A stretch of DNA of 64,000 nucleotides from Candidatus Omnitrophota bacterium (GTDB lineage Bacteria > Ratteibacteria > UBA8468 > MWAK01): the NCBI GenBank assembly GCA_043826355.1, contig JBDRQI010000005.1:48678-112677 (forward strand), given 5' to 3'. Below the pieces are notes generated by a model that was not told where the DNA came from, did not search any database, and worked only from the letters and a program-made list of their open reading frames with translations. Shown here piece by piece: positions 1-64,000 of this stretch; within the stretch, counting starts at the first letter, position 1; each line of letters opens with the position of its first letter. The translations under genes and the position numbers were made by a program.

Positions 1-366
1 TTTCAACCAGGGCATCTTATCCGGAAACACCTCCTGCTTCAGGCCAAAAACGGTTGCCAGAAAACCGGTGCCAAAATTAACTCTAACCGAAGGAACGCTA
101 TCGCTCTTTGCCCGCAAAATATCCAGAATCGGCCAGAGTTGCTCGTAGAGCATCTTCTCCGGGTCAAAAAATTGCTCTTTGAGGTCAAAAACAGGATAGT
201 TCTCCCTCTCTGGAAGAGACTCTTCAGAAACCAGAATGGGCAGGTAGTCCGGCTCTTTTCCATACCAGACTGCAGACTGACGTTCTTCGGCTTTCTCTAA
301 GATAACCGGGTCAACTTCCTTCTTAATTAAACCAAGTAATTCATCAAGCGGAATTTTTTCGCTCAT
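1..366 (-). CDS. hypothetical protein, N-terminal part (gene runs off window start)
   Basis: ATG at 364-366 (reverse strand) reads MSEKIPLDELLGLIKKEVDPVILEKAEERQ... in an open frame to position 1. Not in the ORF track because no stop lies inside the window. No recognisable family. Confidence 0.4.
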   Translation of the reverse strand, partial: MSEKIPLDELLGLIKKEVDPVILEKAEERQSAVWYGKEPDYLPILVSEESLPERENYPVFDLKEQFFDPEKMLYEQLWPILDILRAKSDSVPSVRVNFGTGFLATVFGLKQEVFPDKMPWLK

Positions 367-384
367 TTTTTCCTTTCTGTCTCC

Positions 385-1017
385 CTAATCCCGGGCGAGC
401 GTCAGACCGTAAACCTCTTCTGCGCCGGCCGAAAGAAGACGGCTTCGGCAGGCATTCAAGGTGGCGCCGGTGGTCAATACGTCATCCACCAAAAGGCACC
501 GCCTACCTTTAAACGTTAACGGTTTTCGAACCTGAAACGCATCGGAAACATTTGCCATCCGCTCTTTCCCGGAAAGACCGGTCTGGGAAGGCGTATTTCG
601 GAAACGAATCAGAAATCGGTTTAATACGGGCAGGGAAAAAGAAGCGGCTATCTCCTGTCCAAGCAGTTCCGACTGGTTAAAATAACGCTCCCGAAACCGG
701 GTTGGATGGAGCGGTACCGGAACAACGCAATCAATCCGCTCGTTAAGTTTATGGCGCCGGCATAATTCAATCAGAAATTCAGCCAGGTGCGGAGCCAGAA
801 AAACCTCCCCGCGGTACTTGAACCGGTGGATGGCGGTTACAATCGGTTCCCGGTAACGCACGGCACTGAAAAGGTGGGGAAGAATAGCCACGGTCAACGG
901 TTCAATCCGGATGTAACATTCCATACAGAAAATTCCGGGCGGAATTTTTTTTCCGCAGGCACAGCAGAAATAGGGGTAAAATAAGTCAAGGATTCCCTGT
1001 CCTAAATTTTTGAACAT
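385..1017 (-). CDS. comF: ComF family protein (double zinc-ribbon plus phosphoribosyltransferase domain)
   Basis: N-terminal CxxC...CxxC (FCCACGKK...CMEC) followed by the PRTase motif LLVDDVLTTGAT. Confidence 0.8.
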   Translation of the reverse strand: MFKNLGQGILDLFYPYFCCACGKKIPPGIFCMECYIRIEPLTVAILPHLFSAVRYREPIVTAIHRFKYRGEVFLAPHLAEFLIELCRRHKLNERIDCVVPVPLHPTRFRERYFNQSELLGQEIAASFSLPVLNRFLIRFRNTPSQTGLSGKERMANVSDAFQVRKPLTFKGRRCLLVDDVLTTGATLNACRSRLLSAGAEEVYGLTLARD

Positions 1018-1028
1018 ACAATTGTAGT

Positions 1029-1100
1029 CATTCCCACAGATAGTAAGTGGGAATCCAAACCAATAAGGTGTAGATTCCCGCCTACCACATGCGGGAATGA
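1029..1100. repeat. Tandem pair of family-A hairpin repeats (ATTCCCAC-N9-GTGGGAAT and ATTCCCGC-N9-GCGGGAAT)
   Basis: Inverted repeats read directly. The same composite recurs at 34285-34375; single copies lie at 31583, 51863 and 59782. Confidence 0.7.
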
Positions 1101-1126
1101 CAAATTATTTTTTACCGATGTATTAA

Positions 1127-2038
1127 TTACAATTTTTCCAAATACTTCTGGGCTGAAGATACTGCCAGCGCACCCTCGGCGCAGGCGGTCACCACCTGGC
1201 GCAAAACCTTTTGGCGGCAGTCACCGCAGGCGAAAACCCCGGCCATCGAGGTTTCCAGCGTCTCATCGGTGATAATGTATTTATGGTTATCGACTTTAAT
1301 TTCCGGCGGCAGAAAATCGGTGTTGGGCTGAGTGCCGACAAGTACAAAAATTCCGTCAACCGGCAGTTCTTTTTCTGCGCAGTTTTTAAGGTTCTGAAGC
1401 CGGATGCTCTTAACCGCATCGGTTCCGCTGATTTCCTGCACGATTGAATTCAAGATAATTTCAATCCTGGATTCGGCAAAAAGTTTTTCCTGAAGCGCCT
1501 GCGAGGCCCGGAGTGCTTCGCGACGATGAACCAAAAAAATTTTTGCTGCCAGCCGGCTCAGAAAAAGCGCTTCGTGAACCGCGGTGTTGCCGCCGCCGAT
1601 TACCGCCACGGTCCGGTTGCGAAAAAAAGGTCCGTCGCAGGTGGCACAATACGATACGCCCCGACCAATCAGTTCTTTTTCGCCCGGCACATCGATTTTT
1701 TTGGGCTGGGCACCGGTAGCAACAATTACGGCTTTTGCCTCGTAAATATCTCCGGCCGAAATGAAAAATCGGTGTTCCCCTTCCTTCTTAAGTCCGGTTA
1801 CCTGACCGCTGATAATCCGGGTGCCGGCCTTTTCGGCCTGTTCCTTCATTTTGGCGGTCAGATCCCGACCGCTGATACCACTTGGAAATCCGGGATAGTT
1901 TTCGATCAGACTGCTCCAGACGGCCTGACCGCCAACAGCGGTTTTTTCCAGGATAAGAACCTGCGATCCTTCGCGCGCAGCATAGATACCGGCGGTCAAA
2001 CCAGCCGGACCGGCACCGATGATTATTAAATCGTACAT
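1127..2038 (-). CDS. trxB: thioredoxin-disulfide reductase
   Basis: GAGPAG FAD motif, redox-active CATCDG, second NAD(P) Rossmann motif GGGNTA. Confidence 0.9.
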   Translation of the reverse strand: MYDLIIIGAGPAGLTAGIYAAREGSQVLILEKTAVGGQAVWSSLIENYPGFPSGISGRDLTAKMKEQAEKAGTRIISGQVTGLKKEGEHRFFISAGDIYEAKAVIVATGAQPKKIDVPGEKELIGRGVSYCATCDGPFFRNRTVAVIGGGNTAVHEALFLSRLAAKIFLVHRREALRASQALQEKLFAESRIEIILNSIVQEISGTDAVKSIRLQNLKNCAEKELPVDGIFVLVGTQPNTDFLPPEIKVDNHKYIITDETLETSMAGVFACGDCRQKVLRQVVTACAEGALAVSSAQKYLEKL

Positions 2039-2056
2039 CGCTCTCCCCCTTTTAAA

Positions 2057-2722
2057 TTAGGTACGTGTAGGCCTGGGGCCGAAAATACCGGTACCGATGC
2101 GCACCAGATTAGCGCCTTCCTCAATAGCCACCCGGTAAGAATCGCTCATACCCATCGAGAGATAACGCATCTCCGCGTTTGACGGAACAGAACTTTTAAG
2201 CCCTGCCCATAATGCCTTTGTCTCCTTAAAATACGGCCTTAAGTCCTCAGGGTTAATGCAAGTCGGCCCCATAGTCATTAACCCCATAATTTTTAGGTTG
2301 GAAAATCCGGAGATTTTTATGAGAAACGGCTCCACCTCTTCCGGCATCACGCCGAACTTCTGGGGTTCCCTTCCGCTGTTTACTTCAACAAAGATTTCTA
2401 TTTTCTTGCCGATGGCTCTGCTGCGGCGGTCAATCTCCGCGGCCATCTCCGGAGAATCAACCGTCTCAATGAGGTCAAAGAGCGCAACCGCTTTCTTTAT
2501 CTTGTTCTTCTGGAGATGGCCGATGAAATGCCAGGAAATTTTGCGGCCGACCGCTTGAAAATGGGCCTCTGCTTCCTGCAAGTAATTCTCGCCGATAATT
2601 CTCACCCCGGCTTCCACCGCCCCCAGGATTTCCGCCGGGCTCCGGCTTTTTGCCGCCGCAACCAATTCGCAACCGGCCGGCAGTTTTCCTAAAATCTCCT
2701 TTACGTTATCCGTAATGATCAT
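2057..2722 (-). CDS. yggS: YggS family pyridoxal phosphate homeostasis protein
   Basis: About 220 aa with an alanine-racemase N-terminal-like fold (VAAAKSRS...IGENYLQE...HFIGHLQ.NK). Confidence 0.8.
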   Translation of the reverse strand: MIITDNVKEILGKLPAGCELVAAAKSRSPAEILGAVEAGVRIIGENYLQEAEAHFQAVGRKISWHFIGHLQKNKIKKAVALFDLIETVDSPEMAAEIDRRSRAIGKKIEIFVEVNSGREPQKFGVMPEEVEPFLIKISGFSNLKIMGLMTMGPTCINPEDLRPYFKETKALWAGLKSSVPSNAEMRYLSMGMSDSYRVAIEEGANLVRIGTGIFGPRPTRT

Positions 2723-4662
2723 AGTATTAAATTTAACAATATCCCGGTCAAAAAAGCAACGGACAGGGTCAGAACCAATATTTTTGCCGTATCTTTTATC
2801 CCCATCTCTTTTAACAGAACGAAAAAGGTGGCCAGGCAGGGCAGGTACAAGACCAGAAAGGTGCTGGCCACGACCAGCTGTTTGGCGGAAAGGTTAAACG
2901 GCACCAGCAGCGCGATGGATATATCTTTTCTCAAAAAGCCCAGAAGCATGACCGAAGAGATTTCACCGGGCAGACCCAGCATCTTGACGATAACTGGTTC
3001 GAATGGCTTTGAAATAAATTCGATGATGCCGGCTATATCCAGGATATTCACGAAAAGGACGCCCAGCATAATCAGGGGAATCGCTTCAAAGATAAAACTT
3101 TTTACCCTCATCCAGAGTTTTTTCAGCAGCGGCAATATCCTCGGCATCTGATAGGCGGGGATTTCAACGAACAATTCGGGGGCCTCACCTTTCAACAACT
3201 TGTTAAGAACGGAACCGCTGATTACGGCTACAGCCAAAAGCGTCCCGAAAACGATGGCCAGATATCTCAAACCGTATTTTCCCAGGATACTCAAAATCAT
3301 CGCGCTTTGCGGCATGCAGGGGGCAATCATTATAATCAGCGTCAGCGCAATGACCTTCTCCCGGCGCGTCTCCAGAATTCTGGCAGAGAGCATCGCAGGA
3401 ACCTTGCAGCCCAAACCCAGGATTAACGGGATGGCGCCGTAACCGTGCAGGCCGAATTTATGCAGAATGTTGTCAAGCAAAACGGCCAGGCGGGGCAAAT
3501 ACCCTAAATCCTCCAGAAAACCCAGGACAAAATAAAAAGATAATATGTAAGGAAGCACGACGACAAAGGGAATGTAGATGCCGGTGGTAAGAACGCCGAA
3601 AGATTCCATAACACCATGGGTAGTCCCCAAAAATAAGTTCTGCAAAACACCCGGAGGAAGAAGAAATTTTACTGCGTCAGTAACCGCCGGATGATATACC
3701 CTGTTAAAGAACGGGTCAAGGATACGGGTTATCAGGCCTTCGCCCACAAACCTTATGACATAAAAAGTAAGCGCCAGAACGATAAAAGCGATGGGAAAAC
3801 CCGTCAAAGGCCTGATGCAGGCATCGGCCAGTTTCTCCAGGAAGGAAGGATGCTTGTGCACGGTCTTCTGGACATGGCCGCTGATTTCACCTATTAATTT
3901 CCATTTTTCGTCGTTCCCCGCCGGAATTTGCCGGGACGGGGCGCGCCGGGTGGAGATGGTTTCTTTAAACGCCTTTAAAAAATCTTTAATGCCTTCGCCG
4001 GTAACAGCCACAAAAGGAATTGTCTCTACCCCCACCCTCCGGGACAACCCCTCAAGGTCAATGCTGATGCCCTTCCATTTCGCCATATCCCACTTATTAA
4101 GCAGGATAATCGTGGGTATGCCTTTTTCCAATATTTGCAGCGAGAGATAAAGGTTTCTTTCCAGGTTGGTTGCGTCAACCACGTTTACGACCAGGTCCGG
4201 CTTTTCCCGCAACAACATTTCGGATGCCACTTCTTCCGCTTTATTGGTGGGTTCAAGGGTATACGCGCCGGGAACGTCGATAATCTTAATCCGCTCCTTC
4301 TCCACCCAGGCGGTGCCGGATGTATACTCAACGGTTGTTCCCGGATAATTTGAACAGATGGCATCCAGCCCGGTCAACCTGGAAAAGACCGCGCTCTTGC
4401 CCACGTTGGGGTTGCCCATCAAAAGAACTTTTATCTTTCTTACCTCCACCATTATCTTTTTGGCCATCCCGTATCCGACGGCGGACTTGGAACCGTCTAT
4501 TTCCAGCACCACCGGCCCGCCGCGGCTTGGTTCGTTTACCCTGCGAACCGTTTTACCAACCCGGATTCCCAAACTCTCCAGTTTCCGCCTTAAACCATGG
4601 CCGCCCTGCAGTTCTTTGATTATGCCCTGCTCGCCCGATTTTAATTCACTCAATGTAAGCAT
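2719..4662 (-). CDS. feoB: ferrous iron transporter FeoB with N-terminal FeoA domain fused
   Basis: FeoA-like SH3 domain in the first ~75 aa, then G-domain GNPNVGKS and DxxG, then a polytopic membrane domain. Confidence 0.9.
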   Translation of the reverse strand: MLTLSELKSGEQGIIKELQGGHGLRRKLESLGIRVGKTVRRVNEPSRGGPVVLEIDGSKSAVGYGMAKKIMVEVRKIKVLLMGNPNVGKSAVFSRLTGLDAICSNYPGTTVEYTSGTAWVEKERIKIIDVPGAYTLEPTNKAEEVASEMLLREKPDLVVNVVDATNLERNLYLSLQILEKGIPTIILLNKWDMAKWKGISIDLEGLSRRVGVETIPFVAVTGEGIKDFLKAFKETISTRRAPSRQIPAGNDEKWKLIGEISGHVQKTVHKHPSFLEKLADACIRPLTGFPIAFIVLALTFYVIRFVGEGLITRILDPFFNRVYHPAVTDAVKFLLPPGVLQNLFLGTTHGVMESFGVLTTGIYIPFVVVLPYILSFYFVLGFLEDLGYLPRLAVLLDNILHKFGLHGYGAIPLILGLGCKVPAMLSARILETRREKVIALTLIIMIAPCMPQSAMILSILGKYGLRYLAIVFGTLLAVAVISGSVLNKLLKGEAPELFVEIPAYQMPRILPLLKKLWMRVKSFIFEAIPLIMLGVLFVNILDIAGIIEFISKPFEPVIVKMLGLPGEISSVMLLGFLRKDISIALLVPFNLSAKQLVVASTFLVLYLPCLATFFVLLKEMGIKDTAKILVLTLSVAFLTGILLNLIL

Positions 4663-4669
4663 GCAGATT

Positions 4670-5590
4670 TCAGGAGTTAACGCTGTGGTATTCGTTTTTC
4701 CCGATACGCCGATTTTTAATCAGACCTTTTTTTGTCAAACCGCCCAGGACTTTAATTATCTCATTCGGGTTGCAACCGGTAACCAAAACGATGTCTTGTA
4801 GGGTCAACGGCCGGCGTTTAAGCGTCGCCAGAATGAGTTCTTCTTCGGCCTGAAAATGGGCCGGTTCCCGTCCGGCAAATTCCGCGATTATCTCGCAACC
4901 CGGCCCGATAATTTCAGCGGCTTTTTCCATCTCAGCCTGGACAAGGGGGAAGAATCCTTCTTCCGCCGGAGGCCGCACCACGGTATTCAACTGAATTTTG
5001 TCGATTTTTAAAGATTTAATTGTCTTTCGTATCTTCTCTAGTTCGGACTTTGAATCGTTAACACCTTTCACCAGCATTATTTCCAGCCATATCTTGCCCG
5101 GATACTCCCGGCTGAATTTACGCAGACCTTCAATCATAATCTTCGATTTCAAATCCGGGTGGGGCCGGTTGACAGCTTGAAAAATTTTCTCGGAAACCGC
5201 GTCCAGGGAAGGAACCACAACATCCGCCTCCATTAAATCCTGCCGCACTTCTTTTTGGCAAAGTAGAGAACCGTTGGTCAGGACCGCAATGGGAATCCGG
5301 GTAATCTTCTTTAAACCACAAATCATCTTACCCAGTTCGGAATTGAGGGTCGGCTCACCGGAACCGGAGAAGGTAAGGAAATCTACGCGGGGATTCTTCT
5401 TAAGGAGTTCGGTAACTTCGGCAATTATCGTTTCCGCCGGCACATATGGTTTTCGCTCCAGGGTCAATTCCGGCGTCGGCCCCAACTGGCAATAAACGCA
5501 GTTGAGCGTACAGGTTTTGGCCGGAATAACGTCGATCCCCAGCGAAAAACCTAAGCGTCGTGAAGGCACCGGCCCGAAAAGATGCTCCAT
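4670..5590 (-). CDS. radical SAM protein (GPVPSRRLG-type) with C-terminal winged-helix domain
   Basis: CTLNCVYC is a CxxxCxxC radical SAM motif, preceded by FGPVPSRRLGFSLGI. The C-terminus looks like a wHTH (LTLQDIVLVTGCNPNEIIKVLGGLTKKGLI). Confidence 0.65.
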   Translation of the reverse strand: MEHLFGPVPSRRLGFSLGIDVIPAKTCTLNCVYCQLGPTPELTLERKPYVPAETIIAEVTELLKKNPRVDFLTFSGSGEPTLNSELGKMICGLKKITRIPIAVLTNGSLLCQKEVRQDLMEADVVVPSLDAVSEKIFQAVNRPHPDLKSKIMIEGLRKFSREYPGKIWLEIMLVKGVNDSKSELEKIRKTIKSLKIDKIQLNTVVRPPAEEGFFPLVQAEMEKAAEIIGPGCEIIAEFAGREPAHFQAEEELILATLKRRPLTLQDIVLVTGCNPNEIIKVLGGLTKKGLIKNRRIGKNEYHSVNS

Positions 5591-5624
5591 ACCTTTTTAT
5601 CATAACCGAAAGCAAGGGAAATCG

Positions 5625-6248
5625 TCAATGAACCTTCTTTGCGCTAACTACAACAAATCCGCCTTTACCGAACCCTTTTCCGGGATTTTGAATTGAACCT
5701 ATTTTTTCGGGTAAATTATATATAGTTTGATAATATGAAAATCTGCCAAAGCCCGTCTTTTTCAACAAGTCAGTCAGTTCACCGACGCTGAAAAATTTTG
5801 CCTGTTTGTAAAATACGCTCTTTTTCTTCTGATAGAACCTGCCTAAAAAACTATCCCGGTCGACGATGCCGAGAATTATCCTGCCTTCTTTTTTTAAAAC
5901 CCTCCTTGCCTCGATCAAAACTTTTAAAGTATTTCTGACAAAACAGATGGTAATTATAATTACGGCATAATCAAAAACAGAATCTTCAAACGGCAGTCTT
6001 TCCCCATAACTCAGATGCGCGTCTATGCCTCTTTTACGGGCGATTCCAAGCATATTTTCCGAAGGGTCAACTCCATACCTTATCCCCAGAGCAGACGCAA
6101 ATCTCCCTGTACCCACGCCGATTTCCAATCCTTTGCCTTTTTTCGGTAAAACCTTTTTTATGGCTTTCAGTTCCGAAAGATAGGCAAATGTATTCCGCTC
6201 ATACCAGGCATCATACTTTTTGTAATATCGGTCAAATATGCCTTCCAT
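5625..6248 (-). CDS. class I SAM-dependent methyltransferase
   Basis: Motif I LEIGVGTGRF; about 200 aa Methyltransf_11-like. Confidence 0.75.
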   Translation of the reverse strand: MEGIFDRYYKKYDAWYERNTFAYLSELKAIKKVLPKKGKGLEIGVGTGRFASALGIRYGVDPSENMLGIARKRGIDAHLSYGERLPFEDSVFDYAVIIITICFVRNTLKVLIEARRVLKKEGRIILGIVDRDSFLGRFYQKKKSVFYKQAKFFSVGELTDLLKKTGFGRFSYYQTIYNLPEKIGSIQNPGKGFGKGGFVVVSAKKVH

Positions 6249-6272
6249 ATCCGTGTTTGCTTGAAGCGCCCG

Positions 6273-7544
6273 TCACGAATTCACCGATTGAGACTCATCA
6301 AGCGAATGTGTCGGCGCAATAATCTGTTCAAGTTTATTGTCGCGATATTTCTCAATCACCTCTTTTACCGTTGAGTCTTCGTCTATCTTATAAATGTCCA
6401 CAAAATTATCTTTCAGCATATAGAAAGACAATTCTCCGATGCGGGATGTAAAGAGCAAATCCAGTTTATATTTAACGACGGTCTTGATAACTTTAATCCC
6501 TATGTGTTTAGTTTCTTTAAGAAACTCATTATAGTAAAAATCTTCTATCTCCGGCTCGTCATTTTTGAGCCTTAAAATAAGGTAATAAGGCGCCCGGCCA
6601 AAATGTCCGTAAACTTTTGAATTTAAACCATCAATATTTTTTACCGGAATAACGGCTGAAACAGCTTTTTCTTTTGACGGTTCAACGTGAATGAAAACCG
6701 ATTCTATGTGTTCGTAATTTTTTACTATAAAATCTTCCGTTTTATCCGCTAATTCATGCGCCCGGTATAAAGGCAAAGCGGGAGAAGTTTTTATTTTGCA
6801 CTCAACCATCTTAAAAGGGCCTGCCTGTCGAATCTTTACCTCGCTTACGCCTTTCACTCCATATATTTCATTTACCTTTTTTTCAATTTCGTTTTGTAAC
6901 TCCGGGTCAAGATTCGCATCCATTAAAACCAAAAATGCTGTCCGCGCATTCGTTAAACCCAGTTTAAAGATAAGGATTGAAATCAATATGATAACAAAGC
7001 CTTCAACGTAGGGAATCTTCGCGTAAACCAATACTATGCCTAAAAGAACTACTATTGATGTATAAATATCCAAAAACGATTCGGAAGCATTGGCCAGAAG
7101 AGACTGCGAACCTATTGCCCGACCAACCGCTTTCTCTTTTTTTGCGATAAAATAGGCGGCGATGATGGAAATTATACTTGCGCCAACCGGAAAAATTGAA
7201 ATTTCCCGAATAGAAAGAGGACGAAAAAATCTTTGGTACCCGTCTTTGAAAATCTGGATTCCCGCCCAAACAATTAAAATACCGATGATAAGGCTTCCCA
7301 ACGTCTCCGCTTTATACAATCCGTAAGGAAATGTCTTGCTTTTTTTCTTGGAAGCAAGCCACAGGCCGAATCCGGAAGCAAAAATAGCCAAAACGTCGGC
7401 TCCGCTGTGGAAAGCATCGGCTATCAATATCTTTAAATCAAATAAATACCCCACCGCCGCTTTTATCAGAGCCAAAAAAATTGTCGCAAAAGTCGCAATG
7501 AAGGCTATTTTCTGTCCTTGTTTTAAACCTTCCGTTCTCTCCAT
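6273..7544 (-). CDS. cation diffusion facilitator (CDF) transporter fused to a C-terminal NifX/NifB-like (dinitrogenase FeMo-cofactor biosynthesis) domain
   Basis: Six-TM CDF core (ADAFHSGADV..., LYKAETLGSLIIG) plus cytoplasmic domain. The extra ~120 aa C-terminus carries VYGHFGRAPYYLIL, typical of the NifX-like domain family. Confidence 0.7.
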   Translation of the reverse strand: MERTEGLKQGQKIAFIATFATIFLALIKAAVGYLFDLKILIADAFHSGADVLAIFASGFGLWLASKKKSKTFPYGLYKAETLGSLIIGILIVWAGIQIFKDGYQRFFRPLSIREISIFPVGASIISIIAAYFIAKKEKAVGRAIGSQSLLANASESFLDIYTSIVVLLGIVLVYAKIPYVEGFVIILISILIFKLGLTNARTAFLVLMDANLDPELQNEIEKKVNEIYGVKGVSEVKIRQAGPFKMVECKIKTSPALPLYRAHELADKTEDFIVKNYEHIESVFIHVEPSKEKAVSAVIPVKNIDGLNSKVYGHFGRAPYYLILRLKNDEPEIEDFYYNEFLKETKHIGIKVIKTVVKYKLDLLFTSRIGELSFYMLKDNFVDIYKIDEDSTVKEVIEKYRDNKLEQIIAPTHSLDESQSVNS

Positions 7545-7553
7545 AGCAAAAAC

Positions 7554-7772
7554 CTATTCCTCATGGAAAAATTGGCGGGCCATAATGGAACCGCACCGCG
7601 GACATCTTGTCTGGAAACAAGGCAACCCGGAACTGCGCGGCATAATCAAACCGCATTTAGGACAAACGCAAACGGGCACGGGTCCCCGGGAACCAAAAAC
7701 CCCCGGCCATCTTCCGTGAAATCCCCTCCCCCTACCGCCTCTACCCCTACCTTTTCCGAAACCAAACGGCAT
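7554..7772 (-). CDS. DUF5320-like Gly/Arg-rich small protein with C-terminal zinc ribbon
   Basis: MPFGFGKGRGRGGRGRG... then CPKCG...CPRCG. Paralogous to 19906-20151 and to the DUF5320 protein at 22304-22708. Confidence 0.6.
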   Translation of the reverse strand: MPFGFGKGRGRGGRGRGFHGRWPGVFGSRGPVPVCVCPKCGLIMPRSSGLPCFQTRCPRCGSIMARQFFHEE

Positions 7773-7858
7773 TTTTTCTCCTTTTCAGCTAAAAAATTTT
7801 TACAATTTGTGATGTAAGTTTTGCCAGTTTTTTTTTATCGATTCGGAATTTTTTCGTT

Positions 7859-9703
7859 TCACTTTTCTAAGATTTTCCGCACCTTTCCCCAGATCTTCTT
7901 TATGCTGTCGGTTAAGGCCGTATTTGTATATTCAACCACCGAAAGTTTCCGCATCTGCGCTTCCGTAACCTCTTTTCCGTACGGTATCACCCCCAGAAAT
8001 TCCGAACCGTGTTTCCCCGAAAGTTCCCTTATCTTTTCGGTCATTTCTTCATTCAAATCATACTTGTTTACGACTATGCCCGACTTGACCCCAAAATGCT
8101 TGATTACCTGCAATATCCTTTCCAAATCGTGCACGCCGGACACCGTGGGCTCGGTAATTGCCAGGGCGTAATCGGCTCCCGTAATGGAAGATATTACCGG
8201 ACAGCCCGTGCCGGGGGCTCCGTCCATTACGGCCCTGTTTCTCTTATTCCGCTCGGCAAGCAGGGCGGCTTTATCCCTGACCAGAGTAACCAACCTGCCG
8301 GAGTTTTCCTCGGCCACTCCTAATTTAGCGTGGCTCATCGGGCCAAACCGGGTATCGGACATAAACCATTCGCCGTTAACGGCCGGCCTGGTCTTTACGG
8401 CGCCATACTCACACACCAATTCGCACACCCCGCATCCTTCGCAAGCCAGTTTATCAATTATATATCTTTTTTTATTCTTCTCCCGGAATTCATTAATGGC
8501 AAAAAATCTGCAGGCTTCTTTACATTTTCCGCATTGGACACACGCCTTCTGGTCTATTTCCGCCTCTACCCCCCCACTAAAAAAACTTTTCTCTTTTATT
8601 CGGGGCGATAAGACCAGATGCAAGTCCGCCGCGCCGACATCGCAATCGGAAATCACGCTATTTTTTGCCAAAGCGGCGAAAGACGCCGTCAAAGAAGTTT
8701 TTCCGGTTCCGCCTTTTCCGCTGATAACCACTAATTCCCTGGGCTTTTTAGCTCCGGAAACGCCGTACTTCCTGACTTCTTCAGGAATTTTTTTACCGGA
8801 TAATCTATCCTTTTTCACTAACTTCGGTATTTTTTTCTCACCTTGGGCCAAAATTAATATTTTATCACCCAGGGTTTCAAACATTTTTTTTATTTCGGGA
8901 AACTTCTCTACCGCCATTTCACCCCGGGAATAACTTTCGGCTATCCGCCGTTGGTCGGGAATTTCTCCGATTATATCCAGTTCTTCCTTTAAACAATATT
9001 CCTTTAAAGCCGCATCTTTATATTCGGCCCGATTGACTATTATTACCGGTTCCTGTCCTACTTCCCTGGCCATATCTACGGAAAGTTTCAGGTCGTTTAT
9101 ACCAAAAGGAGTGGGGTCGGTAACCAGAATGCATACATCAACGTCTTTAACCGTTTCCACCACCGGACAACTTGTCCCGGGCGCCGAATCCAAAATATTA
9201 ATTCCTTCTCCGATACATTCTTTTACTCTTTTTACCAACCGGGGCGACATACCCCCCTCTGCCGTTTCCAGCAACGCGTAATAGACCTTTATCTTATCGC
9301 TTACACCCTCCTTCATAACGCCTATTTTTCTTTTCTTTTCAATAATCGCATCCACCGGACAGACAATCTTGCATGCGCCGCAGACATGGCATAACTCGTT
9401 GAATATGAGTACCTGTTTGTTAACCACCGCTATCGCATTATATTTGCAGACCTGTGCGCATTTACCGCATAAGATGCATTTTTTTTTATCCGCCTCCGCC
9501 GGGGCGATTAAATTAATATCTTCTTCCTTGTTGATGACGGGCTTAAGAAACAGGTGCCCGTTAGGTTCTTCCACATCGCAGTCCAGATAGCGAATCCGGC
9601 TGTACTTTTCAGCCAATACCTTTGCCAGATTTGTTGCGATAAAAGTTTTGCCTGTTCCGCCTTTGCCGCTGGAAATAGCAATTTTTATGTTAATTTTTTT
9701 CAT
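7859..9703 (-). CDS. tandem-duplicated MinD/ParA-type P-loop ATPase with 4Fe-4S ferredoxin inserts
   Basis: Two Walker A motifs (SSGKGGTGKT and ISGKGGTGKT), each followed by a double CxxCxxCxxxCP ferredoxin cassette. Confidence 0.8.
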   Translation of the reverse strand: MKKINIKIAISSGKGGTGKTFIATNLAKVLAEKYSRIRYLDCDVEEPNGHLFLKPVINKEEDINLIAPAEADKKKCILCGKCAQVCKYNAIAVVNKQVLIFNELCHVCGACKIVCPVDAIIEKKRKIGVMKEGVSDKIKVYYALLETAEGGMSPRLVKRVKECIGEGINILDSAPGTSCPVVETVKDVDVCILVTDPTPFGINDLKLSVDMAREVGQEPVIIVNRAEYKDAALKEYCLKEELDIIGEIPDQRRIAESYSRGEMAVEKFPEIKKMFETLGDKILILAQGEKKIPKLVKKDRLSGKKIPEEVRKYGVSGAKKPRELVVISGKGGTGKTSLTASFAALAKNSVISDCDVGAADLHLVLSPRIKEKSFFSGGVEAEIDQKACVQCGKCKEACRFFAINEFREKNKKRYIIDKLACEGCGVCELVCEYGAVKTRPAVNGEWFMSDTRFGPMSHAKLGVAEENSGRLVTLVRDKAALLAERNKRNRAVMDGAPGTGCPVISSITGADYALAITEPTVSGVHDLERILQVIKHFGVKSGIVVNKYDLNEEMTEKIRELSGKHGSEFLGVIPYGKEVTEAQMRKLSVVEYTNTALTDSIKKIWGKVRKILEK

Positions 9704-10031
9704 ATTTACCGTATTTCTCGCAATTTTTTATCTGGGAAACCGTCCTTTTCGATTCCTGCCTCCTGTTTTGCCACGGCCAAAATCTCCTCTCCTTCCAAAA
9801 GAATTTCTGCCTGTAAAAAAGGGGGGTGGGGTTTTTAGAAAAATTCAGGTCGTTTTTTGACGGACTAAAATTAATTGCTCTCGCAGGACAAACATTGACA
9901 CACCTACCGCACTCGGTGCATTTATTAGTACTAATATGAGCAATATCTTTAATTAGAGTTATTGCTTGCGCCGGACAAACATTTATGCAAGCGCCACAAC
10001 CTCTACATTTAGTAATGTTAACGCACACCAT
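9690..10031 (-). CDS. 2x[4Fe-4S] ferredoxin
   Basis: CRGCGACINVCP and CTECGRCVNVCP. The ~50-aa low-complexity tail crosses homopolymer runs and overlaps the downstream gene by 14 nt, so the true stop is uncertain. Confidence 0.65.
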   Translation of the reverse strand: MVCVNITKCRGCGACINVCPAQAITLIKDIAHISTNKCTECGRCVNVCPARAINFSPSKNDLNFSKNPTPLFYRQKFFWKERRFWPWQNRRQESKRTVSQIKNCEKYGKYEKN

Positions 10032-10586
10032 TTAATGCCTCCTGAAATTTAATACATAGCCCTCGTTGTAACTTTTATCGTGCAGAAGAATCCTTAGAAC
10101 CTTTTTCTCAAGAATAAAACCGGCTTTTTCTATTTCCTCCACCACGCCGTCCAGATTAACATCAGTCAACTCCATTGCAGGGTGGTCTTCTTTGTGATGT
10201 CTTGAGTAAACGGAAAGAAAACCCTCTTTTTTTAAAACCCGGCGAATCTCATTATAAATGACAGTTCTTCTCTTTCTGTTCTGGTAGTGGATAACGTCAT
10301 AACATAAAACCGCATCCAAGAAATCATCTTTTAAAGGAATTTTTGAGTCCTTTTTTATTAACTCAATGTTTTTTATATTACCCTTTTTCACTCTTTCTTT
10401 TAATCTATCCAGAGCATCCTTGTCCCTGTCCAGAGCGTATACTTTAGCCGCTATTTTTGAGGCGGGAATTGTGTAGTGCCCCTCGCCTGAACCAAAATCC
10501 AGGATAGTTCGGCCTTTTTTAATTCCGATTTCTTCTAAAAATTTTTCACCGTCCTGTTCCATCCATTTTTTAACATAATTTTCCAT
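10032..10586 (-). CDS. class I SAM-dependent methyltransferase
   Basis: Motif I ILDFGSGEGHYT; about 180 aa. Confidence 0.75.
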   Translation of the reverse strand: MENYVKKWMEQDGEKFLEEIGIKKGRTILDFGSGEGHYTIPASKIAAKVYALDRDKDALDRLKERVKKGNIKNIELIKKDSKIPLKDDFLDAVLCYDVIHYQNRKRRTVIYNEIRRVLKKEGFLSVYSRHHKEDHPAMELTDVNLDGVVEEIEKAGFILEKKVLRILLHDKSYNEGYVLNFRRH

Positions 10587-10628
10587 CTTAACGTTTACTC
10601 TTCATTGCGCCGGTTTAAAAATCAACGT

Positions 10629-10877
10629 TTATTTGCTGTATAATTCTTCGAAAACGCTTTCGGCGGCTAACGCTATCGGTTCTCTGCCGGGGTCAGGGGA
10701 CAATTCCGGCTGACCGGCGCATCTCAAAATAGATTCTTGTTTCGCTGCAATCACTTTCTCATTAGGTTCCCGAATTATGGTTACTTCAAAAAAAGGTTTC
10801 AGTTTTTTTACCGCGAGAGCGGCTAACGCGCCGCATCCGGAACATCCTATTGCAACAACTCTTTTTTTTCCATCCAT
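10629..10877 (-). CDS. hypothetical small Cys-containing protein
   Basis: 82-aa ORF in the operon, VVAIGCSGCGALAA. No recognisable family. Confidence 0.35.
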   Translation of the reverse strand: MDGKKRVVAIGCSGCGALAALAVKKLKPFFEVTIIREPNEKVIAAKQESILRCAGQPELSPDPGREPIALAAESVFEELYSK

Positions 10878-10922
10878 CTTTCTCCTGCAGGTGCACCTCG
10901 TTTTATAAAGCGTTTGCCCGCT

Positions 10923-11165
10923 TCAAAAATTCGTCGGGCAACTTCCGGTTGGACAAGTCGGACAAGAAGAATCTGAATTCTTGTTGCCGGAAGAAACGTT
11001 AATTCCAAAAGAAGCGAAACCCTTTTCAATATTCTTGCTTCCGCATTTCTGACACTTCAATTTTACCGTTTCAGAAGATACGCCTACCAGCAGGTCAAAC
11101 CTATAACCACAATCTTTACAAACATAAACATAAACAGGCATTGTTTGTCGCCTCCTTTCAAGCAA
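10923..11165 (-). CDS. FmdB family zinc ribbon protein
   Basis: MPVYVYVCKDCGYRF...CQKCGS; ends with a Cys-rich tail. Confidence 0.75.
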   Translation of the reverse strand: MLERRRQTMPVYVYVCKDCGYRFDLLVGVSSETVKLKCQKCGSKNIEKGFASFGINVSSGNKNSDSSCPTCPTGSCPTNF

Positions 11166-11189
11166 TGCTTCCTTTTTTCACTCTTGCTT

Positions 11190-12842
11190 TTACCGAAAGT
11201 ACATATTTTCTGCTACCAAATAGGCAAAATCTTTTTCCGTTTCATTAGGTTTGCAGTGTTCTATTTTTTTCGCAATCTCTTTCGCCGTTTCCCTTCGTTG
11301 CCTGGATAAAAGCATTTCTCTTGCTCCCTCTAGGGCGCCGTTTCCGATTTTTACAACTTTTTCTTCTTCTGCTTCCGGAATCAAACCGATTTTCATGGCG
11401 TTTTTGACGTTTATGAAATTACCGAAACCGCCGGCAAGATAAATTCTGCTTATGTTTTTTAAATCTACCGGGTACTGTTTCATTAAAAGGTCCTGGTCGG
11501 TTCTTAATCCGCCTTTGGCGGTAATAAGTTGATAAATATCCTGCTGGCTAATTTTAATTTTTCCGGTTACATAAAAATCCTGCCCTATTTTTGCTGTTTT
11601 GCTCATAATTCCATGAGTTAAAAGCTCAGCCAGCAAATCTATTAAGCCGGAACCGCAAATGCCTATCGGATGTTTATCTTCTATTGTTGAGTAAGCAACT
11701 CTTCCGTTAATTATTTCTACCTGTTTTATCGCTCCTCCGATGGCGCCGCAGCCGGAGGAAATCGTTGTGCCTTCATAAGCGCCTCCGGCGGCGCAGGAAG
11801 CGCTTATCATCCTTTCGGAATTACCCAAAACTATCTCGCCGTTGGTTCCTATGTCGATAACCATACCTACCTCTTTATTTTTATATATTTCAGACGCCAA
11901 GACATCCGCCACCGTATCCGCGCCGGCATGTCCGCCAATTAACGGCGCCCCAAAAACCCGGCCCTTTGAATTAATCAAAAGACCTATTTCCTCGGGTTTT
12001 TTAATTACCGATTCCTTATGGCCGGGTTCAAAAGGAATTAATCCAAGTGAAGCGACGTCAAACCCAAAAAAAAGGTTCCTCATTGTGGGGTTGCCTACAA
12101 CAACCGCCTCATAAATATATCGTAAAATATCCTCTTCGCACCTTTCCGAAATCTCTTTAATGGAACTATTTATTGATTCCACCACCGTTTCCTGCAGTAT
12201 TCTTACCCTTTCCGTTCTTTCGTTCTCTTTAAAATATCGCCCTTTTTCTTCATCTACAAGAGTAAATCCGATTCGGGAAATGACGTCGTTTCCATAAGAA
12301 ATCTGAGGATTCGTCTTGGCAACTGTGGCGATAACATCTCCGTTTTCCAGGTTTACAAGGTCAAAAACCAGAGTAGTTGTGCCCACGTCTATAGCTAATC
12401 CGTAAATTTTGCCTTGATATTTGTCAATTTCTTCTTCGTTTTTAAAAACCTTGTCTCCTTTTTTATAAAAAACGGGGTTGACGGGAACCTCTTTTTCTGT
12501 TCCGCTTTTCAATATTTCATATTCTCCAAAACTCTTCATAAAAACAGACATATCCTTCAGTTCCCGAATAATGGTCGTTTGACAGGCCAACCTTTCGTTA
12601 GCGCCCAGTTTAAAATTTTTCTCGGCATGGGTCAGTTCATTCAAATTTTCTTTTCCTTTTTCTATCCTTACGATACATTTGCCGCATTTGCCCTGGCCTC
12701 CGCATTCTGCATTTATCTTGACTCCCGAGTTTCTTGCAAGGTCAAGAATAGAGAGCCCCGGATGTATTCTTGTTCCCGTCTTTCCCTGTTTAAACTGGGG
12801 AAAATATATGTCACACATTATTTTCTCCCTTTGACATTTCAA
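11190..12842 (-). CDS. ASKHA-domain (DUF4445) protein with N-terminal 2Fe-2S ferredoxin domain (RACo-like reductive activator family)
   Basis: Plant-type ferredoxin cysteines (ECGGQGKCGKC...LACQ), then a large sugar-kinase/Hsp70-fold ATPase domain, as in corrinoid-protein reductive activators. Confidence 0.65.
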   Translation of the reverse strand: MKCQREKIMCDIYFPQFKQGKTGTRIHPGLSILDLARNSGVKINAECGGQGKCGKCIVRIEKGKENLNELTHAEKNFKLGANERLACQTTIIRELKDMSVFMKSFGEYEILKSGTEKEVPVNPVFYKKGDKVFKNEEEIDKYQGKIYGLAIDVGTTTLVFDLVNLENGDVIATVAKTNPQISYGNDVISRIGFTLVDEEKGRYFKENERTERVRILQETVVESINSSIKEISERCEEDILRYIYEAVVVGNPTMRNLFFGFDVASLGLIPFEPGHKESVIKKPEEIGLLINSKGRVFGAPLIGGHAGADTVADVLASEIYKNKEVGMVIDIGTNGEIVLGNSERMISASCAAGGAYEGTTISSGCGAIGGAIKQVEIINGRVAYSTIEDKHPIGICGSGLIDLLAELLTHGIMSKTAKIGQDFYVTGKIKISQQDIYQLITAKGGLRTDQDLLMKQYPVDLKNISRIYLAGGFGNFINVKNAMKIGLIPEAEEEKVVKIGNGALEGAREMLLSRQRRETAKEIAKKIEHCKPNETEKDFAYLVAENMYFR

Positions 12843-13728
12843 GTGTTTGGTTATAGGAAAGTAAAATTACATCGCCCACTTTGCAACCTATCTCTCCGGC
12901 AATTACCGGACATTTTGCCATAAGAAGAAAAAAGATGGGGCCGGCTACCGCAGAAAGCGCCTCGAAATTTCCCTGTCCCTTGCTGATAATCAAATCAGCC
13001 TTTTTGAATCTTTTTAAAAAATCTTTTGAGCAGCGGGAAAGAATCGTCGCGGGAACGTCTGAACCGGATGATGCTATCTGCGCCGATTTGTCTATTCCGC
13101 AAAAATAGGCGTCTGCTGCCAGGGCGTCGTTTATTGCCGGTTTTTCTTTTACGGCATAAATAATGTTTTTAGAGCTGTCCCTAATCTTGATTTCTTCAAT
13201 AAAGACACGGTCAAACAACGTTTCACCCGCATTATCCGCCAGATAAAGAACGTTTTTTGCTTTATCAAGAGCGTTTTTAAACTGCGGATAATTAAAAAAG
13301 CGGTTATCTTCCGCGCCGATTGCTCTTTTTTCTTCAGCCAGAATTTTTTTAAGTTCTTTGCCTACATTCAAAGAATTTTTTACGCCGCAATCCAGGATAT
13401 TGCCGGCGATAGCAAGTTCAGCGGCCGTCAATAACCTGTCACGGCTTTCTTGCAATTTTTTCTTCAATTTACCGTAGATACTTAAAGCCAAGTTGTTGCT
13501 CTTTTTTTTTATTTCGGCATAGGGGTCGTTGACTCCGGTATGTTTCTTAACTATCCCGTGAATCACCCTGGCCATTTCCGGCGGGGACAAGGTCAAGGAA
13601 AAACCGGGCAGGGCTCCGGCAACCTTGTCTAATATTTCCTTTTGCCCCTCTTCTGACGCCCCGGCCATCCGCGCGGCTTCTAATGCTTGCTTAAAAAAAC
13701 AGGGGATGCAATCCAAAAAAGTTCTCAT
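12811..13728 (-). CDS. DUF89 / ARMT1-like damage-control phosphatase family protein
   Basis: N-terminal CIPCF motif characteristic of the DUF89 subfamily; about 300 aa. Confidence 0.7.
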   Translation of the reverse strand: MRTFLDCIPCFFKQALEAARMAGASEEGQKEILDKVAGALPGFSLTLSPPEMARVIHGIVKKHTGVNDPYAEIKKKSNNLALSIYGKLKKKLQESRDRLLTAAELAIAGNILDCGVKNSLNVGKELKKILAEEKRAIGAEDNRFFNYPQFKNALDKAKNVLYLADNAGETLFDRVFIEEIKIRDSSKNIIYAVKEKPAINDALAADAYFCGIDKSAQIASSGSDVPATILSRCSKDFLKRFKKADLIISKGQGNFEALSAVAGPIFFLLMAKCPVIAGEIGCKVGDVILLSYNQTLEMSKGENNV

Positions 13729-13752
13729 CTATTCTTATTGTCAATCAGTAAT

Positions 13753-14601
13753 TTAATTACTCTTGTTGCTTTTCAAAAATTCTTTGATTTTATTTATAAT
13801 GCCTTCCATATTTTTTGCTGCCGGGCTTTCGTTTCCGGAGGAAATAAACGGCTTTCCGGCATCTCCGGATTTTACCACGGCAGGTTCCATCGGAATTCTT
13901 CCCAGAAACGGCACCTTTAAGTCGCGGGCAGACTTTTCACCGCCGCCGGTTCCGAATAAATCTATTTCTTTCAGGCAGTGCGGACATATAAAACCGCTCA
14001 TATTTTCAATTATTCCCACAACGGGAACTTTTACTTCCTTTGCAAATGAAACGCTTTTTCTTGAATCCAGTATGGCCACCTCCTGGGGGGTGGTGACGAT
14101 AACTGCCCCGTCTATATCCGGAATAAGCTGGCATACGCTTAAAGGCTCGTCTCCGGTTCCGGGAGGAGAATCTATTATCAGATAATCAAGTTCTCCCCAG
14201 TTCACGTCGCTTAAGAATTGTTTTATGGTCATCATCTTTAAAGGTCCGCGCCAGATTACCGGCTGGTCTTTATCTTGCAACAAAAAAGAGAGACTTACCG
14301 CTTTTAAATTAGCCGAGACCGCAACCGGCTCGATACCCGCCTCAGAACCGGCAAATTTCTTTTCTTCGATTCCCAGCATCTTGGCGATATTGGGTCCGTG
14401 AATGTCTACATCTAAAATTCCTACCTTATTTCCTTTAACAGCCAAACCATAGGCTAAATTAACCGCCACGGTCGTCTTACCGACTCCGCCCTTGCCGCTC
14501 ATTACAATAAGTTTATACTTAATCTTAAACATACGTTCTTTAAGTTGCCTGTCCTGCTCAATCCCCTCCTTTTCTCTTTTTTTCTCGTCAATGTTTTGCA
14601 T
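13753..14601 (-). CDS. apbC: Mrp/NBP35 (ApbC) iron-sulfur cluster carrier ATPase
   Basis: Walker [12 protein letters not shown] and the CPHC cluster-binding motif. Confidence 0.85.
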
Positions 14602-14622
14602 TGCTTAACCCTCATAAAATTT

Positions 14623-15276
14623 TTACAAAATATTTCGTCTAGCTATGAGAACATGCTGGTAAATACTTTTCGCTTCTTTAACCGAAAAACCTTTTTCTTC
14701 AAGATAAAACGTGATATCTGAAAGCGTTATTTTTCCAGATTCATGCCTTTTACCTTCAAGCGCGTGAATCTTATCTATAATTCGAAAACCTTCTTCCGTA
14801 AAATCACTTAGAACGAGTTTGCCGTTCCGCGAAAGGACGCGGACCAACTCGTCTACCGCCCGGTAAGGATTACGCATGTGATGAAGGACATTAACCGAAA
14901 ATACCACACCAAAACTTCCGTCGGTAAAACTCGTATGTTCGCCGTTTTCTATCCTGAAATTTGTTGATTTTTCAAGACCGAAATAGATTAAATTTAATCT
15001 TGCAAAACGCTGTTCCTTCTCTGAAACATCAAAAGTAAAAAACGAGTATCCCTGTTTTGCCAGCGCAAGCGCAAAATGTCCCTTCCCGGTCCCGGCCTCG
15101 AGAATTTTACCGTAAAAAGGTTTTGCCTGTTCTAAAATAAAATCCCGTTCCTTCTCCAGAGAGTAGCCGAAACTTTTATAAACCTTTTTTCGTGCAAGAT
15201 ATTCTCTATGGTTCTCGCGTATTTCCTCGCTGAATTTATATTTTTCTGAATCAAAAATCTCCGCCTCTTTATTCAT
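14623..15276 (-). CDS. class I SAM-dependent methyltransferase
   Basis: Motif I ILEAGTGKGHF; LHH post-I motif. Confidence 0.75.
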   Translation of the reverse strand: MNKEAEIFDSEKYKFSEEIRENHREYLARKKVYKSFGYSLEKERDFILEQAKPFYGKILEAGTGKGHFALALAKQGYSFFTFDVSEKEQRFARLNLIYFGLEKSTNFRIENGEHTSFTDGSFGVVFSVNVLHHMRNPYRAVDELVRVLSRNGKLVLSDFTEEGFRIIDKIHALEGKRHESGKITLSDITFYLEEKGFSVKEAKSIYQHVLIARRNIL

Positions 15277-15303
15277 GGATAAAACAGTTATTTTATATAA
15301 AAA

Positions 15304-16689
15304 TTATAGTTTTCCCGTAGCATCCTGAGCGGCCAGCACAACCGGGTACATTGTCGGCGCGGACGTCAAATACGGATGGGTTGCCATCTGCAATGTTTCC
15401 AGTTCACACAGAGAAACCCTTTGTTGTATCGCCATGCCGACGATGTTGATTATCTCGCCAGCCGATATGCCCCCGGAAATCTGACCGCCCATCAGTATCC
15501 CCGATTGACGGGAAAAAATCAGTTTTACCTTTATTTTACTTGCCCCCGGCAAGTTTTTCGGATGTTTATCCACGCCCTCTGTAGTACCGACGATAATTTC
15601 AAATCCTTCCTTCTTGGCGCTTGTTTCGGTAAGGCCCGCAGAACCCAAAACCAGACCGTCAATATAAGTAGAATAAATTGCGATAGTCCCTTTGTTTTCG
15701 CGAACAACCTTCAATTGATAAAGGTTAGCGCCCGCGACCCTTGCTTCGGCAGTGGCGGTGGAGGCAAGCATAACCGCAGCATCTCTGCGCGTATAAAAAT
15801 CCCTCTTACCCGCGCAATCACCGATGGCAAAAATATCGGGGTCAGAAGTGCGCATATACTCGTCCACCCATATTCCTTTGCCCCGTCCCAAATCCAAACC
15901 GGCATCAGTCGCTAATTTTGTGTTAGGAATTGCCCCTATTCCCAAAATAATACTGTCTACTTTCAATTCTTCGCCGCTTTCAAACCGCACTCCTTCAACT
16001 TTTTCCCGGCCTGAAATTTCCACAACTTTTGTGTTAAGGAAAATTTCAACGCCCCTATTTTTAAGTTTTTCTTCAACCAGCAAAGAAAAATCCCGGTCGA
16101 AAGAATTTGCCAACAAACGAGGAAGGGCTTCCACCAAATAAACATTGACCCCTTGAATTTTTGAAATCTCATCCGCGAATTCTATTCCGATGAACCCTCC
16201 CCCAATTATCAAAACGTTTTTTGCTTTTTTAATTTTGGCAACACAGGTTTTGAGATAATCCATGTCTTTGTATATGGGATACACTCCTTTTTTACCAATG
16301 CCGGGAATATTCGGAACAATGGGAAGAGAACCCGTCGCTAAAATCATTTTTTCATAAATATATTCATTTCCATTCTTTGTTTTCAAACTTTTTTTCTCTT
16401 TGTTAACAGTCGCCCCTTCGTCAATTACCACTTCAATATTATTCTTTATCAGGTTATCTGTTCCTAAAACATTATCCTGGGGATTTTCCAAACTGGAGAA
16501 CATATAGGGAATACCGCAGGGAATACAACCATTAGTTACGTTTTTTATCACCAAAATATTTTTATCCGAATAATATCTTCTGACCGTAATAGCGCATACC
16601 ATTCCCGCGGGACCGGAACCGACAACAAGTATATCCACCTTTTTACTCATAAAATCTCCCCCTTTTTCAGCGATTCCAGCATCACGCAA
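15304..16689 (-). CDS. CoA-disulfide reductase / NADH oxidase family FAD-dependent oxidoreductase
   Basis: FAD motif VGSGPAG, active-site region NGCIPCGIPY, second Rossmann motif IIGGGFIGIE. A CoA-binding protein follows. Likely start at the internal MSKKVD. Confidence 0.8.
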   Translation of the reverse strand: MRDAGIAEKGGDFMSKKVDILVVGSGPAGMVCAITVRRYYSDKNILVIKNVTNGCIPCGIPYMFSSLENPQDNVLGTDNLIKNNIEVVIDEGATVNKEKKSLKTKNGNEYIYEKMILATGSLPIVPNIPGIGKKGVYPIYKDMDYLKTCVAKIKKAKNVLIIGGGFIGIEFADEISKIQGVNVYLVEALPRLLANSFDRDFSLLVEEKLKNRGVEIFLNTKVVEISGREKVEGVRFESGEELKVDSIILGIGAIPNTKLATDAGLDLGRGKGIWVDEYMRTSDPDIFAIGDCAGKRDFYTRRDAAVMLASTATAEARVAGANLYQLKVVRENKGTIAIYSTYIDGLVLGSAGLTETSAKKEGFEIIVGTTEGVDKHPKNLPGASKIKVKLIFSRQSGILMGGQISGGISAGEIINIVGMAIQQRVSLCELETLQMATHPYLTSAPTMYPVVLAAQDATGKL

Positions 16690-17069
16690 ATACCGTGAAT
16701 TACTTTTATGCCGTTATCGTGGCAAAACTTGACGGCGGCCTGGCTTTCGGCCCCGGGCTGAAGCCATACTCTCTTTACGCCTTTCTGCAGGCATTCCTTT
16801 AAAATACTCTCCGTTACCGCCGGAGGAGTGACTAAATCAGCAATATCCACCGGATATAGAATATCGTTTATGGTTTTGTAACAGATTCTACCCTCAACTT
16901 CACGCATACTGGGATTAACGGGAAAAACTTCATAACCCTTAGCCAGTAAATTAATTAAAATCTTATAGGCGTATTTGGTCTTGTTCCTGAACGAACCTAC
17001 TACCGCGAATCTTTTTTGTTTCAAAAAATCTTCAACTAAATTTTCCATCTTTGATTGCATTAAAAACAC
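16647..17069 (-). CDS. CoA-binding domain protein
   Basis: FAVVGSFRNKTKYAYKI...PVNP; about 130 aa YccU-like. Confidence 0.75.
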   Translation of the reverse strand: MFLMQSKMENLVEDFLKQKRFAVVGSFRNKTKYAYKILINLLAKGYEVFPVNPSMREVEGRICYKTINDILYPVDIADLVTPPAVTESILKECLQKGVKRVWLQPGAESQAAVKFCHDNGIKVIHGICVMLESLKKGEIL

Positions 17070-17155
17070 TTTGAAATTTCCTGTACTCTAAAAAACTCAA
17101 ACAGGCGTGCCCTTAGAATAAGCTACGGTTATTTCTTTTTTAAGGCCGGCTTCTC

Positions 17156-17884
17156 TTACTCGAATTTTTTACGGAATAATTTTATCGCCGGTAAAATGAA
17201 AAAAACAAAAAAGCCGATAAGTGTCAGGGTATAAAGAAAAATCATTTTATTTGAAACAGCTGAAAATGATAATCGCAGGCCGTCCACCGTATAAGTAAGG
17301 GGTAAAACATAGGCAAAATGCCGTAAAACAAGCGGCATTTTAGATACGGGATAGACAACACCGCTCAAAAATATCAACAAGAAACGCGGGAGGTTAAGTA
17401 ATGTCTGGGCTTCAAAAACTTCTTTAACCATCACGCACAAAAGGGCGCCGAGAGAAGAAAATACAAAGAGCGAAGGAAAAATTATCAGAATAAGGTAAAG
17501 GATGTTTGGGTGGAGCCCAAGCACTACCACAGAAATTATTGTTACTGCAGTTGTCATCAAACAGCCGAAAACAACACCTCCCAAAATCTTTCCGAAAAGC
17601 ACCGCAGTTGTACTGATGGGCGCCAAAAGCAATCTCTCCAAAGAACCAAGCCGTAGTTCAAAGTTTATAACAACTGCTTCGGCAGCAGTGGTGCTGAAAA
17701 GAATCGTCATCGCAATCAATCCGGGCACTAACTCTTTAAAATCTCCGGGATTCCTTAAATAAAAAGCTAAAATCCAGGTAATCGGAAAGACGATACCCCA
17801 ACTGACTGACGGCGGTTTAAAATAGTATGTCTTTATGTCTTTTAAAACGATATAGAAAATACCCCGCAGGTTATCGCGCCACAT
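17156..17884 (-). CDS. ABC-2 family transporter permease
   Basis: Six-TM, about 240 aa, immediately downstream of an ABC ATPase. Confidence 0.75.
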   Translation of the reverse strand: MWRDNLRGIFYIVLKDIKTYYFKPPSVSWGIVFPITWILAFYLRNPGDFKELVPGLIAMTILFSTTAAEAVVINFELRLGSLERLLLAPISTTAVLFGKILGGVVFGCLMTTAVTIISVVVLGLHPNILYLILIIFPSLFVFSSLGALLCVMVKEVFEAQTLLNLPRFLLIFLSGVVYPVSKMPLVLRHFAYVLPLTYTVDGLRLSFSAVSNKMIFLYTLTLIGFFVFFILPAIKLFRKKFE

Positions 17885-18703
17885 TTAATGTCCTTTTTCA
17901 ATTGCTAAAATTTCCGGCTCTAAACCCGTAATTTTCATAAACGCTTCTTCCAATGATTTTTTATCAGTTTTTACCTTTAAAACTTGAGGAGTATCGAACA
18001 CCAAAATTCTCCCCTTTACGAGGATGGCCACACGGTCGCATAAAAGATCTGCCTCTTCTAAGTAATGGGTAGTAAGAAAAATGGTTATCCCTTGCCGGCG
18101 GAGATTAGATATCAAATTACGCAAAGAACGAGCAGCCACTACATCTAAGCCGGCCGTAGGCTCATCCAGAAAAAGAACTTCAGGATTATGAATTAACGCC
18201 GCTGCGACAGTCAAAGCCCGCTTCATACCGCGGGAAAATGTACGGAAGGAACTGTCTTTGCGCTCATAGAGTCGGAAGGTTTTCAGCAATTCTTCCGCTT
18301 TTTTCTTGCGCTGAGCGCGGGGAACACCATAAAGTTGCGCCATGAATATCAGATTATCCATTGCAGATAGTTCATCATAAAGATTAGAGATTTCCGGAAC
18401 AACCCCAATATGTTTCTTTATCTGCACAATTTGTGAACCAATGTCAAGTCCAAAAATAGATGCTTTTCCACCGGTGGGTTTAGAAAGCCCCGTAAGCATC
18501 CTTATAGTTGTAGTTTTTCCGGCGCCATTTGGACCCAAAAATCCAAAAATATCGCCTTTCTCAACTTCAAAATTGATATGGTCAACAGCGAGAAAATCGC
18601 CGTAATGCTTTGTTAAACCTGACGCTTTAATTATAATGTCCTTATTCATTTGTAGATACCCACGGGCACAGCCCGTGTAACTCAAAGCGGCTTTTAGAGA
18701 CAA
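17885..18703 (-). CDS. ABC transporter ATP-binding protein
   Basis: Walker A GPNGAGKTT, signature LSRGMKRAL, Walker B LFLDEPT. Confidence 0.9.
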   Translation of the reverse strand: MSLKAALSYTGCARGYLQMNKDIIIKASGLTKHYGDFLAVDHINFEVEKGDIFGFLGPNGAGKTTTIRMLTGLSKPTGGKASIFGLDIGSQIVQIKKHIGVVPEISNLYDELSAMDNLIFMAQLYGVPRAQRKKKAEELLKTFRLYERKDSSFRTFSRGMKRALTVAAALIHNPEVLFLDEPTAGLDVVAARSLRNLISNLRRQGITIFLTTHYLEEADLLCDRVAILVKGRILVFDTPQVLKVKTDKKSLEEAFMKITGLEPEILAIEKGH

Positions 18704-18737
18704 TTATTTGTTTTACTTTGTTATTGCGGAAGGATCT

Positions 18738-19058
18738 TTAAAAAGTCAAAAGTCTGTCGCTTTCCTTAACCAATTCGTACAAATCTTTCATCGTTGACAA
18801 AGGGCACGTCTCAGAACCGTTGGACTGCCGGATTTTCAGGCATGAGCCGCAAGCCAATATCTTTCCGCCGTTGTCAACGAAGGAACGCATCTGTTCCGTT
18901 ACCTTAAATTTATCGGTATCCAAAGATTCGCATTCCACGCCTTTGCCGAGCAAAAAAACCTTAACCTCGTCATTTTCTTTCCGGCTATAAACACCGAGCC
19001 GAAATGCGTTCCAAACGGTCTCCGAATCATTTGAATAAATAATTATCCCTAACTTCAA
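18738..19058 (-). CDS. DsrE/DsrF-like family protein
   Basis: About 105 aa; DsrE-like fold with conserved Cys (ACGSC). Confidence 0.6.
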   Translation of the reverse strand: MKLGIIIYSNDSETVWNAFRLGVYSRKENDEVKVFLLGKGVECESLDTDKFKVTEQMRSFVDNGGKILACGSCLKIRQSNGSETCPLSTMKDLYELVKESDRLLTF

Positions 19059-19105
19059 AAGGCCTCCTCTTTTTTATCTAATACGAACGCATTAAATCTT
19101 TTTAT

Positions 19106-19175
19106 GTAGGGGTCGGATTCATCCGACCCGCGGGCTTGATAAATCAAGCCCCTACAAAATCCTTATGTAAATTTA
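19106..19175. repeat. Family-B palindromic repeat (GTAGGGG...GCCCCTACAA..TGTAAATTTA)
   Basis: Nested hairpins ggtcggattcatccgacc and gggcttgataaatcaagccc. Related copies at 30557-30606 and 31495-31570. Confidence 0.65.
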
Positions 19176-19886
19176 GAGATTCAGGGTCTGCCCTGCTTTT
19201 ATCGGAATAAAACGGTCCCCGTATCTTTCCTTGAAAATTTCCTCGGCAACTTTGCCGCTGCAATGAGTAGGACCCACCTTTTCGATTTTCATCTTTTGAA
19301 ACCGTTTGGCTATAATAGATATAATTCTTTTATCCTCTTCCATCAAATGAAAACCGCCGAACACCAGATATATCGTTTCACCCGGAAATTTCCTTCGGAC
19401 TCTTTCCAGGATTTTAAGAATCCCGGGATGGGCGCACCCGGTCATTACCGTAAGACCGTTCTGCGTCTTCACGATAAGCGCCTGTTCAGGCATATCACTT
19501 CCGTGATAAACGCCCGGTATCTCCCCTGTGATAAAAATATCTTTTGCAATCTCCTTGAATTTTTCCGTTTCAACAAAAATCCCCTGCAACTTTTTTACTT
19601 TTTCCTTAAACTCTGCGCTGAAATGCGGGCAGGCATAAACGGTGATTCCCTTTCTTCTGGCCAGTATTTCCCATAATCCTCCGGCATGGTCCCAGTGGTC
19701 ATGAGAAATTACCACCGCTTCAAATTCCGCTAAATTTATTCCCAGTTTATCAATATTCTCAATGAGCCATTGCCCGTTTTCACCGGTATCAAATAAGATT
19801 CTATTATCAACCAGGAACGAAACACCCCACCCGATATGAAGATTCTTTGCACAAGAATCTTCATCAAAAATAACCTTTATTTCCAT
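19173..19886 (-). CDS. MBL-fold metallo-hydrolase
   Basis: HxHxDH motif (VISHDHWDHAGG). Confidence 0.8.
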   Translation of the reverse strand: MEIKVIFDEDSCAKNLHIGWGVSFLVDNRILFDTGENGQWLIENIDKLGINLAEFEAVVISHDHWDHAGGLWEILARRKGITVYACPHFSAEFKEKVKKLQGIFVETEKFKEIAKDIFITGEIPGVYHGSDMPEQALIVKTQNGLTVMTGCAHPGILKILERVRRKFPGETIYLVFGGFHLMEEDKRIISIIAKRFQKMKIEKVGPTHCSGKVAEEIFKERYGDRFIPIKAGQTLNL

Positions 19887-19905
19887 TCTTTGGTCTTCTT
19901 TTAAA

Positions 19906-20151
19906 TTACTCCCTTATCATCAAACTGTTGCATTTAGGGCACCTGACCGAAGAACAAGGTACGCCTACATCATGCGTCGCTTTTGCGCCGCACTTGGGGC
20001 AAATACAATTTCCGCTCGGGCCTGCGCCGGCTCTATTTCCCCTATTTCTGCCCATTCCTCCGGAAATTCCGATTCTTCTGCCCATGCCCCTGCCTGTACC
20101 CGGACCTTGTCCAAAAGGGCCTGTTCCGTTTCCTCCCGGCATTTTAATCAC
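19906..20151 (-). CDS. DUF5320-like Gly/Arg-rich small protein with C-terminal zinc ribbon
   Basis: [19 protein letters not shown]... then CPKCG...CPKC. Overlaps the downstream NifX-like gene by 4 nt. Confidence 0.6.
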
Positions 20152-20528
20152 CTCCCCTTATTTTGTATTCCGAATTTTGAACCGACCGTGGATTTCTGCG
20201 TCGGCGTGAACTCTCCCTTTTTATATTTTTCCACCGCTTCTTTAACCGTTCCGGACACGCCGACGATAATATTTATCCCGGCTGCCTGCAAAGTCTGAAA
20301 TGCGTTCGGTCCAACGTTTCCCGTGAGCACGGCTTCAACCTGTTTTTCGGCCATAACCTGGCCCGACTGAATACCCGCCCCTCCTCCCGCTTGAATATTT
20401 GGATTTTCCACCGCTTCAAATTCCATAGTGTCGGTATTTACGATGATAAAATACCGGCATCTTCCGAAACGCGGGTCAACCACGGAATCCAGATTATCAC
20501 CTTCTGCCGTAACGCAAATTTTACCCAT
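20148..20528 (-). CDS. NifX/NifB-like (dinitrogenase iron-molybdenum cofactor biosynthesis) domain protein
   Basis: [13 protein letters not shown] motif; about 125 aa. Confidence 0.75.
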
Positions 20529-20561
20529 CTTTACCTCCCCTGTTTAACTTTCGCAAATTTC

Positions 20562-20942
20562 TTAATCGGAATGGTCGCACACCGTTTTGTCCAAACCATA
20601 TCCCTTACCGGAACCGGGTTTGCAAAAACTTTCGCCGCCGCCTAAAGTTCCTTTCACAAGTTTCTCAATTACTTCCGTTAATGTTCCGCTTACTCCCACA
20701 ATGGTTTTTATCCCGAACTCTTCAAATAGACCCTGGGCCCTTGCACCCATTCCGCCGGCAACGATACAACCTACTCCTCGCTGATGCAAAAACTGCGGAA
20801 TGAATCCCGGTTCATGTCCGGGATTACCAACCGATTCTTTTTTGGTAACTTTTCCTTTTTCGATATCTACTATCGTGAAGGTCGGGCAACGTCCAAAGTG
20901 ACCGGATACAAAATCACCATCCGTGGATATTGCTATACGCAT
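20562..20942 (-). CDS. NifX/NifB-like (dinitrogenase iron-molybdenum cofactor biosynthesis) domain protein
   Basis: SGHFGRCPTFTIVD motif; about 125 aa. Confidence 0.75.
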   Translation of the reverse strand: MRIAISTDGDFVSGHFGRCPTFTIVDIEKGKVTKKESVGNPGHEPGFIPQFLHQRGVGCIVAGGMGARAQGLFEEFGIKTIVGVSGTLTEVIEKLVKGTLGGGESFCKPGSGKGYGLDKTVCDHSD

Positions 20943-20952
20943 AATCCTCCTT

Positions 20953-21504
20953 TCATAAAATCAACACCGCGGCTGCAAAGACGGTCGTCCACCGTCCGTC
21001 CTTGTCTCCGATAGCCGACTGGGTAACGTTGGTTGTCTTGACTATCTGGTCGCTCAGCCGCCAGACCTGTTTCTTTTCGTCGTAACTGCTGTCCGGGTCA
21101 AACTTCACGCCCAGGGTGGTGGCCAGCATCTGGGCAGCCAGGTCTTCGGCGTAATCGCCCGCCTTTTCATCGGTCAGGCCGAAGCCGGAAAATTCGGAGA
21201 GGTAGCCGTGGCTGTGCGGGTTTTTGGGAAGGGCGACCCCGATGGAAGAGGTGATGAGCCGGTGCGGTTCGTTGGTGGAGTTCTTGCTCATCACGCAGAA
21301 GAGAATCTGGCCCGGGTCCAGCAGTTTCTGGCCGGATTCCCGGCTGATTAGTTTGGCTCCCGGCGGGAAGATGCTGGTGATGGGCACCAGGTTGAAAGGC
21401 GCAATGCCGGCATCCCGCAGTGCCCGTTCCAGGCTGGTCAGTTTCTCCCGGTCCCGGCCAACTCCCTTGGTCAAAAATATCTTCTTTGCAGTCAAGTTAA
21501 CCAT
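20953..21504 (-). CDS. pdaD: pyruvoyl-dependent arginine decarboxylase
   Basis: KIFLTKGVG...LERALRDAGIAPFNLV...S; about 180 aa PdaD family. Confidence 0.7.
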   Translation of the reverse strand: MVNLTAKKIFLTKGVGRDREKLTSLERALRDAGIAPFNLVPITSIFPPGAKLISRESGQKLLDPGQILFCVMSKNSTNEPHRLITSSIGVALPKNPHSHGYLSEFSGFGLTDEKAGDYAEDLAAQMLATTLGVKFDPDSSYDEKKQVWRLSDQIVKTTNVTQSAIGDKDGRWTTVFAAAVLIL

Positions 21505-21517
21505 CCCTTTTACCCTC

Positions 21518-22234
21518 TCATTTTTTCAAAATTGTTGTCAACACCTTTTCCTTGCTGATTTTTTTAGTGCAGAAGAACCAGTCGTAACATTTTATACCTT
21601 CTTTTGACTCCATCCGTTCCTTGGCTACTCCGCAGGAACCTGCCGTGGGCACGATGACATCGTCACCGGGCTGCCAATCGGCCGGAGTTGCAACCGAAAA
21701 CTCATCGGCTGTCTGGAGAGCCAACAGGATGCGGTACAATTCAGCAAAGTTTCTCCCCATGCTTAAAGGATAGTACAGGATGGTCCGGATAATCCCCTTG
21801 GGGTCTATAACGAAGACGGCCCGGACCGCCTTGGTGGAACTTTCCCCGGGCTGAATCATCCCGTATTTCTTGGCAACTTCCATCGTAATGTCTTCAATCA
21901 GGGGAAACTTGACTTCCACGTCCTTCATGCCGCGGTACTCAATCTTTTCCTTGATGGTGCGTAACCAGGCAATGTGGCTGTAAAGACCGTCCACCGACAG
22001 GCCGACCAATTTGCAGTTTGCCTTTAAAAACTGCTCCTCCATTGAAGCGAACGTCATGAACTCAGAAGTGCAGACGGGCGTAAAATCGGCGGGGTGGCTG
22101 AAAAGGATAACCCAGCTTCCCGCATATTGTTTCGGAAAATCTATTTCGCCCTGCGTTGTAACCGCCTTAAAAGCAGGGGCTTTTTCGCCGATGCGGGGCA
22201 TTGCAACAAATCCAACCGTATTTTGATTGTCCAT
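21518..22234 (-). CDS. peroxiredoxin (Prx6-like, AhpC/TSA family)
   Basis: FTPVCTSEF peroxidatic cysteine motif. Confidence 0.85.
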   Translation of the reverse strand: MDNQNTVGFVAMPRIGEKAPAFKAVTTQGEIDFPKQYAGSWVILFSHPADFTPVCTSEFMTFASMEEQFLKANCKLVGLSVDGLYSHIAWLRTIKEKIEYRGMKDVEVKFPLIEDITMEVAKKYGMIQPGESSTKAVRAVFVIDPKGIIRTILYYPLSMGRNFAELYRILLALQTADEFSVATPADWQPGDDVIVPTAGSCGVAKERMESKEGIKCYDWFFCTKKISKEKVLTTILKK

Positions 22235-22263
22235 CGTTATTCTCCTCCGCTATTCCCTTGATA

Positions 22264-22295
22264 AACAGGGGGCAGCCAAAAGACTGCCCCCTGTT
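22264..22295. terminator. perfect stem-loop (12-bp stem) between the DUF5320-fur unit and the peroxiredoxin gene
   Basis: aacagggggcag-ccaaaaga-ctgccccctgtt. Confidence 0.5.
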
Positions 22296-22303
22296 CCCGG
22301 TAC

Positions 22304-22708
22304 TCACTTCTTTTCCGCTCCCGCCTTTTCCTCGGCGGCAAGCTTCTCCAGTTCCGCAATGTACCGGTGTATCTCCTTTATCTCCTTTTCCATCGCGGAA
22401 ACCTGCTCTTTAAGCAATACCGCTTCATTCTGCGGGCTTAATTCCGGACCCGCCGGAGGCACCGGATAACCTCCCCAGGCCGGAAGACCCATGCCTGCCC
22501 GATACCAACCGGGAAGACCGGTTGCGTAGTAACGGTTGCGCCGTCCTCTGCCTCCGCCGCGGCCAAAAAATCCTCTGCCCCCGCCAAAATAACCCCGGCC
22601 GGGGATTGGATTCGCATAGCCGGGCATTCCGTAGCCGGCGCAGTATCCGGCGCCTCTTCCGGTCATCGGCCCCAGACCATTCGGCCCTGTTCCATCTCCA
22701 AACGGCAT
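22304..22708 (-). CDS. DUF5320 domain protein
   Basis: MPFGDGTGPNGLGPMTGRGAGYCAG...; C-terminal coiled coil. Confidence 0.7.
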   Translation of the reverse strand: MPFGDGTGPNGLGPMTGRGAGYCAGYGMPGYANPIPGRGYFGGGRGFFGRGGGRGRRNRYYATGLPGWYRAGMGLPAWGGYPVPPAGPELSPQNEAVLLKEQVSAMEKEIKEIHRYIAELEKLAAEEKAGAEKK

Positions 22709-22709
22709 C

Positions 22710-23201
22710 TTATCTCACCCCCTTTCCGCGGCAATCGTGACATAAACCCAGAAATTGAATCTGGTGTTCGTTAATCTGAAAATTATGCTTTCGGCTCAAG
22801 GCTTCTTCAATATTCTTAATCACCTTCTTCTCTTCCTCTAAAAATTCCTGATAATCAATAATCCGGCCGCAATTGGTGCAACAAAGATGGTGGTGGTGAT
22901 TGCCCCCGGAACCAAAAGAGAGTTCGTAACGACTCTTTCCGTCCCCAAAATCGAGTCGGGAAACCAGGCCCATCTCAACCAGGACTTCCAGGGTCCGGTA
23001 AACGGTGGTCAGGCCGATTGAAGGAAAAGTTTTATGAATATTACGGTAAATCTCTTCAACGGGAAGATGGCCGCCGGTTCGCTGTAAAAACTCCATAATC
23101 GCCTGCCTGGGAAAGGTCAGCCGGTACCCGCAGTTTCGCAACCGGCCATGCCACCAGCCGGGATGGTTCATCCTGCCCGTGAAACCGGCTTTCCGTCCCA
23201 T
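22710..23201 (-). CDS. fur: Fur family transcriptional regulator
   Basis: wHTH N-terminal domain, HHHH.C..C and C..C metal sites. True start probably at the internal Met. Confidence 0.85.
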   Translation of the reverse strand: MGRKAGFTGRMNHPGWWHGRLRNCGYRLTFPRQAIMEFLQRTGGHLPVEEIYRNIHKTFPSIGLTTVYRTLEVLVEMGLVSRLDFGDGKSRYELSFGSGGNHHHHLCCTNCGRIIDYQEFLEEEKKVIKNIEEALSRKHNFQINEHQIQFLGLCHDCRGKGVR

Positions 23202-23247
23202 TTTAAACAGACCCTCCCGGATTTGATCAAATTATGACAACAATTAA

Positions 23248-23270
23248 CTATTGACAATTATTTTCAATAG
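23248..23270. promoter_or_regulatory. candidate Fur-type operator palindrome upstream of fur
   Basis: CTATTGA-N9(AT-rich)-TCAATAG, located 47 nt upstream of the fur ORF. Confidence 0.4.
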
Positions 23271-23394
23271 TATTGTACCCTGAAAATTTCGGGTTGTCAA
23301 GCAAACGCCGCTTGCGGCTGCAGCTTTTGCTTTTCTCGAAAGGCGGGATAACGCTGCGGGCCAACCCCGGCCGAAATTGACCGCAGGAGCTAAA

Positions 23395-24180
23395 TCAACC
23401 GGTCAGCAAGGTTGCAAAAAAAGTGGCGCCGTCTTTTTCAATCATCTTTGGGGCGATGCCAAAGACCGTTTTCAGATTGTTTTCGGTCAAAACTTCGCGG
23501 CCGCCGGCGGCGTAAATACGCCCTTCGGAAAAGAGGAGTATTTTTTCGGCAAACTGGAAAGCCAGGTTAATATCGTGGCTGGCAAAAAGAATGGTTAAAT
23601 TACCCCGTTGCGAACTCTTCTTGAGCAAGCTCAAAATTTCCACCTGGCTCTTGAGGTCAAGGTGAAGGGTTGGTTCATCGCAAAGCAAAATTCCGGGATT
23701 TTGATATAGGGCTCGGGCAATGATGATCCGCTGTTTTTCTCCGCCGCTCAACCGGCAGAATGGCCGGTGCGCAAAATCGGTTGTGCCGGTTTCCCGCAAG
23801 ATATCACGGATCGCCCCGGGGTCGTGTTCGTTCGTCCGGGCGAATCCGCCGCCATGCGCATACCGCCCCATCAGGATTATTTCCAGGCCGGTAAAGGAAG
23901 AAGTTGTTTCGCTCTCCTGGGGAACAAAACCGATCTTCCGGGCAATCTCCCGCCGGGAAAAGGTTTCCAGGTTCCGGTCCTCAAGCATTATGCTGCCTTT
24001 TGGCTTTAACTTCCGGTTAAGGCACTTAAGAAAGGTTGTTTTGCCGGTTCCGTTGGGCCCTAAGATCGCGAACCGGTCGCCTTCTTCAATTATCAGGCTC
24101 ACGCCTTTAAGGACCGGGGCGCTCTGGTAAGAAAATTCCAATCCGGCTATCTTCAGGACACAGTTATGATTGCGATTCAT
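23395..24180 (-). CDS. iron-siderophore/cobalamin-type ABC transporter ATP-binding protein
   Basis: Walker A GPNGTGKTT, LSGGEKQR, Walker B LLCDEPT. Confidence 0.85.
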   Translation of the reverse strand: MNRNHNCVLKIAGLEFSYQSAPVLKGVSLIIEEGDRFAILGPNGTGKTTFLKCLNRKLKPKGSIMLEDRNLETFSRREIARKIGFVPQESETTSSFTGLEIILMGRYAHGGGFARTNEHDPGAIRDILRETGTTDFAHRPFCRLSGGEKQRIIIARALYQNPGILLCDEPTLHLDLKSQVEILSLLKKSSQRGNLTILFASHDINLAFQFAEKILLFSEGRIYAAGGREVLTENNLKTVFGIAPKMIEKDGATFFATLLTG

Positions 24181-25130
24181 CTTTTGAAGAGCAGATAGAG
24201 AAAAAAAGGCACGCCTAAAAGCGAGGTGAATATCCCCACCGGAATTTCTCCGGTGAATGATATGCAGCGGGAAAGATTATCGGCCCAGAGCAACAGGACG
24301 GCGCCGGCCAGCACCGAACCGGGCAGGAGGAATCGATGGTCGGAACCAAGCCAGATTCGGGCCAAGTGGGGAACCACCAGCCCGATAAAACCGATGGTGC
24401 CGCTCACCGAAACAGCGGCCGCGACAAGCAGTGAAGCCGAAACCAGAACTATCTTCTTCACCCGGGATACTTCCACACCCAGGTCCAGGGCGGTCTCTTC
24501 ACCGGTTGAAACAACATTCAAATCCACCGGGAAGAAAAAAATGGCAAAAAGGGCGGGAATTATCCAGGCGGATGCGTAGATTACTTTTCGCCATTCGGCC
24601 GTCCAGAATCCGCCCATGAGCCAGAAGACGATCTGATGCAGTTTTTCGCCTGAAATAAAGATGAGCAGGGAGACCAGCGCCGAAAAAAAAGCGCCGGCGG
24701 CGATGCCCAACAAAATCAATCCCTGTCCGGAGGCATGGCTGCTTTTTTCGGCAAAAAAATAGAGCAGGAAAGTGGTTGCCAAGCCGAAGGCAAACGCGCC
24801 GGGAATCACCGGTAGTCCAAACAACATGGCCAGGCAGGCGCCAAACGCCGAAGCAGATGAAATTCCCAGAATATAAGGACTGGCCAGCGGATTCCGGAAC
24901 AGGGCCTGCAGGCCCATGCCGGAAGCGGCCAGGGCCGAACCAACCAGAGATGCTAGAACCAGGCGCGGCAGTCTTATCAAAAATAAGATCTCCCGTTCCC
25001 CGGCGGCATCCCGCCAGCTGACCGGACCCAGAAAAAAAGACCCGGCCAGGGAAAGAAGAAGAAAAACACCCAAACCGGCAATCTTTAATCTCTTAACTTT
25101 TAAGTCCGCCTGATATCGTTTCAGGGCCAT
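24177..25130 (-). CDS. FecCD/BtuC family ABC transporter permease
   Basis: About 315 aa polytopic; FecCD-like. Confidence 0.8.
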   Translation of the reverse strand: MALKRYQADLKVKRLKIAGLGVFLLLSLAGSFFLGPVSWRDAAGEREILFLIRLPRLVLASLVGSALAASGMGLQALFRNPLASPYILGISSASAFGACLAMLFGLPVIPGAFAFGLATTFLLYFFAEKSSHASGQGLILLGIAAGAFFSALVSLLIFISGEKLHQIVFWLMGGFWTAEWRKVIYASAWIIPALFAIFFFPVDLNVVSTGEETALDLGVEVSRVKKIVLVSASLLVAAAVSVSGTIGFIGLVVPHLARIWLGSDHRFLLPGSVLAGAVLLLWADNLSRCISFTGEIPVGIFTSLLGVPFFLYLLFKR

Positions 25131-25840
25131 ACGATTTTGCTTTGAAAGCGATTATCGGATTTGGCAGGCGAAAAGAGCCTTTCCTTGTCAATAAAAGAAC
25201 AGGTTACCCGATTCAAATGATTGCGCGCCGCCGCCACGGCCTCTTCCAATTCCTCGCGGGCGGGCGCCCGCCAAGGCCTGCCCGGAACCGGGAAATATCC
25301 CTGAACGTGAAAAGGTATGTTCCGGTCAAGACCGGCCAAAAACTTCGCCGCCGATTCAATTTCGTCCAGGTCTACCAGACCCGGTATCAAAATCATGTTT
25401 GCCTTTATCCGGATGCCTTCTTGAAAAGCGCGGACCAGGTTATCGAAAACTCTTTTCCGGGAAACCCCGGTAACCCGCATGTGGGTCTCTTCTGAAAATG
25501 CCTTGAGCCCGATGTTGGCCGCATCCAGGTTATCAAGGGGCAAAAGAGAACCGTTGGTGTGCCCCAGCACGGTTTCAACCCCCAGGGTATCTTTGCAGAA
25601 AGAGAGCAGTTCGGGTAGTTCCCGATCAACGGTAGGTTCGCCGCCCAGAAAATGGACCCGGCTGGTTCTATCCCGGTATTCCAGGAGTATTTTTTGAACC
25701 TCTGCCCGTGATAAAAATTTCTCCGGAGCCGACGGCGTCTTCACCTGATAGACGCAGGTAAGGCAACGGAAATTACAACCCCGGTTATAAACGCAAATCC
25801 GGCGGAACTGTTCAGAATAAGTAATCTTATGGAATGGCAT
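25121..25840 (-). CDS. radical SAM protein (PflA/NrdG activase-like)
   Basis: CNFRCLTC is a Cx3Cx2C motif; about 240 aa. Confidence 0.65.
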   Translation of the reverse strand: MPFHKITYSEQFRRICVYNRGCNFRCLTCVYQVKTPSAPEKFLSRAEVQKILLEYRDRTSRVHFLGGEPTVDRELPELLSFCKDTLGVETVLGHTNGSLLPLDNLDAANIGLKAFSEETHMRVTGVSRKRVFDNLVRAFQEGIRIKANMILIPGLVDLDEIESAAKFLAGLDRNIPFHVQGYFPVPGRPWRAPAREELEEAVAAARNHLNRVTCSFIDKERLFSPAKSDNRFQSKIVWP

Positions 25841-26741
25841 CCTGACTCCAATCGGAAATTATCCGGCTGATTAATTCAACGCCTTCAACGGCTTTCGGCC
25901 CCGGGGTAATCAGTTCGTTGGGAATTCTGAATACCTTTCCGTTGCGCACGGCTTTAATGCCGGTCCAGCCGGGCCGGCCGATGATATCTTCCCTACTCCC
26001 GCTTACCCCGGTGAAAATAATAATGTCCGGGTCCGATTTAATAATCTGCTCCGCGGAAATCAGGGGGTAGTCCATTTTAAAAAGAGCGCCCAGATTGCGG
26101 CCTCCGGAAATTTTAATAATCTGATCCGTGAAAGTACCCGGGCCCGCCGTTTTGAACGGGGTGTTAAGTTCAAAATAGACCAGGGGCGTCTGTCCGGTCG
26201 AAGATACCCGTATCCCGTCCAACCGGTCCTTCAATTCTTCCACCAGCCGTCGAGCCCGGTATTCGCAACCCAGAAAACGGCCGAGCCGCTCCGCAAGCAA
26301 AAAAACATCCTCAATCTTTTGGGGATGGTAGGTCAGGTGATTTATGCCGAACCTTTGCAGACTTTCAATCAATTGTTCCTGATACCACCAGACAATCACC
26401 AGGTCCGGATCCAGATGAAGTATCTTTTCCAGTGAGAACACCGCGTTTTGGGAGATAACCTCTTTGTTGTGAAACTCCGGCGCGGTTTCCCGGCTGTACC
26501 GGTCAATCCCGACCACGGATTTTTCGGCACCGAGCAAATGCAGGATCTGGGAAGAAGGCAAAGTAAGACTGACTATCCACGCAGAACACGCTTCGGAAAA
26601 AATGGTTTTTCCCCCGGTCCGGCCGGATCGCGGAGTTTCGCTCCGGCGGTAATGCGCGACCAGCAAAAACGCGGTTAAGGCAATCGCCGCTCCAACCAGA
26701 AAAACGCTTTTTTTGATCAGTATTCGGGACATAGTTCCCAA
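25827..26741 (-). CDS. ABC transporter periplasmic substrate-binding protein (BtuF/FecB-like)
   Basis: Signal peptide plus class III PBP fold. Confidence 0.7.
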
Positions 26742-27334
26742 TCAAGCCTTTCCGTTTTGGCAAACCAGCTTACGCCTCCGTCATAGCGCAGGCCGTTAAA
26801 GCCCCCGAGGTGCCGATAACCGACCCAGGGCACCGGTTCTGAAAATGTGGAACCACTTCCGACATAGTAGGGGGTTCCGGTGGTGTGAATACCGACATCG
26901 GCAACAACGATAACCTGGGAATTGCACACATTGGCGTCCGGCACCGAATACCAGAAACAGCGGGTGTTGTCTCCGGAAAAGTTGTAGGTATTCATTCCAT
27001 AGGAGAGCGTTATATCAGGATCGTGCTGGGAGAGGATGGGAGGTATCTGGGACGGGCAATGGTAGACCGCGTAAGTCTGGAGATAGGGTTTAATGTTGTG
27101 CATCCAATATATTCCGGAAGCGACGTAGATGCGCGTATTCCAGCCCTCATAATCCATCCGGTACATTGCCAGGGCAAGGCCTATCTGTTTCAGGTTGTTT
27201 ATGCACGAAACCTGCCTCGCCTTTTCCCTTGCCCGGCTGAGCGCCGGCAGGAGCAGTGAAGCCAGAATGGCGATAATCGCGATAACTACCAGCAGTTCAA
27301 TCAGGGTAAATCCGGTCTTCCTGCCTGCGCTCAA
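26717..27334 (-). CDS. prepilin-type N-terminal cleavage/methylation domain protein with DUF1559
   Basis: [18 protein letters not shown] prepilin signal; [17 protein letters not shown]1559 hallmark. Confidence 0.8.
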
Positions 27335-27505
27335 ACCTGTCTCCTTAAATTTTAAGCGTTTCCGGAATAAAAATTTTTGTATTACTATTATAAAATACGT
27401 GCTACGAATTTGTCAAAGCAGTCAGCGCTCCGCAAAAAACAGCTCTGTTGGCTGGCAGCGCGGGGAAATTTATTTTTGACAGAAACGAAAAAGGAATGTT
27501 AATAT

Positions 27506-27526
27506 AAATAGAAATGGTTTCTATTT
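27506..27526. promoter_or_regulatory. perfect 9-3-9 palindrome, candidate Zur/Fur-family operator upstream of zur-znuABC
   Basis: AAATAGAAA-TGG-TTTCTATTT, 16 nt upstream of the regulator start. Confidence 0.5.
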
Positions 27527-27541
27527 AAAAATGGGGGGACG

Positions 27542-27964
27542 GTGAAAGAATACCGGAAAAAATTGAAAAAGAACGGCTTTAAGATTACGCCCAAGAGAGA
27601 AGCGATTATCGCTTTCTTTTCCCGGAAAAACCGTTACGCCACTCCGGAAACGGTCTGGAAAGAAGTTAAGAAATCTCTGCCGCAACTGGGCCTGCCGACC
27701 GTGTACCGCAACTTGGAGCAGATGCGTAAAATCGGCATCCTGACACAGGTTGAAGGAACGGAAAACCGTTTCTATTTCGGACTCTGCCGAGCCGAAAACC
27801 CGGGCGAGCATCATCACCATATTAGTTGCCAAAAATGTCACCGGGTCAGCGAAGTGGAAAGTTGTTATTTGGAATCGTTAAGAAAGGAAATAAAGAAAAA
27901 AACCGGTTTTCTGATTACCAATCATAAACTTCAATTGACCGGCGTCTGCCGGAATTGCCAGTAA
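27542..27964 (+). CDS. zur: Fur family transcriptional regulator (probable Zur)
   Basis: Fur fold with HHHH.C..C and C..C. Heads a znuABC-like operon. Confidence 0.75.
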   Translation: MKEYRKKLKKNGFKITPKREAIIAFFSRKNRYATPETVWKEVKKSLPQLGLPTVYRNLEQMRKIGILTQVEGTENRFYFGLCRAENPGEHHHHISCQKCHRVSEVESCYLESLRKEIKKKTGFLITNHKLQLTGVCRNCQ

Positions 27965-27979
27965 AAAAAGGGGCTGCTG

Positions 27980-28906
27980 ATGAAAACAGGATGGCGGATA
28001 ATTTTTTTAGTGGTGCTGGTCATCGCCGGGGTCTGGTTGCTTATGACTTTCGTACCGAGAAAATCACAACCAGCCAAAACGGCGCCCGGCGGAGATAGAT
28101 TAAAAGTAATCGCGACCATCTTCCCGCTGGCCGACATCGCCAAACAGGTCGGCGGCGAAAGGGTAAACGTAATCACCATCCTGCCAATCGGAGCCAGTCC
28201 TCATACTTTCGAACCCGCCCCGCAACAAATGAAAGAATTGTCCGATTCCAAACTTTTTTTGAAAGTAGGCGCGGGGCTTGACTTCTGGGCTGACAATATT
28301 ATTAAATCGGCGAGTCAGCCGGATTTAAAAACCGTAGTCGCTTCCGAAGGCATTCATCTTATTGAGGGTGACGAGCACGGGCACGAACACGAAAACGGCA
28401 ATCCACATATCTGGCTTGACCCGGTTCTGGTAAAAAGAATTGTAGATAAAATTGAAAAATCCCTGGTAATTCTTGACCCGGAGGGGGCAATTTACTATCA
28501 AAAAATGGCAACGGATTATCTTCAGGAACTTGACCGGCTGGATGCAGAAATCAAAAAGAAGGTAGCCGGATTCAGGGTCAGGAAATATATTACTTTTCAC
28601 CCGGCCTGGGCCTACTTCGGATTGCGTTACGGGATTAAAGAAGCCGGCGTAATTGAAGAAACCCCTGGTCGGGAACCTACCCCAAGACAGGTTAAAGCAA
28701 TCATTGACAACATCAGGAAATCAGGCATAAAAGCGGTCTTCGCCGAACCTCAATTCTCTTCAAGAACCGCCGAAGCGATTGCCGAAAATACCGGAGCGAA
28801 AGTTCTCTTCCTGGACCCGATAGGCAACCCGGAAGTTCCGGACCGAAATACCTACCTGAACTTGATGCGGTATAATTTAAAAGTAATGAAAGAAGCGATG
28901 GAATGA
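27980..28906 (+). CDS. znuA: metal ABC transporter substrate-binding protein (ZnuA/TroA family)
   Basis: Cluster A-I SBP with a His-rich loop (GDEHGHEHENGNPH). Confidence 0.85.
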   Translation: MKTGWRIIFLVVLVIAGVWLLMTFVPRKSQPAKTAPGGDRLKVIATIFPLADIAKQVGGERVNVITILPIGASPHTFEPAPQQMKELSDSKLFLKVGAGLDFWADNIIKSASQPDLKTVVASEGIHLIEGDEHGHEHENGNPHIWLDPVLVKRIVDKIEKSLVILDPEGAIYYQKMATDYLQELDRLDAEIKKKVAGFRVRKYITFHPAWAYFGLRYGIKEAGVIEETPGREPTPRQVKAIIDNIRKSGIKAVFAEPQFSSRTAEAIAENTGAKVLFLDPIGNPEVPDRNTYLNLMRYNLKVMKEAME

Positions 28907-28987
28907 GAACGGACGAGATTGCCGCGCCCTGAATACAGACAGGCGGGACGCCTGTTCTACTGAAGGGCTCGCAATGACGGAGTAAAG

Positions 28988-29770
28988 ATGGAAAATATCC
29001 TGCAAATCAAGGACCTGCGGGTAGTTCTTAACGGTAATCTTGTTTTGGACGGAATCAGCCTTAAGATGGAAGAAGCCACTTTTCTGTCACTGATCGGTCC
29101 CAACGGCGGCGGTAAGACAACTCTCCTTAAAGCCATTTTAGGATTAGTCCAACCTCTTTCCGGCAAAATCAGGGTCTTCGGGTTAAAACCCTCCCAGGTT
29201 AATAAAAAGATGGCCGGGATAATCGGTTACGTTTCCCAGTCGCCTCTGTTTGACCCGGATTTTCCGGTATCCGCCTTTGACGTGGTTTTAATGGGTAACT
29301 ACCGGAAGATCGGCCTGGGTCACCGGGCAAATAAGACCGACCGAAAAAGAGCGTTGGAAAGTTTAGAACTGGTGGGAATGGAGTCGCTGGCCAACCGGCC
29401 CATCGGCCAGATGTCAGGCGGCCAGCAACAGCGCGTCTTTATCGCCCGCAGTCTTATCACCCGGCCCAAACTTCTGATTCTGGATGAGCCGACTACCGGA
29501 GTAGATGCCCTTTCCCAGGACCAGTTTTACCGACTGCTTAAGGAATTGCAAATAAAACTTTCCCTGTCCGTAATCCTGGTTTCTCACGATATCGGGCTGG
29601 TACCCAATTACTGCGACCAGGTTGCCTGTCTTAACCAACGCCTTTTTTTACACGGGAAACCGGCGGAAGTGCTTCACAGCGAGGCTTTACGCGAAGCTTA
29701 CGGCTGTGAGGTTGACTTCCTCTTTCACGGAAAGATGCCGCACCGGGTAGTTGACCAACACGATGAGTGA
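28988..29770 (+). CDS. znuC: metal ABC transporter ATP-binding protein
   Basis: [23 protein letters not shown]. Confidence 0.85.
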
Positions 29771-30554
29771 AATCCTTTCTTACGGGTTTATGCAGCGGGC
29801 TATCCTGGCCGGCGTCATAGTCGGCCTCCTCTGTTCCGTCCTCTCCTTATTTGTCGTGCTGAAGCGCCTCTCGTTCATCGGTGTCGGTATCTCTCATTCC
29901 GCCTTTGGCGGCGTAGCGCTCGGTTTTCTGCTGGGCATTGAACCGACCTGGACCGCCGCAATCTTCTGTATTTTAATCGCCCTTTTAATCGGATTGGTCA
30001 AACAACGGGGGAAAATTCAGGAAGATACCACCATCGGCATATTTTTTGCGGCCACGATGGCTTTCGGAATACTCCTGGTGGGTTTGAGCAAACGCTACAA
30101 TATGGACCTCTTCGGGTACCTTTTCGGCAATATCCTGGCAATCAGCGCTTCGGATGTAAAAATGGTCGTTGCGGTAAGTATCGTTGTCCTGTCCGTAATC
30201 GCTGTCTTTTTCAAGGAGTTGTTATTTTACAGTTTTGATGAAGCGATGGCAAAAGTTTCCGGCATTCCGACCGGATTTCTGAACTACCTGCTCCTGACGC
30301 TTCTGGCGCTGGTCACTGTGGTCTCAATCAAGGTGGTCGGCATTGTACTTGTCTCCGCGCTTCTGGTAATTCCGGGCGCTGCCGGCCGGCAGATTTCTTC
30401 CAACTACCGCGGCATGCTGGCGATAGCGATTTTGGCAGGTTTGCTTGCAGTATCCGGCGGCCTGATTCTTTCTTACTTTCTTAATATACCTTCCGGTTCC
30501 ACCATCGTACTTCTGGCAACCCTATTCTTTTTCCTCTCTCTTCTAAAAAGATAA
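29751..30554 (+). CDS. znuB: metal ABC transporter permease
   Basis: ABC-3 family permease, about 265 aa. Confidence 0.85.
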   Translation: MTNTMSEILSYGFMQRAILAGVIVGLLCSVLSLFVVLKRLSFIGVGISHSAFGGVALGFLLGIEPTWTAAIFCILIALLIGLVKQRGKIQEDTTIGIFFAATMAFGILLVGLSKRYNMDLFGYLFGNILAISASDVKMVVAVSIVVLSVIAVFFKELLFYSFDEAMAKVSGIPTGFLNYLLLTLLALVTVVSIKVVGIVLVSALLVIPGAAGRQISSNYRGMLAIAILAGLLAVSGGLILSYFLNIPSGSTIVLLATLFFFLSLLKR

Positions 30555-30556
30555 AA

Positions 30557-30606
30557 CCGCGGGCGGGGATGTAACCCCGCCCCTACAATTTATTGATGTA
30601 AATTTA
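30557..30606. repeat. Family-B palindromic repeat
   Basis: gcgggcggggatgtaaccccgcccctacaa...tgtaaattta. Confidence 0.65.
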
Positions 30607-30628
30607 CTTAATACATTTGGAGCGAAAA

Positions 30629-31483
30629 TTACATCAGGGATTTCTGGAATTCCTTCGCTTCATCCAAGGCCTTCAGAACGTACTCCCGGTCTCCTGCCTG
30701 CAGCGCGCTCTTCCATTCCGCCAACATCTTCTCTAGGACCGACAGATTCTGCAGCAAATATTCCCGGTTGGTCAGGAAGACGTCCTGCCAGACTGAGGGC
30801 TCGCCTGCGGCGATACGGGTAACGTCGCGAAAACCGGTGCCGAGGAACCTCTCCGGCTTTGCAACCGCCAGCCGCTTGACCGTCAGAGCAGCCAGAACCG
30901 CCAGGAGGTGGGGAATATGGCTGGTCGTTGCCAAAATCCGGTCGTGTTCTTCCGGAGAAAGCAGAAACACCCTGCTTCCCAAGCCTTCCCAGAACAATTG
31001 AACCTTCTTTAAATCCGACGGTCCAGTCTTGGATGTAGGCGTTAAAACCGTAACGCGGTTCTCAAAAAGGTTGGGGTCCGCGGCTTCCGGACCGTTTTGC
31101 TCAGACCCGGCAATCGGATGACCGCCGACAAAAGAGAAGTTGCCGGGCAGCGCATCCCCGGCAACTTTCAAGACCGCAGCCTTGGTACTGCAGGCATCCG
31201 TAATCAAACAACGTCTGCTTCCCAAAAAAGGAAGACCGGACTTCAAAAGTTCCAAAACCGCATTGATTGGCGCCGCCAGAATAATCAGGTCGGCGCCAAC
31301 AAGGCCTTCACCCGGGTTAACGGTATAAGAATCAATTGCGTCAACAGCAGCGGCTTTTTTCAGCGATTCCAAGCGTCGGCCCACCCCAACCACTTCCTGC
31401 GCCATTTTCCGCGTTTTCAAACCGGCGCCGATAGACCCGCCGATTAGACCAACTCCGAATATCGCCACTTTTTTAAAAACCAT
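30629..31483 (-). CDS. tyrA: prephenate dehydrogenase
   Basis: Rossmann motif IFGVGLIGGS. Start trimmed to MVFKKVAIFG because the longer ORF reads through the family-B repeat. Confidence 0.8.
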   Translation of the reverse strand: MVFKKVAIFGVGLIGGSIGAGLKTRKMAQEVVGVGRRLESLKKAAAVDAIDSYTVNPGEGLVGADLIILAAPINAVLELLKSGLPFLGSRRCLITDACSTKAAVLKVAGDALPGNFSFVGGHPIAGSEQNGPEAADPNLFENRVTVLTPTSKTGPSDLKKVQLFWEGLGSRVFLLSPEEHDRILATTSHIPHLLAVLAALTVKRLAVAKPERFLGTGFRDVTRIAAGEPSVWQDVFLTNREYLLQNLSVLEKMLAEWKSALQAGDREYVLKALDEAKEFQKSLM

Positions 31484-31494
31484 GCGAGATTTTC

Positions 31495-31610
31495 GTAGGG
31501 GAGGGGTTATATCCCCGCCCGCGGGCTGAAAGTCCGCCTCAGGCGGGAGGGGACACAGTCCTTCCCCTACATTAAAAAATGGATTCCCGTTAACCATATA
31601 CGGGAATGAC
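31495..31610. repeat. Family-B repeat (inverted orientation) followed by a family-A hairpin
   Basis: gtaggggaggggttatatccccgcccgcgggc...cccctac, then attcccgt-N9-acgggaat. Confidence 0.6.
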
Positions 31611-31622
31611 AACGTTTTTGTA

Positions 31623-32432
31623 CTACTCCTTGGCCGGCGCTATCTTCTTCAAGAATGCGCTGAATAATTCCATCGGCAAGGGGAAGACCAGCGTTGAATT
31701 CTTCTCCGAAGCAATTTCGGTGGCAACCTGAAGGTAACGCAATTGGATGCCCAGCGGAGACTGTTCCAGGATTTTGGAAGCGGCCACCAGTTTTTCACTC
31801 GCCTGGAATTCACCCTCGGCCGCGATAATCTTCGCCCGCCGGTTCCGTTCCGCCTCGGCCTGACTGGCCATCGCCCGTTTCATCGTATCCGGCAATTCCA
31901 CTTCCTTAACCTCTACGATGCTGACCTTAACGCCCCAGGGGTCGGTCTGCTCGTCAATAATCTGCTGCAGCCGCTGATTAATCTTCTCCCGTTCCGAAAG
32001 CAGTTCGTCCAGTTCCGACTGGCCCAGGACGCCGCGCAGGGTCGTCTGGGCAATCTGCATCGTCGCCAATTGATAGTTTTCCACGTCAACCACCGCCTTG
32101 GACGGGTCCAGCACCCGGAAATAGATTACCGCATTGACCTTCACCGGAACGTTATCCTTGGTGATAATCTCCTGCGGGGTAACGTCAAAAGTAACGGTGC
32201 GCAAACTGATCTTGACCATCCGGTCCACAATCGGAACCAGGAAAAAAAGGCCCGGCCCCTTGGCGCCGATGAGACGTCCCAGCCGAAAAATTACGCCTCT
32301 TTCGTACTCATTGACAACCCGAATCGTGTTGGCAAGAATAATCAAAACAACTACCCCCAAAAATACCCATGCACCCATTTTACCTCCTATTTTGACATTC
32401 TTTGACCATCCCCCCCACCTTGCCTCCCCCAC
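31623..32432 (-). CDS. SPFH/band 7 (stomatin-like) family protein
   Basis: N-terminal TM then the SPFH domain ([16 protein letters not shown]...). Confidence 0.85.
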
Positions 32433-33027
32433 CAGGGGGGAAAAGTTCAGGATGGCAAGTTCTACTGCCGGGTTTTACCAGCGGAATCTGCTGCCGGCAG
32501 AACAAGCAGTCGTCCGGCGGAAAAGTGGTTAAAGGAAGCTGTAGGAGAACTTCCTTCCGCACCCCGAAATCCTTTGGTTGGCTGCTCCGCTCGGCAACCG
32601 CGGCCACTCCGCAGATTTCCGCCTGAAAAGATTTAACCAGCGTTATCACCTCCCGGATAGAACCACCGGTAGTGATTACATCTTCTACCACCAGGACCTT
32701 TTCTCCTTTCCGAATTTCAAAACCGCGGCGCAAGGTAAAAACGCCTTCCTGCCGCTCGGCGAAGATTGCCCGGCTGCCTTTCAAACCTCCGGCCACCGCA
32801 AAAGCGATAACCACTCCGCCCAGGGCCGGGCCGATAACAACTGAAATGCGCTCACCCCGAAACCGGCTTGCCAATTCCCCGCCGAGTAAAAGAGCTGTGG
32901 CCGGCTCCTGCAAAACAAGGGCGGCCTGCAAATACCGATCGCTGTGGAGGCCGGAAGAAAGAAGAAAGTGGCCGGTCAGAAGAGCATTACTTTGCTCAAA
33001 AATTTTCAGAATTTCTGCTTGTTCCAC
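32380..33027 (-). CDS. pyrE: orotate phosphoribosyltransferase
   Basis: PRPP-binding motif [13 protein letters not shown]. Confidence 0.85.
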
Positions 33028-33106
33028 CCTCCCCCTTCCCTCGCCCCCTCCCGCCTACGCCAAAGATTCGGCGGGCACAGCCCGCCAGCCAGGAGAGGAG
33101 AATTGG

Positions 33107-34255
33107 TTATTCATGTTTATAAATCACCAGGCCGCTGGGAATTTTGGGATAAAAACAGGTGCTCTTGCGCGGCAGAATCACTTCCTTTTCCCAGACCTCG
33201 TGGAGCCGATTGGGCAAAAGAGGCGGCAGGAAAAAAGCGACCCCGCCTTCCCGGTGCACCATGTCCAAAAGCGATTGCGCGTCCGGGTCAAAAGAGACCT
33301 CGTCATCGCTCCGAGTAAGAATCTGATTGATAATTGTCCGTTGTAAAAAAGAAACCTCTAATTCCGCTCCTTTTTCTTCGGGAACGGCAAACCGGAAAAA
33401 TTTACCGGCAACCGTTGCCCCGAGCCAGCCGGAAGAAAGGTTGCCCACCAAACTCCTCAAGTCCGGTTCCGGCTGGAATTGAAACCGTTCCCAAACCGGG
33501 GCGAGGTCCTGTTCCTTCAATCCGGGAAGATACCGGTGGAAAGGCAAAACCGTGGTGTCGTCCGAAAAGGAATTCAGAAAGTAAGTCAGAACAAATCCGC
33601 AGGATCTGTTCCCCTGCTGCATAAAATGCTGATAAGCGCTGCTGTAACGGTGGTGTCCGTCCGCGATAAAAACCTTCTGGCCGGCAAAAATTTCCGGCAA
33701 CTCCGGAACCGGCCCTATCTTCCAGAGAGAAAATTTGACTCCGCGGTCGTCCTCATAAGCAATAAACGGCGGTTTCTTTTCCGCTTCGGCGGCAATCGTT
33801 TCCGCCGTCATTTTCCGGTCGCGGTAAAGGATGATAATCGGACAGAAATTAGCTTCCACTTCGCCGAGCAGTTGAAACTGTTCCTGCCGGATGCCGGGGA
33901 TGGTCTCTTCGTGCGGATAGACAGAACCCTTTTTCAGTTCTTCCAGCCCGAGCAGCGCAACCAGTCCCCGGCCGACGCGCGGGAAACCGTTAAATTGGTA
34001 GTCCTGCCGGCACCAGTAAAACGCGGGTTTCTCATCCTGAAAAAAGACCGGCTGCTCCAGCCAGCTCCGAAAATCCCGTTTCGCCGCCGCAAAACTCTCC
34101 GGCAGGATAAGCCGCACAACGTTGTGGGAGCTGCGTTCCAGCAGACAATTTTTTTCTTCGGGTGAAATCACATCATACGGCGGCGCCAACAACCCCCAGT
34201 ACGAATTCCGTTCGGGCCGGTAAAAGAATCCTTGAAAGGGGACAATTTTAGCCAT
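33107..34255 (-). CDS. DUF1015 domain protein
   Basis: N-terminal IVPFQGFFYRP...LAPPYDVIS, the DUF1015 hallmark. Confidence 0.75.
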   Translation of the reverse strand: MAKIVPFQGFFYRPERNSYWGLLAPPYDVISPEEKNCLLERSSHNVVRLILPESFAAAKRDFRSWLEQPVFFQDEKPAFYWCRQDYQFNGFPRVGRGLVALLGLEELKKGSVYPHEETIPGIRQEQFQLLGEVEANFCPIIILYRDRKMTAETIAAEAEKKPPFIAYEDDRGVKFSLWKIGPVPELPEIFAGQKVFIADGHHRYSSAYQHFMQQGNRSCGFVLTYFLNSFSDDTTVLPFHRYLPGLKEQDLAPVWERFQFQPEPDLRSLVGNLSSGWLGATVAGKFFRFAVPEEKGAELEVSFLQRTIINQILTRSDDEVSFDPDAQSLLDMVHREGGVAFFLPPLLPNRLHEVWEKEVILPRKSTCFYPKIPSGLVIYKHE

Positions 34256-34284
34256 AAGTTAACGGGATGCAGATTTACATAAAT

Positions 34285-34375
34285 AAAAAATTCTGTCATA
34301 CCCGCGTGTAGTAAACGGGGATACAGGAAAAAGTTACGAGTAGTTTAGATTCCCGCTTACGACGTGCGGGAATGA
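34285..34375. repeat. Composite family-A hairpin repeat pair
   Basis: tcatacccgcgtgtagtaaacggggata then attcccgc-ttacgacgt-gcgggaat. Same architecture as 1029-1100. Confidence 0.65.
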
Positions 34376-34408
34376 TAATCTTTTACTAACTGTCAGTGCC
34401 AAGAATTA

Positions 34409-36454
34409 TCACCAGAAACCTTCTTCGTAACCTTCTCCCGGAACAATCAGCTTTAAACTTCCCTGCTGAGGGAACCTTTTCAGGATATGGCTATTCCGCA
34501 GGATTTCAAGATAAAATTCAAACCCGGAACCGGAAATTAGATTCAGCGCTTTCCAGGGAAAAGCAACTTCAATAATATCATCCTGCGCAATCGGGAAAGG
34601 ATAACTTTGTGGAACTATTTTACCATTTTTCGCCTTAAAACTCCATTGCCCGGCGAAACCGAAATTAAGAGCGAAGATAAAACCGTCCTCTTCGGCGGCG
34701 GCCGGGTCTAAATCTATCCTGAGATAAAGGTTCTCCCGGTCCCAGCCGAAATAAAAATCATCAATTAACGCTCCCTGCTGCTGGTGCATCGCGCCGGAAA
34801 GAAGCCCCTCAACCAGGTGACCAGCGCCCAGCCATTCATAATAACTGGTTACCCGGCCATCAATCTCCGGCTGAATCGGGTTTTTGGGAAGATGAACCTC
34901 CTCTTTCCGGGATTCTTTGATGAACTTCTGTAGCTCTTCCGGTCCCTTTTCACCCTGGAACCGGTAAAAATTAAGCAGAAACAGCCGGAATAAAGCATCG
35001 AATTCCTGGTCCCGGCCGGAATAATGTTCCGGGGAGAACCACCAGAACCAGTCGCTCCCCTCTGCGGCCAAAATAGAGTTCCGGGCCGGTTCTTTAATCT
35101 CCTCCATTTTACGGCTCTGCCGCGCCTTCGCCACCGCAGCCCAGGCAAAATCGGCCGCCGGATAACCGGACCAGATGTGTAAATCCTGGTTAATCCAGGA
35201 ACCGGTGTGGATGCGGTTCAGGGGCAAGGTTCTGGCCTCGGACAGAGATTGACTCACTGTGCAGGTTTTAAATTCTTTCCGCTCGCTGAACATTGCGTAC
35301 AGGTTCGTCAGAAACGGCACGCCGTTTTCCGGATAAGATTCCCAGGCATTTTCACCATCCAAGATGATGCTGGCCGCACCCGGGCCACCCCCAATCAGGT
35401 CCTTGATGCGCAAAAGGTCCTCACAAAGATCGTCCGAGGCCGCTTTTGCTTCCTGAAAATGATAGGCAAAACCGATCTTATCGGAAATACGCCGGTCGCG
35501 AAAGAGCACTTTAATCTTCCCGGCATCGCTTTGATAGGTGTACGGTTGGTAAATACCTTCGGCCGGTAGTCCGCCGCCACCCAAAGAACGTCTTAGAATC
35601 CCTTCATCGGTGGCAGTCCAGGAAAACCCTTCCCGCGTTAAGAGGTTAAGCGTTTCATTGCTCACCGCACCTTCCGAAGGCCAGCAACCGGCCGGGTCGC
35701 TCCCGAAGATCTCCCGATGGAATTCCCGCGCCATCCGAACCTGCAAAACGGCGTCTTCGGGCAGGGGCTGGGGACCGGAAAGAAGCAGCGGCAGGATGGG
35801 GTGGTAATAAGGAGAGGTTGAAATCTCAACCTGGCCTTCCTCCGACATCTTCTTCCATAAAGGAATGACCCTGGCTATAATTTCATACTGAAAATCAAGC
35901 AGGACCGTCTTCTCCTCTTCAGTGTAATCGCGGCCTTTCCGGACGAGTTCCTTCAGTATGCCTTCTTCCTGCCGCAGGGTTGGATGAAACCAGGCCAGAT
36001 TAAAAAGGACCTGGAGGTCGCGCCATTCCGGCATCGAAAAATCACCCACCCTTTCTTCCAATTCTTCGCTGGAAGCGGTACGGCCCCGTTTGCCTAAGAG
36101 TTGCCGGTAGCGCGGAAACAACGTGACCATCGTCTCCCAATTCAGGGAAAAGAAGTTGCTCAGAAGAAATAACTGTTCTTCGGAATTCAGGGCGTCGGCC
36201 GGCCGGTAGCTTAAATCCAGGAACTTGTCGGATGGACGACGTTTCAGGATGTCAAGAATCTGGCTGGCTAAAACCGGCGTGACATTGAACGTTGCCTTTA
36301 TCTCCGGAAAACGGTTTAAGGTAAGAGCGAAACCGTAATAGTCCTTGATGGCGTGCAGCCGCACCCAGGGCATCCGGTAAACACCGGCAGCATAATCCAG
36401 ATAACAGGGTTGGTGGAAGTGCCACACGAAAACAACCGGCAGAGGTTTAGACAT
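34409..36454 (-). CDS. glycoside hydrolase family 57 protein (alpha-glucan branching/amylase-type)
   Basis: N-terminal VWHFHQP motif and GH57 catalytic region. Confidence 0.75.
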   Translation of the reverse strand: MSKPLPVVFVWHFHQPCYLDYAAGVYRMPWVRLHAIKDYYGFALTLNRFPEIKATFNVTPVLASQILDILKRRPSDKFLDLSYRPADALNSEEQLFLLSNFFSLNWETMVTLFPRYRQLLGKRGRTASSEELEERVGDFSMPEWRDLQVLFNLAWFHPTLRQEEGILKELVRKGRDYTEEEKTVLLDFQYEIIARVIPLWKKMSEEGQVEISTSPYYHPILPLLLSGPQPLPEDAVLQVRMAREFHREIFGSDPAGCWPSEGAVSNETLNLLTREGFSWTATDEGILRRSLGGGGLPAEGIYQPYTYQSDAGKIKVLFRDRRISDKIGFAYHFQEAKAASDDLCEDLLRIKDLIGGGPGAASIILDGENAWESYPENGVPFLTNLYAMFSERKEFKTCTVSQSLSEARTLPLNRIHTGSWINQDLHIWSGYPAADFAWAAVAKARQSRKMEEIKEPARNSILAAEGSDWFWWFSPEHYSGRDQEFDALFRLFLLNFYRFQGEKGPEELQKFIKESRKEEVHLPKNPIQPEIDGRVTSYYEWLGAGHLVEGLLSGAMHQQQGALIDDFYFGWDRENLYLRIDLDPAAAEEDGFIFALNFGFAGQWSFKAKNGKIVPQSYPFPIAQDDIIEVAFPWKALNLISGSGFEFYLEILRNSHILKRFPQQGSLKLIVPGEGYEEGFW

Positions 36455-36466
36455 TGTAGTATCCCC

Positions 36467-37966
36467 TTACCTTGCATCCTCTCCCCGATGGGAAAAGGTA
36501 GGGTGAGGGGAAATCATGGAACGGTATAACGCCAGATATTTTTGGGCGGAACTTGACCAGGAAAAATCAGAAGCAAAAGCGCTGGAAACCAATTTTGTCC
36601 AATCCTTTTTATTGCGGTAAACAACGGCAGCCTTTTGAAGAATGTCAAGCAGGTTCGCGGCTTTAGGCGGAACAAAACTGAATCCGTTTCCACTGGTACC
36701 GTCAAAATTAACAACCGAATCGGCCAATCCGCCGGTCTTGCGCACAACCGGAACGGTGCCGTAGCGGAGGGCTATCATCTGGCCCAGGCCGCAGGGTTCA
36801 AAGAGGGAAGGCATCAGGAAAAAGTCGACGCCGCCGTAAATCAGGTGGGCCAACTCTTCGTTATAACCGGTCCTGAACCCAAAAACACCTTCGTATTTTT
36901 GGGCGGCTGATTCAAAAAATTTTTCATAATCCGGACTCCCGCTGCCCAGGATAACCAGTTTAAATCCCTGTTTCAAAATTTGCGGCAATGCCTCCATTAT
37001 CATATCAAAACCTTTGGGCGGCACCAGGCGGCTCACCACGCCCAAAAGCGGATTATCCGATTGTTTCAAAGAAAATCGGCGGAACAATTCCGCCTTGTTT
37101 TCGGATTTCCCGAATAACCTCTCTTTTCCATAATTATATTTAAGCAACGGGTCGGTTTCCGGATTCCAATACCGGTAATCAATTCCGTTCAAGATGCCGA
37201 TAAGGTCCTTTGCCCGTTTGTTTAAAACTCCTTCCAGTTTCTGCCCGAACTCTTCGGTTTTAATCTCCTCGCTGTACGTGGGGCTGACCGTGGTAATCCG
37301 GTCCGCCCAGAGAAGTCCGGCTTTAAGCAGGTTGATTTTACCGTAGAATTCCAGTCCTTCCGGGTTAAAAAGCCGGTCCGGGAGAGAGAGTATCGACCAT
37401 TCATCTTTCGGGAAGATACCCTGGTAACCCAGATTGTGAATAGTCATAATGCTTTTCATCTTCCGGTAAAACGGGTCCGCCAAAAACAGCTCCTTCAAAT
37501 ACACCGGCACCAGGCCGGTGTGCCAATCGTGGCAGTGCACGATATCCGGTTGAAAGTTGAGACCGGCCATAGACCAAATAGCGGCGTAGGAGAAAAAACC
37601 GAACCGCAAAAGATTATCCGGGTAATCTTTGCCGGCCAGTCCGTAAATGGCGTCCCGGCCGAATAGTTCCGGCTGGTCGCAAAAAAGATACTCCACCCTC
37701 TGCTTTTGCAGGGAAAGAATCCGGAAGGCCCGGTCTTTGCCGGCAAAATTGAGCGTCGCTTCCAGGACCACCGAACATTCCTTTTCAAAATTAACGAGCC
37801 GGCGGTAAAAGGGCAGGATAATCTTGACTTCTACATCCAGGCCGGTTTTCGGCGAAGGGGACCCGGCCAGGAATTCCGGCAGGGAACCGATTACATCCGC
37901 CAGTCCGCCGGTCTTGAAGAACGGTACCGATTCTGCCGCCGTAAAAAGTATTTTTGTTTTCATCAT
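36467..37966 (-). CDS. glgA: glycogen synthase
   Basis: KTGGLADV motif. Start trimmed to MKTKILF. Confidence 0.9.
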   Translation of the reverse strand: MMKTKILFTAAESVPFFKTGGLADVIGSLPEFLAGSPSPKTGLDVEVKIILPFYRRLVNFEKECSVVLEATLNFAGKDRAFRILSLQKQRVEYLFCDQPELFGRDAIYGLAGKDYPDNLLRFGFFSYAAIWSMAGLNFQPDIVHCHDWHTGLVPVYLKELFLADPFYRKMKSIMTIHNLGYQGIFPKDEWSILSLPDRLFNPEGLEFYGKINLLKAGLLWADRITTVSPTYSEEIKTEEFGQKLEGVLNKRAKDLIGILNGIDYRYWNPETDPLLKYNYGKERLFGKSENKAELFRRFSLKQSDNPLLGVVSRLVPPKGFDMIMEALPQILKQGFKLVILGSGSPDYEKFFESAAQKYEGVFGFRTGYNEELAHLIYGGVDFFLMPSLFEPCGLGQMIALRYGTVPVVRKTGGLADSVVNFDGTSGNGFSFVPPKAANLLDILQKAAVVYRNKKDWTKLVSSAFASDFSWSSSAQKYLALYRSMISPHPTFSHRGEDAR

Positions 37967-38079
37967 AATATTTAGTTTATCATATTGATTGTAGATTTGA
38001 CGAGTAATTAACAATAACTTTGACAAAAAACCATCGTGCGGTATGGTATAATAAATATTTAACAACAGGGAGGCGTGAA

Positions 38080-38478
38080 ATGGTCAAATTGGGTGAACGG
38101 ATACAGGAAGCGGATTGGAAGACGGAGAAACACGTTCCGGCGATTGACGGCCCGGACAAGGTGAAAGCGGGTGAATTCTTTGAAGTGAAAGTGGCCGTGG
38201 GAAAGGAGATTGCGCACCCGAACACCACCGAACATCACATCCGGTGGATTACGCTCTTCTTCCACCCGGAGGGTGAAAAGTTTTCCTTCCAGGTCGGCCA
38301 CTATGAATTCACCGGTCACGGCGAATCAATCCAGGGGCCGAACACGGGCCCGGTTTACACCCACCCCGGAATCACCACTTCGTTGAAAATCGATAAGCCG
38401 GGCGCGCTCTACGCTCTGGCCCTGTGCAACATTCACGGATTGTGGCAATCCGCCAGGGAAATTGCGGTGAACAGTTAA
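38080..38478 (+). CDS. superoxide reductase (neelaredoxin-type 1Fe-SOR)
   Basis: EKHVPAI...H...H and C-terminal CNIHGLW. Start at MVKLGERIQ. Confidence 0.85.
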   Translation: MVKLGERIQEADWKTEKHVPAIDGPDKVKAGEFFEVKVAVGKEIAHPNTTEHHIRWITLFFHPEGEKFSFQVGHYEFTGHGESIQGPNTGPVYTHPGITTSLKIDKPGALYALALCNIHGLWQSAREIAVNS

Positions 38479-38522
38479 TCATGAACGGTGAACGGTAACT
38501 GCTGACTACGGTGAGGAGAAAA

Positions 38523-38657
38523 ATGGCTAACGTTAAGAATGCGGGCGAGGTCTATAAATGCGAAGTCTGCGGCAATACCGTCCAGGTGCTGGCGGTGGGC
38601 GGCGGTGAACTGGTCTGCTGCGGACAGCCGATGACGCTGACTGAAGAAAAGAAATAA
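38523..38657 (+). CDS. desulforedoxin
   Basis: 44-aa ORF with [11 protein letters not shown]...ELVCCGQPM, i.e. CxxC...CC. Below the 60-aa cutoff of the ORF track. RBS GAGGAG upstream. Confidence 0.7.
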
Positions 38658-38759
38658 AAAAGATGCGCATACTGGCCCTCCGTCGCAATACGGACGCCTC
38701 GCGAACGGGCGGCTTCGCCGCCACTCGACGTCCATGCTATGGCGGGCAAAGGAGACTAA

Positions 38760-38918
38760 ATGGATAAATGGCGCTGTCTGGTCTGCGGATATATTTATGA
38801 CCCGTCACTCGGGGACCCGGAAAACGGAATCAACCCGGGAACCTCTTTCGAACAACTCCCGGAAACCTGGGTCTGTCCGGAGTGCGGCGTGGGAAAGGAC
38901 CAGTTTGAAAAGATCTGA
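38760..38918 (+). CDS. rubredoxin
   Basis: 52-aa [18 protein letters not shown]...[22 protein letters not shown]. Stop overlaps the korA start (TGATG). Confidence 0.85.
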
Positions 38919-40654
38919 TGGAACAAAATGAGATTGCTTTCAAGATTGCCGGCGAGGCGGGCCAAGGGCTGAACGTTTCCACCCTGAATCTGGCCAGAAC
39001 GTTCACCCGGAAAGGTTTCCACGCTTTTCTGCTGACCGATAACCCCAACTCCATAAAACTGGAGCCCGCCTGGTGTTCCCTGAGGATAAGCACCCACTTG
39101 ATAGCCAGCCAGACCGAACGGGTTGACATTCTGGTGGCCTTAAAACCTGACGCCCTCCTGCATCACCAGGCAGAGATGTCGGACAACGGCTTCATTATCT
39201 ACGACAAAGAGGCTGCAAACCCGGAAGGCGAAAAAGGGAGCGCGAAGATTAAATACCTGCCGGTACCGCTTTCCGGAATAGCCAAAGAGATGAAAGCCCC
39301 GGATTTAATACGCAACACTATCGCCCTGGGCGCTTTTCTGTCTTTGATTGACTGCCGACCGGACGGGATGGAAGAGATTATAACCGAGGGCTTCGCGCGT
39401 AAAGGCGAAGCGGTCATCAAGCAAAATATCTCGGCGCTGAAAGCCGGTTTCAATTTTGTGCAAAGCAATTACGGAAATTTTATCCGGAAACGTTTACCCG
39501 AGGAGAACGGGCCGGCCCGTTTATTTCTAACCGGGAACGAGGCGCTTTCGCTCGGGGCCGTTAAAGCCGGCTGTAAACTGCTGGCCGCCTACCCGATGAC
39601 ACCTTCCTCACCCATTCTCCATTACATCGCTTCCAAGGAGCAGGAATATAATATCGTGGTCAAGCATACCGAAGATGAGATTGCCGCCATCAATATGGCC
39701 ATCGGCGCCAATTTTGCCGGAGTGCGAGCGATGACCTGCACTTCAGGCGGCGGTTTCTCCCTGATGGTGGAAGCGTTGGGCATGGCGGCGCAAAGCGAAA
39801 CGCCGGTCGTGGTGGTGGTCGGCCAGCGTCCTGGACCAAGCACCGGCCAGCCGACCCACACCGGCCAGGGAGAATTGCAGTTTTTAATCTCCGCTTCGCA
39901 GGGTGAATTTCCCAGAATCATTATTGCGCCCGGCGACGCGGCCGAGACCTTCCGGGAGACTTTTAACGCCTTCAATCTGGCGGAAAAGTTCCAGGTCCCG
40001 GTTCTCATCCTGACCGACAAATACCTGGCGGAAAGTTACGCCGACTGGCCGGAACTTAAAGATGATGACTTGAAGATTGACCGCGGTAAGTTATTAACCG
40101 AAGCGCAATTATCCGCGGAAAAAGATTACCGGCGCTATCGGATTACGCCCGACGGAATTTCTCCCCGGTCCACCCCTTCCCAAAAGAACGGCATTCACGT
40201 CGCCACCAGTTATGAACACGATGAATCCGGCTGGTACCAGGAAAACCCGGTTGGAGTTAAAACGATGTACGACAAGCGGTTCGCCAAAATGCCCTTTATT
40301 CTGAAGGAGATGAAAGAACCAAAACTTTACGGACCGGATGAGGCGCAAATAACGCTCCTGGCCTGGGGTTCCACCAAAGGCCCGGCTCTGGAAGCCCTGG
40401 AACGCCTGGCGAACAAAGGCATAACAGCCAACCTGATTCACCTAACCTACCTGTGGCCGCTGCCTGTTGAAACGCTGTCCGGATTGATTGAAAGCGCGCA
40501 GCAAACGCTGATGGTTGAGGGCAACCATAACGGACAATTAGCGCAGGTCATCCGCCAGGAGACCGGTTTAAAAATTAACCATATTTTGACAAAATATGAC
40601 GGACAGCCTTTCTACCCGGCTGACATTTGCGCAAAAGTCAAGGAGATTATTTAA
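38918..40654 (+). CDS. korA: 2-oxoacid:ferredoxin oxidoreductase alpha subunit (gamma-alpha fusion)
   Basis: N-terminal gamma-like domain, then the alpha-subunit core; 578 aa. Confidence 0.85.
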   Translation: MEQNEIAFKIAGEAGQGLNVSTLNLARTFTRKGFHAFLLTDNPNSIKLEPAWCSLRISTHLIASQTERVDILVALKPDALLHHQAEMSDNGFIIYDKEAANPEGEKGSAKIKYLPVPLSGIAKEMKAPDLIRNTIALGAFLSLIDCRPDGMEEIITEGFARKGEAVIKQNISALKAGFNFVQSNYGNFIRKRLPEENGPARLFLTGNEALSLGAVKAGCKLLAAYPMTPSSPILHYIASKEQEYNIVVKHTEDEIAAINMAIGANFAGVRAMTCTSGGGFSLMVEALGMAAQSETPVVVVVGQRPGPSTGQPTHTGQGELQFLISASQGEFPRIIIAPGDAAETFRETFNAFNLAEKFQVPVLILTDKYLAESYADWPELKDDDLKIDRGKLLTEAQLSAEKDYRRYRITPDGISPRSTPSQKNGIHVATSYEHDESGWYQENPVGVKTMYDKRFAKMPFILKEMKEPKLYGPDEAQITLLAWGSTKGPALEALERLANKGITANLIHLTYLWPLPVETLSGLIESAQQTLMVEGNHNGQLAQVIRQETGLKINHILTKYDGQPFYPADICAKVKEII

Positions 40655-41514
40655 TGGCTACACTGCCGGAATTGAAGACCGGACATAATCCATCCTGGTG
40701 CCTGGGCTGCGGTAATTACGGAATCCTCAACGGACTGAAAGCGGCCATCAGCCAGGCCGGACTTGAGCCGCACCTCACGGTGCTGGTCTCCGGCATCGGC
40801 TGTTCCGGAAAAGACCCTCACTTTGTCAAAACATACGGTTTTGAAGGCATCCACGGCCGGGTCCTGCCGGTGGCCACCGCCGTCCGGCTGGCCAACCACA
40901 AACTGAAAGTAATCGGTTGCGCCGGAGACGGCGACGCCTACGGAATCGGCGGCAACCATTTTCTGCATACGATGCGCCGCAACGTTGAGATAACCTACCT
41001 GGTCCACGACAACCAGATTTACGGTTTGACCACCGGGCAAACCTCGCCGACCAGCGTCAAGGGATTCGCCACCAAATCCACGCCCTTCGGTGTCATTGAA
41101 GAACCGGCTAATCCCGTCAGTCTGGCGATTGCGGCCGGCGCCACCTTCGTGGCTCGCGCTTTCGTGGGTGAGTTCAATCACTTCAAACAGGTCCTGGTAC
41201 AGGCCCTGAAACACAAAGGGTTCGCCCTAATTGACATCCTTCAACCCTGCGTCACCTTCAACTACCTGAATACCTACCAGTGGTTCAGCCAGCGCGTTTA
41301 CAAATTGGAAGACGAGCCCGGCTATGAACCGCGCGACCGAATGTATGCGTTTACCCGGGCGCAGGAATTAGGAGAACGGATTCCAATCGGGGTTTTCTTT
41401 CAGGAGACCAAACCAACCTACGAGGAACAGCTGCCGCAGATAAAAGATAAACCGCTCGCCGAGCAGGACATCTCTTCCGTTGATATTAAAAAGTCGCTCG
41501 CGGAATTTATTTAA
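40654..41514 (+). CDS. korB: 2-oxoacid:ferredoxin oxidoreductase beta subunit (TPP-binding)
   Basis: CLGCGNYG and the GDGD TPP motif. Start at the TAATG overlap. Confidence 0.85.
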   Translation: MATLPELKTGHNPSWCLGCGNYGILNGLKAAISQAGLEPHLTVLVSGIGCSGKDPHFVKTYGFEGIHGRVLPVATAVRLANHKLKVIGCAGDGDAYGIGGNHFLHTMRRNVEITYLVHDNQIYGLTTGQTSPTSVKGFATKSTPFGVIEEPANPVSLAIAAGATFVARAFVGEFNHFKQVLVQALKHKGFALIDILQPCVTFNYLNTYQWFSQRVYKLEDEPGYEPRDRMYAFTRAQELGERIPIGVFFQETKPTYEEQLPQIKDKPLAEQDISSVDIKKSLAEFI

Positions 41515-41544
41515 TCCAAAATTTACCGCCGGCGGCGGTCTCCC

Positions 41545-42021
41545 TTATTTTCTCTTGGCCTTCAAGGAACCGATCTTGCCTTGAAGGGTCCCCATCGGAC
41601 AAACTACGCACCAGGCCCTTTCCCGGGTAAATATGCCCAGGACGATGGCAACTAAAGTGGATAACAAGCACATCTGAACAAAAACAAATCCGATTTTAGG
41701 AAAAGTTTTTTCCACGGTTGCTAGCCGGAACATAAAAAACCCGATAAAAAACGCAAAAACAACCCACCGGAACCACTTTTTTAAAAACAAGCGGGGAACC
41801 TGTCTCTTTAAACTTGCCTGGCTCAAAACAAGGTCCAGAAAAGAACCGCGCGGGCAAAACCGGCTGCACCAGAGCCGTCCCTTAAAATAGGAAAGGACCA
41901 GAAAAAAGAGCATCATTAAGAAAACCAGGTAACCCATAAGCGGGTAAAACAACCCCCCGAAAATTATCAGGGGCAGAAACCAAACCATGATTTTTTGAAC
42001 GCTCTTTTTCCCCGGCGCCAT
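41545..42021 (-). CDS. membrane 4Fe-4S-binding (CxxCP motif) protein
   Basis: Four TM segments, WCSRFCPRGS and AWCVVCPMGT. Confidence 0.55.
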   Translation of the reverse strand: MAPGKKSVQKIMVWFLPLIIFGGLFYPLMGYLVFLMMLFFLVLSYFKGRLWCSRFCPRGSFLDLVLSQASLKRQVPRLFLKKWFRWVVFAFFIGFFMFRLATVEKTFPKIGFVFVQMCLLSTLVAIVLGIFTRERAWCVVCPMGTLQGKIGSLKAKRK

Positions 42022-42023
42022 AC

Positions 42024-42509
42024 CTACTCTTTTCTTCTGGCCAGCTTCCGATTCATCGCAGCAACCGCATCGGGCCCGGATTTCTGTTTCAACTCCGCTG
42101 CAATCCGGGAAGCGTTCTCTTCCTCTTCAACCTGTTCCCTGACAAACCATTGAAGAAAATCGGAGGCGTCCTTGTCACCGGATTCCTTGGAAATAGCGCA
42201 GAGCCGCTTAATCAAACCGGTTACTTTCTGTTCGTGCCGGTAAACCCGTTCAAACAGGCCCGGAGATGAAGTGAACTTTACCGTCGGCTGGTTAATCGCC
42301 TTTAAAACAACCCTTTCTCCCCGGCTGACCAAAAAATCATATAGCTTCATCCCATGCGCCCACTCTTCCTTAAACTGGATTTTCAACCAGTGCGCAAACC
42401 CCGCAAGCGAAACTGAATCACTGTAAGCGGCCATGGATAAGTAGAGATACGCCGAATAAAATTCTTTGTTAATCTGGTCGTTCAGAGCATCCCGTAATTT
42501 TTTGTTCAC
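42024..42509 (-). CDS. ferritin
   Basis: Ferritin-like diiron ligands (E..Y...EEWAH). Confidence 0.8.
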   Translation of the reverse strand: MNKKLRDALNDQINKEFYSAYLYLSMAAYSDSVSLAGFAHWLKIQFKEEWAHGMKLYDFLVSRGERVVLKAINQPTVKFTSSPGLFERVYRHEQKVTGLIKRLCAISKESGDKDASDFLQWFVREQVEEEENASRIAAELKQKSGPDAVAAMNRKLARRKE

Positions 42510-43108
42510 AAACCCTCCCCTTTCTGCATCTGGTTTTGTCTGACTAAATAAGCGACCTTGGCACCCAACTCAAAAACTTTTTCCAGGCAATCCGGGCGCT
42601 GCAACACTTTGCCTTTTTCATCAATACCCCGACACAAAATTTCTTCCCGGTAGTTAGCGTCAATAACCGCAAAAAAGTTCTTGATGATAGAACGGGCATT
42701 TACAAAAAAATCTTCACGGTTTGAGGCCTCCACTGAGATAAATGCGCCTACTTTTTCTTTTTTAACCGTGCTCTTTTTCAAAATAAACTTAGCCCGCCAG
42801 AGGCACTGGAAACGATCAATCATAATCTTCACCTGGGCGGTAATGCTTCCGAAAAATACCGGTGAAGCCATAATGACGGCGTCCGCTTCCAAAATCTTCC
42901 GGTACACCCCCTGCATATCATCCTCAATTATGCAGGAGCCGTCGTCCTTGAGGTTTGCGCATTCCTGGCAGGGAGCAATCTTCAGGGTGTTCAGTATTAC
43001 TTTTTCGGTCTCCGCGCCGATACTCCGGGCGCCTTCCAGCGCCTTGTCAAGCAGAATATCCGTATTTCCGCCAATCCTGGGGCTTCCGTTTATCCCGATT
43101 ATTTTCAC
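42506..43108 (-). CDS. flavodoxin-like NADPH-dependent FMN reductase / iron-sulfur flavoprotein family
   Basis: MKIIGINGSPRIGGNT plus a Cys cluster (CQEC...C). Confidence 0.7.
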   Translation of the reverse strand: MKIIGINGSPRIGGNTDILLDKALEGARSIGAETEKVILNTLKIAPCQECANLKDDGSCIIEDDMQGVYRKILEADAVIMASPVFFGSITAQVKIMIDRFQCLWRAKFILKKSTVKKEKVGAFISVEASNREDFFVNARSIIKNFFAVIDANYREEILCRGIDEKGKVLQRPDCLEKVFELGAKVAYLVRQNQMQKGEGL

Positions 43109-43109
43109 T

Positions 43110-43307
43110 CTATTGTCTTCCTTTTCTCGTAAGATAAATAATTGTTCCGGCGTGCACGGTCGCCAGGATAACGGTCAGCAACGCCGGCAATTTGTGGTGC
43201 CTGAGTTTGAGTTTAAATTTGACCCGGAATAAACCGCTTAAAATGGTTGCCACCAACAGGGTATAAGCCAAGACGCCTAAAGGTACAACGAATAGGTCCA
43301 GGTCCAT
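43110..43307 (-). CDS. hypothetical small membrane protein
   Basis: Two hydrophobic helices; co-oriented downstream of the flavoprotein. Confidence 0.35.
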   Translation of the reverse strand: MDLDLFVVPLGVLAYTLLVATILSGLFRVKFKLKLRHHKLPALLTVILATVHAGTIIYLTRKGRQ

Positions 43308-43445
43308 ATTTGGAAAATAAGTATATCACTTTTTCCGGTGCCGGTCAATTTGCCGCTTGATTCTATTTTTTTCTTGCATTACAATAATAAGCGGGTCCGC
43401 CTGCGTCCGCCTCTGGCGGACTATGACGGGCGAAGGAGGTGCGCT

Positions 43446-43703
43446 ATGGAAGAAAAGGAAATTGGGCAGGTTGCGGATTTTTTTACGCACGTCAACGTAA
43501 TCGCGGTAAAGCTTTCCGGAGAACTGTCGGTCGGCGACCGTATCCATATCAAAGGTCATACCACCGACTTCATCCAGGAAGTAGCTTCAATGCAGATTGA
43601 GCACCAGGCCGTGCTTAAAGCGAAGGCCGGCGACGATGTGGGAATTAAAGTCACGGAAAAGGTCCGTCACGGGGACAAGATATTCAAGGTTATCGCCGAC
43701 TAA
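43446..43703 (+). CDS. translation elongation factor-like protein (EF-Tu domain 2-like)
   Basis: About 85-aa beta-barrel-like sequence (GQVADFF...VGDRIHIKGHTTDF). RBS AAGGAGG. Confidence 0.55.
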   Translation: MEEKEIGQVADFFTHVNVIAVKLSGELSVGDRIHIKGHTTDFIQEVASMQIEHQAVLKAKAGDDVGIKVTEKVRHGDKIFKVIAD

Positions 43704-44634
43704 AATCGAGCCACACGATTCGTTTCTCTTTACGGAACCAGGTCAATTGCCGCTTAGCGTAATTCCTGGTCTTCTGTTTGATAATCTTTTTTGCCTCCGG
43801 CAGGGATATTTTTCCGGAAAGATAGGCTGCCGTCTCCCGATAGCCGATCGCTTCAAAAGCCGGCAGAGTGAAATCATAACGTTTGCGAAGCGCTTCTACT
43901 TCCGCCGGAAATCCGGCCGTAAAAATCTCCTCAACCCGCCGGTCAATCCGGCCATAAAGTTCCTCCCGGTTCCGGTGAACGCCGAGCAGACGGAACGGGT
44001 AGACAAACCGCGTGGTCTGACGTTGCAGTGCCGAAATGGGCTTGCCGGTCGCCAGGTAAATCTCCAGCGCCCGGCCCAGGCGGTAAGTATCGTTAGGGTG
44101 AATCCGGACGGCTGCCTCCGGATCCACCCGTTTTAATCGAAACAGGAGTTCTGCCGGGCCAACACCGAGGAGCCCCTTTCTTGCTTCCAGGACCGCTGCC
44201 TGGTTTGGAACTTCAAAAAATCCATCCAGAACCGCTCTCAGATAAAGTCCACTTCCGCCCACCAGAATCGGAACCCTCTTGCGGCCGATAATCTCCGGAA
44301 CTAACGAACAAACTTTTTCGGCATACCAGTAAGCGTTCGCATTTTCTTCCGGAGAGAGGCAATCAATAAGGTGGTGGGAAACTTTTTCTCTTTCCGAAAC
44401 GGTTGGTTTGGCAGTGCCCAGGTCAAGGCCGCGGTAGAACTGAAAAGCGTCGGCGGAGATTATCTCTCCGCCTATCTTTTCGGCCAGAATCAGGCCCGCT
44501 TCGCTCTTGCCGGAGCCGGTAGGCCCGCAGATAAACAGAACGACTGATGCGGGAAATACAAATCCCTCACTTTTTTTCTGCTTCCAGAAGTTCTTTTCCG
44601 TATTCAATTCCGGCGATAACCGCAGAATCGTCAC
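43690..44634 (-). CDS. miaA: tRNA dimethylallyltransferase
   Basis: P-loop ICGPTGSGKS; DAFQFYRGLDLGTAKP. Confidence 0.9.
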   Translation of the reverse strand: MTILRLSPELNTEKNFWKQKKSEGFVFPASVVLFICGPTGSGKSEAGLILAEKIGGEIISADAFQFYRGLDLGTAKPTVSEREKVSHHLIDCLSPEENANAYWYAEKVCSLVPEIIGRKRVPILVGGSGLYLRAVLDGFFEVPNQAAVLEARKGLLGVGPAELLFRLKRVDPEAAVRIHPNDTYRLGRALEIYLATGKPISALQRQTTRFVYPFRLLGVHRNREELYGRIDRRVEEIFTAGFPAEVEALRKRYDFTLPAFEAIGYRETAAYLSGKISLPEAKKIIKQKTRNYAKRQLTWFRKEKRIVWLDFSRR

Positions 44635-45439
44635 TGCGCAAAGTTCTTCCTTTACCGCTTTCCGGGCTGAAAAAAACCCTTTCCCGGTAAAGCTTCAAAA
44701 AACGTTTCTTAAAATCTTCAAAACTGGAACCGTAGATATGATAGGAATCGGTAATGTCAACGTAAGACCCGACCGATACCGGCTGTTTCAACCTTTCCTG
44801 AATTTGAGCCGCCAAGACCTTTTGAAGGTCGGTCAATCCGTAAATATTCATATAGGCGGCCCGGTAAGCGTCCCGGCTGCGCCAATGGGTATGCATCTGA
44901 AGGTTATACCCTTCCCCTTCCGAAAAAAGCCGGCACCAAACCCGCTGCAGACAGGGCGGGTCGTCTGTTTCCGGATCAACCAGGGGCATCCAGGTAATAC
45001 CCTGGGCGCGGCGGCTGTAAGGCTGTTCCGAAAGTTTCCGAACGATATAGTCCAACTGGTTGACGCTTTTAAAAGGAAGCTTCTTCGGGTTGCGGCAGGA
45101 AAGGTCATCGGTAACCAGATAATCGGTCAGACGCTGGTGATAGGTGTAAGTCCACTTCCCCTCTTCCGGGGCAATCCAGTGGTCGTGAACACCGTCAACC
45201 ACTTCCTGACGATACTTTTCCAAATCTTCAATCCCGCCGCAGAAACCCAGGTGTATCCTGGGTTCGGCAAACGGTTGGCGAATCACCATTACCATTCCTG
45301 CGTCCTTGGCCGGCGGGTCAGTTGGTTTGTCATATTCGGTCTTAATCTGAGTTCCCTTTTCCCACAACAGAACCAGACTCTTCTCCCAAACTTCTGCGAT
45401 CCCGTCGCCTTCCACAAAAAGAACCGGCGCTCCTCCCAT
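44567..45439 (-). CDS. thymidylate synthase-like protein (divergent)
   Basis: PCLQRVWCRL...HWRSRDAYRAAYMNIYGL resembles ThyA PCH...QRSAD...PFNIASY. Confidence 0.5.
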   Translation of the reverse strand: MGGAPVLFVEGDGIAEVWEKSLVLLWEKGTQIKTEYDKPTDPPAKDAGMVMVIRQPFAEPRIHLGFCGGIEDLEKYRQEVVDGVHDHWIAPEEGKWTYTYHQRLTDYLVTDDLSCRNPKKLPFKSVNQLDYIVRKLSEQPYSRRAQGITWMPLVDPETDDPPCLQRVWCRLFSEGEGYNLQMHTHWRSRDAYRAAYMNIYGLTDLQKVLAAQIQERLKQPVSVGSYVDITDSYHIYGSSFEDFKKRFLKLYRERVFFSPESGKGRTLRSDDSAVIAGIEYGKELLEAEKK

Positions 45440-45491
45440 CTCATCACCCCGTTAATATGCCCTTACCGATTCAACGGTACGGGTACTCATG

Positions 45492-45510
45492 TTGCAAATG
45501 CAGTTTGCAA
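45492..45510. promoter_or_regulatory. 7-5-7 palindrome upstream of the thyA-like/miaA unit
   Basis: TTGCAAA-TGCAG-TTTGCAA. Confidence 0.3.
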
Positions 45511-45702
45511 CAATCCCGTCCTTTATGATACCACAGAACACTTGCCGCAAGAAAGGCGCTAACATCTAAAATATGGTAAAATATTTGGTCGGTCGCACTG
45601 TTTTGCTGTTCACTTTAAATTTATCAGGGCGCAGCGCAGTCTGCCAGAGGCGAAGCTGAAGGGATATGAGAAGGGGCAAAACCTTTCTTAAATATTGGTT
45701 TC

Positions 45703-45776
45703 GGGGCGTAGCTCAGCTTGGCTAGAGCGCTTGGTTTGGGACCAAGAGGTCGCTGGTTCGAATCCAGTCGCCCCGA
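45703..45776 (+). tRNA. tRNA-Pro (anticodon TGG)
   Basis: Cloverleaf folded by eye: acceptor GGGGCGT/CGCCCCG, anticodon loop TTTGGGA, T-loop TTCGAAT. Confidence 0.85.
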
Positions 45777-45841
45777 CTCTTCCTAAAGCTTATATATAAG
45801 AATTAAATCTTTTCCTGCCTGCATCCCCGCCGGTTCGAACC

Positions 45842-46273
45842 TTAGAAATTCCTTTTTGAAGGGATAATGTACGGTTCCACTTGGTTGAAGTTGCTTAATG
45901 ACGTCAATACTGCCGACTTCTTCATTTCGTTTTTCAGGTAATCGATTATGAATCCGTCGATTCGTTTCCAAATGTAAGAAACAAATTTAACGGGCTTGAG
46001 GTTTCCCTGCTTGTCCCGATAATAAGGGTCGTAACTTTCAATCTTCTTGTAAACAACCGGAATGATTTCTGCGAGCAAGTCCTCCCCGAACCGCCTAATT
46101 AACTCGGGGAATACTCTCCGGTGGATTCTAAAGATTAAGAAATCGATATGACGAAGAACAATCTCATCCTTGCTTTTCTTCGAACCTTTTTGGGCTTTTG
46201 AGATTAAACGTCGTTCTTCAGATAGGGTAACTTTTGGATGGTCCTGAATAATGTTGCGGTATAATTCCCACAT
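45842..46273 (-). CDS. sigma-70 region 2-only protein (truncated sigma factor-like)
   Basis: Region 1.2/2-like sequence; no region 4. Sits within the tRNA-Pro islet. Confidence 0.45.
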   Translation of the reverse strand: MWELYRNIIQDHPKVTLSEERRLISKAQKGSKKSKDEIVLRHIDFLIFRIHRRVFPELIRRFGEDLLAEIIPVVYKKIESYDPYYRDKQGNLKPVKFVSYIWKRIDGFIIDYLKNEMKKSAVLTSLSNFNQVEPYIIPSKRNF

Positions 46274-46341
46274 ATTTAGGTAGCAAAATGGGGGATAATT
46301 TTTAAATTATTACGACTAAAAAATTAGGTTAGGCAAGGTAG

Positions 46342-47397
46342 TTATCCAAAAAGCCTAATGGCTATGACGAGAATCGCAAAATGAAGTGAACCCCTATCCT
46401 TGGACAGACAGGTTAGAATAACATGGCTGGACCGGCGAATTATTTTGTTCTTTGAAAAGTAACCGATTTTCAAACTCCTCCGGGGCAAGTACCCCAGGGA
46501 AGAATGCAACCTTTTTTTATTATACACCGCTTCCAGGAAATAGGGAATCCGTCCCTGAACATCCGCGAGGTTTCGTTATTTCCAGAGGTAAACTTCTTCC
46601 GCTTTCAGAGTTTTAAAGAAACTTTCGGCGGTGGCGTTATCGTAAGGGTTGTCTTTTCGGGACATACTGATTTGAAAACCGCAGGTTTTAAGCCGGTTTG
46701 TATAATCGCCGGACGCATACTGCACCCCGCGATCGGAATGGTGGATTGTTCCCGGAGCGGGATTTCTCCGGCAGATAGCCATATCCAGGGCGGTAAGCGC
46801 CAACTGGGTATCCAAACTCCTGGAGACGCAGTAACCGACGACCCGGCGGGAGAAGGCGTCCAGGATAACCGCCAGATAAACAAAGCCCGATTCTATCCGA
46901 TATAGGTAATGTCGGATACCCAAACCTGATTTGTCGCTGTTGGCGGGCGCTCTTTTGTCAGGTTCGGATAGATTGGATAAGCATGGTTGGAGTCGGTGGT
47001 GGTTACCCAGCGTTTCTTAACGGATACCAAGAGGGAACTTTCCCGCATGATGCGGAGGACCCGCTTGTGGTTTACGCAAGATCCGTCTATCTTTAAGTTG
47101 ATGGGTTATATGCCGGTATCCGTATTTGGAAAATTCCAGGGCGACCTCTTCTATCCGGTCCCGAAGATCGTTGTCCGTTTTCATCTTTACCCGGTTTTCC
47201 GGCCGGTAGTAATAGGTGCTGCGGGGAATCTTTAACATTTGGCACCGCCTTTTGACGCAGCCGTGGTATCGGGGGGAAAAGCCGGTAACAAGCCTTCTCT
47301 TTTCCGGGTTTGTTCGATCGTGGCGGAAATGGCGTTTTTTAAAAAGCTCTTGATTTCTGCTGTAATTATACTGGAATCGCCACTCTTCCGACCACAA
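46342..47397 (-). mobile_element. IS3 family transposase pseudogene (orfB split over at least 3 frames, orfA missing)
   Basis: HTH_21 fragment (KIPRSTYYY), DDE core (ILDAFSRRVVGY), C-terminal YNKKRLHSSLGYL, each in a different frame. Slippery A7 near 47335. Confidence 0.75.
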
Positions 47398-47584
47398 AGC
47401 CGGAATCCTTGGGAACTTTCAGGTGTTCCTCCTTCATTCCCTCAAGATGAAGTTCTATTGCCTCCTCAACATTCTTCATCGATTCTTCAATCGTTTCACC
47501 TTGTGAGTAGCAACCGGGAAGAGCCGGAACGTCAACCCAATATCCACCTTCTTCCGCTTCGTGAAAAATCACTGTGTATTCCAT
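47366..47584 (-). CDS. hicB: type II toxin-antitoxin system HicB family antitoxin
   Basis: About 70 aa UPF0150 (YTVIFHEAEEGGYWVDVPALPGC). Confidence 0.75.
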   Translation of the reverse strand: MEYTVIFHEAEEGGYWVDVPALPGCYSQGETIEESMKNVEEAIELHLEGMKEEHLKVPKDSGFVVGRVAIPV

Positions 47585-47592
47585 TTTGCTCC

Positions 47593-47817
47593 TTATAGAA
47601 GTTCTAAAAACTGAGATTCGGTAAGGCCTGCTTTTCGCAGGGCGTCCTTTAGCAACCCAATTTTCAACTCTTTTGTTACCGGAATTGTTATCAGTTGTCC
47701 GTTTGTCATCTTGATGTTAACGTGGCTTCCTTTAGTGGACTTTTTTACGCCTCCTGCCCGTAGAAAGGCTTTTACGGCCGCCTCTCCTTGGATGCTTCTA
47801 AGTTGCTTGCCGCCCAT
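47593..47817 (-). CDS. hicA: type II toxin-antitoxin system HicA family toxin
   Basis: About 74 aa YcfA/HicA (TKGSHVNIKMTNGQLITIPV). Confidence 0.75.
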   Translation of the reverse strand: MGGKQLRSIQGEAAVKAFLRAGGVKKSTKGSHVNIKMTNGQLITIPVTKELKIGLLKDALRKAGLTESQFLELL

Positions 47818-48177
47818 GTCAATATTTTACTCTGATTATGACTTTTTGTAAAACACGGGGGTGTTTGATCTCTTCCCTTAAAACTATGTTGTACCACCCA
47901 CAAGTCTAATCTTTGGCTTTTTTAAAATTCTTATTAATTCGTCCAGCGTATACACGCCCCCTTGGGTCAGCGGTCAACTGTTTCCACCGGATAATTAATA
48001 ACCCTTCGTATGTTATAATATTTCTGCGGGGTTTGGCTGTATGTCTGTTTTCTTTAAGAACAAACCTTACGGGTCTTCTACCTTTACTTATTAAAGTGCT
48101 TCATTCTGGGTGCAAAGATCATGCAAAAGGTCAAGCTGGATTTCCAGTTCGGTGGGGTTGAATAAGGACTGAAAAGA

Positions 48178-48204
48178 GGTTCGAATTGCGTCCAGTCGCC
48201 CCGA
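48178..48204 (+). repeat. partial duplicate of tRNA-Pro 3' end (att-like right boundary of islet)
   Basis: ggttcgaat[tgcgt]ccagtcgccccga versus tRNA 45755-45776. Confidence 0.65.
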
Positions 48205-48234
48205 CAATAAAATAACATTTGAGGAGGAAAAATT

Positions 48235-49947
48235 ATGACAGCAAAAGGCCTGCCGCTTACGACCCGAATGGAAAAGAGCGTACCGGCCATCGGAGTATTT
48301 GCCACCTGCGACCCGCGGGTGGATAACCCTTCGCGGGAACGGGCCGCAAACATCATCCGGATGACCGCGGAAATAATCGCCAAATCAGTAAAGACGCCGG
48401 ACGGCGAACTTGTGCCTGTGGTCTGGACCCCGGTGTTGATAGACGGAGAAAAAGAGGCCGACATCGTCGCCAGGCAGTTTAAAGACGAAGGGGTGCAGGC
48501 CCTGGTCTGCCTGCCGGACACCTGGGCGTTCCCGCAACTGAGCCTGCTCTCCCTGCTCAGCCACTTCCCCGTCAACACTCCGATTAACCTGACCTGCGGC
48601 AACAGCGGGCCGAAACCAGGCGTGGTCTTTGCGCACGCGGCCAGCGGGGCCCTGGCCCAATCCGGACGTCTTTCGCACCTGAACGTCGGTTCCTGGCCGG
48701 ATACCGGACTGGAACCGAAGATGACCGGCGAGACCGCGGAAGCGCTGATTGACTGGTGCTACGCCGCCTTCACCACGGTAAATCTAAGGGGCAGGCGCCT
48801 GGTAAACTTCGGACACGACTCCATGGGCATGGAGACCGCCCTGGCCCACATTTTCCCCACCCGGAAGACCTTCGGCATCGAGATTACCCGGCTGGACATG
48901 AAGATGCTGGCGGATATGCTCCGAAAAGGTTCTTACGACAAAAGGGAACTTAAGGAACTGCGAGGCTGGATCGACAAATGCGTCGGCAAACGCCTGGAAC
49001 TGAAGACCGGGGACGACAGCGAACTTTTCAACCAGAGCTTGGCGATGTATTTGATAACCCGGGATTTGATGCATGACCTGAATGCGGTCGGCGGCGGTTT
49101 CATGAGTCAGCTGGAATGGGGTTCGGATAAACGCGGCCTGCCTTTGCCGGTGGCGGACGTGATGGAGTCGCTCTTCAACTCAACCTTCGACCACAACGGC
49201 AAAAAACCGCCCCTTCCTTACGCCACCGAAGCGGATGTCCAGGGGCTATTAACCATGCTCTTCTTCACCGGCCTCTCCGGCGGCAACCCTCCGCTCTTCA
49301 TGGACTTCCGCAAGGTCTGGGAACCGTGGGAGATAAAAAACCTGGCCGGAAAAATTGGCGTCAAATTGAATAATTCCACGCTCTGGGAAAGGAAGGGTTT
49401 TGTGGACGGCGACAATTCCGGAAGTGCGTCTTTTGACTGGGCGGCTTTGCCCGGAGAGAACGTAAGGGAAATTATGAGCCGGATAAAACTGCCGCTGGCG
49501 GACCAGTTCTATTTCCCGGGCGGCGGCAATTCGGTCACCTTCGTGACTCCGGAAGGTATTTCCGGCATAGCGGGCAGGATGGCTTACAGTTCTCTCAACA
49601 ACCTCTTCTCCATGGTTTGGGACGAGGCAACTACCGTGGAACTTCCGGAAAAACTATCCCGGGCCGTCTGCCAGACGTCCACCGCCACCTGGCCGCACAC
49701 TTTCGTCGTGCCGAAATACGCCAGCATGCTGGAATACAAACAGTTCGCGCCGGCAAACCACTTCCACATGACCTGGAATTTAAAGCCGGCCCGACTTCAG
49801 TACTGGATGGATTTGACCAACGTGCTCTCCGTAACGCCCTGGAATGGACGGCCGGCGTTCGTGGAGAAGGTTGACCGGCCCACGCCCCTGCTTTACCTGA
49901 TAAACGGGGGCGAACTGGAAACAAAAAAACTCCTCAGTCCGAGATAA
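48235..49947 (+). CDS. L-fucose isomerase family protein
   Basis: 570 aa; N-terminal architecture resembles FucI-type isomerases; RBS GAGGAGG. Family call is tentative. Confidence 0.45.
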   Translation: MTAKGLPLTTRMEKSVPAIGVFATCDPRVDNPSRERAANIIRMTAEIIAKSVKTPDGELVPVVWTPVLIDGEKEADIVARQFKDEGVQALVCLPDTWAFPQLSLLSLLSHFPVNTPINLTCGNSGPKPGVVFAHAASGALAQSGRLSHLNVGSWPDTGLEPKMTGETAEALIDWCYAAFTTVNLRGRRLVNFGHDSMGMETALAHIFPTRKTFGIEITRLDMKMLADMLRKGSYDKRELKELRGWIDKCVGKRLELKTGDDSELFNQSLAMYLITRDLMHDLNAVGGGFMSQLEWGSDKRGLPLPVADVMESLFNSTFDHNGKKPPLPYATEADVQGLLTMLFFTGLSGGNPPLFMDFRKVWEPWEIKNLAGKIGVKLNNSTLWERKGFVDGDNSGSASFDWAALPGENVREIMSRIKLPLADQFYFPGGGNSVTFVTPEGISGIAGRMAYSSLNNLFSMVWDEATTVELPEKLSRAVCQTSTATWPHTFVVPKYASMLEYKQFAPANHFHMTWNLKPARLQYWMDLTNVLSVTPWNGRPAFVEKVDRPTPLLYLINGGELETKKLLSPR

Positions 49948-49996
49948 TTAAAAATAGCGGTGCGATACATCGCGGCCCTACGCCACGGAGAAATTT

Positions 49997-50722
49997 ATGG
50001 TAAAAATAATTGCCCACCAAGGATTTTCCGGAAGGTATCCCGGAAATACGGAGATTGCGTTTCAGAAAGCCCTTGCCCTCAACGTCGATGCCGTTGAATT
50101 TGACGTTCACCTCTCCGCAGATGCAGCGTTAATCATATGCCACGACGGGGACGTGGACAGAACATCCGATGGTTCCGGTAAAATCAGTCAACTGACGCTG
50201 CCGGAAATTAAAAACTTGGACGCCGGCGGCTGGTTCGGAAAGGAATTTGAGAAACAGCGTTTTTTAACGCTTCAAGAAGCGCTTGATGTCCTCGGCACCA
50301 AAATCAGGCTTAACATCCACGTCAAGACCTATGAATTTGACCGGGAAAAAATAACGCCGCTAATCGTTAAGGAACTGGAACGCAGAAATCTCCTGCGCCA
50401 GGTGTTCATCGCCTCTGGCGAAGAAACGATTAAACTGGTCAAAAAGATTCAGCCGAAACTGGAAATCTGCAACCTTTCCAGGAAACCCGAAAACACTTAC
50501 ATTAAGCGTTCTCTCTCGGTCGGGTGCTACATCCTGCAGCCGGAAAATATACAAGTAAATCAATCATTCGTTGAAGAAGCCCACCGCCACGGTATGGAGG
50601 TCAACCCGTTTTACGCCGATGATATTGCCGAGATGCGCCGGCTGATTCAATGCGGGGTAGACGGAATATTAACGAATTACCCGGATGTGTTGTTAAGAGT
50701 CCGAAAGGCAATCTCCTCATAA
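49997..50722 (+). CDS. glycerophosphodiester phosphodiesterase
   Basis: HQGFSGRYPGNTEIAF...EFDVHLSADA...HD. Confidence 0.85.
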   Translation: MVKIIAHQGFSGRYPGNTEIAFQKALALNVDAVEFDVHLSADAALIICHDGDVDRTSDGSGKISQLTLPEIKNLDAGGWFGKEFEKQRFLTLQEALDVLGTKIRLNIHVKTYEFDREKITPLIVKELERRNLLRQVFIASGEETIKLVKKIQPKLEICNLSRKPENTYIKRSLSVGCYILQPENIQVNQSFVEEAHRHGMEVNPFYADDIAEMRRLIQCGVDGILTNYPDVLLRVRKAISS

Positions 50723-50847
50723 AAATTGCGTTTTTGATTAAATAAACTTAAAAAACGAACTTTCTTGGTACTCAATTTTGAGGAACCGGATCGGGTGCCA
50801 AGTTTCGACCGCCAGAGCGACGGCGGCATATCAGGACTACGGACACT

Positions 50848-51198
50848 ATGCCAGGAAAAATGTTGTCGGAACAGATTAAAAAAATCAACGAATCCACACA
50901 CCTCAGTGAAACAGATAAGAACCGCCTCATTTCGGAACTGCTCAAACATGCTGCGCCGCAACCCGACAGCCCGGAATTCAATCCGGCAGGCGGATATATC
51001 CTCAGTTTCCTCTTTCCCCCGCTGGGCTTATTCATCGGCGGCCATTACCTGTTCCGCTATGGGGAAGACGGGGTTAAACCCGGCATAATCTGTATCACGC
51101 TCACTTCTATTTCACTGGTAATCGAACTCCTGCTCTTCAAAAACATGCTCCGGGCTCTCCTGTCCGGCCTTTCCTCCTTGAAAATCCCGGGCATGTAA
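50848..51198 (+). CDS. hypothetical membrane protein
   Basis: Two predicted TM helices; no family recognised. Confidence 0.3.
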   Translation: MPGKMLSEQIKKINESTHLSETDKNRLISELLKHAAPQPDSPEFNPAGGYILSFLFPPLGLFIGGHYLFRYGEDGVKPGIICITLTSISLVIELLLFKNMLRALLSGLSSLKIPGM

Positions 51199-51245
51199 TT
51201 ACAATAAAAACTCAAGCAAGCTTGGCAACTACAACAGCAATTCTT

Positions 51246-52619
51246 ATGAAATTCTATATCAGGACGTTCGGGTGCCAGATGAACCAGGCCGACAGCGCCT
51301 ACCTGTTCGGTCGCCTCATTGAGGCCGGGTACCGGAAGACGGAAGACCCGGAAGAGGCACAGGTCATCATCTTCAATACCTGCAGCGTCCGGCAACACGC
51401 AGAGGAGCGGCTCTTCCAAAACCTGAAAACGTTGCAGCCTCTGAAAAAGAAGAGGCCGGAGTTGATTATCGGCCTGATCGGTTGCATTCCGGCCCTGCGC
51501 CGGGAGATGCTGTTCCGCTCTTTCCCTTACCTTAATTTTCTGGCCGGTCCAGAAAGTCTGGCCATGATTCCGGACTTGATTTCCCGCAGTAAAAATGGCG
51601 CGCAGATTGCGGTCTTTGACTCCAAATTAGATTCCTATGCCTGCCCTCAAGCGCAAAGGAATATCAGCGCTTTTCTACCGATAATCATTGGCTGCGACAA
51701 CTTCTGCAGTTACTGCGTGGTACCACTTACCCGGGGCAGGGAAAAGAGCCGACCGGCCGAAGATATTCTGACAGAGGCGAAAAAAATGGTTTTCGGCGGC
51801 GTCAAAGAGATAATCCTCCTGGGTCAGAACGTCAATTCCTACCGGGAAACGACAGGGACGAGATTCCCGCTTACAACATGCGGGAATGACATCGTTTCGG
51901 GTCGGATAAATCCGCCCCCCGGAAATAAAGGGATCGAAATCGATTTTCCGGAACTCCTGTCCCGGATAGCCGGGCTATTCGGCATCTTGCGACTGGGTTT
52001 TATGACCTCCCACCCCAAGGACGTCTCCCCGAAACTTTTTAAAGTAATCGCCGAACATTCAAGCATCTATCGCCACCTGCACCTCCCCTTGCAGAGCGGT
52101 TCCGACTCCATCCTGCAGACAATGAACCGCGGCTACACCGCCGCCCATTACCGGCAGAGAATGGGAGAAGCCAGGGAAATTGTTCCCGGGTTGTCGCTCA
52201 CTTCGGATGTCATCGCGGGATTTCCGGGCGAAACGGAAGATGACTTTAATAAAACCTTATCGTTAATTGAGGAAATACAATTTGATGACTTGTTTGCCTT
52301 TAAATATTCGGACCGCCCCAAAACTAAAGCCGAAAGACTGGGCGGCAAGATTCCGGAAAAGACGAAAGAGGAACGCTTGGCCAAACTCTGGAAACTGCAG
52401 GACGGAATCTCCCTGAAAAAAAACCTGGAGATGAAAGGTAAAACTTGCGAAGTTCTCTTGCTGAGCGAGAGCTGGAAAAGACCGGGTTTCCTGATTGGCA
52501 AGACGGAAAATGGAAAGAAAATTCTCGTTTCGGAAAACGCAAAATCAGTCGGTTCTTTAGTTCGGGTTCAAATTACTTCGGTTGACCGCCGCCTGCTCTA
52601 CGGGGTTGCCGAAAAATAA
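51246..52619 (+). CDS. miaB: MiaB/RimO-family tRNA methylthiotransferase with an in-frame repeat-derived insertion
   Basis: MTTase N-terminal domain FGCQMN, radical SAM motif CDNFCSYC, C-terminal TRAM domain. About 33 extra codons at 51852-51950 carry the intergenic repeat families. Confidence 0.8.
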
Positions 52620-52633
52620 ACAGGACACGCGCC

Positions 52634-53665
52634 ATGAAAAATTTTACGGTTAAAGCCAAAATGATATGTACGCTCGGTCCGGCTTCATCAAGTGAAACTG
52701 TTATAAGAAAAATGATGCGCGCCGGCATGGATGTTGCGCGTCTTAACTTTTCGCACGGAAAACCCCAGGAATTGCTTCACAGAATAAAACTCGTCCGGCT
52801 TTTAAACACGAAACACCGCAGACGCATCAAACTTCTCGGCGACCTTCAGGGCCATCGGATAAGGATAGGCCAATTCGTTGCTCCGTTAGAGCTTAAAAAG
52901 CGCCGGATAGTTTGGCTTTCCCGCCAAAAGACAAAAAGCGAAAACGCAAAAATACCATTCGATTACCAGGGACCGTTAAGCGGCATTAAAAACGGCTGCC
53001 AAATATTTATAGACGACGGTAATATCGCTTTGGAAGTAATCGGCCGGTCTAAAAACAGCCTGAAGGCCCGGGTAATAGCCGGCGGGCTATTAAAGGAGCG
53101 CAAAGGCGTAAATATTCCGGGGGCACAGCTTGAGTTCGGCGGTATAAGCAAAAAAGACGCCCGGGATATACTTTTTTGCGAAAAAACCGGTGTTGAATAT
53201 ATTGCGCAGTCATTCGTGCGTACAAAAAAAGATATTTTAGAGGTAAGAAAACTTCTCCAGCCGGGTTCGTCCTGTCAGGTTATCGCTAAAATTGAATGCC
53301 GGGAAGGCATAAAAAATATTGACGATATAATCAAAGTTTCAGACGGCATTATGATTGCGCGCGGAGACATGGGCGTATCGCTCCCTGTTTACGAAATTCC
53401 TATTATTCAAAAGATGATTATCAAAAAATGCAATCGCGCCGGGAAATTTGTCATTACCGCCACCCAGATGCTTGAGAGTATGACGGATAACCTTCGCCCT
53501 ACCCGCGCAGAGGTAACAGACGTGGCAAACGCCATAATAGACGGCACTGATTTTGTGATGCTCTCGGCAGAGACGGCAGCGGGTAAATACCCCGCCGAAG
53601 CGGTTACGATGATGAATAATATAATAAAATTTACGGAAATAAATTCGAGTAAATTGTTTTTATAA
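52634..53665 (+). CDS. pyruvate kinase-like barrel-domain protein (no C-terminal domain, divergent active-site residues)
   Basis: NFSHG and MIARGDMG motifs present, but [12 protein letters not shown] replaces the canonical LDTKGPEIR; stops after the barrel. Confidence 0.55.
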
Positions 53666-53700
53666 GCACCCGGTTCAACGCCAACAAACACGGAGAAAAT

Positions 53701-56418
53701 ATGAAAGAATTAAAATGGTATCAGCATTCAATAACGGAAGTTCTTTCGCATCTCCAGGTTACGGAAACGGGGCTTGCCGAACAGGAGGCGCAGGCAAGGC
53801 TGGCTGAACACGGGCCAAACCAGTTGGAAGCAAAAAAGAAGGAAAGCCGGCTTTTAATCTTCATCAAGCAATTCAAAAGTCCGCTTATATACATTCTGTT
53901 ATTTGCCGCCTTGATATCGTTTTTTGTCGGTAAAACCGTCAACGCGCTGGTTATCCTTTTCGTTCTATTTTCCAACGCAATAATCGGTTTCATACAGGAA
54001 TCAAAAGCCCGGAGCACCATGGATTCCCTCAAGGAACTCTCTTCGCCAAAAGCCAGAGTAATGCGCGCGGGTGAAGAAACGGAGATACCCACCAAAGACA
54101 TCGTGCCGGGAGATATCATCCTGGTGGAATCGGGAAGCAGGGTTCCTGCGGACGCGCGGATTATTGAGTCGGTAAGGCTCCAGATCGATGAAGCGGCGCT
54201 TACCGGAGAATCCCAGCCGGTCTATAAAATCATTGATTCCATCAAACTGGAAACCACGGTTGCCGACCGGCTGAACATGCTCTTTGCCGGAACGGTTGTC
54301 GCCTCGGGCCGGGGCAAGGCGGTGGTCATCTCCACGGGCATGAATACGGAAATCGGCAAAATTGCCGGCATTATTCAATCGGAACCGGAGACCAGAACTC
54401 CGCTCCAGCGCCGCATGGAGGCTTTCGGCAAGGTTATCATCTTTATCGTCCTAGCGCAGGTAACCTTTGCATTTATCGTCGGATGGGTTCTGCGGGGTCT
54501 GCCGTTTTACGAGATATTCCTGGTTGTCTTAAGCCAGACGGTCTCTTCCATACCGGAAGGCCTGCCGGTGGCGGTAACGGTGGCCCTGGCGGTAGGCATG
54601 CAGAGAATGGCAAAAAAGAAGGCTTTTATCAGGAAACTGGCGGCGGTGGAAGGGTTGGGCAGCGCCACTATTATTTGCAGCGATAAAACCGGAACCCTTA
54701 CGAAGAACGAGATGACTTCGCGGCGTCTGGCCACCATGAAGCAAACAATAGAAATAACCGGAGCCGGATACCGGCCTCAGGGTAAATTCTTATTAGACGG
54801 CAACGAAATAAACCCGCTTGAAAATAAAGAAATAAACCTGCTTCTCAAAACAGCTTCTCTCTGCAATAATGCCCAGTGGAAGGAGAGGCCGGATGATGAC
54901 GGCGGGGTAAAAAGTTCGGGAGACCCGACGGAAATCGCTTATCTGGTAACGGCCGTTAAAGCCGGAATTAGCCCGGATAAACTTAATGAAGAATTTCCCA
55001 GAATCGATGAAATTCCTTTTGAGTCCCATATTCAGATGATGGCAACCAGGAATAGGTCGGGTGATAATAAAAATATGATCTCGGTCAAGGGCGCTCCGGA
55101 AAAGATTGCGGACCTTTGCGGGTATTATCTTCAAGACGATAAAACAACGGAATTAACCGATTCTCTGCGCAAGGAAATATTATTACGTTCGGAGAAAATG
55201 GCCAAGGATGCGCTCCGGGTTTTAGCTTTCGGTTTCAGCGAAGAAGACAACGCGCCGGGCGGCGCATTTGACTGGGATTCTTTAAAAAGAAAAATTGTTT
55301 TCGCGGGCTTAATCGGCAATATTGACCCGCCGCGGCCGGAAGCCAGAGAAGCGATAAAAATATGCAAAAACGCAGGTATTAAAATAGCGATGATTACCGG
55401 AGACCATCTCTCCACGGCCGAAGCGGTGGCGGTTGAATTGGGCATAATGGAAAAGGGCGACGAAGGCATTGCCGGTGACCTATTAGACAATATGACCGAA
55501 AAAGAATTAGAAGAGGTGGTGACAAATTTCACGGTCTTCGCCCGAATCGAGCCGAAACACAAATACCTGATAGTCAAGGCCCTGCAGAAACACGAAGTGG
55601 TGGCCATGACCGGCGACGGGGTAAACGACGCGCCGGCTTTGGCGGCGGCCGATATCGGGGTGGCCATGGGGATAACCGGCACCGACGTGGCCAAGGAATC
55701 GAGCAGTATGGTTATCGCCGACGATAATTTTGCCACTATCGTGGATGCGGTTGAAGAAGGCCGGGGCATAACCGCCAACATGCGCAAAACCATCCTGTAT
55801 CTTCTCTGTTCCAGCAGCACCGAAATTTTAGTCCTGCTGACCACCCTGGCCATCGGGGTGCCTTTACCGTTATTTGCCCTGCAGATTTTATGGATAAACC
55901 TCGTTACCGACGGCGCCCTTACGGTTAACTTGATTATGGAGCCGAAAGAGGAGGTAATGAACCATCCGCCGGATAAGAAAAATGAACTTTTGCTGAACAA
56001 GAGGTTGATGGGGCTGCTGATTTTCCGCGCTTCCATTATGGCGGCGGGAATAATCGGACTCTTTATTTACGAGTTGACCAGGGGTATGCCTTTAATCTAT
56101 TGCCGCAGCGTTGCCTTTACGACGCTGGCGGTTACCCAATGGCTGAACGGAATCAACTGCCGTTCCACTACAAAATCTATCTTTAAAATGCCGTTTTTAG
56201 GCAATAAGTACTTGATTGCCGGCCTGACGGCGGCAATAATCTTACAGATATCGGTTATTTATATTCCTTTTCTGCAGAATATCTTTTCTACGGTTACGCT
56301 TGATTCAACGGACTGGATTAAAATCTTACTGGTGGGCAGCGGCGTATTCTGGCTGGAAGAGGTGCGGAAATTCATCGCCGGCCGCCGCCTTTCCGGCGCA
56401 AACGAAAATTTAAGATAA
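53701..56418 (+). CDS. cation-translocating P-type ATPase (Ca2+-type, P2)
   Basis: DKTGTLT, TGDHLSTA, GDGVNDAPAL; 905 aa. Confidence 0.9.
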   Translation: MKELKWYQHSITEVLSHLQVTETGLAEQEAQARLAEHGPNQLEAKKKESRLLIFIKQFKSPLIYILLFAALISFFVGKTVNALVILFVLFSNAIIGFIQESKARSTMDSLKELSSPKARVMRAGEETEIPTKDIVPGDIILVESGSRVPADARIIESVRLQIDEAALTGESQPVYKIIDSIKLETTVADRLNMLFAGTVVASGRGKAVVISTGMNTEIGKIAGIIQSEPETRTPLQRRMEAFGKVIIFIVLAQVTFAFIVGWVLRGLPFYEIFLVVLSQTVSSIPEGLPVAVTVALAVGMQRMAKKKAFIRKLAAVEGLGSATIICSDKTGTLTKNEMTSRRLATMKQTIEITGAGYRPQGKFLLDGNEINPLENKEINLLLKTASLCNNAQWKERPDDDGGVKSSGDPTEIAYLVTAVKAGISPDKLNEEFPRIDEIPFESHIQMMATRNRSGDNKNMISVKGAPEKIADLCGYYLQDDKTTELTDSLRKEILLRSEKMAKDALRVLAFGFSEEDNAPGGAFDWDSLKRKIVFAGLIGNIDPPRPEAREAIKICKNAGIKIAMITGDHLSTAEAVAVELGIMEKGDEGIAGDLLDNMTEKELEEVVTNFTVFARIEPKHKYLIVKALQKHEVVAMTGDGVNDAPALAAADIGVAMGITGTDVAKESSSMVIADDNFATIVDAVEEGRGITANMRKTILYLLCSSSTEILVLLTTLAIGVPLPLFALQILWINLVTDGALTVNLIMEPKEEVMNHPPDKKNELLLNKRLMGLLIFRASIMAAGIIGLFIYELTRGMPLIYCRSVAFTTLAVTQWLNGINCRSTTKSIFKMPFLGNKYLIAGLTAAIILQISVIYIPFLQNIFSTVTLDSTDWIKILLVGSGVFWLEEVRKFIAGRRLSGANENLR

Positions 56419-56432
56419 ACCGAATAACATAA

Positions 56433-56918
56433 TTATCGTTTCGGTTGACCGCCGCTTGCTCTACGGAAAAACTGCCTGAGTGCAAAAGCAAGTATCGCTA
56501 AAAGGGCTAATTCCGACGAAAGTTTTAATCTGCTCCGGTCAAGAATTTCGTCAACGGCATTACCGGACCTGATAATCTCTATGCGGGAGGCGTGAATTCC
56601 GGTCTGCCCGTAATGGACAGGGCAGGCGTCGTAAAAGGTCCCAGTTACCCTCACCCTGTCTCCGACAATCTTGTAACGGCCCAGGTGTTTAATCTGGTCT
56701 AAATATTCGCTGGGGGCGTAAACGCCGATGGCGCTATTGCCGTCGTTCAGGTTAACCCAGCCGTATTCCCCCCTCAACATTAAATCGCCAATCGCTTCCC
56801 CTTCGGTCACTATTACCCTGCCGTCATAAAAACGGCTCTGGGTAATAAGGTCGGAGATGGAGACGGGCGCAGGCGCAATAATGTTACCGCCGAGCGTTAA
56901 AAACCAAAGTATCAACAT
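56433..56918 (-). CDS. hypothetical secreted/membrane-anchored protein
   Basis: N-terminal signal-like segment and a C-terminal TM helix. The 3' end overlaps the direct repeat at 56440-56466. Confidence 0.4.
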   Translation of the reverse strand: MLILWFLTLGGNIIAPAPVSISDLITQSRFYDGRVIVTEGEAIGDLMLRGEYGWVNLNDGNSAIGVYAPSEYLDQIKHLGRYKIVGDRVRVTGTFYDACPVHYGQTGIHASRIEIIRSGNAVDEILDRSRLKLSSELALLAILAFALRQFFRRASGGQPKR

Positions 56919-57016
56919 AGTTTTGTAAAACGGGATCCTTCACTTAGTTCAGGATGACAAACTCAACAAGGTGTCATTCTGAGTGTAAGCGAAGAATCTC
57001 GTCTCTTTTAATCGCA

Positions 57017-58516
57017 TTACCTGCCTTTAGCCCAGGAAAAGAGAAATCCGAAAAGTCCGAAGAGGGCCATAAATTCAAAGCGGCCTATCCACATCTGTAT
57101 CATATAAGTTATCTTTAAAGCGGCCGGCATCGTCGTGGCGGTAATGCCGACGCTCTGGCCGACGTTGGCGGCCGCTGAGACCGATTCAAAGAGTGCGGGC
57201 AAAAACTGGTATCCGCAGAAAACGCCGACCAGGGAACCCAGCAAGTAGAGAAAAAGATAGGCCAGGAATACCAGGCCGGCGGCCGCAATCTGGTTATCTT
57301 CCAGGACCGTATCCCGGAAGTGATGAATCTTTTCAATCACTATCCCCTGTTCCGGCATCAGGAGCATCTTCATCTGGCGCCAGAAACCTTTAAAAATAAT
57401 TCCGATACGCAGGGCCTTGATGGCGCCGGCCGTGGAACAGGCACAGCCGCCGATTGCCATCGCCATAATGATACCCAGCAGCGCCAACTCGTTCCAACGG
57501 GATAATTGGCTGGAAGTCACGGTCATAAAACCGACGCCGGCGTGGCCGGAAATCACCTGGTAGAACCCGACCCGCAAAACAGACGGCAGGCTTGCAAAGA
57601 ACGGCAGCCGGACCAGACCCAGCAGGGTTATGAATAAAGTAATAATGATGGTGGAAACGTAGGTCCGGGTCTCAATGTCCCGCCACAACTCGCGGCGCCG
57701 GCCGTTCCAGACAAGATAGTGCAGGCCAAAGTTGATGGAACCCAGGAAGAAGATTATGAAGGTCGTTATTTCGTAAAATACGCTGTGGTAATAGAGAATG
57801 GATTGACTCTGCGGGGTGAAACCGCCGGTATCCCAGCCGGCCATAAAGATGCATACCGCGTGAAAAATAGAGCGGCCCGGACCGATGCCCAGTCGTAAGC
57901 CGATGATTGTCAAGATCGCGCCTCCCAATAAAAAATAGACCAGGGTAACTAACCAGATGAACCGGGCGGTGGAAATGACGTTGGGAAGTATCTTCTCTTC
58001 CCTGGCTTCGCCCAAATACAGGGAAAAAGCGCCGCTGACCCCCCTGATGAAAAAGGCGAGCGCGATGATGACCACGCCCTGCCCGCCGATAAATTGGGTA
58101 ACGTGGCGCCAGAGGTTGTAACTGTGGGCAAGATGGTCAAGGTCCTGGGTCAAAGAGAGGCCGGTAGTGGTAAACCCGCTCATCATTTCAAAAAGGCTGT
58201 CCAGGAACGAGACATAGTGGCCGGAAAGGAAGAGCGGAATCGCCGAGAGCGCCATTGCCAAAAACCAGGAGATGCCGGCGATTAAAACCCCGTTAACCAG
58301 AGAAAGGTCTGTCTTCTTTGGCCGGAAAAAGGTTAGCAGGCAGCCCAGGGACAGAGAAATGCTGATGCCGGATATAAAATCGAGCGCCGGGTTCAATTCC
58401 CAAAAGAGAAACGCGGTGAATAAGGGCGCCAGCATCGTAATCCCCAGACCCGCGGAAATTTTGCCCAGGTAATAACCGATTACCTTAAAATCTTCTTTTT
58501 GCGGTTTCAAAAACAT
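57017..58516 (-). CDS. trkH: TrkH family potassium uptake protein
   Basis: About 500 aa polytopic with repeated pore-loop-like GxGx segments. Confidence 0.85.
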   Translation of the reverse strand: MFLKPQKEDFKVIGYYLGKISAGLGITMLAPLFTAFLFWELNPALDFISGISISLSLGCLLTFFRPKKTDLSLVNGVLIAGISWFLAMALSAIPLFLSGHYVSFLDSLFEMMSGFTTTGLSLTQDLDHLAHSYNLWRHVTQFIGGQGVVIIALAFFIRGVSGAFSLYLGEAREEKILPNVISTARFIWLVTLVYFLLGGAILTIIGLRLGIGPGRSIFHAVCIFMAGWDTGGFTPQSQSILYYHSVFYEITTFIIFFLGSINFGLHYLVWNGRRRELWRDIETRTYVSTIIITLFITLLGLVRLPFFASLPSVLRVGFYQVISGHAGVGFMTVTSSQLSRWNELALLGIIMAMAIGGCACSTAGAIKALRIGIIFKGFWRQMKMLLMPEQGIVIEKIHHFRDTVLEDNQIAAAGLVFLAYLFLYLLGSLVGVFCGYQFLPALFESVSAAANVGQSVGITATTMPAALKITYMIQMWIGRFEFMALFGLFGFLFSWAKGR

Positions 58517-58521
58517 AAAGT

Positions 58522-58692
58522 CATTTAAATTTTATCCAGTTTCCAAAAAGGGTGGCTAAAGCGATAATCAGGATAAATCCCAGGAGAAGAGCAATCGGCA
58601 GCAGCAGAGAATAACCGATGCCCAGAAGTCCGTTTCGAAAAGAAAGAATGAAGTTGCGAATATGACGCGGAAATGCAACCAGAGGTTTCATA
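58522..58692 (-). CDS. possible small membrane protein (56 aa)
   Basis: ORF MKPLVAFPRHIRNF...LLLPIALLLGFILIIALATLFGNW sits between trkA and trkH. Below the ORF-track cutoff. Confidence 0.3.
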
Positions 58693-58696
58693 AATT

Positions 58697-59359
58697 TTAA
58701 ATTTCAGGCAGGAAAATCTGCAAAACCGCGTTCTCCTCACCGATTCGCGTCAAAGCCACGATTTCGTCCTGGGGTTTGAAAACGGTGTCTCCGTGCGGAA
58801 TGAAAACACCGTCTCCCCGCACAATGGCCACCAACACCGACTCTACCGGCAGGATAACTTCGGAAACCTTTTTGGAAATTATCGGAGACTCGGCCGGAAG
58901 GTCAAACCGGACCAGCGCTAATTTTCCCTTGCGAAAGGTCACCAGGTTTACGAAATCGGAAAGAGATACTTCTTCTTCAATGACGCGCGCCAGGATGCCG
59001 GTGCTGTCAATCGGCACATCCACGCCTAATTCATTGAAGATGTGCTCATTGCGGCTGTCGTTCACCCGGGCTACGGTCCGGTCAATATGGAAAACCTCCT
59101 TGGCTAACTGACAGATAACCAGGTTATCCTCGTCGCTGCCGGTAACCGCGGCCAGAACATCGGCGCGCTCAATGCCGGCCGCTTGCAGGGTGGAAATTTC
59201 ACATCCGTCGCCGTTCACAACCAGGATATCAAGCTCCTGGCCGATACGGTCGCACACGGCGCGGTCTTTCTCCACCAGGGCAATCATGTGCTTATCCCCG
59301 AAGAGGCGGTGCGCAAGATAATGCCCTACGTTTCCGGCGCCGACAATAATTACGTACAT
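58697..59359 (-). CDS. trkA: Trk system NAD-binding component TrkA (RCK N plus C domains)
   Basis: IIVGAGNVGHYLA Rossmann motif plus a TrkA-C domain. Confidence 0.85.
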   Translation of the reverse strand: MYVIIVGAGNVGHYLAHRLFGDKHMIALVEKDRAVCDRIGQELDILVVNGDGCEISTLQAAGIERADVLAAVTGSDEDNLVICQLAKEVFHIDRTVARVNDSRNEHIFNELGVDVPIDSTGILARVIEEEVSLSDFVNLVTFRKGKLALVRFDLPAESPIISKKVSEVILPVESVLVAIVRGDGVFIPHGDTVFKPQDEIVALTRIGEENAVLQIFLPEI

Positions 59360-59362
59360 ATT

Positions 59363-59767
59363 TTATCCTTTCGTAAAGACCTTTTTTTTGAGAGCATCCA
59401 CCACCAATTGGGTTTCGCTGATGATATCCACGCCCATCTTCTGGTAAGTTGCCGCCCGGGCCGGGTCGTAAATCCGGGCAAAGACCTTCTCCAGATTAAA
59501 TAACTTCCTGGCAACCTGGGCGCAGACAATATTGGCGTTATCGCTGTCGGTAACCGCCAGGAGGACGTCAGCGCGGCCAATACCGGCCTCTTTAAGAACC
59601 TCCGGTGCAAAACCGTTTCCGACTATCGTAATACCGGAAAAAGACCGGCCCAGTTCTTTCAGATTTTCCCGGCTCCGGTCAACCACCACTACGTTGTGAC
59701 CTTCGCTTTCCAGCAATTGAGCGATTGTAACTCCCACCCGGCTGCATCCCACGACAATAATATACAT
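59363..59767 (-). CDS. TrkA-N (RCK N-terminal) domain protein
   Basis: IVVGCSRVGVTIA Rossmann motif; 134 aa. Confidence 0.8.
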   Translation of the reverse strand: MYIIVVGCSRVGVTIAQLLESEGHNVVVVDRSRENLKELGRSFSGITIVGNGFAPEVLKEAGIGRADVLLAVTDSDNANIVCAQVARKLFNLEKVFARIYDPARAATYQKMGVDIISETQLVVDALKKKVFTKG

Positions 59768-59781
59768 AATTATTTTCTGTC

Positions 59782-59806
59782 ATTCCCGCATGCATTAAGC
59801 GGGAAT
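59782..59806. repeat. family-A hairpin repeat
   Basis: attcccgc-atgcattaa-gcgggaat. Confidence 0.65.
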
Positions 59807-59818
59807 CTCTAATTTAGG

Positions 59819-60337
59819 CTATTTTATCATTAAATACCTTTTCATCCCTTCCAGTTTCTTCGAACCGACCCCCTTAACTTTCAACAGGTCTTCCACCTGC
59901 AAAAATTGCTCGCCGGCCCTGTATTCTATTATTCTCCCGGCCAGTTCCGGACCGATGCCCGGTAAAACATCCAGCTCTTCCGGGGAGGCGGTGTTCGGGT
60001 CAATCCGGGCCCGAACTAAACGTGTTTTTAAATCATTTCTTTCTGCCGCTGCTGCTACCCGATGAGCCTGCTCCAGGGTCTGGCTATCTGAAGCGCGATA
60101 ATGATAACTCACCTCCGCGGTTTTTTTGTATAGAGCCACCGCCTGACTGAGCAAAACACTTCCCACTACAAAAAGAATACCGAACCGTTCCGTCTTTGTC
60201 AGCGATATCACGTTTTTTTGTTTTTGACTAAAGCGAAGGTGTTTGGTTAAGCAAAACTTCACGGAGTGACAAAAATAAAACAAGCAAAACGAGGGAATGA
60301 GTATCCGGGGCGCGCCTTGTTTTACAGGCAAGGACAC
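59819..60337 (-). CDS. comEA: ComEA family helix-hairpin-helix DNA-binding protein
   Basis: C-terminal HhH pair (NTASPEELDVLPGIGPELAGRII...VKGVGSKK) after an N-terminal TM. Start uncertain; the annotated N-terminus approaches the tRNA-Arg. Confidence 0.7.
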   Translation of the reverse strand: MSLPVKQGAPRILIPSFCLFYFCHSVKFCLTKHLRFSQKQKNVISLTKTERFGILFVVGSVLLSQAVALYKKTAEVSYHYRASDSQTLEQAHRVAAAAERNDLKTRLVRARIDPNTASPEELDVLPGIGPELAGRIIEYRAGEQFLQVEDLLKVKGVGSKKLEGMKRYLMIK

Positions 60338-60406
60338 GGAGAACCTCGTTCCCGAGTTGCGTAGTTTTATCTGTCACGTAGGGCGTTTTGCGAACCAAAC
60401 ACCCGA

Positions 60407-60480
<74 letters not shown>

Positions 60481-60494
60481 CAACCTCCTGCTTT

Positions 60495-60989
60495 CTAAAA
60501 TCTTTCCCAGTGCAAAACTTCGGAAAGCGGCCTCTTGGCCGGGTTGGGTAAATCCCCTTTCGGATAACCAATGGCAATCAGGCTGATTAATTTATAACCG
60601 CTGGGCACGCTCAGGAAACTTAAAACCTTATCCGCGTATGGTTTTTTATCCCCGGCAACCCAACAGGAGCCCAGACCCAGTTCCGTGGCGGCCAGCAGGA
60701 TATTTTCGGTTGCAGCCGAACCATCCTCCAAGTAATATTTGGTCTCTTTGGCGACCACCGCAATACAGGCGCCGGCATCCTTGATAAACTTTCCGTGGTC
60801 GGTAATATCAGCCAGTTCTTTCCTTCTTGCCGGGTCAACAATGACGATAAATTCCCAGGGTTGGATATTGATGGCCGTTGCCGCCAGCCTCCCGGCATCA
60901 ACAATCTTTTCCAGCAGATTCCTGGCTACCGGGTCCGGACGATAGTTCCGTACGCTTCTCCGTTTTTCGATTAACTCCAACCCGTTCAT
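60495..60989 (-). CDS. nitroreductase family protein
   Basis: RRSVRNY...; about 165 aa. Confidence 0.8.
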   Translation of the reverse strand: MNGLELIEKRRSVRNYRPDPVARNLLEKIVDAGRLAATAINIQPWEFIVIVDPARRKELADITDHGKFIKDAGACIAVVAKETKYYLEDGSAATENILLAATELGLGSCWVAGDKKPYADKVLSFLSVPSGYKLISLIAIGYPKGDLPNPAKRPLSEVLHWERF

Positions 60990-61095
60990 TTTTTGCCTTT
61001 AAGAGTTTAAAATAATAATTTTATCCTTTTTCGGGTGATTTGGCAAGAAACAACACCGTGTTGTATAATTTAAAGTTAAAGATACGGAGGAACTT

Positions 61096-61593
61096 ATGGT
61101 TTTAAAAGGAAGGGCGCATATTCTTGGCGATGACATCAACACCGATTATATCATATCCGGAAGATACAAGTTTAAGACACTGGATAAGAAAGAACTGGCC
61201 AGCCATCTTCTTGAAGATTTAGACCCGGAATTCGTAAAAAAAATTGCCCCGGGAGATATCATTATAGCCGGTAAAAATTTTGGGTGCGGAAGCAGCCGAG
61301 AACAGGCACCGCTAGCAATCCAATATGCCGGTGTCGCCGCCGTCTGCGCGCAAACTTTTGCCCGGATCTTTTTCCGGAACAGCATTAACGTTGGCCTACC
61401 ACTAATTGAATGCGATACTTCCGGAATCGAGGAAGGCGACAAAATCGAACTCAATTTCGGCGGAGGTAAACTGGTCAACATCACCCAAAAAACAACCATT
61501 TGCTTTAAACCTCTCCCGAAAATAATGCTTTCCATACTTTCCGAGGGAGGCCTGGTTCCCTATTTCCAGAAAAACCGTCAATTTCAACTCTAG
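61096..61593 (+). CDS. leuD: 3-isopropylmalate dehydratase small subunit-like (LeuD/aconitase swivel domain) protein
   Basis: GDDINTDYIISGRY, GKNFGCGSSREQAP. Confidence 0.75.
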   Translation: MVLKGRAHILGDDINTDYIISGRYKFKTLDKKELASHLLEDLDPEFVKKIAPGDIIIAGKNFGCGSSREQAPLAIQYAGVAAVCAQTFARIFFRNSINVGLPLIECDTSGIEEGDKIELNFGGGKLVNITQKTTICFKPLPKIMLSILSEGGLVPYFQKNRQFQL

Positions 61594-61599
61594 AATATT

Positions 61600-61674
61600 T
61601 CCGGCGTAGCGCAACGGTAGCGCGGCTGGCTGTTAACCAGTAGGTTGTAGGTTCGAATCCTACCGCCGGAGCCA
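61600..61674 (+). tRNA. tRNA-Asn (anticodon GTT), CCA encoded
   Basis: Acceptor TCCGGCG/CGCCGGA, anticodon loop CTGTTAA, T-loop TTCGAAT, 3' GCCA. Confidence 0.8.
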
Positions 61675-61756
61675 CGTAAAATCCGCCTTCGGCGGATCAC
61701 GTGGTCCCGTGATGATTCGCAGAATCATTTTACGGGACAATATATCAATTACAAGT

Positions 61757-62032
61757 ATGTATTATGTTTATATTCTGCGTAGCCTGAAAGATAACCGGTT
61801 TTACACCGGTTACACGGAAAACATCCAAAGAAGATTCAAGGAACACAATGCAGGTCAAGAAAAATCCACCAAATATCGCCTGCCTTTTGTCTTGGTCTAT
61901 TTTGAAGCCTACACAGATAAACGGGATGCTCTCGGTAGAGAGGAATTCCTGAAAAGCGGTTCAGGTAAGAGATATTTGAAAAAACAACTCAAGAATTATC
62001 TGACTGAAAACGATGGGCTGAATTTAATATAG
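61757..62032 (+). CDS. GIY-YIG nuclease family protein
   Basis: YVYILRS..RFYTGYTENIQRRFKEHN. Lies between tRNA-Asn and a partial tRNA-Asn 3' repeat. Confidence 0.75.
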   Translation: MYYVYILRSLKDNRFYTGYTENIQRRFKEHNAGQEKSTKYRLPFVLVYFEAYTDKRDALGREEFLKSGSGKRYLKKQLKNYLTENDGLNLI

Positions 62033-62045
62033 TGAAAACCGAGCG

Positions 62046-62134
62046 GTACCGAATCCTACCTCCGGAGCAAGCCCAATAACCGCACTATTCCTACGTTTAT
62101 GATTGTACCCTGGTAGGACGTTCGAACCTTTTTC
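62046..62134 (+). repeat. tRNA-Asn 3'-end-like fragment plus ~75-nt repeat unit R1
   Basis: cgaatcctacc[t]ccggagc matches the tRNA-Asn 3' end. R1 is about 85% identical to R2 at 63010-63099. Confidence 0.6.
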
Positions 62135-62227
62135 TAAAAACCCAAACTAAAATAGACCTATCCCAATTTTAAAATTGACTTTTCTTTGCGTAAGTAATAG
62201 AGTATCTATTATAAATAGAGGTGTAAA

Positions 62228-62835
62228 ATGTTTAAAAAAACAGGATTCACCCTTATCGAACTCCTCGTCGTAATGGCAATTATATCAATTCTTGCCGCAA
62301 TGCTACTGCCGGCTTTAAGTAGCGCCAGGGAAAGTGCAAGACGAGTAAATTGTATTTTGGTAATTTGAAACAAATCGGCTTGGCGGTAGCGATGCGCGGA
62401 CAAGATGGCGTGGACTCACCTTCAAACCCTTTTGATTTTGCGACACCGTTTATAAGAATCGGCGCAGACCAATATACAGGACTTGGCCGTTTATATCCAA
62501 ACCGTACCAGCAATATAAGAATATTCAGCTGTCCTGGAAGTACCAAAGCAAAACCCGATGATGTTCAAAAAGCGCTTGATGGAACCGGAGATGTGGTTGG
62601 AAACTATAATTATCGAATAAAAACCGGTGGAACTACGCCACTTCCTACATTAGTTATTGCGATGAGTTATAATTGTAAAAGCCAAAACAGATATGACCAT
62701 ACGGGAAAATGGGTATCCCTGTTATATTATGACGGAAGCGCGAGAGGCGTAAATAATTCTGACGGAAAATTGACAAACTTATCCGATACAGATGAGGAGT
62801 TTGAAAGAACTTTTTTAGAGGCGGGTACAAAGTAA
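62228..62835 (+). pseudogene. prepilin-type DUF1559 protein, frameshifted
   Basis: [29 protein letters not shown]...RVNCIL then stop. [12 protein letters not shown]... continues in another frame (62350-62835). Confidence 0.65.
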
Positions 62836-63009
62836 AATGTCAATATTATGCGTTCAATCTATATTCCCTGTGTCGCCGAAACTATCAAAAACAGAGATAC
62901 AGTGAGTGGCACGGTAGGATAAACTTTTACAATTAAGCCAAGCTGGCTTGCAGCGCCAAATCTGGTATGTAAATCGCCTCGTTTGACCGTTGAAGTATGG
63001 TTCTAACGT

Positions 63010-63099
63010 TGTCCACGATGCGGAGCTTTTAAGCCCAAGAACCGCACTATTACTACGTTTCTTATTGTACCCCAGGTAAGATGTTCGAACCTTTCTGCC
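63010..63099 (+). repeat. repeat unit R2 (partner of R1)
   Basis: ...cggagcttttaagcccaagaaccgcactattactacgtttcttattgtaccccaggtaagatgttcgaacc. Confidence 0.6.
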
Positions 63100-63256
63100 T
63101 TTCTGTTAAAAATTACCTTATGGCGGTTAAACCGGGTCAAGTTCTACCCTCAAACAGTACGGTTTTCGGAGAGAAGATCAAAAATACTCCCATAAATTAC
63201 TTTGGCGAGACTTTTAAAAAAAATAAAAATAATTTATAATTAACATACACAACTAT

Positions 63257-63420
63257 ATGGAAAAAACATGTAAAAATTGTCAGAGTTGCGGAATACCGAC
63301 AAAAAAGACCCGGAAGGCGGCGGAACAAATACCGAAGGAACAAAATCGGAAATGTATTGCAGTTATTGTTATCAAAAAAGAGCTTTTACAAGGAATTGCA
63401 CGGTAGAACAAATGCAGTAA
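63257..63420 (+). pseudogene. Zn_ribbon_2-type small zinc-ribbon protein interrupted by a frameshift at an A6 tract
   Basis: MEKTCKNCQSCGIPTKK then, after a +1 shift at 63301-63306, DPEGGGTNTEGTKSEMYCSYCYQKRAFTRNCTVEQMQ*. Confidence 0.55.
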
Positions 63421-63481
63421 CCCGGTGGGTAATTAGAATTGTCGCCGTTGGGTAAATAATTGACGTTAATCATAAATCACT

Positions 63482-63877
63482 ATGAACACATACAACTGGT
63501 ACTCACAAATTATCAGACCTTCATGGTCGCCACCGTCTTGGCTCTTTGGGCCAGTTTGGACGCTCCTATATATATTGATTGCTGTTTCGTTTGGCAAGGT
63601 TTTTTTGATGGTGTGGAAAAAAGAGATTGCGTTTCTGGTTGCTTTGCCATTTATTCTTAATCTCGTTTTCAACCTTTCTTTTACGCCTTTGCAATTCGGG
63701 CTGAGAAACAATCTCCTTGCGGCGATTGATATTTTATTGGTGCTGGGCACGCTCATCTGGGCAATGGTAGCTATTTATCCTCACGCGCGCTGGATTGCAT
63801 ACATCCAAATTCCGTATTTGCTTTGGGTATCGTTTGCGACAGTTTTACAATTAACCATTACATATCTTAATCGTTAG
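63482..63877 (+). CDS. tspO: TspO/MBR family tryptophan-rich sensory protein
   Basis: Five-TM, about 130 aa, with W-rich motifs (PSWSPPSWLFGPVWTLLY). Confidence 0.75.
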   Translation: MNTYNWYSQIIRPSWSPPSWLFGPVWTLLYILIAVSFGKVFLMVWKKEIAFLVALPFILNLVFNLSFTPLQFGLRNNLLAAIDILLVLGTLIWAMVAIYPHARWIAYIQIPYLLWVSFATVLQLTITYLNR

Positions 63878-63887
63878 CTTTATGCGC

Positions 63888-64000
63888 ATATGGGATATTC
63901 ATCCAAAACATTTGTGCCGAAAGCATTTGCTGGCAGAACATAGAGAGCTCCACGGTCTTTGGAACATCTTAACCAAACACAAAAGTAAAGGTGGATATTC
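63888..64000 (+). CDS. pyrimidine dimer DNA glycosylase / endonuclease V family protein, N-terminal part (runs off window)
   Basis: MRIWDIHPKHLCRKHLLAEHRELHGLWNIL matches the Pyr_excise N-terminus. Confidence 0.6.
   Translation, partial: MWDIHPKHLCRKHLLAEHRELHGLWNILTKHKSKGGY

Follow-up and report, generated by a model that had tools for sequence, protein, structure and literature searches.

The window analysed here, a 64,000-nt stretch of a contig from a Candidatus Omnitrophota bacterium, carries a long run of co-directional genes on its minus strand. An earlier note on this DNA described positions 4670-23201 as a nearly all minus-strand array of genes for handling Fe-S clusters and metallocofactors, and the run is in fact longer than it stated, extending from 39 to 27334 with about 36 ORFs in the ORF list of the window. 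Pfam and NCBIfam scans, together with motif checks, placed almost all of the domains that it had named on this strand (Table 1). Of the three proteins that it called DUF5320-like, one gives a clear Pfam match. The FeoAB that it counted in the set is present as a FeoA-FeoB fusion, but lies outside 4670-23201. Four features had been missed, namely an ABC-2 permease/ATPase pair, an MBL-fold gene, a pyruvoyl-dependent arginine decarboxylase and an 82-aa orphan ORF. Nitrogenase families were absent from all scanned ORFs of the window, in agreement with the claim that nifHDK is lacking.

Table 1. Features of the array, all on the minus strand, with their occurrence in related loci
Feature	Position	Basis	Related loci
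FeoA-FeoB fusion (ferrous iron uptake)	2719..4662	Pfam scan; 7 bp downstream of radical SAM gene	distal cluster end in L001, L006, L024, L035, L040, L086
Radical SAM	4670..5590	N-terminal GPVPSRRLG, CxxxCxxC, C-terminal winged helix	27/83
Class I SAM methyltransferase	5625..6248	Pfam	32/83
CDF-ZT_dimer-Di-Nase fusion (C-terminal PF02579)	6273..7544	Pfam/NCBIfam	distal cluster end in L086, L087
Gly/Arg-rich zinc-ribbon protein, MPFGFG...RQFF type	7554..7772	sequence; paired with CDF-Di-Nase gene	immediately upstream of CDF-Di-Nase in L039, L068, L072, L086, L087
Orp3-Orp4 fusion, tandem MinD/CbiA-ferredoxin	7859..9703	two GKGGTGKT, four CxxCxxCxxxC motifs	64/83 (MinD-ferredoxin)
2x[4Fe-4S] ferredoxin, basic C-terminal tail	9690..10031	Pfam scan	
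Class I SAM methyltransferase	10032..10586	Pfam	11/83
82-aa orphan ORF	10629..10877		
FmdB-type zinc ribbon, Cys-rich tail	10923..11165	PF09723, TIGR02605	21/83
RACo/AcsV-like 2Fe-2S + ASKHA ATPase	11190..12842	PF00111, PF17651, PF14574	3/83 (10-kb reach)
DUF89/ARMT1-like metal-dependent phosphatase	12811..13728	PF01937, 224 bits	19/83, plus L001, L087
Mrp/NBP35 Fe-S carrier ATPase	13753..14601	CPHC motif at residue 206	31/83
Class I SAM methyltransferase	14623..15276	Pfam	49/83, commonest of the three
CoA-disulfide-reductase-like flavoprotein (CoADR)	15304..16689	TIGR03385, 240 bits, under cut-off	29/83
CoA_binding_2 protein	16647..17069	Pfam; pairs with CoADR-like gene	17/83
ABC-2 permease + ATPase	17156..18703	PF01061, PF00005	1/83 (permease)
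DsrE-like small protein	18738..19058	PF02635	3/83
MBL-fold protein	19173..19886	PF00753	31/83, plus L001, L003, L086, L087
Gly/Arg-rich protein, DUF5320-type N-terminus + zinc ribbon	19906..20151	weak PF17253 match, 25.2 bits, below threshold	follows ORP in 36-40 loci, plus L086, L087
Orange protein (Orp8) homologue	20148..20528	stand-alone PF02579	
Di-Nase (PF02579) protein, MrpORP C-terminal type	20562..20942	GHFGRC near N-terminus, CDH at C-terminus	adjoins ORP gene in 81/83
Pyruvoyl-dependent arginine decarboxylase (PvlArgDC)	20953..21504	PF01862, 191 bits	3/83
1-Cys peroxiredoxin	21518..22234	AhpC-TSA + 1-cysPrx_C	one other locus, L047
Strong stem-loop after DUF5320	22235..22303	MFE -32 kcal/mol	45-48/56
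DUF5320 protein	22304..22708	PF17253, 78.8 bits	63/83, always between fur and Di-Nase gene
Fur-family regulator, first gene of array	22710..23201	PF01475, 115.6 bits	70/83; 33/34 among loci >=15 kb
Putative Fur-family operator	23251..23273	overlaps predicted transcription start	
Sigma-70-like promoter of fur operon	23272..23300	TTGACA, 17 nt, TACAAT; 11/12 matches	same layout in nearly all

The centre of the array matches the orange protein (ORP) complex of Desulfovibrio, whose members include Orp3/4, Orp8 and MrpORP. The top PDB match of the Orp8 homologue is 2WFB, the ORP of D. gigas (E = 2e-23, 48% identity). The neighbouring Di-Nase protein aligns to positions 265-365 of the NCBIfam MrpORP profile (97.6 bits), and the Mrp ATPase aligns to positions 3-256 of the same profile with 383.9 bits, compared with 232.5 for ApbC; the latter protein is the equivalent of the MrpORP N-terminal domain. 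The tandem ATPase consists of two MinD-type deviant-Walker-A halves. Both contain a 2x[4Fe-4S] insert, and they align collinearly with separate, neighbouring Orp3/4-like genes of two related loci, L084 and L085 (35-37% and 43-46% identity). Its AF2 model (pLDDT 85, pTM 0.88) has MinD, ApbC, NifH and ArsA as fold neighbours, and the fused form is found in at least 120 clusters at 64-100% identity. The FmdB zinc ribbon is a candidate Orp5 equivalent; a Zn_ribbon_8 gene ends the ORP-MinD-MinD-Di-Nase clusters of L084, L085 and L086. Ferredoxins of about 115 aa, similar to the one in the window, lie upstream of the ATPase in L002. The earlier note had regarded the grouping of NifX-domain, MinD-ferredoxin and DUF5320 genes as lacking an assignment. 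This view needs correction, given that the NifX, MinD-ferredoxin and Mrp core is that of the ORP complex.

We also compared the array with 83 related loci, which come from many candidate phyla of anaerobes. Their arrangement, with Fur followed by DUF5320, Di-Nase, ORP and the Gly/Arg-rich zinc ribbon, hardly varies and is always co-directional, and all detected homologues share the strand of the anchor and a conserved order. In addition, independent searches anchored on MinD-ferredoxin and on CDF-Di-Nase each recovered the same cluster. The clustering is therefore far beyond chance, and the co-location of these genes across phyla bears out the earlier proposal. The array represents an extensive and broadly conserved form of the poorly understood metal-sulfur ‘orange protein’ gene cluster of anaerobic bacteria. 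The related loci span just 10 kb from the anchor, so that the counts for distal genes in Table 1 are lower bounds.

Around this core, the methyltransferases, CoADR with its CoA-binding protein (often located between two MinD-ferredoxin genes), the radical SAM protein, DUF89 and the MBL-fold protein are recurrent accessories, as are CDF-Di-Nase and FeoAB. The radical SAM protein shows weak similarity only, to W-cofactor maturase and MoaA. The RACo-like protein, which scores 329 bits against AcsV (cut-off 800), is an occasional accessory. The peroxiredoxin, PvlArgDC, the ABC-2 pair and the DsrE-like protein are lineage-specific additions; the first two are insertions, the peroxiredoxin into the conserved core, the ABC-2 pair is probably a passenger, and the DsrE-like gene is an occasional accessory.

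Three Gly/Arg-rich proteins of DUF5320 type are encoded in the array, and sequence comparison showed that each adjoins one of the three Di-Nase domains. The clear DUF5320 protein has an 89-aa cationic N-terminal part rich in Gly, Arg, aromatic residues and Pro (G29, R9, aromatic 14, P12, one Cys, pI 10.2), followed by an acidic, coiled-coil-like C-terminus. The gene of the second shares 4 bp with the ORP gene. The third, at 7554-7772, has no Pfam match but is a paralogue by sequence, having a Gly/Arg-rich N-terminus and a zinc ribbon. We propose that these cationic proteins may be partners of the Di-Nase domains, as the IssA tail is in cis. The pairing of the genes and a comparison of the DUF5320 composition with that of the IssA tail speak for this idea. 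Against it, none of the top 150 relatives of DUF5320 is fused to a Di-Nase domain.

At the far end of the array, the CDF domain is of the MamB/MamM/FieF-like (iron) type according to NCBIfam. The fusion that contains it has 814 homologues, and the best 120 of these all share the three-domain architecture. Together with FeoAB, this iron-type CDF may link the ORP system to Fe(II) transport.

Next, we considered the regulation of the array. The first gene encodes a Fur paralogue whose NCBIfam scores for Fur (125.9) and PerR (96.9) are each under the cut-off; it may sense Fe(II) or else peroxide/redox. The promoter in front of it is the top promoter-like site within 4000-23999, and a TTGACA-17-TATAAT layout recurs upstream of fur in nearly all related loci. 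The operator family has the consensus TTGATAATGGAAACCATT(A/T)TCAA in 66 of 69 loci, and the TTGATAATGGAAACCATTATCAA box is the predicted binding site of the ORP-associated Fur paralogue. Operators are conserved 5' of fur in 64-66 loci, and a second lies about 40 bp 5' of DUF5320 in about 36-42. When 1.1 Mb was scanned with the PWM, 112 sites of at least 16 bits were found, of which 64 preceded fur and 36 preceded DUF5320. The Fur-type palindrome covering the start site is conserved across many phyla of anaerobes, with over 60 loci carrying it. In the window, the operator is reduced to one 7-1-7 palindrome (TGAAAAT-A-ATTGTCA, 23252-23266). It is the sole match in the window with up to two mismatches, and 0 of 20 shuffles reached 13 bits; at 13.6 bits, compared with a median of 34.8, it is nevertheless the weakest of the family.

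The earlier note had placed the entire array under apparent Fur control. The Fur-family gene and its conserved operator support this at the head, but no operator-like site occurs in any internal gap of the window cluster, the site at the fur promoter being the sole one. Furthermore, a structured spacer equivalent to the stem-loop after DUF5320 is present in 45-48 of 56 loci (median MFE -29, z -4). The stem-loop may be a terminator, an attenuator or a transcript stabiliser. Direct Fur control is thus supported for the head only, and its extension to the whole 18.5 kb is an extrapolation. Most of the array may in fact lie outside Fur control, given that the hairpin could end transcription. In our reading, the hairpin would restrict read-through to the downstream genes, and the DUF5320 protein would therefore be made in excess. 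The sign of the control also deserves consideration. Canonical Fur logic is derepression at low iron, which fits poorly with switching on many Fe-S-rich proteins.

Taken together, we read 4670-23201 as an extended operon-like array for an ORP complex in an Omnitrophota bacterium, with a dedicated, autoregulated Fur-family repressor at its head, and give this reading a probability of about 0.7. By analogy with the work on Desulfovibrio, Mrp would load [4Fe-4S] clusters onto the MinD-ferredoxin ATPase, which would form a complex with the Di-Nase proteins, and the Di-Nase domains would carry non-covalently bound anionic metal-sulfide species. The Fur paralogue would make expression answer to iron or redox status. 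Of the Fe-S trafficking and repair suggested earlier, handling of Fe-S or metal-sulfide species in general is supported; repair has no specific support. It counts against our explanation that the D. gigas ORP holds a Mo-Cu cluster, not iron. The function of the ORP complex has not been established even in Desulfovibrio, and the role of the present variant is deduced from its genes. An iron-regulator gene and operator of its own tie the ORP system to iron handling, and this makes its function more testable.

Compared with the Desulfovibrio system, what appears to be new is the layout. Orp3 and Orp4, which are separate in the Desulfovibrio complex, are covalently fused in the window, whereas MrpORP, one protein in Desulfovibrio, is divided between two genes, one for the P-loop part and one for the Di-Nase part. 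In place of sigma-54 and OrpR, the array has a gene of the Fur family, which is preceded by a sigma-70-like promoter and an operator of palindromic form, and the canonical sign of Fur is opposite to that of OrpR, which activates while its own cluster is intact.

The minus-strand array at 4670-23201 is predicted to encode an orange protein (ORP)-type complex together with an Mrp carrier. It lies within an unbroken run of approximately 36 minus-strand ORFs (39-27334), which was delineated by ORF listing and by Pfam and NCBIfam scans, and its transcription order runs from high to low coordinates. These scans, together with direct motif checks, showed that the gene inventory of the earlier note was essentially right. 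Almost all of the domains that it named were recovered, although an ABC-2 ATPase/permease pair, a gene for an MBL-fold protein and a decarboxylase gene had been missed. FeoAB, which had been counted in the set, is present as well, but it lies beyond the range that had been given for the array.

Genes of the array in transcription order, with supporting evidence and the number of loci, among 83 related loci, that have a homologue (tblastn of all window proteins; counts for distal genes are lower bounds, the loci reaching 10 kb from the anchor)
Feature	Position	Strand	Score, motif or remark	Loci with homologue (of 83)
Fur	22710-23201	-	PF01475, 115.6 bits	70 (33 of 34 loci with a length of 15 kb or more)
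DUF5320 protein	22304-22708	-		63
1-Cys peroxiredoxin (Prx)	21518-22234	-		
Pyruvoyl arginine decarboxylase (PvlArgDC)	20953-21504	-		
Stand-alone PF02579 (Di-Nase) CDH protein	20562-20942	-		81
Stand-alone PF02579 protein, Orp8-type ORP	20148-20528	-		
81-aa Gly/Arg-rich zinc-ribbon protein	19906-20151	-		
MBL-fold protein	19173-19886	-		31
DsrE-like protein	18738-19058	-		
ABC-2 ATPase and permease	17156-18703	-		
CoA_binding_2 protein	16647-17069	-		17
CoA-disulfide-reductase-like flavoprotein (CoADR)	15304-16689	-		29
Methyltransferase	14623-15276	-		
Mrp	13753-14601	-	CPHC motif checked directly	31
DUF89 protein	12811-13728	-		19
RACo-like protein	11190-12842	-		
FmdB zinc ribbon with Cys-rich tail	10923-11165	-		21
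82-aa orphan ORF	10629-10877	-		
Methyltransferase	10032-10586	-		
2x[4Fe-4S] ferredoxin	9690-10031	-		
614-aa tandem MinD-ferredoxin ATPase	7859-9703	-	two GKGGTGKT and four CxxCxxCxxxC motifs	64, mostly unfused
72-aa Gly/Arg-rich zinc-ribbon protein	7554-7772	-		
CDF + ZT_dimer + Di-Nase fusion (CDF-Di-Nase)	6273-7544	-	CDF MamB/FieF-like, iron-type	
Methyltransferase	5625-6248	-		
Radical SAM protein with winged helix	4670-5590	-	GPVPSRRLG at residues 6-14	27
FeoA-FeoB fusion	2719-4662	-	7 bp past the radical SAM gene, outside the array coordinates	

Several other features of this region were recorded. The 82-aa orphan ORF has a GxGxxG-like N-terminus (VVAIGCSGCGALAA) and a homologue in just one related locus. 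We asked whether it derives from a flavoprotein disulfide reductase, but neither significant similarity to the CoADR or TrxR of the window nor a Pfam match was found; the ORF may be an orphan or the remnant of a gene. The GC content is approximately 0.38-0.46 (mean approximately 0.42) over 5400-19800, from the first methyltransferase gene to the MBL gene, and approximately 0.49-0.55 in the fur-to-Di-Nase head and in both flanks; this dip points to recombination with a relative of lower GC content or to a mosaic origin. Genes for an ABC importer of the iron-chelate or B12 type, namely Peripla_BP_2, FecCD and an ATPase, lie at 23395-27334 on the minus strand, directly upstream of the array and co-directional with it. 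A 239-aa radical SAM gene sits between the binding protein and the permease of this importer, which is unusual, and a DUF1559/N-methyl (PVC-type pilin-like) gene stands in front of it. An Rfam scan of the window found nothing in the structured gaps of the array, the sole matches being three tRNAs elsewhere.

The earlier note had treated the core of NifX-domain, MinD-ferredoxin and Mrp genes as having no assigned function. However, this core matches the ORP complex of Desulfovibrio component by component. In D. vulgaris Hildenborough, the orp genes encode two MinD-like ATPases with two [4Fe-4S] motifs apiece (Orp3/DVU2103 and Orp4/DVU2104), a small Cys-rich protein of the [2Fe-2S]-binding type (Orp5/DVU2105), the regulator OrpR (DVU2106), two Di-Nase proteins (Orp7/DVU2107 and Orp8/DVU2108, the latter being the orange protein) and MrpORP (Orp9/DVU2109), in which an Mrp/NBP35 P-loop domain is joined to a Di-Nase domain with CxHFGHCE and CDH motifs. 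For the window protein assigned as ORP, the best PDB match was the ORP of D. gigas (2WFB; E = 2e-23, residues 1-107, 48% identity). The window Mrp aligned with positions 3-256 of the NCBIfam MrpORP model at 383.9 bits, compared with 232.5 bits for ApbC, and the Di-Nase CDH protein, which has GHFGRC and CDH motifs, aligned with positions 265-365 of the same model at 97.6 bits; singly, neither gene reaches the model cut-off of 450 bits. MrpORP is thus predicted to be split into two genes in the window, approximately 6 kb apart. In ORP clusters of the deltaproteobacterial type (L084 and L085), the order is ORP, MinD, MinD, Di-Nase, Zn_ribbon_8. Since Zn_ribbon_8 genes close the ORP clusters in these two loci and in L086, a Nitrospirae locus, the FmdB protein of the window is a plausible candidate for the Orp5 equivalent.

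The two halves of the 614-aa ATPase are collinear with two adjacent but separate MinD-ferredoxin genes in both L084 and L085 (35-37% and 43-46% identity), and it is on these genes that the equivalence of the halves to Orp3 and Orp4 rests. The fused form is common, being found in at least 120 clusters at 64-100% identity, and was modelled confidently as one compact unit (pLDDT 85, pTM 0.88) in which each half has the MinD/ParA/ApbC/NifH fold. No Desulfovibrio locus was found among the best 80 of at least 595 loci retrieved with an ORP alignment that included the D. gigas ORP. The divergent sigma-54 arrangement was likewise not encountered in the ORP-anchored look-ups, which gave clusters of the deltaproteobacterial type. 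In domain scans of the 36 genes at 39-27334, neither a Sigma54_activat nor a PAS protein was found.

We analyzed the conservation of the array from three independent anchors, namely the fused ATPase, the ORP alignment (one genome per species; the best 80 were taken forward from at least 595 confirmed loci) and the CDF-Di-Nase fusion. All three returned the same array, and the CDF-Di-Nase anchor gave the whole cluster again in a Nitrospirae genome (L086) and in a JGI contig (L087). In the 83 loci, all homologues lie on the strand of the anchor. Homologues of the Gly/Arg zinc ribbon occur in 36-40 of these loci and those of the methyltransferases in 11-49, depending on the paralogue, and the flanking window genes (PRTase, FecCD, periplasmic binding protein and DUF1559) have homologues in none. 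The five core genes keep an almost invariant order, with median offsets from ORP of -1407 bp for Fur, -876 bp for DUF5320, -417 bp for Di-Nase and approximately +500 bp for the Gly/Arg zinc ribbon. Between 12 and 19 of the window families recur together and co-directionally in many loci of different phyla, and FeoAB closes the array in six loci. The carriers include Omnitrophota, WOR-3, Desantisbacteria, Ratteibacteria, Auribacterota, Elusimicrobiota, Cloacimonadota, Nitrospirae and Syntrophaceae, among others. This neighbourhood comparison, of the kind that the earlier note had called for, bears out its grouping, with the strand conserved and the order nearly so in the related loci.

Rare genes, each found in at most three of the 83 loci, are Prx, PvlArgDC, DsrE and the ABC-2 pair; they look like lineage-specific insertions. 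Prx and PvlArgDC (20953-22234) interrupt the junction between DUF5320 and Di-Nase, which is intact in nearly all other loci. A peroxiredoxin gene was found at a comparable position in one related locus only (L047), so that it is present in two of 84 clusters.

A 193-bp gap upstream of fur contains the best sigma-70-like site of the region, TTGACA-17-TACAAT, and a palindrome follows immediately. A conserved design is seen at this position in the related loci: TTGACA-17-TATAAT, then TTGATAATGGAAACCATT(A/T)TCAA, then AAGGAG and the fur start codon. The classical Fur box is GATAATGATAATCATTATC, which is described by a 7-1-7 model. A scan with the E. coli Fur box alone was uninformative, giving 27 matches of at least 13/19 across the window, and it was phylogenetic footprinting that made the operator clear. 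The family box is present in 66 of 69 loci, and its unshortened form is TTGATAATGGAAACCATTATCAA. The window operator (23251-23273) is a shortened version with a single 7-1-7 unit and, at 13.6 bits, is the weakest of the family; none of 20 shuffles reached 13 bits.

With a PWM of the family, 112 sites of at least 16 bits were found in 1.1 Mb of loci. Of these, 64 are upstream of fur; 36 precede DUF5320 by approximately 40 bp, approximately six others are probably also upstream of this gene, and there are almost none elsewhere. Because strong sites occur only upstream of these two genes, the ORP-associated Fur appears to be a local paralogue dedicated to the cluster, as OrpR is in Desulfovibrio. 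The operator upstream of DUF5320 (consensus ATGAAAATGATTTTCATTAACAA) lies between fur and DUF5320 in most relatives, that is, in approximately 36-42 loci within L006-L082 and L086, and is missing from the window because fur and DUF5320 are there only 1 bp apart. No operator-like site was found in the internal gaps of the array, the best PWM score being below 0 bits in every gap, and the window contains no other match with up to two mismatches to the operator pattern, including before FeoAB. Control by Fur, which the earlier note had extended to the array, is thus supported by sequence for the fur-DUF5320 head, which has the operator, but not for the genes downstream. Array-wide control is unsupported, the pattern and PWM scans having found no internal or FeoAB boxes, and control of the genes past DUF5320 depends on read-through of a hairpin.

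This hairpin is a stem-loop of -32 kcal/mol at 22235-22303, directly after DUF5320. A comparable structured spacer follows DUF5320 in 45-48 of 56 loci, 37 of them with a T-run, and the stem-loop may terminate or attenuate transcription and thereby keep the ratio of DUF5320 to downstream products high. Further along, a nested double hairpin of -38.8 kcal/mol is formed by the 114-bp gap after the MBL gene (19059-19172), ahead of an A/T-rich stretch and a Shine-Dalgarno sequence; this gap is likely to be a transcription-unit boundary within the array.

The window also contains a second Fur-family gene (27542-27964, plus strand; PF01475, 103 bits), whose product is 29% identical to the ORP-associated Fur. 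It lies 4 kb from the ORP-associated gene and heads an operon of znuA, an ABC ATPase and an ABC-3 permease (27508-30554, plus strand). The palindrome AAATAGAAATGGTTTCTATTT at 27508-27530 precedes it and is the only other site of the window above 13 bits on the ORP-Fur matrix. The product of this second gene resembles a Zur whose operator is related to, but distinct from, that of the ORP-associated Fur. Given that the second gene heads znuABC with a palindrome of its own, the ORP-associated Fur is probably not the Zur. In the Nitrospirae locus L086 (13790-18390), FeoA-FeoB is found downstream of the cluster with its own Fur gene, and SPASM radical SAM and MBL genes come after it. This arrangement points to two distinct Fur paralogues, one associated with ORP and one with Feo.

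The three Di-Nase domains and the three Gly/Arg-rich proteins of the window are arranged as adjacent pairs. DUF5320 and the Di-Nase CDH protein adjoin in more than 60 loci, with two inserted genes between them in the window; the genes for ORP and the 81-aa protein overlap by 4 bp; and the gene for the 72-aa protein is separated by 9 bp from CDF-Di-Nase, a pair that is kept in five related loci (L039, L068, L072, L086 and L087). A Gly/Arg/Gln-rich gene is also located upstream of ORP in a locus of the deltaproteobacterial type. In this locus (L085, 5942-6752), ORP is preceded by genes for a DUF134 putative DNA-binding protein and a 112-aa Gly/Arg/Gln-repeat protein, which would be a third regulatory solution for the ORP core and another Gly/Arg-rich partner, respectively.

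As unifying themes, we also considered nitrogen fixation, corrinoid activation and Mo/W cofactor synthesis; all three were rejected, the defining partner genes being missing. In agreement with the earlier note, which had reported no nifHDK, we found none of nifHDK, nifEN or nifB in the scanned ORFs of the window or in the related loci. The RACo-like protein has 2Fe-2S, RACo middle and ASKHA domains and scored 329 bits with the AcsV model, whose cut-off is 800. As no B12-binding or corrinoid protein was found among the scanned genes of the array run, its substrate is probably not a corrinoid protein.

As the most likely mechanism, and based on the biochemistry of the Desulfovibrio proteins, we propose that Mrp would pass [4Fe-4S] clusters to the MinD-ferredoxin ATPase, which would in turn associate with the Di-Nase proteins. 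The ATPase, as a built-in pseudo-dimer, may spend ATP on the assembly, transfer or mobilisation of anionic metal-sulfide species that are held by the Di-Nase domains and stabilised by their cationic Gly/Arg partner proteins. FeoAB and the MamB/FieF-like CDF would couple this process to Fe(II) transport, the Fur paralogue would set expression according to iron or redox status, and DUF5320 would be made in excess owing to the hairpin.

Other explanations were weighed against this mechanism. The regulator may instead be a PerR-like peroxide or redox sensor, so that the array would be an oxidative-stress regulon in which the ORP machinery, with peroxiredoxin, OsmC, thioredoxin and CoADR, protects or rebuilds oxygen-labile Fe-S proteins. 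The NCBIfam score of the regulator with the PerR model (96.9 bits) is near that with the Fur model (125.9 bits), both being below the cut-off; Prx is the next gene after fur-DUF5320 in the window and comes after fur in L047; and OsmC, thioredoxin and CoADR recur in the related loci. In addition, the Desulfovibrio orp operons respond to redox potential, not to iron, and L086 has a separate Fur gene before FeoAB. However, the operator, with half-sites of the TGATAAT type, agrees with the Fur box of E. coli in 15-16 of 19 positions, FeoAB and the iron-type CDF are recurrent members, and Prx, found in so few clusters, does not belong to the core, and we regard a PerR-like regulon as somewhat unlikely. 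It is also conceivable, because the D. gigas ORP carries a Mo-Cu cluster (S2MoS2CuS2MoS2), that the ORP module handles heterometallic clusters of the thiomolybdate or thiotungstate type, either for Mo/W salvage or detoxification in sulfidic habitats or for the supply of Mo/W enzymes, with iron having a regulatory or incidental part. The window ORP is 48% identical to that cluster-carrying protein, Mo-containing clusters are bound by the Di-Nase domains of NifX and NafY, and the radical SAM gene is weakly similar to a tungsten-cofactor maturase and MoaA; this last similarity, though, is far below the cut-off (48 vs 380 bits). [quoted passage not shown] A thiometallate function seems quite unlikely.

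According to the original proposal for the Desulfovibrio ORP complex, the MinD-like ATPases would form a positioning or cell-division system; if this held for the array, the metal centres would serve solely as redox sensors. The closest solved folds are MinD, McdA, FlhG and Soj, the fused ATPase ends in what looks from its sequence like a basic amphipathic helix, and in Desulfovibrio the orpR mutants have morphological defects and MrpORP localises to the cell pole. On the other hand, ApbC, NifH, HypB and Cfd1 are metal-handling ATPases of the same fold class, and the conserved partners are all metal, sulfur or redox proteins and iron transporters under a Fur-family regulator. Division genes (minC, minE, ftsZ and similar) are absent from the window and the related loci. 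We consider this proposal quite unlikely for the array. Finally, the array might consist of unrelated metal and redox genes that came to share a strand by chance, with functional links confined to short sub-operons. The scarcity of the ABC-2 pair, Prx, PvlArgDC and DsrE, the mosaic origin suggested by a GC content of approximately 0.42 at 5.4-19.8 kb between flanks of approximately 0.50-0.55, and the internal gaps of 86-114 bp with hairpins, which could separate transcription units, would all fit such a view. Nevertheless, chance is essentially excluded, and is largely refuted by the recurrence of the same families in the same direction across phyla, the nearly invariant order of the five core genes and the convergence of three different anchor genes on one cluster.

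A more specific form of the proposed mechanism is suggested by IssA (PF2025) of Pyrococcus furiosus, a thioferrate iron-sulfur storage protein with a globular domain of IPR003731/PF02579. IssA forms thioferrate nanoparticles and is induced when Fe and S are abundant. Its 70-residue tail (G15, seven cationic residues, aromatic 14, P11, one Cys, pI 10.7) has been proposed to bind anionic thioferrate. The window has three domains of the same family (20148-20528, 20562-20942 and the C-terminal part of 6273-7544) in a cluster that is likewise linked to iron and sulfur supply, and the N-terminal 89 residues of DUF5320 (G29, R9, aromatic 14, P12, one Cys, pI 10.2) closely resemble the published description of the tail in being cationic, rich in Gly, aromatic residues and Pro, single-Cys and disordered-looking. 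This likeness is one of composition and genomic pairing, not of demonstrated homology. Unlike in IssA, the tail-like sequences are on separate proteins encoded beside each Di-Nase domain; the stand-alone Di-Nase proteins (126 aa, pI 6.3 and 6.9) have short tails and lack an IssA-type tail in the same chain. MinD-ferredoxin, Mrp or Fur partners, for their part, are not reported in the IssA paper. HMMER and Pfam scans of the longer matches revealed no DUF5320-Di-Nase fusion among the best 150 of 3306 DUF5320 representative clusters, the longer relatives having N-terminal extensions or internal repeats. In the literature searched, nothing linked DUF5320 to ORP or IssA, and the mentions of DUF5320 concern other matters.

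We speculate that DUF5320-type proteins are equivalents of the IssA tail that act in trans, each paired with a Di-Nase domain, in building or dissolving a thioferrate-like iron-sulfide polymer. The Di-Nase CDH protein, ORP and the CDF C-terminus would each work with one Gly/Arg protein. The MinD-ferredoxin ATPase, matured by Mrp, would drive the build-up or dissolution of the anionic polymer, with FeoAB and the CDF supplying or draining it and the dedicated Fur paralogue acting as the switch. We regard this extension as unlikely, at roughly one chance in five. If it is true, then the ORP complex would be a two-component machine for iron-sulfur storage and mobilisation, widespread in uncultured anaerobic bacteria.

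The ORP gene cluster is already known as a kind. For approximately two decades the complex has been described as an "anaerobe-specific" metalloprotein assembly of sulfate reducers, and cell division, Mo-Cu chemistry and Fe-S maturation have been proposed as its role, with none agreed; no ORP-complex papers after 2021 were found in the literature searched. The present variant is very widespread, occurring in the window and at least 595 related loci from many anaerobic lineages. Its ORP core is headed by a dedicated Fur-family operator, is physically linked to ferrous-iron transporters and is accompanied by DUF5320 proteins, and these features together point the ORP question towards iron and iron-sulfide handling. 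DUF5320 is also identified as a core component. For annotation, the labels "NifX-like", "cobyrinic acid a,c-diamide synthase" and "P-loop NTPase" in MAGs could give way to ORP-system names.

Several known systems resemble parts of the array. Like ArsA, the window ATPase has two homologous P-loop halves in one chain, as an intramolecular pseudo-dimer, and ArsA gave the best whole-length fold coverage (TMq 0.39-0.40); however, ArsA lacks a ferredoxin insert and is only 11-12% identical to the window protein, and the window has no ArsB partner. Like NifX/NafY/NifB-C, the Di-Nase proteins have the PF02579 fold, in which preformed anionic metal-sulfur clusters are bound non-covalently, but their closest solved relatives are ORP, TM1816, MTH1175 and TM1290 rather than NifX or NafY. 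As in a classical autoregulated fur, a PF01475 protein is combined with an AT-rich palindrome overlapping the promoter or start site, and as in a classical Fur regulon, autoregulation is indicated by position and FeoAB is within the same array; unlike the classical regulator, the ORP-associated Fur seems to be a local, cluster-dedicated paralogue.

The closest comparison is with the orp genes of Desulfovibrio. Both systems have an Orp8-type Di-Nase protein and a second Di-Nase domain with CxHFGxC and CDH motifs, two MinD-type ATPase units with 2x[4Fe-4S] each and an Mrp/NBP35 carrier, and the FmdB zinc ribbon of the window may correspond to the small Cys-rich Orp5; both are restricted to anaerobes, and both appear to have a dedicated local regulator with strong sites confined to the cluster. 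What would be new in the variant is its form. Orp3 and Orp4 are predicted to be fused in one 614-aa protein and MrpORP to be split, and the genes form one co-directional array, whereas Desulfovibrio has two divergent operons. In place of sigma-54 promoters activated by OrpR (a PAS [4Fe-4S] EBP) with IHF, the variant would rely on a Fur-family repressor gene at a sigma-70-like promoter, with two conserved operators in the family. Unlike in Desulfovibrio, the DUF5320 and Gly/Arg zinc-ribbon genes appear as core members, and the variant has approximately 15 additional accessory genes, among them the CDF-Di-Nase module and FeoAB, part of which form a recurrent set.

Follow-up and report, generated by a model that had tools for sequence, protein, structure and literature searches.

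A widespread fusion of a cation diffusion facilitator with a NifX-fold domain, and its small six-cysteine partner protein, in anaerobic bacteria

Gene neighbourhoods that bring together non-nitrogenase NifX-like proteins, DUF5320 proteins and MinD-ferredoxin ATPases are among the commonest unexplained neighbourhoods in anaerobes, and of these systems only fragments have been characterised: the orange protein (ORP), MrpORP and IssA. [quoted passage not shown] In IssA of Pyrococcus furiosus, a globular IPR003731/PF02579 domain is combined with a cationic, disordered region in which Gly, Arg and aromatic residues abound; the NifX-like domain binds Fe and S, and for the cationic Gly/Arg/Trp tail a role in binding anionic thioferrate has been proposed (PMC5524996). 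A NifX/NifB domain is also joined to an iron-handling protein in FmpB (DMR_41100) of Desulfovibrio magneticus RS-1, by its published description a magnetochrome/PDZ protein on which a normal number of magnetosomes depends (PMC4287615). Closely spaced locus tags in an ANME-2a archaeon belong to a cation diffusion facilitator (CDF), ferredoxins, a P-loop NTPase and a protein of the NifX family (PMC12622379). Among the CDFs themselves, the closest described proteins are YiiP/FieF of E. coli and Shewanella, a structurally characterised Fe/Zn-CDF, and the iron-type CDFs MamB and MamM. Neither MamB nor MamM has a NifX-fold domain, and a fold search returned no solved CDF chain that carries one.

The locus described here lies in a window of 64,000 nucleotides, the whole stretch of DNA that was analysed, from a Candidatus Omnitrophota bacterium (contig JBDRQI010000005.1). 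The gene at 6273..7544 (minus strand) is one unbroken open reading frame (ORF) with an ATG start and a GAGGAA Shine-Dalgarno-like motif ~15 nt 5' of it; the 423-aa product matches exactly the database record MFH2068318.1, which NCBI labels 'cation diffusion facilitator family transporter'. Three Pfam domains follow one another along the chain, each above its own gathering score: PF01545 (Cation_efflux; residues 15-208, E 9e-42, 143.5 bits against a cut-off of 26.6), PF16916 (ZT_dimer; residues 212-289, E 1e-16) and PF02579 (Nitro_FeMo-Co; residues 308-401, E 2e-14, 54.1 bits against a cut-off of 26.3, profile positions 2-93 of 94). The CDF model TIGR01297 covers residues 11-291 with 196.6 bits (cut-off 82.35), and the NCBIfam scan at E<=0.01 returned CDF models and a CrcB fragment only. 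An AlphaFold2 (AF2) model of the full protein, built on a 60-sequence alignment and leaving the relative orientation of the domains uncertain (pTM 0.55), places six transmembrane (TM) helices before the CDF cytoplasmic domain (CTD) and a further C-terminal domain. Pfam, TIGR01297 and AF2 agree on the canonical six-TM core and cytoplasmic domain that a first-pass annotation had read in this protein, and the co-occurrence of PF01545 and PF02579 in one polypeptide that it had proposed to look for is there, with PF16916 between them. The C-terminal extension, which it had put at ~120 aa, measures 133 aa after the CTD; the motif that it had assigned to the NifX/NafY/NifB-C family, GHFGRAPYYLIL, is present at residues 313-324.

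By its profile matches, six helices, transport-site residues and CTD, the protein is a member of the CDF family (TIGR01297/PF01545, TC 2.A.4). The transmembrane domain (TMD; residues 1-208, 6921..7544, minus strand) was delimited from the AF2 helices, hydropathy and an alignment to YiiP. The predicted helices (residues 2-34, 38-65, 74-107, 117-144, 147-174 and 178-207) are 27-34 residues long, in agreement with hydropathy, and by analogy with the rest of the CDF family the N- and C-termini would lie on the same side of the membrane. A fold search matched YiiP and ZnT structures, and YiiP was both the best PDB sequence match (E 7.5e-16, residues 14-290) and the best fold match of the fusion protein. 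The two proteins share the six-TM fold and a CTD but are only ~22% identical. The quartet H46 and D50 (TM2) with E155 and D159 (TM5) aligns on D45, D49, H153 and D157 of E. coli YiiP, giving HxxxD rather than DxxxD in TM2 and ExxxD rather than HxxxD in TM5, where the changed residue is a carboxylate as in the Mn-CDF motif DxxxD. The transport site is intact: among 76 diverse family members, as low as ~25% identity to the window protein over the C-terminal half, D50 is found in 76 and D159 in 73, position 46 is His in 56, Asn in 10 and Asp in 9, and position 155 is Glu in 48, His in 15 and Asp in 12. Within the close family, 64 of the 208 TMD positions are at least 98% invariant.

The CTD (ZT_dimer; residues 209-290, 6675..6920, minus strand) is defined by PF16916 and by its AF2 fold, alpha-beta-beta-alpha-beta over residues 214-289. 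Its sequence matches are the CTDs of MamM/B (structure 6qek), CzrB and TM0876-type proteins. H263, H286 and E288 align with H261, H283 and D285 of YiiP and are kept in 61-63 of the 76 family sequences.

The H-D/E-D quartet matches no canonical CDF selectivity pattern and so does not settle the choice of Fe against Mn, Zn, Co or Ni. The curated CDF models that scored highest were MamB (125 bits), MamM (122), FieF (97) and MntE (94), each below its equivalog cut-off (350, 350, 420 and 500 bits, respectively), whilst the Zn-type models ZitB and DmeF gave 42 and 30 bits. Judged from its sequence, the exporter may carry a metal of the Fe(II)/Mn(II) type. Because MamB and MamM head the ranking of curated CDF models and the fusion occurs in phyla that overlap with magnetotactic groups, a magnetosome gene cluster was considered; it was rejected, as the scanned ORFs of the window include no mam or mad genes and the MamB and MamM scores are far below their cut-offs.

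The feature that sets the protein apart from YiiP is the added 133-aa domain, together with a small partner gene (below). The NifX-fold (PF02579) domain and its tail make up residues 291-423 (6273..6674, minus strand), as delimited by the Pfam match, a domain-only AF2 model (pLDDT 91.2) and Foldseek. A linker of ~4 residues joins it to the CTD, so that it starts ~5 residues past the CTD ligands H286 and E288. The model runs beta-beta-beta-alpha-beta-alpha-beta-alpha over residues 294-401, RNase-H-like, and the 14 best PDB matches in Foldseek are all PF02579 structures (TM up to 0.85), the next matches having E>0.01; structure prediction and fold search together confirm the NifX fold. The best of the 14 are non-nif proteins (Ta1041m, TM1816, orange protein, MJ0327, TM1290, PH0822 and MTH1175; E 4e-10 to 6e-6) and the weakest are the true NifX and NafY (E ~4e-5). 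On the predicted structure, the fused domain is nearer to the orange protein (2wfb, same fold, TM 0.76/0.84, rmsd 2.1 A), TM1290 and MTH1175 than to NifX or NafY; MTH1175, the modelling template of IssA, is a sequence match as well.

The NifX-fold domain is conserved to the same degree as the membrane domain (mean top-residue frequency 0.82 vs 0.81), most clearly at S309, H314-F-G-R317, N339, G370-E371, Y385 and P411-T412. It has no cysteine, nor is one conserved in it across the family; the sole Cys of the protein, C249, is in the CTD. The fusion resembles MrpORP in that a Di-Nase domain is joined to another protein, and such fusions arose repeatedly, but here the host is a membrane transporter rather than a P-loop ATPase. 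The cysteine-containing MrpORP motifs CxHFGHCE and CDH are absent, their places being taken by (Y)GHFGRAP and (A)PTH, so any cluster held by the fused domain would need ligands from a partner or non-covalent binding. FmpB differs in its fusion partner and in the system to which it belongs.

This architecture is widespread. All of the best 120 database relatives (68-100% identity) have the three domains in one polypeptide, the same order is kept in distant relatives down to ~25% identity, and the wider search for the fusion in other genomes that the first-pass annotation had suggested found it in 62 species-representative genomes, from anaerobes, and in at least 75 full-length clusters at 50% identity. 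The lineages include Omnitrophota, Planctomycetota-labelled MAGs and Victivallales, as well as Geobacter, Pelobacter/Syntrophotalea and Desulfobacterales among the database matches, and the relatives are all annotated as 'CDF family transporter' only. The architecture had been called unusual; it is common in databases, but a full-text literature search found neither the fusion nor its cysteine-rich partner described. The fusion proteins form a genuine family of membrane metal exporters that is widespread among anaerobic bacteria and apparently undescribed.

The partner gene (7554..7772, minus strand) lies 9 bp upstream of the fusion gene on the same strand, encodes a 72-aa protein and is missing from the NCBI annotation. 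Its N-terminus (residues 1-34) is 35% Gly, 21% Arg/Lys and 15% aromatic, with a pI of ~12, and is followed by the motif C35-x-C37-x2-C40-x11-C52-x4-C57-x2-C60 (Cys6), in which the six cysteines are invariant and the spacing is identical in 70 of 70 family sequences. Pfam and NCBIfam gave no family at cut-off, only sub-threshold similarities to zinc ribbons, and DUF5320 (PF17253) does not match the product at E<=1. A database relative (P0433) has the typical start MPRGDGTGP. In 56 of 59 species loci a homologue immediately precedes the fusion gene on the same strand, making this a near-obligate partner gene; in some lineages it is fused to a 2x[4Fe-4S] ferredoxin, and none of 88 loci has an in-frame fusion of partner and CDF. 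Such linkage suggests that the partner and the fusion protein are in physical contact.

The pairing extends beyond the transporter. Of 102 ORFs with the Cys6 motif, 66 are within 300 bp of a CDF-fused NifX domain, 13 are within 300 bp of a free-standing one and nine more are 0.5-1.4 kb from a free-standing one. Cys6 and NifX-like genes pair without any CDF at two sampled loci (L083 and L084) and in a second cluster within the window itself. There, two free-standing NifX-like genes of 126 aa each (20148..20528 and 20562..20942, minus strand; PF02579 E 3e-27 and 2e-22) are directly followed by a partner paralogue of 81 aa (19906..20151, minus strand) with the same Cys6 motif. The paralogue is 46% identical to the partner (E 6e-15), and its N-terminus reaches 25.2 bits against DUF5320, below the cut-off of 27 and over the N-terminal 42 profile positions only. 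The product of 20148..20528 shares 27% identity with the fused domain (E 4e-10), and that of 20562..20942 ends in VCDH. As the Cys6 protein pairs also with free-standing NifX-like proteins, the NifX-fold domain and the Cys6 protein would together form the functional unit.

The remaining neighbours of the fusion often belong to Fe-S trafficking. Upstream of the partner, 7859..9703 (minus strand) encodes two tandem-fused MinD/ParA-type P-loop ATPases, each carrying an inserted 2x[4Fe-4S] ferredoxin (CbiA in two stretches, four Fer4 matches), which are Orp3/Orp4-like and whose N-terminus matches MrpORP/ParA; this MinD-Fer4 family is found near the fusion in 21-23 of ~63 loci. An Mrp/NBP35-type Fe-S carrier ATPase (13753..14601, minus strand; PF10609 E 2e-99) matches the MrpORP model NF041136 with 384 bits at profile positions 3-256 of 365, that is, over the P-loop part only; unlike MrpORP it has no Di-Nase domain. 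Mrp genes are near the fusion in 20-24 of ~63 loci. The gene clustering of the ORP complex is present in the window in the form of 7859..9703 and 13753..14601, and the fusion shares with the ORP system both this company, Orp3/4-like MinD-Fer4 ATPases and an MrpORP-like Mrp, and its restriction to anaerobes. NifU-like, free NifX-like, DUF5320 and Fur genes recur alongside them, as do SAM methyltransferases, an ARMT1-like phosphatase, a pyridine-nucleotide disulfide oxidoreductase and an MBL-fold protein, which have no obvious Fe-S role.

On the downstream side, a radical SAM protein of 306 aa with a C-terminal winged helix (4670..5590, minus strand; PF04055) belongs to the commonest neighbour family after the partner (30-32 of ~63 loci). 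Next to it, 2719..4662 (minus strand; FeoA, FeoB_N, Gate, FeoB_C; TIGR00437 355 bits against a cut-off of 316) encodes a ferrous iron importer that combines FeoA and FeoB in a single chain; the gene runs in the same direction as the fusion gene and is closely packed with it. A general linkage to FeoAB or Fur was rejected, since only 4 of 64 loci have FeoAB close to the fusion, though the sampled locus L002 has it too, and only 6 have Fur. In the regions preceding the operon and the second cluster, the best Fur-box candidates had 12-13 of 19 matches, which is chance level. Promoter and terminator counts over 1900-11300 were at or below shuffled expectation, with no convincing terminator inside the gene block.

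Our tentative best explanation, to which as a whole we give slightly less than an even chance, is an antiporter joined to a unit that handles metal-sulfur species. The fusion protein would be a functional divalent-metal/proton antiporter on the Fe/Mn side of the CDF family, with its cytoplasmic regulatory domain extended by a cysteine-free NifX-fold domain of the non-nitrogenase type (orange protein, TM1290, MTH1175, IssA). This domain would work with the small Cys6 protein encoded upstream, and the fusion would anchor the unit at the cytoplasmic opening of a metal exporter. The pair may bind a labile, anionic metal-sulfur species, most likely iron-sulfur drawn from the ORP/Mrp-type carrier pool encoded nearby. 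As a sensor, the pair could then, depending on its occupancy, gate the transporter by way of the neighbouring metal site of the CTD; alternatively, as a feeder, it could hand Fe(II) to the transport site. Either way, iron freed from, or exceeding, the Fe-S pool would be exported in sulfidic, anoxic cells. Architecture, fold, intact transport site, conservation, partner linkage and gene neighbourhood are observed; the substrate metal, the ligand of the NifX-fold domain, its contact with the partner and the sensor or feeder logic are inferred. The coupling of efflux or sensing to a cluster-binding partner, raised in the first-pass annotation, is plausible, and a conserved partner gene exists.

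A different role for the NifX-fold domain would be docking only: binding no metal species, it would be an adaptor that recruits the MinD-Fer4 ATPases, Mrp and the Cys6 protein to the membrane or the transporter, for example at the pole or septum. Its lack of a conserved cysteine would suit such a role, and MrpORP sits at the pole, its Di-Nase domain has been suggested to mediate partner specificity, the ORP complex is linked to cell division and MinD/ParA-type ATPases often adjoin the fusion. However, the strong conservation of HFGR, which is the family-wide ligand-site motif, of N339 and of G370-E371 fits a binding pocket better than a mere adaptor, and the six invariant cysteines of the partner, at times with a ferredoxin domain, and the intact CDF transport site also speak against docking alone, which we consider unlikely.

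Quite unlikely too, in our estimate, is a more specific form of the metal-sulfur reading in which the two genes are a membrane-anchored, split version of IssA. The scaffold would be on the transporter and the cationic tail and Cys6 knuckle on the partner, and together they would assemble or dissolve thioferrate-like species at the mouth of an Fe(II) exporter. Compared by description, the N-terminus of the partner, at 31% Gly, 24% Arg/Lys and 11% aromatic residues in this comparison and with a pI of ~12, has the same chemistry as the disordered region of IssA. The arrangement differs, however: a single IssA chain carries first the globular domain and then the cationic tail, whereas in the two-gene module the cationic segment belongs to a second protein, which also bears a Cys6 knuckle, and the globular domain is attached to a transporter. 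The fusion protein itself has no long cationic tail: its NifX part has a pI of 6.0, and the tail after the domain is 22 residues long and not cationic.

In a third alternative, the domain would hold a cluster of the orange-protein type, [S2MoS2-M-S2MoS2] or its W counterpart, and the CDF would supply or remove M (Fe, Co, Ni, Cu or Cd) in a Mo/W-sulfide-linked metal detoxification. The orange protein is among the best structural matches, and in the part of the literature on it that bears on this point, ORP clusters are reported with each of these metals, bound non-covalently and with no need for Cys. The radical SAM neighbour has W-cofactor maturase and MoaA as its best NCBIfam matches, which leaves room for a Mo/W thiometallate, but these matches fall well short of their cut-offs (48 bits against 380). 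At one sampled locus (L085) a MoaA-like gene and a sigma54 activator are nearby, as in orp operons. The immediate operon in the window has no molybdate/tungstate transporter or molybdopterin gene, and whether the Mo-Cu cluster matters physiologically is itself an unsettled question; this alternative is very unlikely.

It is highly improbable that the CDF part has lost its transport activity and is kept only as a membrane anchor or dimerisation scaffold for the NifX-fold domain. The first TM5 ligand is Glu and not the canonical His or Asp, and only three residues of the YiiP CTD sites are kept, as a degenerate transporter might show. The near-invariance of D50 and D159 and the conservation of H46 and E155 down to ~25% identity, the many invariant TMD positions and the full-length TIGR01297 score of 197 bits are all against it.

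We regard as scarcely credible a NifX/NafY-type carrier of FeMo-co or NifB-co that ties nitrogenase cofactor traffic to metal efflux. The fused domain has in common with NifX, NafY and the NifB C-terminal domain the Pfam family, the fold and the HFG motif with its conserved His. The NifX and NafY NCBIfam models do not match the fusion protein at E<=0.01, Pfam found no nif genes among the ORFs scanned in the 64-kb window, and the Pfam lists of the sampled loci (L001, L002 and L083-L088) hold no nitrogenase families; the neighbours are orp-like rather than nif, and among the lineages with the fusion are Omnitrophota, Planctomycetota-labelled MAGs and Victivallales. With no nif context, no equivalog match and the weakest of the fold matches, FeMo-co or NifB-co biology is not inferable for this domain, and a nitrogenase role was rejected as unsupported; the earlier words 'binds FeMo-co and related clusters' are a family label and not a demonstrated property of this domain, which has no conserved Cys.

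An assembly artefact, in which a frameshift or mis-join united a CDF gene with a nifX-like gene, has only the a priori possibility in a MAG in its favour and is virtually ruled out, because hundreds of independent contigs, and 62 species genomes, share the single-chain architecture and its short, conserved junction. Of the two grounds for doubt named in the first-pass annotation, neither a merging frameshift (120 of 120 best relatives being continuous) nor a missing PF02579 match was found.

The fusion of an exporter with a NifX-fold domain bears on both of its halves. In Rosetta-stone manner, its conservation ties the NifX-like system to transmembrane metal flux, and it exposes a family of small proteins with at least 1,763 database members, which are unannotated and often missed by gene callers. 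For CDF biology, cytoplasmic regulation or substrate delivery through a cluster-carrier domain and a small Cys-rich partner would be new. The split-IssA arrangement, if true, would reveal a so far unrecognised route that directly connects the inorganic Fe-S store of anaerobes with iron flux across their membrane, and would give a biochemical role to the widespread NifX-like/DUF5320/ORP gene neighbourhoods. With metal tolerance, transport assays and, for the complex of the two proteins, spectroscopy as simple read-outs, the fusion family provides a testable handle on the role of the puzzling non-nitrogenase NifX-like proteins.

The feature at 6273..7544 (minus strand) is a single unbroken ORF with an ATG start, encoding 423 aa. 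The protein contains three Pfam domains: PF01545 Cation_efflux at residues 15-208 (E 9e-42); PF16916 ZT_dimer at residues 212-289 (E 1e-16); and PF02579 Nitro_FeMo-Co at residues 308-401 (E 2e-14; 54 bits versus a cut-off of 26.3). The motif GHFGRAPYYLIL occupies residues 313-324. All three domains are well above their gathering scores, confirming the first-pass annotation of a CDF core, a cytoplasmic domain and PF02579 in one polypeptide. The C-terminal extension that it described is also present, although it measures 133 aa past the CDF cytoplasmic domain (CTD) rather than ~120 aa. The CDF model TIGR01297 scored 197 bits against a cut-off of 82. The protein is thus a CDF family member that has every testable defining feature and, by both profile and fold, a member of the PF02579 superfamily. 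An identical NCBI protein, MFH2068318.1, is named 'MAG: cation diffusion facilitator family transporter [Candidatus Omnitrophota bacterium]', and every fusion protein whose source name was checked is called just 'cation diffusion facilitator family transporter'.

An AlphaFold2 model from a 60-sequence alignment (pLDDT 77) has six long TM helices, an alpha-beta-beta-alpha-beta CTD at 214-289 and, ~4 residues further on, a beta-beta-beta-alpha-beta-alpha-beta-alpha domain at 294-401, in an uncertain interdomain geometry (pTM 0.55). The whole model matched YiiP and ZnT structures and, separately, the NifX-type protein Ta1041m; no solved chain with both parts was among its matches. By alignment, H46/D50 (TM2) and E155/D159 (TM5) fall on D45/D49 and H153/D157 of E. 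coli YiiP. Among 76 diverse family members, D50 is present in all 76 and D159 in 73, position 46 is His in 56 (Asn in 10, Asp in 9) and position 155 is Glu in 48 (His in 15, Asp in 12); the transport site has therefore been maintained. In the CTD, H263, H286 and E288 are kept in 61-63 of the 76 sequences and align with YiiP H261, H283 and D285, which are part of regulatory binuclear site C. H286 and E288 are only ~5 residues ahead of the first strand of the NifX-fold domain. CDF CTDs are cytoplasmic metal sensors (YiiP, MamM, CzrB).

TM5 of the fusion reads ExxxD, a new variant; Zn- and Fe/Zn-CDFs have HxxxD and Mn-CDFs have DxxxD, per Montanini et al. (PMC1868760). The top curated CDF models were MamB (125 bits), MamM (122), FieF (97) and MntE (94), with ZitB (42) and DmeF (30) scoring low, and all curated equivalog scores were far under their cut-offs. 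Membership of the FieF, MamB, MamM and MntE equivalogs was rejected on those scores, and the pattern as a whole sets the protein apart as a clade of its own, nearer to the Fe/Mn than to the Zn members of the CDF family.

Modelled alone, the NifX-fold domain reached a pLDDT of 91.2. Its 14 best PDB matches were all PF02579 proteins, the next matches having E>0.01, and the NifX fold expected in the first-pass annotation is therefore confirmed. The top match was Ta1041m (E 4e-10); the D. gigas orange protein 2wfb (TM 0.76/0.84, rmsd 2.1 Å) and TM1816, MJ0327, TM1290, PH0822 and MTH1175 are further non-nitrogenase proteins, and genuine NifX (9ian_F, 3.5e-5) and NafY (1p90, 4e-5) ranked last of the 14. 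As modelled, the fused domain is closer to non-nitrogenase PF02579 members than to NifX/NafY. It is conserved to the same degree as the membrane part (mean top-residue frequency 0.82 versus 0.81), and S309, H314-F-G-R317, N339, G370-E371, Y385 and P411-T412 are conserved across the diverse family. The domain is thus strongly conserved, Cys-free and tightly tethered on the cytoplasmic end; the sole Cys of the protein, C249, is in the CTD and is not conserved. Where the Di-Nase domain of the Desulfovibrio MrpORP protein has the published motifs CxHFGHCE and CDH, the fused domain has GHFGRAP and PTH.

We searched the C-terminal half only (CTD and NifX-fold domain) against 1.84 billion 50%-identity cluster representatives, giving 714 matches at E<=1e-3, of which 204 reached E<=1e-10. 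Of the 150 top matches, 75 were proteins of 395-470 aa, which matched in one continuous stretch of ~residues 205-415 at identities down to ~25%. The architecture, first called unusual, is not rare: when each GTDB species was represented by one genome, 62 species had the full-length fusion. Using the taxon labels of the MAG records, these are Desulfobacterota sensu lato (27), Omnitrophota (8), Planctomycetota-labelled (6), Nitrospirota (5), Spirochaetota (4), Victivallales (4), Cytophagia (2), KSB1 (2), unclassified (2), Fibrobacterota (1) and Zhuqueibacterota (1). Given this range of phyla, the fusion is an old, diverse family of anaerobes. An Elusimicrobiota-labelled MAG has a truncated copy. 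The proteins in MAGs labelled Omnitrophota, Planctomycetia, Spirochaetota, Nitrospirota and Fibrobacterota (loci L003-L026, compared with the window) are 63-81% identical, which is unusually high for cross-phylum orthologues and may reflect horizontal transfer or unreliable binning or labels.

Unseen in the first-pass annotation, a co-oriented 72-aa ORF at 7554..7772 (minus strand) precedes the fusion gene by 9 bp. Of the 59 species loci with upstream sequence, 56 have a homologue immediately before the fusion gene in the same orientation; the exceptions are L028, L031 and L034, the last with a Gly-rich DUF5320-like ORF at that position. The ~34-aa N-terminus has a median of 31% Gly, 24% Arg+Lys, 11% aromatic and 3% acidic residues (pI ~12), and the motif C-x-C-x2-C-x11-C-x4-C-x2-C (Cys6) is invariant, with identical spacing in 70/70 sequences. 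No Pfam or NCBIfam model matched at cut-off, there being weak zinc-ribbon similarities only. A profile search placed at least 1,763 database proteins in this new, unannotated family; they are unnamed or 'hypothetical', except that ferredoxin-fused ones are named after the ferredoxin domain. The window's copy occurs in Logan-derived predictions only, without NCBI annotation, and small-gene callers seem to miss the family systematically. At L001 the ORF is present (7771..7989), yet skipped in the called-gene list. The full-text literature searched, with most subscription journals outside its coverage, held no description of the fusion or the Cys6 partner, and the combination of transporter and NifX-fold domain likewise appears to be new.

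We classed all 102 Cys6-motif ORFs in the window and in the other loci analysed according to the closest NifX-fold ORF. This was CDF-fused within 300 bp for 66 and beyond 300 bp for 3; free-standing within 300 bp for 13 and at 0.5-4.1 kb for 9 (8 of them within 1.4 kb); for 11 none was found in the locus, nearly all of them where a contig end cuts the CDF gene. At L083 and L084, and in a second cluster of the window, the Cys6 protein is beside free-standing NifX-like genes without a CDF. The conserved pair is thus the NifX-fold domain and the Cys6 protein, and the fusion puts this pair on a transporter. The partner is near-obligate, has a cationic disordered-type segment and also pairs with free NifX-like proteins.

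In MAGs labelled KSB1, Zhuqueibacterota or Cytophagia, and in some of Thermodesulfobacteriota, the partner carries a C-terminal 2x[4Fe-4S] ferredoxin (L036, L040, L044, L045, L046 and L075; P0324-P0365). In P0433 a ferredoxin, a DUF5320-like MPRGDGTGP segment and Cys6 are in one chain, linking the partner family to DUF5320. The window has a second NifX-like cluster at 18738..23201, all on the minus strand: Fur (22710..23201); DUF5320 (22304..22708); a 1-Cys peroxiredoxin, then a pyruvoyl arginine decarboxylase; two free-standing NifX-like genes (20562..20942 and 20148..20528); a Cys6 paralogue (19906..20151) with 46% identity to the 7554..7772 copy; an MBL-fold protein (19173..19886); and a DsrE-like protein (18738..19058).

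The fusion gene is within a co-directional, close-packed block at 2719..11165, with no convincing terminator inside it. On the minus strand, this runs from an FmdB-type zinc ribbon (10923..11165; a small protein beginning MPVYVYVCKDCG) through a small ORF (10629..10877), a class-I SAM methyltransferase (10032..10586), a ferredoxin (9690..10031) and a 614-aa double MinD-Fer4 ATPase (7859..9703) to the partner and the fusion, followed by a class-I SAM methyltransferase (5625..6248), a radical SAM protein (4670..5590) and FeoA-FeoB as one 647-aa polypeptide (2719..4662). This one gene block therefore pairs an iron importer with a putative exporter of iron. At least 8 loci have a member of the FmdB family (Zn_ribbon_8) close to the fusion. 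In the 7859..9703 product two MinD/ParA ATPases, both with a 2x[4Fe-4S] insert, are joined head to tail; other genomes have two adjacent ~285-aa genes instead (L002 2759-4473, L083 2717-4434). Farther upstream are a RACo/AcsV-like corrinoid reductive activator (11190..12842, minus strand; 2Fe-2S and ASKHA domains), an ARMT1-like phosphatase and an Mrp/NBP35 ATPase (13753..14601, minus strand), which aligns to the MrpORP model solely along its P-loop part (384 bits; profile positions 3-256 of 365). A third class-I SAM methyltransferase (14623..15276) is in the same gene block as the activator and the other two methyltransferases. None of the ORFs scanned in the window was identified as a corrinoid protein. 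GC is 0.39-0.45 in 6000..20000, the stretch with the fusion and the orp-like genes, and 0.49-0.55 in most of the window, which may reflect a different origin or simply compositional bias. The window is also rich in metal/ion transport genes. At 23395..26741 a radical SAM gene is embedded among genes for an ABC ATPase, a FecCD permease and a periplasmic binding protein; ZnuABC is at 27980..30554, and a P-type cation ATPase and TrkH are at 53701..56418 and 57017..58516, respectively.

Unbiased clustering of neighbours in 63 loci gave the following minimum frequencies, many of the contigs being short: radical SAM (30), MBL-fold (25), MinD-Fer4 (21), Mrp (20), pyridine-nucleotide disulfide oxidoreductase (14), ARMT1-like phosphatase (13), NifU-like (10), DUF5320 (9), free NifX-like (8 + 7) and Fur (6). 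Fe-S trafficking genes are thus frequent neighbours, and the surroundings are an 'orp-like' neighbourhood of anaerobes. The Desulfovibrio orp products include Orp3/Orp4 (MinD-like, with ferredoxin motifs), Orp8 (the orange protein, ORP) and MrpORP (Mrp and Di-Nase), which has an Fe-S cluster on its Di-Nase domain and passes Fe-S clusters on to Orp3/4 (PMC6345978). In an ANME-2a archaeon, closely spaced locus tags of a CDF, two ferredoxins, a NifX-family protein and a P-loop NTPase (PMC12622379) are consistent with the same association as separate genes.

Our tentative reading, to which we give somewhat less than an even chance, is that the domain and its partner bind a labile anionic metal-sulfur species, most likely iron-sulfur, and gate or feed the exporter. 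The domain might instead be a pure docking module for ORP-like proteins, which is unlikely. The IssA NifX-like domain of Pyrococcus furiosus binds Fe and S, and anionic thioferrate was proposed as the ligand of its cationic Gly/Arg/Trp tail (PMC5524996). The fusion does not fit the one-chain architecture of IssA. A split counterpart of IssA, anchored in the membrane and building or dissolving a thioferrate-like species at the mouth of a transporter that exports iron, is less likely again. ORP binds an anionic thiometallate cluster non-covalently (PMC6345978), and ORP-type Mo/W thiometallate handling, with the CDF moving a divalent metal, is marginally less probable still. That the CDF part is a non-transporting anchor is improbable; the CDF core is intact and its transport site conserved. 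The FeMo-co carrier of the first-pass annotation is very improbable: the protein is not a NifX or NafY proper, matching neither NCBIfam model; no nitrogenase gene was found among ~50 ORFs scanned across the 64-kb window or in the sampled neighbourhoods of other loci (L001, L002, L083-L088); and the diverse family alignment has no conserved cysteine in the domain. An assembly artefact, such as a frameshift merging two genes, can be dismissed, since all 120 best relatives (68-83% identity, on independent contigs) have the same three Pfam domains.

The fusion architecture is close to certain, and we are much less sure of the ligand and of the gating or feeding logic. If the pair does act on metal-sulfur species at the exporter, it would gate transport via the adjacent CTD site or pass Fe(II) to the transport site, linking the export of Fe(II), or perhaps Mn(II), to how the Fe-S pool of the cytoplasm stands.

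Follow-up and report, generated by a model that had tools for sequence, protein, structure and literature searches.

An in-frame, repeat-derived insertion in the miaB gene of an Omnitrophota bacterium

Repeat families within and around miaB

The window (the whole 64,000-nt stretch of DNA that was analyzed) holds an ORF of the MiaB family (51246-52619, + strand) in which the codons for LLGQNVNSY are directly followed, on their 3' side, by a segment resembling the hairpin repeats that lie between the genes of the same window. This raises the question of whether repeat DNA has become fixed inside a working gene, or whether the segment is a native loop or an assembly error that resembles the repeats by coincidence. 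We favor the first reading, in which the segment is selfish repeat DNA fixed in a functional gene, and give it a probability of roughly 78%.

The host gene proved to be what the earlier note had taken it for. Its 457-aa product scored 431 bits with the NCBIfam model TIGR01574 (cut-off 355), which identifies miaB, encoding the tRNA ms2i6A37 methylthiotransferase, and Pfam returned the domain order UPF0004, Radical_SAM and TRAM. The Cys motifs of the window protein are intact (CDNFCSYC, of the form CxxxCxxC, and the N-terminal Cys triad), as are the catalytic Cys motifs in all the miaB alleles compared. The dN/dS values of 0.11-0.20, with 0.14-0.20 for the window gene against orthologues, point to purifying selection on the host gene. 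The AlphaFold (AF2) model had a pLDDT of 91.3 and superposed on the solved MiaB structures 7mjx/7mjv with TM scores of 0.88-0.92. Judged by these values, the Cys motifs and the predicted structure, the window miaB looks functional.

The limits of the inserted block were set by a codon-level comparison of 10 orthologous genes with pairwise alignments, by alignment to the PDB structures and by pLDDT. The whole block (51846-51926, + strand) consists of a leader GAAACG, a core at 51852-51922 and a trailer AAAT, and encodes residues E201 to N227. Its net surplus over insert-free alleles is 78 nt or 26 aa, smaller than the 99 nt and 33 residues that had been estimated; positions 51927-51950 are ordinary fast-evolving loop DNA outside the repeat-derived block. 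The insert is in frame, brings no stop codon into the frame used and has miaB in frame on both flanks; the claim of a repeat-derived, frame-preserving insertion stood. In the predicted model it forms a disordered loop between the strand 188-192 and the helix 234-242, with pLDDT below 50 at residues 204-227 only. The loop between Y199 and F234 has 34 residues in the window protein and 8 in the closest insert-free orthologues (75-82% identical), and in the PDB alignment window residues 201-228 (28 unaligned) face 5 residues of 7mjv. As a background, the loop had a median length of 9 aa and a maximum of 23 at 75 MiaB loci found by a protein search of genome contigs with MiaB; nearly all of these were distant (~40%) and mostly from Clostridia, one was a partial Omnitrophota locus (L004), and the search added little on close orthologues.

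Two repeat families were recognized in the core. For family A, GATTCCCGCTTACAACATGCGGGAATGA at 51862-51889 matches 1073, 34348 and 59780 (- strand) with 2-3 mismatches, where shuffled sequences would give 0, and ATTCCCGC-N9-GCGGGAAT has four exact occurrences for 0 expected. The covariance model R1, made from 13 intergenic family-A copies with the miaB copy excluded, scored 50.9 bits (E~4e-14) on 51857-51893 (+ strand), which falls in the range given by six intergenic members (49-55 bits). The unit shows the 8-bp stem and 9-nt loop of the family: the stem 51863-51870/51880-51887 (ATTCCCGC/GCGGGAAT) encloses the loop TTACAACAT and is followed by a 3' tail GACA. An identity of 28/32 to the hairpin at 34349-34373 had been reported; we obtained 26/28 over the core and 83-86% over 36 nt. 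Family A is represented in the window by at least seven units, all but the miaB copy between ORFs. They include an inverted doublet at 1024-1104 (1024-1060 on the - strand and 1068-1104 on the + strand, the latter with a GTAG head; R1 49.5 and 55.5 bits), a doublet at 34292-34379 (degenerate 34292-34328, - strand, and intact 34343-34379, + strand; 26.3 and 51.2 bits) and a unit at 59776-59812 (- strand; 49.2 bits). Further inverted doublets were found in the related loci L002 (3498-3566) and L090 (1666-1734 and 14646-14714). Family A was absent from the 80 metagenome contigs carrying family-B units and therefore looks lineage-restricted.

For family B, GGTCGGATAAATCCGCCCC matches 19110-19128 (- strand) with 2 mismatches (17/19 identical), which agrees with the resemblance to the core at 19108 noticed earlier. 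The model R2, for which GTAG units of unrelated metagenome contigs were the sole source, scored 18.6 bits (E~0.002) on about 51898-51918, covering the hairpin core only and modest taken alone. The assignment is convincing mainly because an intact GTAG-hairpin-GC-hairpin-CTAC dimer stands at the same codon in four orthologues. Family B has a 9-bp stem and a 2-nt loop, and both families fall within the limits set for a stem-loop (stem of 5-13 bp, loop of 2-20 nt). Again, the window holds at least seven units of this type, all but the miaB copy between ORFs. Among them are an intact tail-to-tail dimer at 19102-19159 (GTAG-GGGTCGGATTCATCCGACCC-GC-GGGCTTGATAAATCAAGCCC-CTAC; R2 44.1 and 46.4 bits), a single unit at 30557-30590 (- strand, GTAGGGGCGGGG..CCCCGCCCGC; 28.9 bits) and a degenerate one at 49955-49985 (- strand; 23.7 bits, E~6e-5). 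In the cluster 31491-31613 a B-type dimer (31491-31574; R2 23.0 and 17.1 bits) adjoins an A unit (31577-31613; R1 50.3 bits), so the two families are neighbors outside genes as well.

Within the 64-kb window the repeats are thus multi-copy, dispersed and mainly intergenic: every other strong copy of A or B is intergenic, though ~91% of the sequence lies in ORFs. GTAG heads are present in the intergenic copies at 1070 and 19106, together with GTGG and TTAG variants, and inverted pairing is seen in the tail-to-tail dimers with a GC spacer, both at 19102-19159 and in orthologous miaB genes. The orthologous intergenic sites that follow trkA are occupied by different repeat families in the window, in L002 and in L090. 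An Rfam scan of the whole window returned three tRNAs only and no family on the repeats. In 86 metagenome copies of the unit GTAG-GGGnnnGAT..ATCnnnCCC-GC, 239 of 258 unconstrained stem pairs (93%) are Watson-Crick, and the unit is a real cross-phylum hairpin family. Long open frames were flagged at 9 of these copies, the other 77 lying outside such frames; most of the 9 are in high-G+C contigs (only L125 was inspected), so most of the flagged frames are probably spurious.

Alleles of the insertion site

Alignment of orthologues, which the earlier note had set as the check, confirmed the insertion. The alleles are either empty or carry recognizable repeat units, and no orthologue has a native, non-repeat version of the segment. 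P0004, P0005, P0006, P0010, P0012, P0014 and all outgroups are insert-free, the outgroups all reading Y-[RQ]-D-x5-7-F at the loop. Repeat units are recognizable at the same position in P0002, P0003, P0008, P0011 and P0009, the first four carrying intact dimers with GTAG at the same codon (R2 37-45 bits). P0009 has the same A unit at the same place (1/30 nt different) and a left flank in common with the window; it is without 39 nt that include the right hairpin and keeps the A hairpin only. P0007 corresponds to a filled allele minus exactly 48 nt, TAGGGG..CCCCTA. The sister genes P0003 and P0010 (99% bootstrap, dS 0.19, long stretches 100% identical) differ by 57 nt at the site, which is a presence/absence difference between near-identical genes. 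The pairs P0003/P0010 and P0008/P0004 gave an ambiguous picture of insertion boundaries and target duplication, with no consistent flanking direct repeat, the fast evolution of the loop flanks leaving the exact boundaries uncertain. A frameshift with compensation in the P0003 flank was also considered and is not claimed.

Against the intact dimers, the window sequence can be aligned to the left and to the right of a surplus of ~24 nt, which is the A hairpin and lies within the loop of the left B hairpin. In the left REP hairpin, the decayed head with its 5' arm (51852-51865, + strand) reads ACAGGGACGAGATT against GTAGGGGCTCGATT in P0003/P0008, the left GTAG head now being ACAG, and the remnant 3' arm (51891-51898, + strand, placed by folds and alignments) reads ATCGTTTC against ATCGAACC/ATCGAGCC in intact dimers. 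The right REP hairpin (51899-51918, + strand; GGGTCGGAT-AA-ATCCGCCCC) has one T:C mismatch and differs by 1/20 nt from P0002/P0008 at the same site, and the orthologue comparison gave CCGG instead of CTAC for the 3' head of the dimer (51919-51922, + strand). With ACAG, CGAG and CCGG at the head positions, where GTAG (or GYAG/GTRG) was looked for, the window copy is, to judge from its sequence, a decayed derivative and not an intact GTAG-REP member. We believe that the window allele is best read as a B dimer whose left arm has taken up an A hairpin of ~24 nt in its loop and whose GTAG heads have both decayed. Two families are therefore present, as had been claimed, but not as two insertions side by side.

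That the segment could be a native lineage-specific loop, or an error of assembly, with a coincidental likeness to the repeats, is extremely improbable and already contradicted by the data. Such a reading can appeal to the weak score of the family-B part alone (E~0.002), but it meets the score of the family-A part with a model that excluded the miaB copy, the orthologues with intact dimers or nothing at the same codon, and the in-frame miaB sequence on both flanks. Moreover, the Logan assembly contig L088, from an independent assembler and possibly from the same reads, spans the insert and matches the window with 100% identity over 13,525 nt, and no exact word longer than 16 nt occurs both in the insert and elsewhere in the window. 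Taken with the repeats in orthologues from other samples, these comparisons indicate that the insert is not an assembly artifact.

The favored reading, a selfish repeat fixed in a working gene, leads to the following model. An Omnitrophota ancestor would have gained a tail-to-tail GTAG REP dimer, GTAG-hairpin-GC-hairpin-CTAC (50 nt plus a leader of ~7 nt, that is 57 nt or 19 codons), in the loop codons after the GQNVNSY strand of the radical-SAM barrel. On the window branch, a family-A hairpin of ~24 nt (8 codons) would have inserted into the left REP hairpin, within its loop, the dimer thus probably coming first and the nested hairpin second. A 3-nt deletion and point changes would then have destroyed both GTAG heads, so that the window copy is probably no longer mobilizable. 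Because it is in frame, lacks a stop in the frame used and forms a predicted disordered surface loop at a length-tolerant site, the insert could survive; since it is tolerated there, MiaB would stay active, and the extra peptide is probably neutral. Living relatives preserve the states of such a history, namely empty, intact dimer, nested composite, partial deletion and clean loss. The locus is a well-bracketed example of selfish hairpin repeats adding peptide to an enzyme of the essential type without breaking its function.

How often the site was hit is less easily read from the tree. The inner clade of the orthologues is star-like (bootstrap 5-56% except for P0003+P0010), so the gain and loss events cannot be counted, and one gain followed by losses or recombination is inseparable from repeated gains. 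The same two MiaB loops are used repeatedly, distant phyla included. At site 1, the loop after GQNVNSY, unrelated palindromes were found in the distant MiaBs P0063/P0067, P0065, P0069 and P0110; the one in P0065 was confirmed at the DNA level (hairpin dG -40.7 kcal/mol), and P0069 has a GTAG..CTAC-like peptide. At site 2, the second loop, other hairpin families occupy eight orthologues, and across 114 MiaBs hardly any other internal position has rare insertions. Repeated, independent hits on a targeted hot spot, in place of a single ancestral event followed by nesting and loss, would account for this pattern; for example, the conserved Ser-Tyr codons TCC TAC would offer CTAC, the complement of the GTAG guide, and a CT cleavage site. 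TCC TAC does precede the site in 7 of 9 orthologues, but P0002 and P0009 have TCC TAT. In addition, the distant cases are non-GTAG palindromes, for which a permissive loop suffices without targeting. The filled Omnitrophota alleles, including P0007, the window and, in an altered version, P0009, share the leader GAAACG, a trailer AAAT/AAAC, orientation and frame, which points to common descent within the Omnitrophota clade. We therefore find repeated targeted insertion very unlikely, and keep to the model of one ancestral dimer.

Conservation and folding of the inserted hairpins

The in-gene hairpins evolve slowly. The B dimer differs by 1/50 to 11/50 nt between orthologues that differ by 20-28% at 4-fold sites and by 29-50% in the next 24 nt of loop DNA. 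The family-A core differs by 1/30, against 32% at 4-fold sites (P~2e-4), and for most pairs the binomial tests of in-gene hairpins against 4-fold sites gave only modest values (P~0.04-0.2). In the stems, paired positions change together at the cost of amino acids, with C-G changing to T-A through a C:A intermediate, and G-C changing to C-G in P0011, where R becomes P and I becomes M. The window insert folded better than shuffled sequences, with z of -3.6 as RNA and -3.1 as DNA. The remnant arm 51891-51898 pairs with the upstream GGGACGA (G-U pairs) in the RNA fold and with GAAACGA in the DNA fold, the decayed left arm still pairing only through G-U pairs and on the sense strand only; 51918-51922 pairs with 51842-51846, closing a three-way junction. 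The slower-than-4-fold evolution of the hairpins and their covariation are not predicted by pure neutrality.

These observations are consistent with a model in which selection on the nucleic acid itself keeps the hairpins in the gene, through the structured mRNA with its three-way junction or through the DNA hairpin, the insert being domesticated and not merely tolerated, with slowing of the ribosome between the radical-SAM halves, mRNA stability or a protein-binding site as putative roles. If the slow evolution of the hairpins reflects selection and not conversion, the elements are not mere passengers. The in-gene stem variants TCG/CGA, CTC/GAG and TTC/GAA, however, are sub-families that also circulate in intergenic copies, so exchange with other copies, by replacement or gene conversion, could look like compensatory evolution. 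Many close orthologues and all outgroups are without any insert, P0007 and P0009 have suffered deletions, and in the window copy both GTAG heads are gone and a stem pair is mismatched. A terminator and promoter scan across miaB found no terminator-like site in the insert, nor does the insert match an Rfam family. With most of the binomial tests modest as well, we regard selection on the nucleic acid as unlikely.

A broader proposal joins the two ideas. The GQNVNSY loop and the UPF0004/radical-SAM linker would be a cross-phylum hot spot that attracts hairpins, GTAG REPs being drawn by TCC TAC, which shows CTAC/CT to a RAYT, and the hairpins would then be kept by selection or REP-specific conversion as part of a functional mRNA or DNA structure. 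We rate this proposal as quite unlikely, and continue with the reading of a selfish repeat carried by a working gene.

Relation to known repeats and to RAYT transposases

Small dispersed repeats of cyanobacteria may resemble the elements found here. Rickettsia palindromic elements (RPE) of the RPE-1 type are ~100-150 bp long and are not known outside Rickettsia; the units described here, 25-50 nt long and GTAG-tagged, are set apart from them by size and tag. The comparison with Rickettsia made in the earlier note is apt as an analogy. RPE (Ogata et al. 2000, refs 13-14 of PMC3733652) are likewise in-frame palindromes in genes that stay functional, with the extra peptide thought to lie in surface loops and with presence/absence between related species. 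The window insert, too, sits in frame in a predicted loop of a gene under purifying selection. The short RPE-4/RPE-6 belong to the CGTC-tagged class and not to the GTAG class (PMC3733652).

A closer match is provided by the intragenic GTAG REPs of Di Nocera, De Gregorio and Rocco (2013, BMC Genomics 14:522; PMC3733652), which are mostly dimers encoding 20-30 aa and of which O. terrae, a bacterium of the PVC superphylum, is the richest case. As here, GTAG REPs are G+C-rich stem-loops of small size that bear a GTAG tag; most lie in the spaces between unidirectional or convergent genes, and they form head-to-head or tail-to-tail dimers, the latter with spacers that can be as short as 1-2 bp. A minority lies wholly in ORFs, sometimes at two sites per gene or at a position shared between related species; the hosts include tRNA-modification and RNA-binding enzymes, and sub-families differ by complementary changes in the stem. 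In contrast to those cases, the window copy is composite, one arm carrying a second hairpin family within its loop, and is without both GTAG tags; the main text of that paper lists neither Omnitrophota nor miaB. In-frame REP insertion is thus already known as a kind, and the miaB case adds Omnitrophota to the intragenic GTAG REPs. For annotation, such insertions explain odd low-complexity peptides in metagenomic proteins, for example LPPHLTSPxRGEE.

MITEs that insert in frame (Nezha, Chunjie and the Coxiella MITEs; PMC5896051, PMC3184786) are similar as tiny palindromes that nest and occur in frame in coding regions. MITEs are defined by terminal inverted repeats of 15-30 bp, target-site duplications and a length of 70-300 bp (PMC3733652), and none of the three was observed here: the units are 25-50 nt long, and comparison of filled with empty alleles gave no consistent direct repeat at the flanks of the insert.

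The inverted doublets are also shared with the REPIN/RAYT system (Bertels and Rainey 2011, PMC3116915; Nunvar et al. 2010, PMC2817692; Corneloup et al. 2021, PMC8266576), in which the inverted doublet acts as the mobile unit and a single-copy HUH tyrosine transposase, whose gene the REPs typically flank, recognizes GTAG plus hairpin. The spacer between the two REPs of a REPIN is usually longer than the 2 bp seen here, and in vivo mobility of REPs has so far been demonstrated in no system. The hairpins of REPs are bound by RAYTs, which are guided by GTAG and cleave at a flanking CT/CA (PMC8266576). By analogy, a RAYT-type HUH tyrosine transposase that takes single-stranded hairpins as its substrate, with GTAG as guide, may have mobilized the repeats of the window. 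The breakpoints of P0007 were considered as RAYT cuts; they fall at G|TAG and CTA|C, as opposed to the reported CT/CA cut, and are suggestive only. A tblastn search with E. coli RayT found no RAYT gene in the window or in 13 related loci of ~110 kb, sequence that amounts to a small fraction of a genome. An unrelated metagenome contig, L096, does carry a RAYT-like ORF (NCBIfam NF047646, E 5e-18, below the curated cut-off), and this ORF is flanked by two copies of the same GTAG unit type, of the REP superfamily present in the window.

Repeat families A and B in the window miaB

The miaB gene of the window (+ strand, from the ATG at 51246 to the stop at 52619) encodes a full-length MiaB of 457 aa that scored 431 bits against NCBIfam TIGR01574 (cut-off 355) and carries the Pfam domains UPF0004, Radical_SAM, and TRAM. 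In this protein, 34 residues separate LLGQNVNSY from the conserved FPELL, and the alignment to the solved Bacteroides uniformis MiaB breaks exactly at this loop (site 1), where query residues 201-228 face 5 residues. The earlier note had proposed that two intergenic repeat families lie in frame there, and the presence of a repeat-derived segment inside the ORF was confirmed with covariance models of hairpin families A and B (R1 and R2, respectively).

Four occurrences of the family-A stem pattern ATTCCCGC-N9-GCGGGAAT were counted in the window, and none in 100 shuffles; taken with its flanks, the family has five clear copies in the window as well as degenerate ones. Its consensus is GTKTRG-ATTCCCGN-TTAnnnCAT-NCGGGAAT-GACA, inverted doublets about 20 nt apart are frequent, and some copies carry a clean GTAG head. 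Only intergenic copies went into R1, 13 in all from the window and from related loci, with every in-gene copy excluded; the window was scanned unfiltered. The in-gene stretch 51857-51893 scored 50.9 bits (E~4e-14), with six intergenic members at 49-55 bits; the first part of the insert is a genuine family-A repeat. In the second part, GGTCGGATAAATCCGCCCC shows two mismatches to 19110-19128 (- strand), and R2, built from 39 distinct family-B unit copies that all come from unrelated metagenome contigs, gave 18.6 bits (E~0.002) at 51898-51918 for the hairpin core only. Judged alone, this second part is the weaker match. Family A directly adjoins family B in intergenic DNA too, at 31491-31613.

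The intact family-B dimer at 19102-19159 reads GTAG-GGGnnnGAT-nn-ATCnnnCCC-GC-GGGnnnGAT-nn-ATCnnnCCC-CTAC, a pair of hairpins placed tail to tail with the GTAG heads outward and a 2-bp spacer. Public metagenomes were scanned with the family-B half-unit, leaving the three middle stem positions free, and at least 86 copies were recovered. Among the matches listed, host contigs ranged from 31% to 72% G+C, and the 86 copies had Watson-Crick pairs at 239 of 258 free stem pairs (25% expected), comprised more than a dozen stem variants, and lay outside long open frames in 77 cases. The stems of both families vary in this paired fashion, and the features of A and B match the GTAG-tagged REP superfamily (PMC3733652). 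Against Rfam the repeats had no match, the sole Rfam matches in the window being tRNA genes at 45702-45776 (+), 60408-60481 (-), and 61600-61671 (+).

Allelic states at site 1 and the probable history of the window allele

The closest relatives of the window protein are Candidatus Omnitrophota MiaBs with 68-82% identity and conserved synteny. At the position after NSY, these orthologues sort into five classes. Six (P0004, P0005, P0006, P0010, P0012, and P0014) and all outgroups are empty (Y-[RQ]-D-x5-7-F), and the alignment to them bears out an insertion at site 1. Four (P0002, P0003, P0008, and P0011) hold an intact family-B dimer, gaa acg GTAGGGG...CCCCTAC a aat, translated VGARFIEPAGRINPTPT; the in-gene units of the orthologues are full members by R2 (37-45 bits). 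The window allele is a composite of a decayed dimer and a family-A hairpin, P0009 has the family-A hairpin and lacks the right B hairpin, and P0007 keeps the leader and trailer of filled alleles with no repeat. This series of empty, repeat-bearing, and flanks-only alleles supports the reading as a palindromic-element insertion. Its size had been put at ~99 nt (~33 residues), whereas the true net surplus over empty alleles is 78 nt (26 aa).

In the tree, the orthologues form a star that is resolved for a single pair, P0003+P0010 (99% bootstrap, dS 0.19). In this pair, site 1 is bounded by identical TACCGGG and TTTTCTGGAA and spans 76 nt including the dimer in P0003 vs 19 nt in P0010, a presence/absence polymorphism of the repeat dimer in near-identical genes. 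The two genes (L084 83-1450 and L092 206-1609) are also mosaic: about 450 nt 3' of site 1 are virtually identical, differences are scattered over the 5' third and the 3' end, and site 2, the UPF0004/radical-SAM linker, differs as well. This pattern suggests inter-lineage recombination inside miaB.

Alignment to intact dimers gave the order of elements in the window allele. The leader GAAACG (51846-51851), common to all filled alleles, is followed by a decayed head and left arm, ACAGGGACGAGATT (51852-51865; GTAGGGGCTCGATT in intact dimers), by ~24 extra nt that complete the family-A hairpin within 51857-51893, and by a remnant of the left 3' arm, ATCGTTTC (51891-51898; ATCGAACC/ATCGAGCC in intact dimers). 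The right hairpin GGGTCGGAT-AA-ATCCGCCCC (51899-51918, one mismatch), a decayed head CCGG (51919-51922; CTAC in intact dimers), and the trailer AAAT shared with filled alleles (51923-51926) complete the segment. The A hairpin adds 24 nt and 3 nt are lost nearby, leaving 21 nt, or seven codons, more than in dimer-bearing alleles. P0009 has the window left flank and A hairpin (1/30 nt different) minus 39 nt that include the right hairpin, and P0007 is a filled allele without exactly 48 nt (TAGGGG...CCCCTA). In the simplest history, with the order of events inferred, a family-B dimer would have entered site 1, an A hairpin would then have landed in the left-arm loop of the dimer in the common ancestor of the window allele and P0009, and decay and deletions would have followed.

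All miaB alleles compared keep the CxxxCxxC and N-terminal cysteine motifs and lack internal stops. With the two variable loops left out, dN/dS was 0.11-0.20 at dS 0.2-0.6, filled and empty alleles being alike in this respect. An AlphaFold2 model of the window MiaB (114 sequences as input) had a mean pLDDT of 91.3 and matched MiaB-RNA complexes with TM 0.88-0.92 and rmsd 2.5-2.9 Å; residues 204-227, flanked by strand 188-192 and helix 234-242, are the sole long stretch with pLDDT <50. (Beta/alpha) barrel topology places the site-1 loop on the catalytic, C-terminal face. Neutrality of the insert for MiaB is plausible, although unproven.

Reuse of two MiaB loops and slow evolution of the hairpins

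Rickettsia RPEs are the classic analogy to the miaB insert, and intragenic REPs are an already published phenomenon. According to Di Nocera et al. (PMC3733652), GTAG REPs inside genes come as dimers or groups in more than half of the cases, with 20-30 aa encoded, single genes can carry two insertions, recB of two Xanthomonas species carries REPs at about the same site, and the hosts include tRNA-modifying enzymes. The heaviest load is that of the PVC bacterium O. terrae, whose tail-to-tail dimers are spaced by 1-2 bp, and the explanation put forward there, neutral insertions in flexible loops, is the same as for miaB (PMC3733652). Full-text literature searches turned up no description of inserts of this kind for MiaB or for Omnitrophota; what this case adds is a nested composite, a set of distinct allelic states, and two MiaB loops that are used recurrently.

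Rare internal insertions in 114 MiaBs fall almost all at site 1 or site 2. The site-2 linker is native in the window (51606-51680), and eight Omnitrophota orthologues have, in frame and in place of the linker NSYSCPQAQK, between one and three G+C-rich nested hairpins (CCTCCCCC..GGGGGAGG, CCCTTTCC..GGAAAGGG; translated LPPHLTSPxRGEE / PFPKLWKG and similar), located at L084 443-535, L085 691-783, L087 4449-4571, L002 10328-10453, and L090 10412-10537. Intergenic relatives of these hairpins are present in the same contigs. Unrelated palindrome-like peptides occupy site 1 of distant MiaBs of ~40-45% identity (P0063, P0067, P0065, P0069, and P0110). The DNA of P0065 forms a site-1 hairpin of -40.7 kcal/mol with a related hairpin at site 2, and its neighboring 1026-aa ORF holds two more in-frame copies (NPPSPPF[VN]KGG..). 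The P0065 contig, L214 (42% G+C), carries strong in-frame hairpins of the form CCCCCC..GGGGGG at each of the two MiaB loops; the hairpin copies noted on L214, in MiaB and in the neighboring ORF, are at 4350-4451, 4056-4097, and 1002-1022 / 1227-1247. Across 75 distant genomes, mostly Clostridia, the median length of the site-1 loop is 9 residues and the longest loop has 23. A permissive loop explains the reuse, and targeting is possible.

Repeats within the gene have diverged less than synonymous sites. Between orthologues, the B dimer differs at 1/50 to 11/50 nt vs 20-28% at 4-fold degenerate sites, and the adjoining 24 nt of loop DNA are 29-50% diverged; the family-A core differs at 1/30 nt between the window and P0009 vs 32% at 4-fold degenerate sites. 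Stems also change in pairs even at the expense of the amino acids, as in P0011, where R became P and I became M. Selection on a hairpin, conversion by other copies, or re-insertion that replaced the earlier copy could account for both features, and since the stem variants of in-gene copies are the same sub-families as those between genes, the three are not distinguishable. This conservation sits beyond a simple "tolerated passenger" picture, as does the site reuse, and hairpin conservation and cross-phylum loop reuse are the points worth a proper test.

Mobilization and the surrounding region

REPs of the GTAG class are thought to be moved by REP-associated transposases (RAYTs), which bind the single-stranded hairpin with GTAG as guide and cut at flanking CT or CA (PMC8266576; PMC2817692). 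No RAYT gene was found in the window and ~110 kb of related loci, a small sample for a single-copy gene. In L096, an unrelated metagenome contig, two copies of GTAGGGGCACGATATATCGTGCCCGC stand exactly on either side of a RAYT-like ORF with HUH and YYEH motifs (NCBIfam NF047646, E 5e-18; its 65 bits fall short of the cut-off, 80), which ties this unit type to a RAYT. Given these published requirements and the loss of both GTAG heads, the window copy should no longer be a RAYT substrate.

Inside the L096 gene itself (2285-3025, within 2251-3047 of JGI Ga0105104_10017974), ~96-nt tandem units (TGTIYRAPTREGFG...) with three in-frame copies of the flanking hairpin interrupt the stretch from the HUH to the Tyr motif, and this transposase gene appears to have been colonized by its own REP. 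Another intragenic REP may be the lone GTAG unit GTAGGGGCGCGATTAATCGCGCCCGC at ~446 (- strand) of contig L125; its in-frame reading is VGARLIAPA, and the surrounding open frame exceeds 2000 codons and has GGLAGY-type repeats.

By gene content, the miaB neighborhood is a variable region. Compared with the orthologous loci (L002, L003, and L090), additional genes stand beside miaB in the window (52634-56418 and 49997-50722) and in locus L088: the stretch from miaB to the trkH/trkA block contains a pyruvate-kinase-like gene plus a P-type ATPase of 905 aa, and a GDPD-family gene lies on the upstream side. Toxin-antitoxin, AbiE or restriction-modification genes occupy these junctions in other relatives.

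More GTAG/CTAC-tagged hairpin families, GACAGGCG-nnn-CGCCTGTC-CTAC and GCGACCCT-nnn-AGGGTCGC, were seen in related genomes (L002 9873-9891, 11822-11844, and 14679-14701; L084 24-42 and 1928-1946; L085 5117-5135; L090 20055-20073, 1559-1577, and 9889-9907). Different families stand at orthologous intergenic sites between genomes, for example after trkA, indicating rapid turnover. A perfect 12-bp intergenic hairpin at window 22264-22295, AACAGGGGGCAG...CTGCCCCCTGTT, bears no relation to families A and B and may represent a terminator or a further type of repeat.
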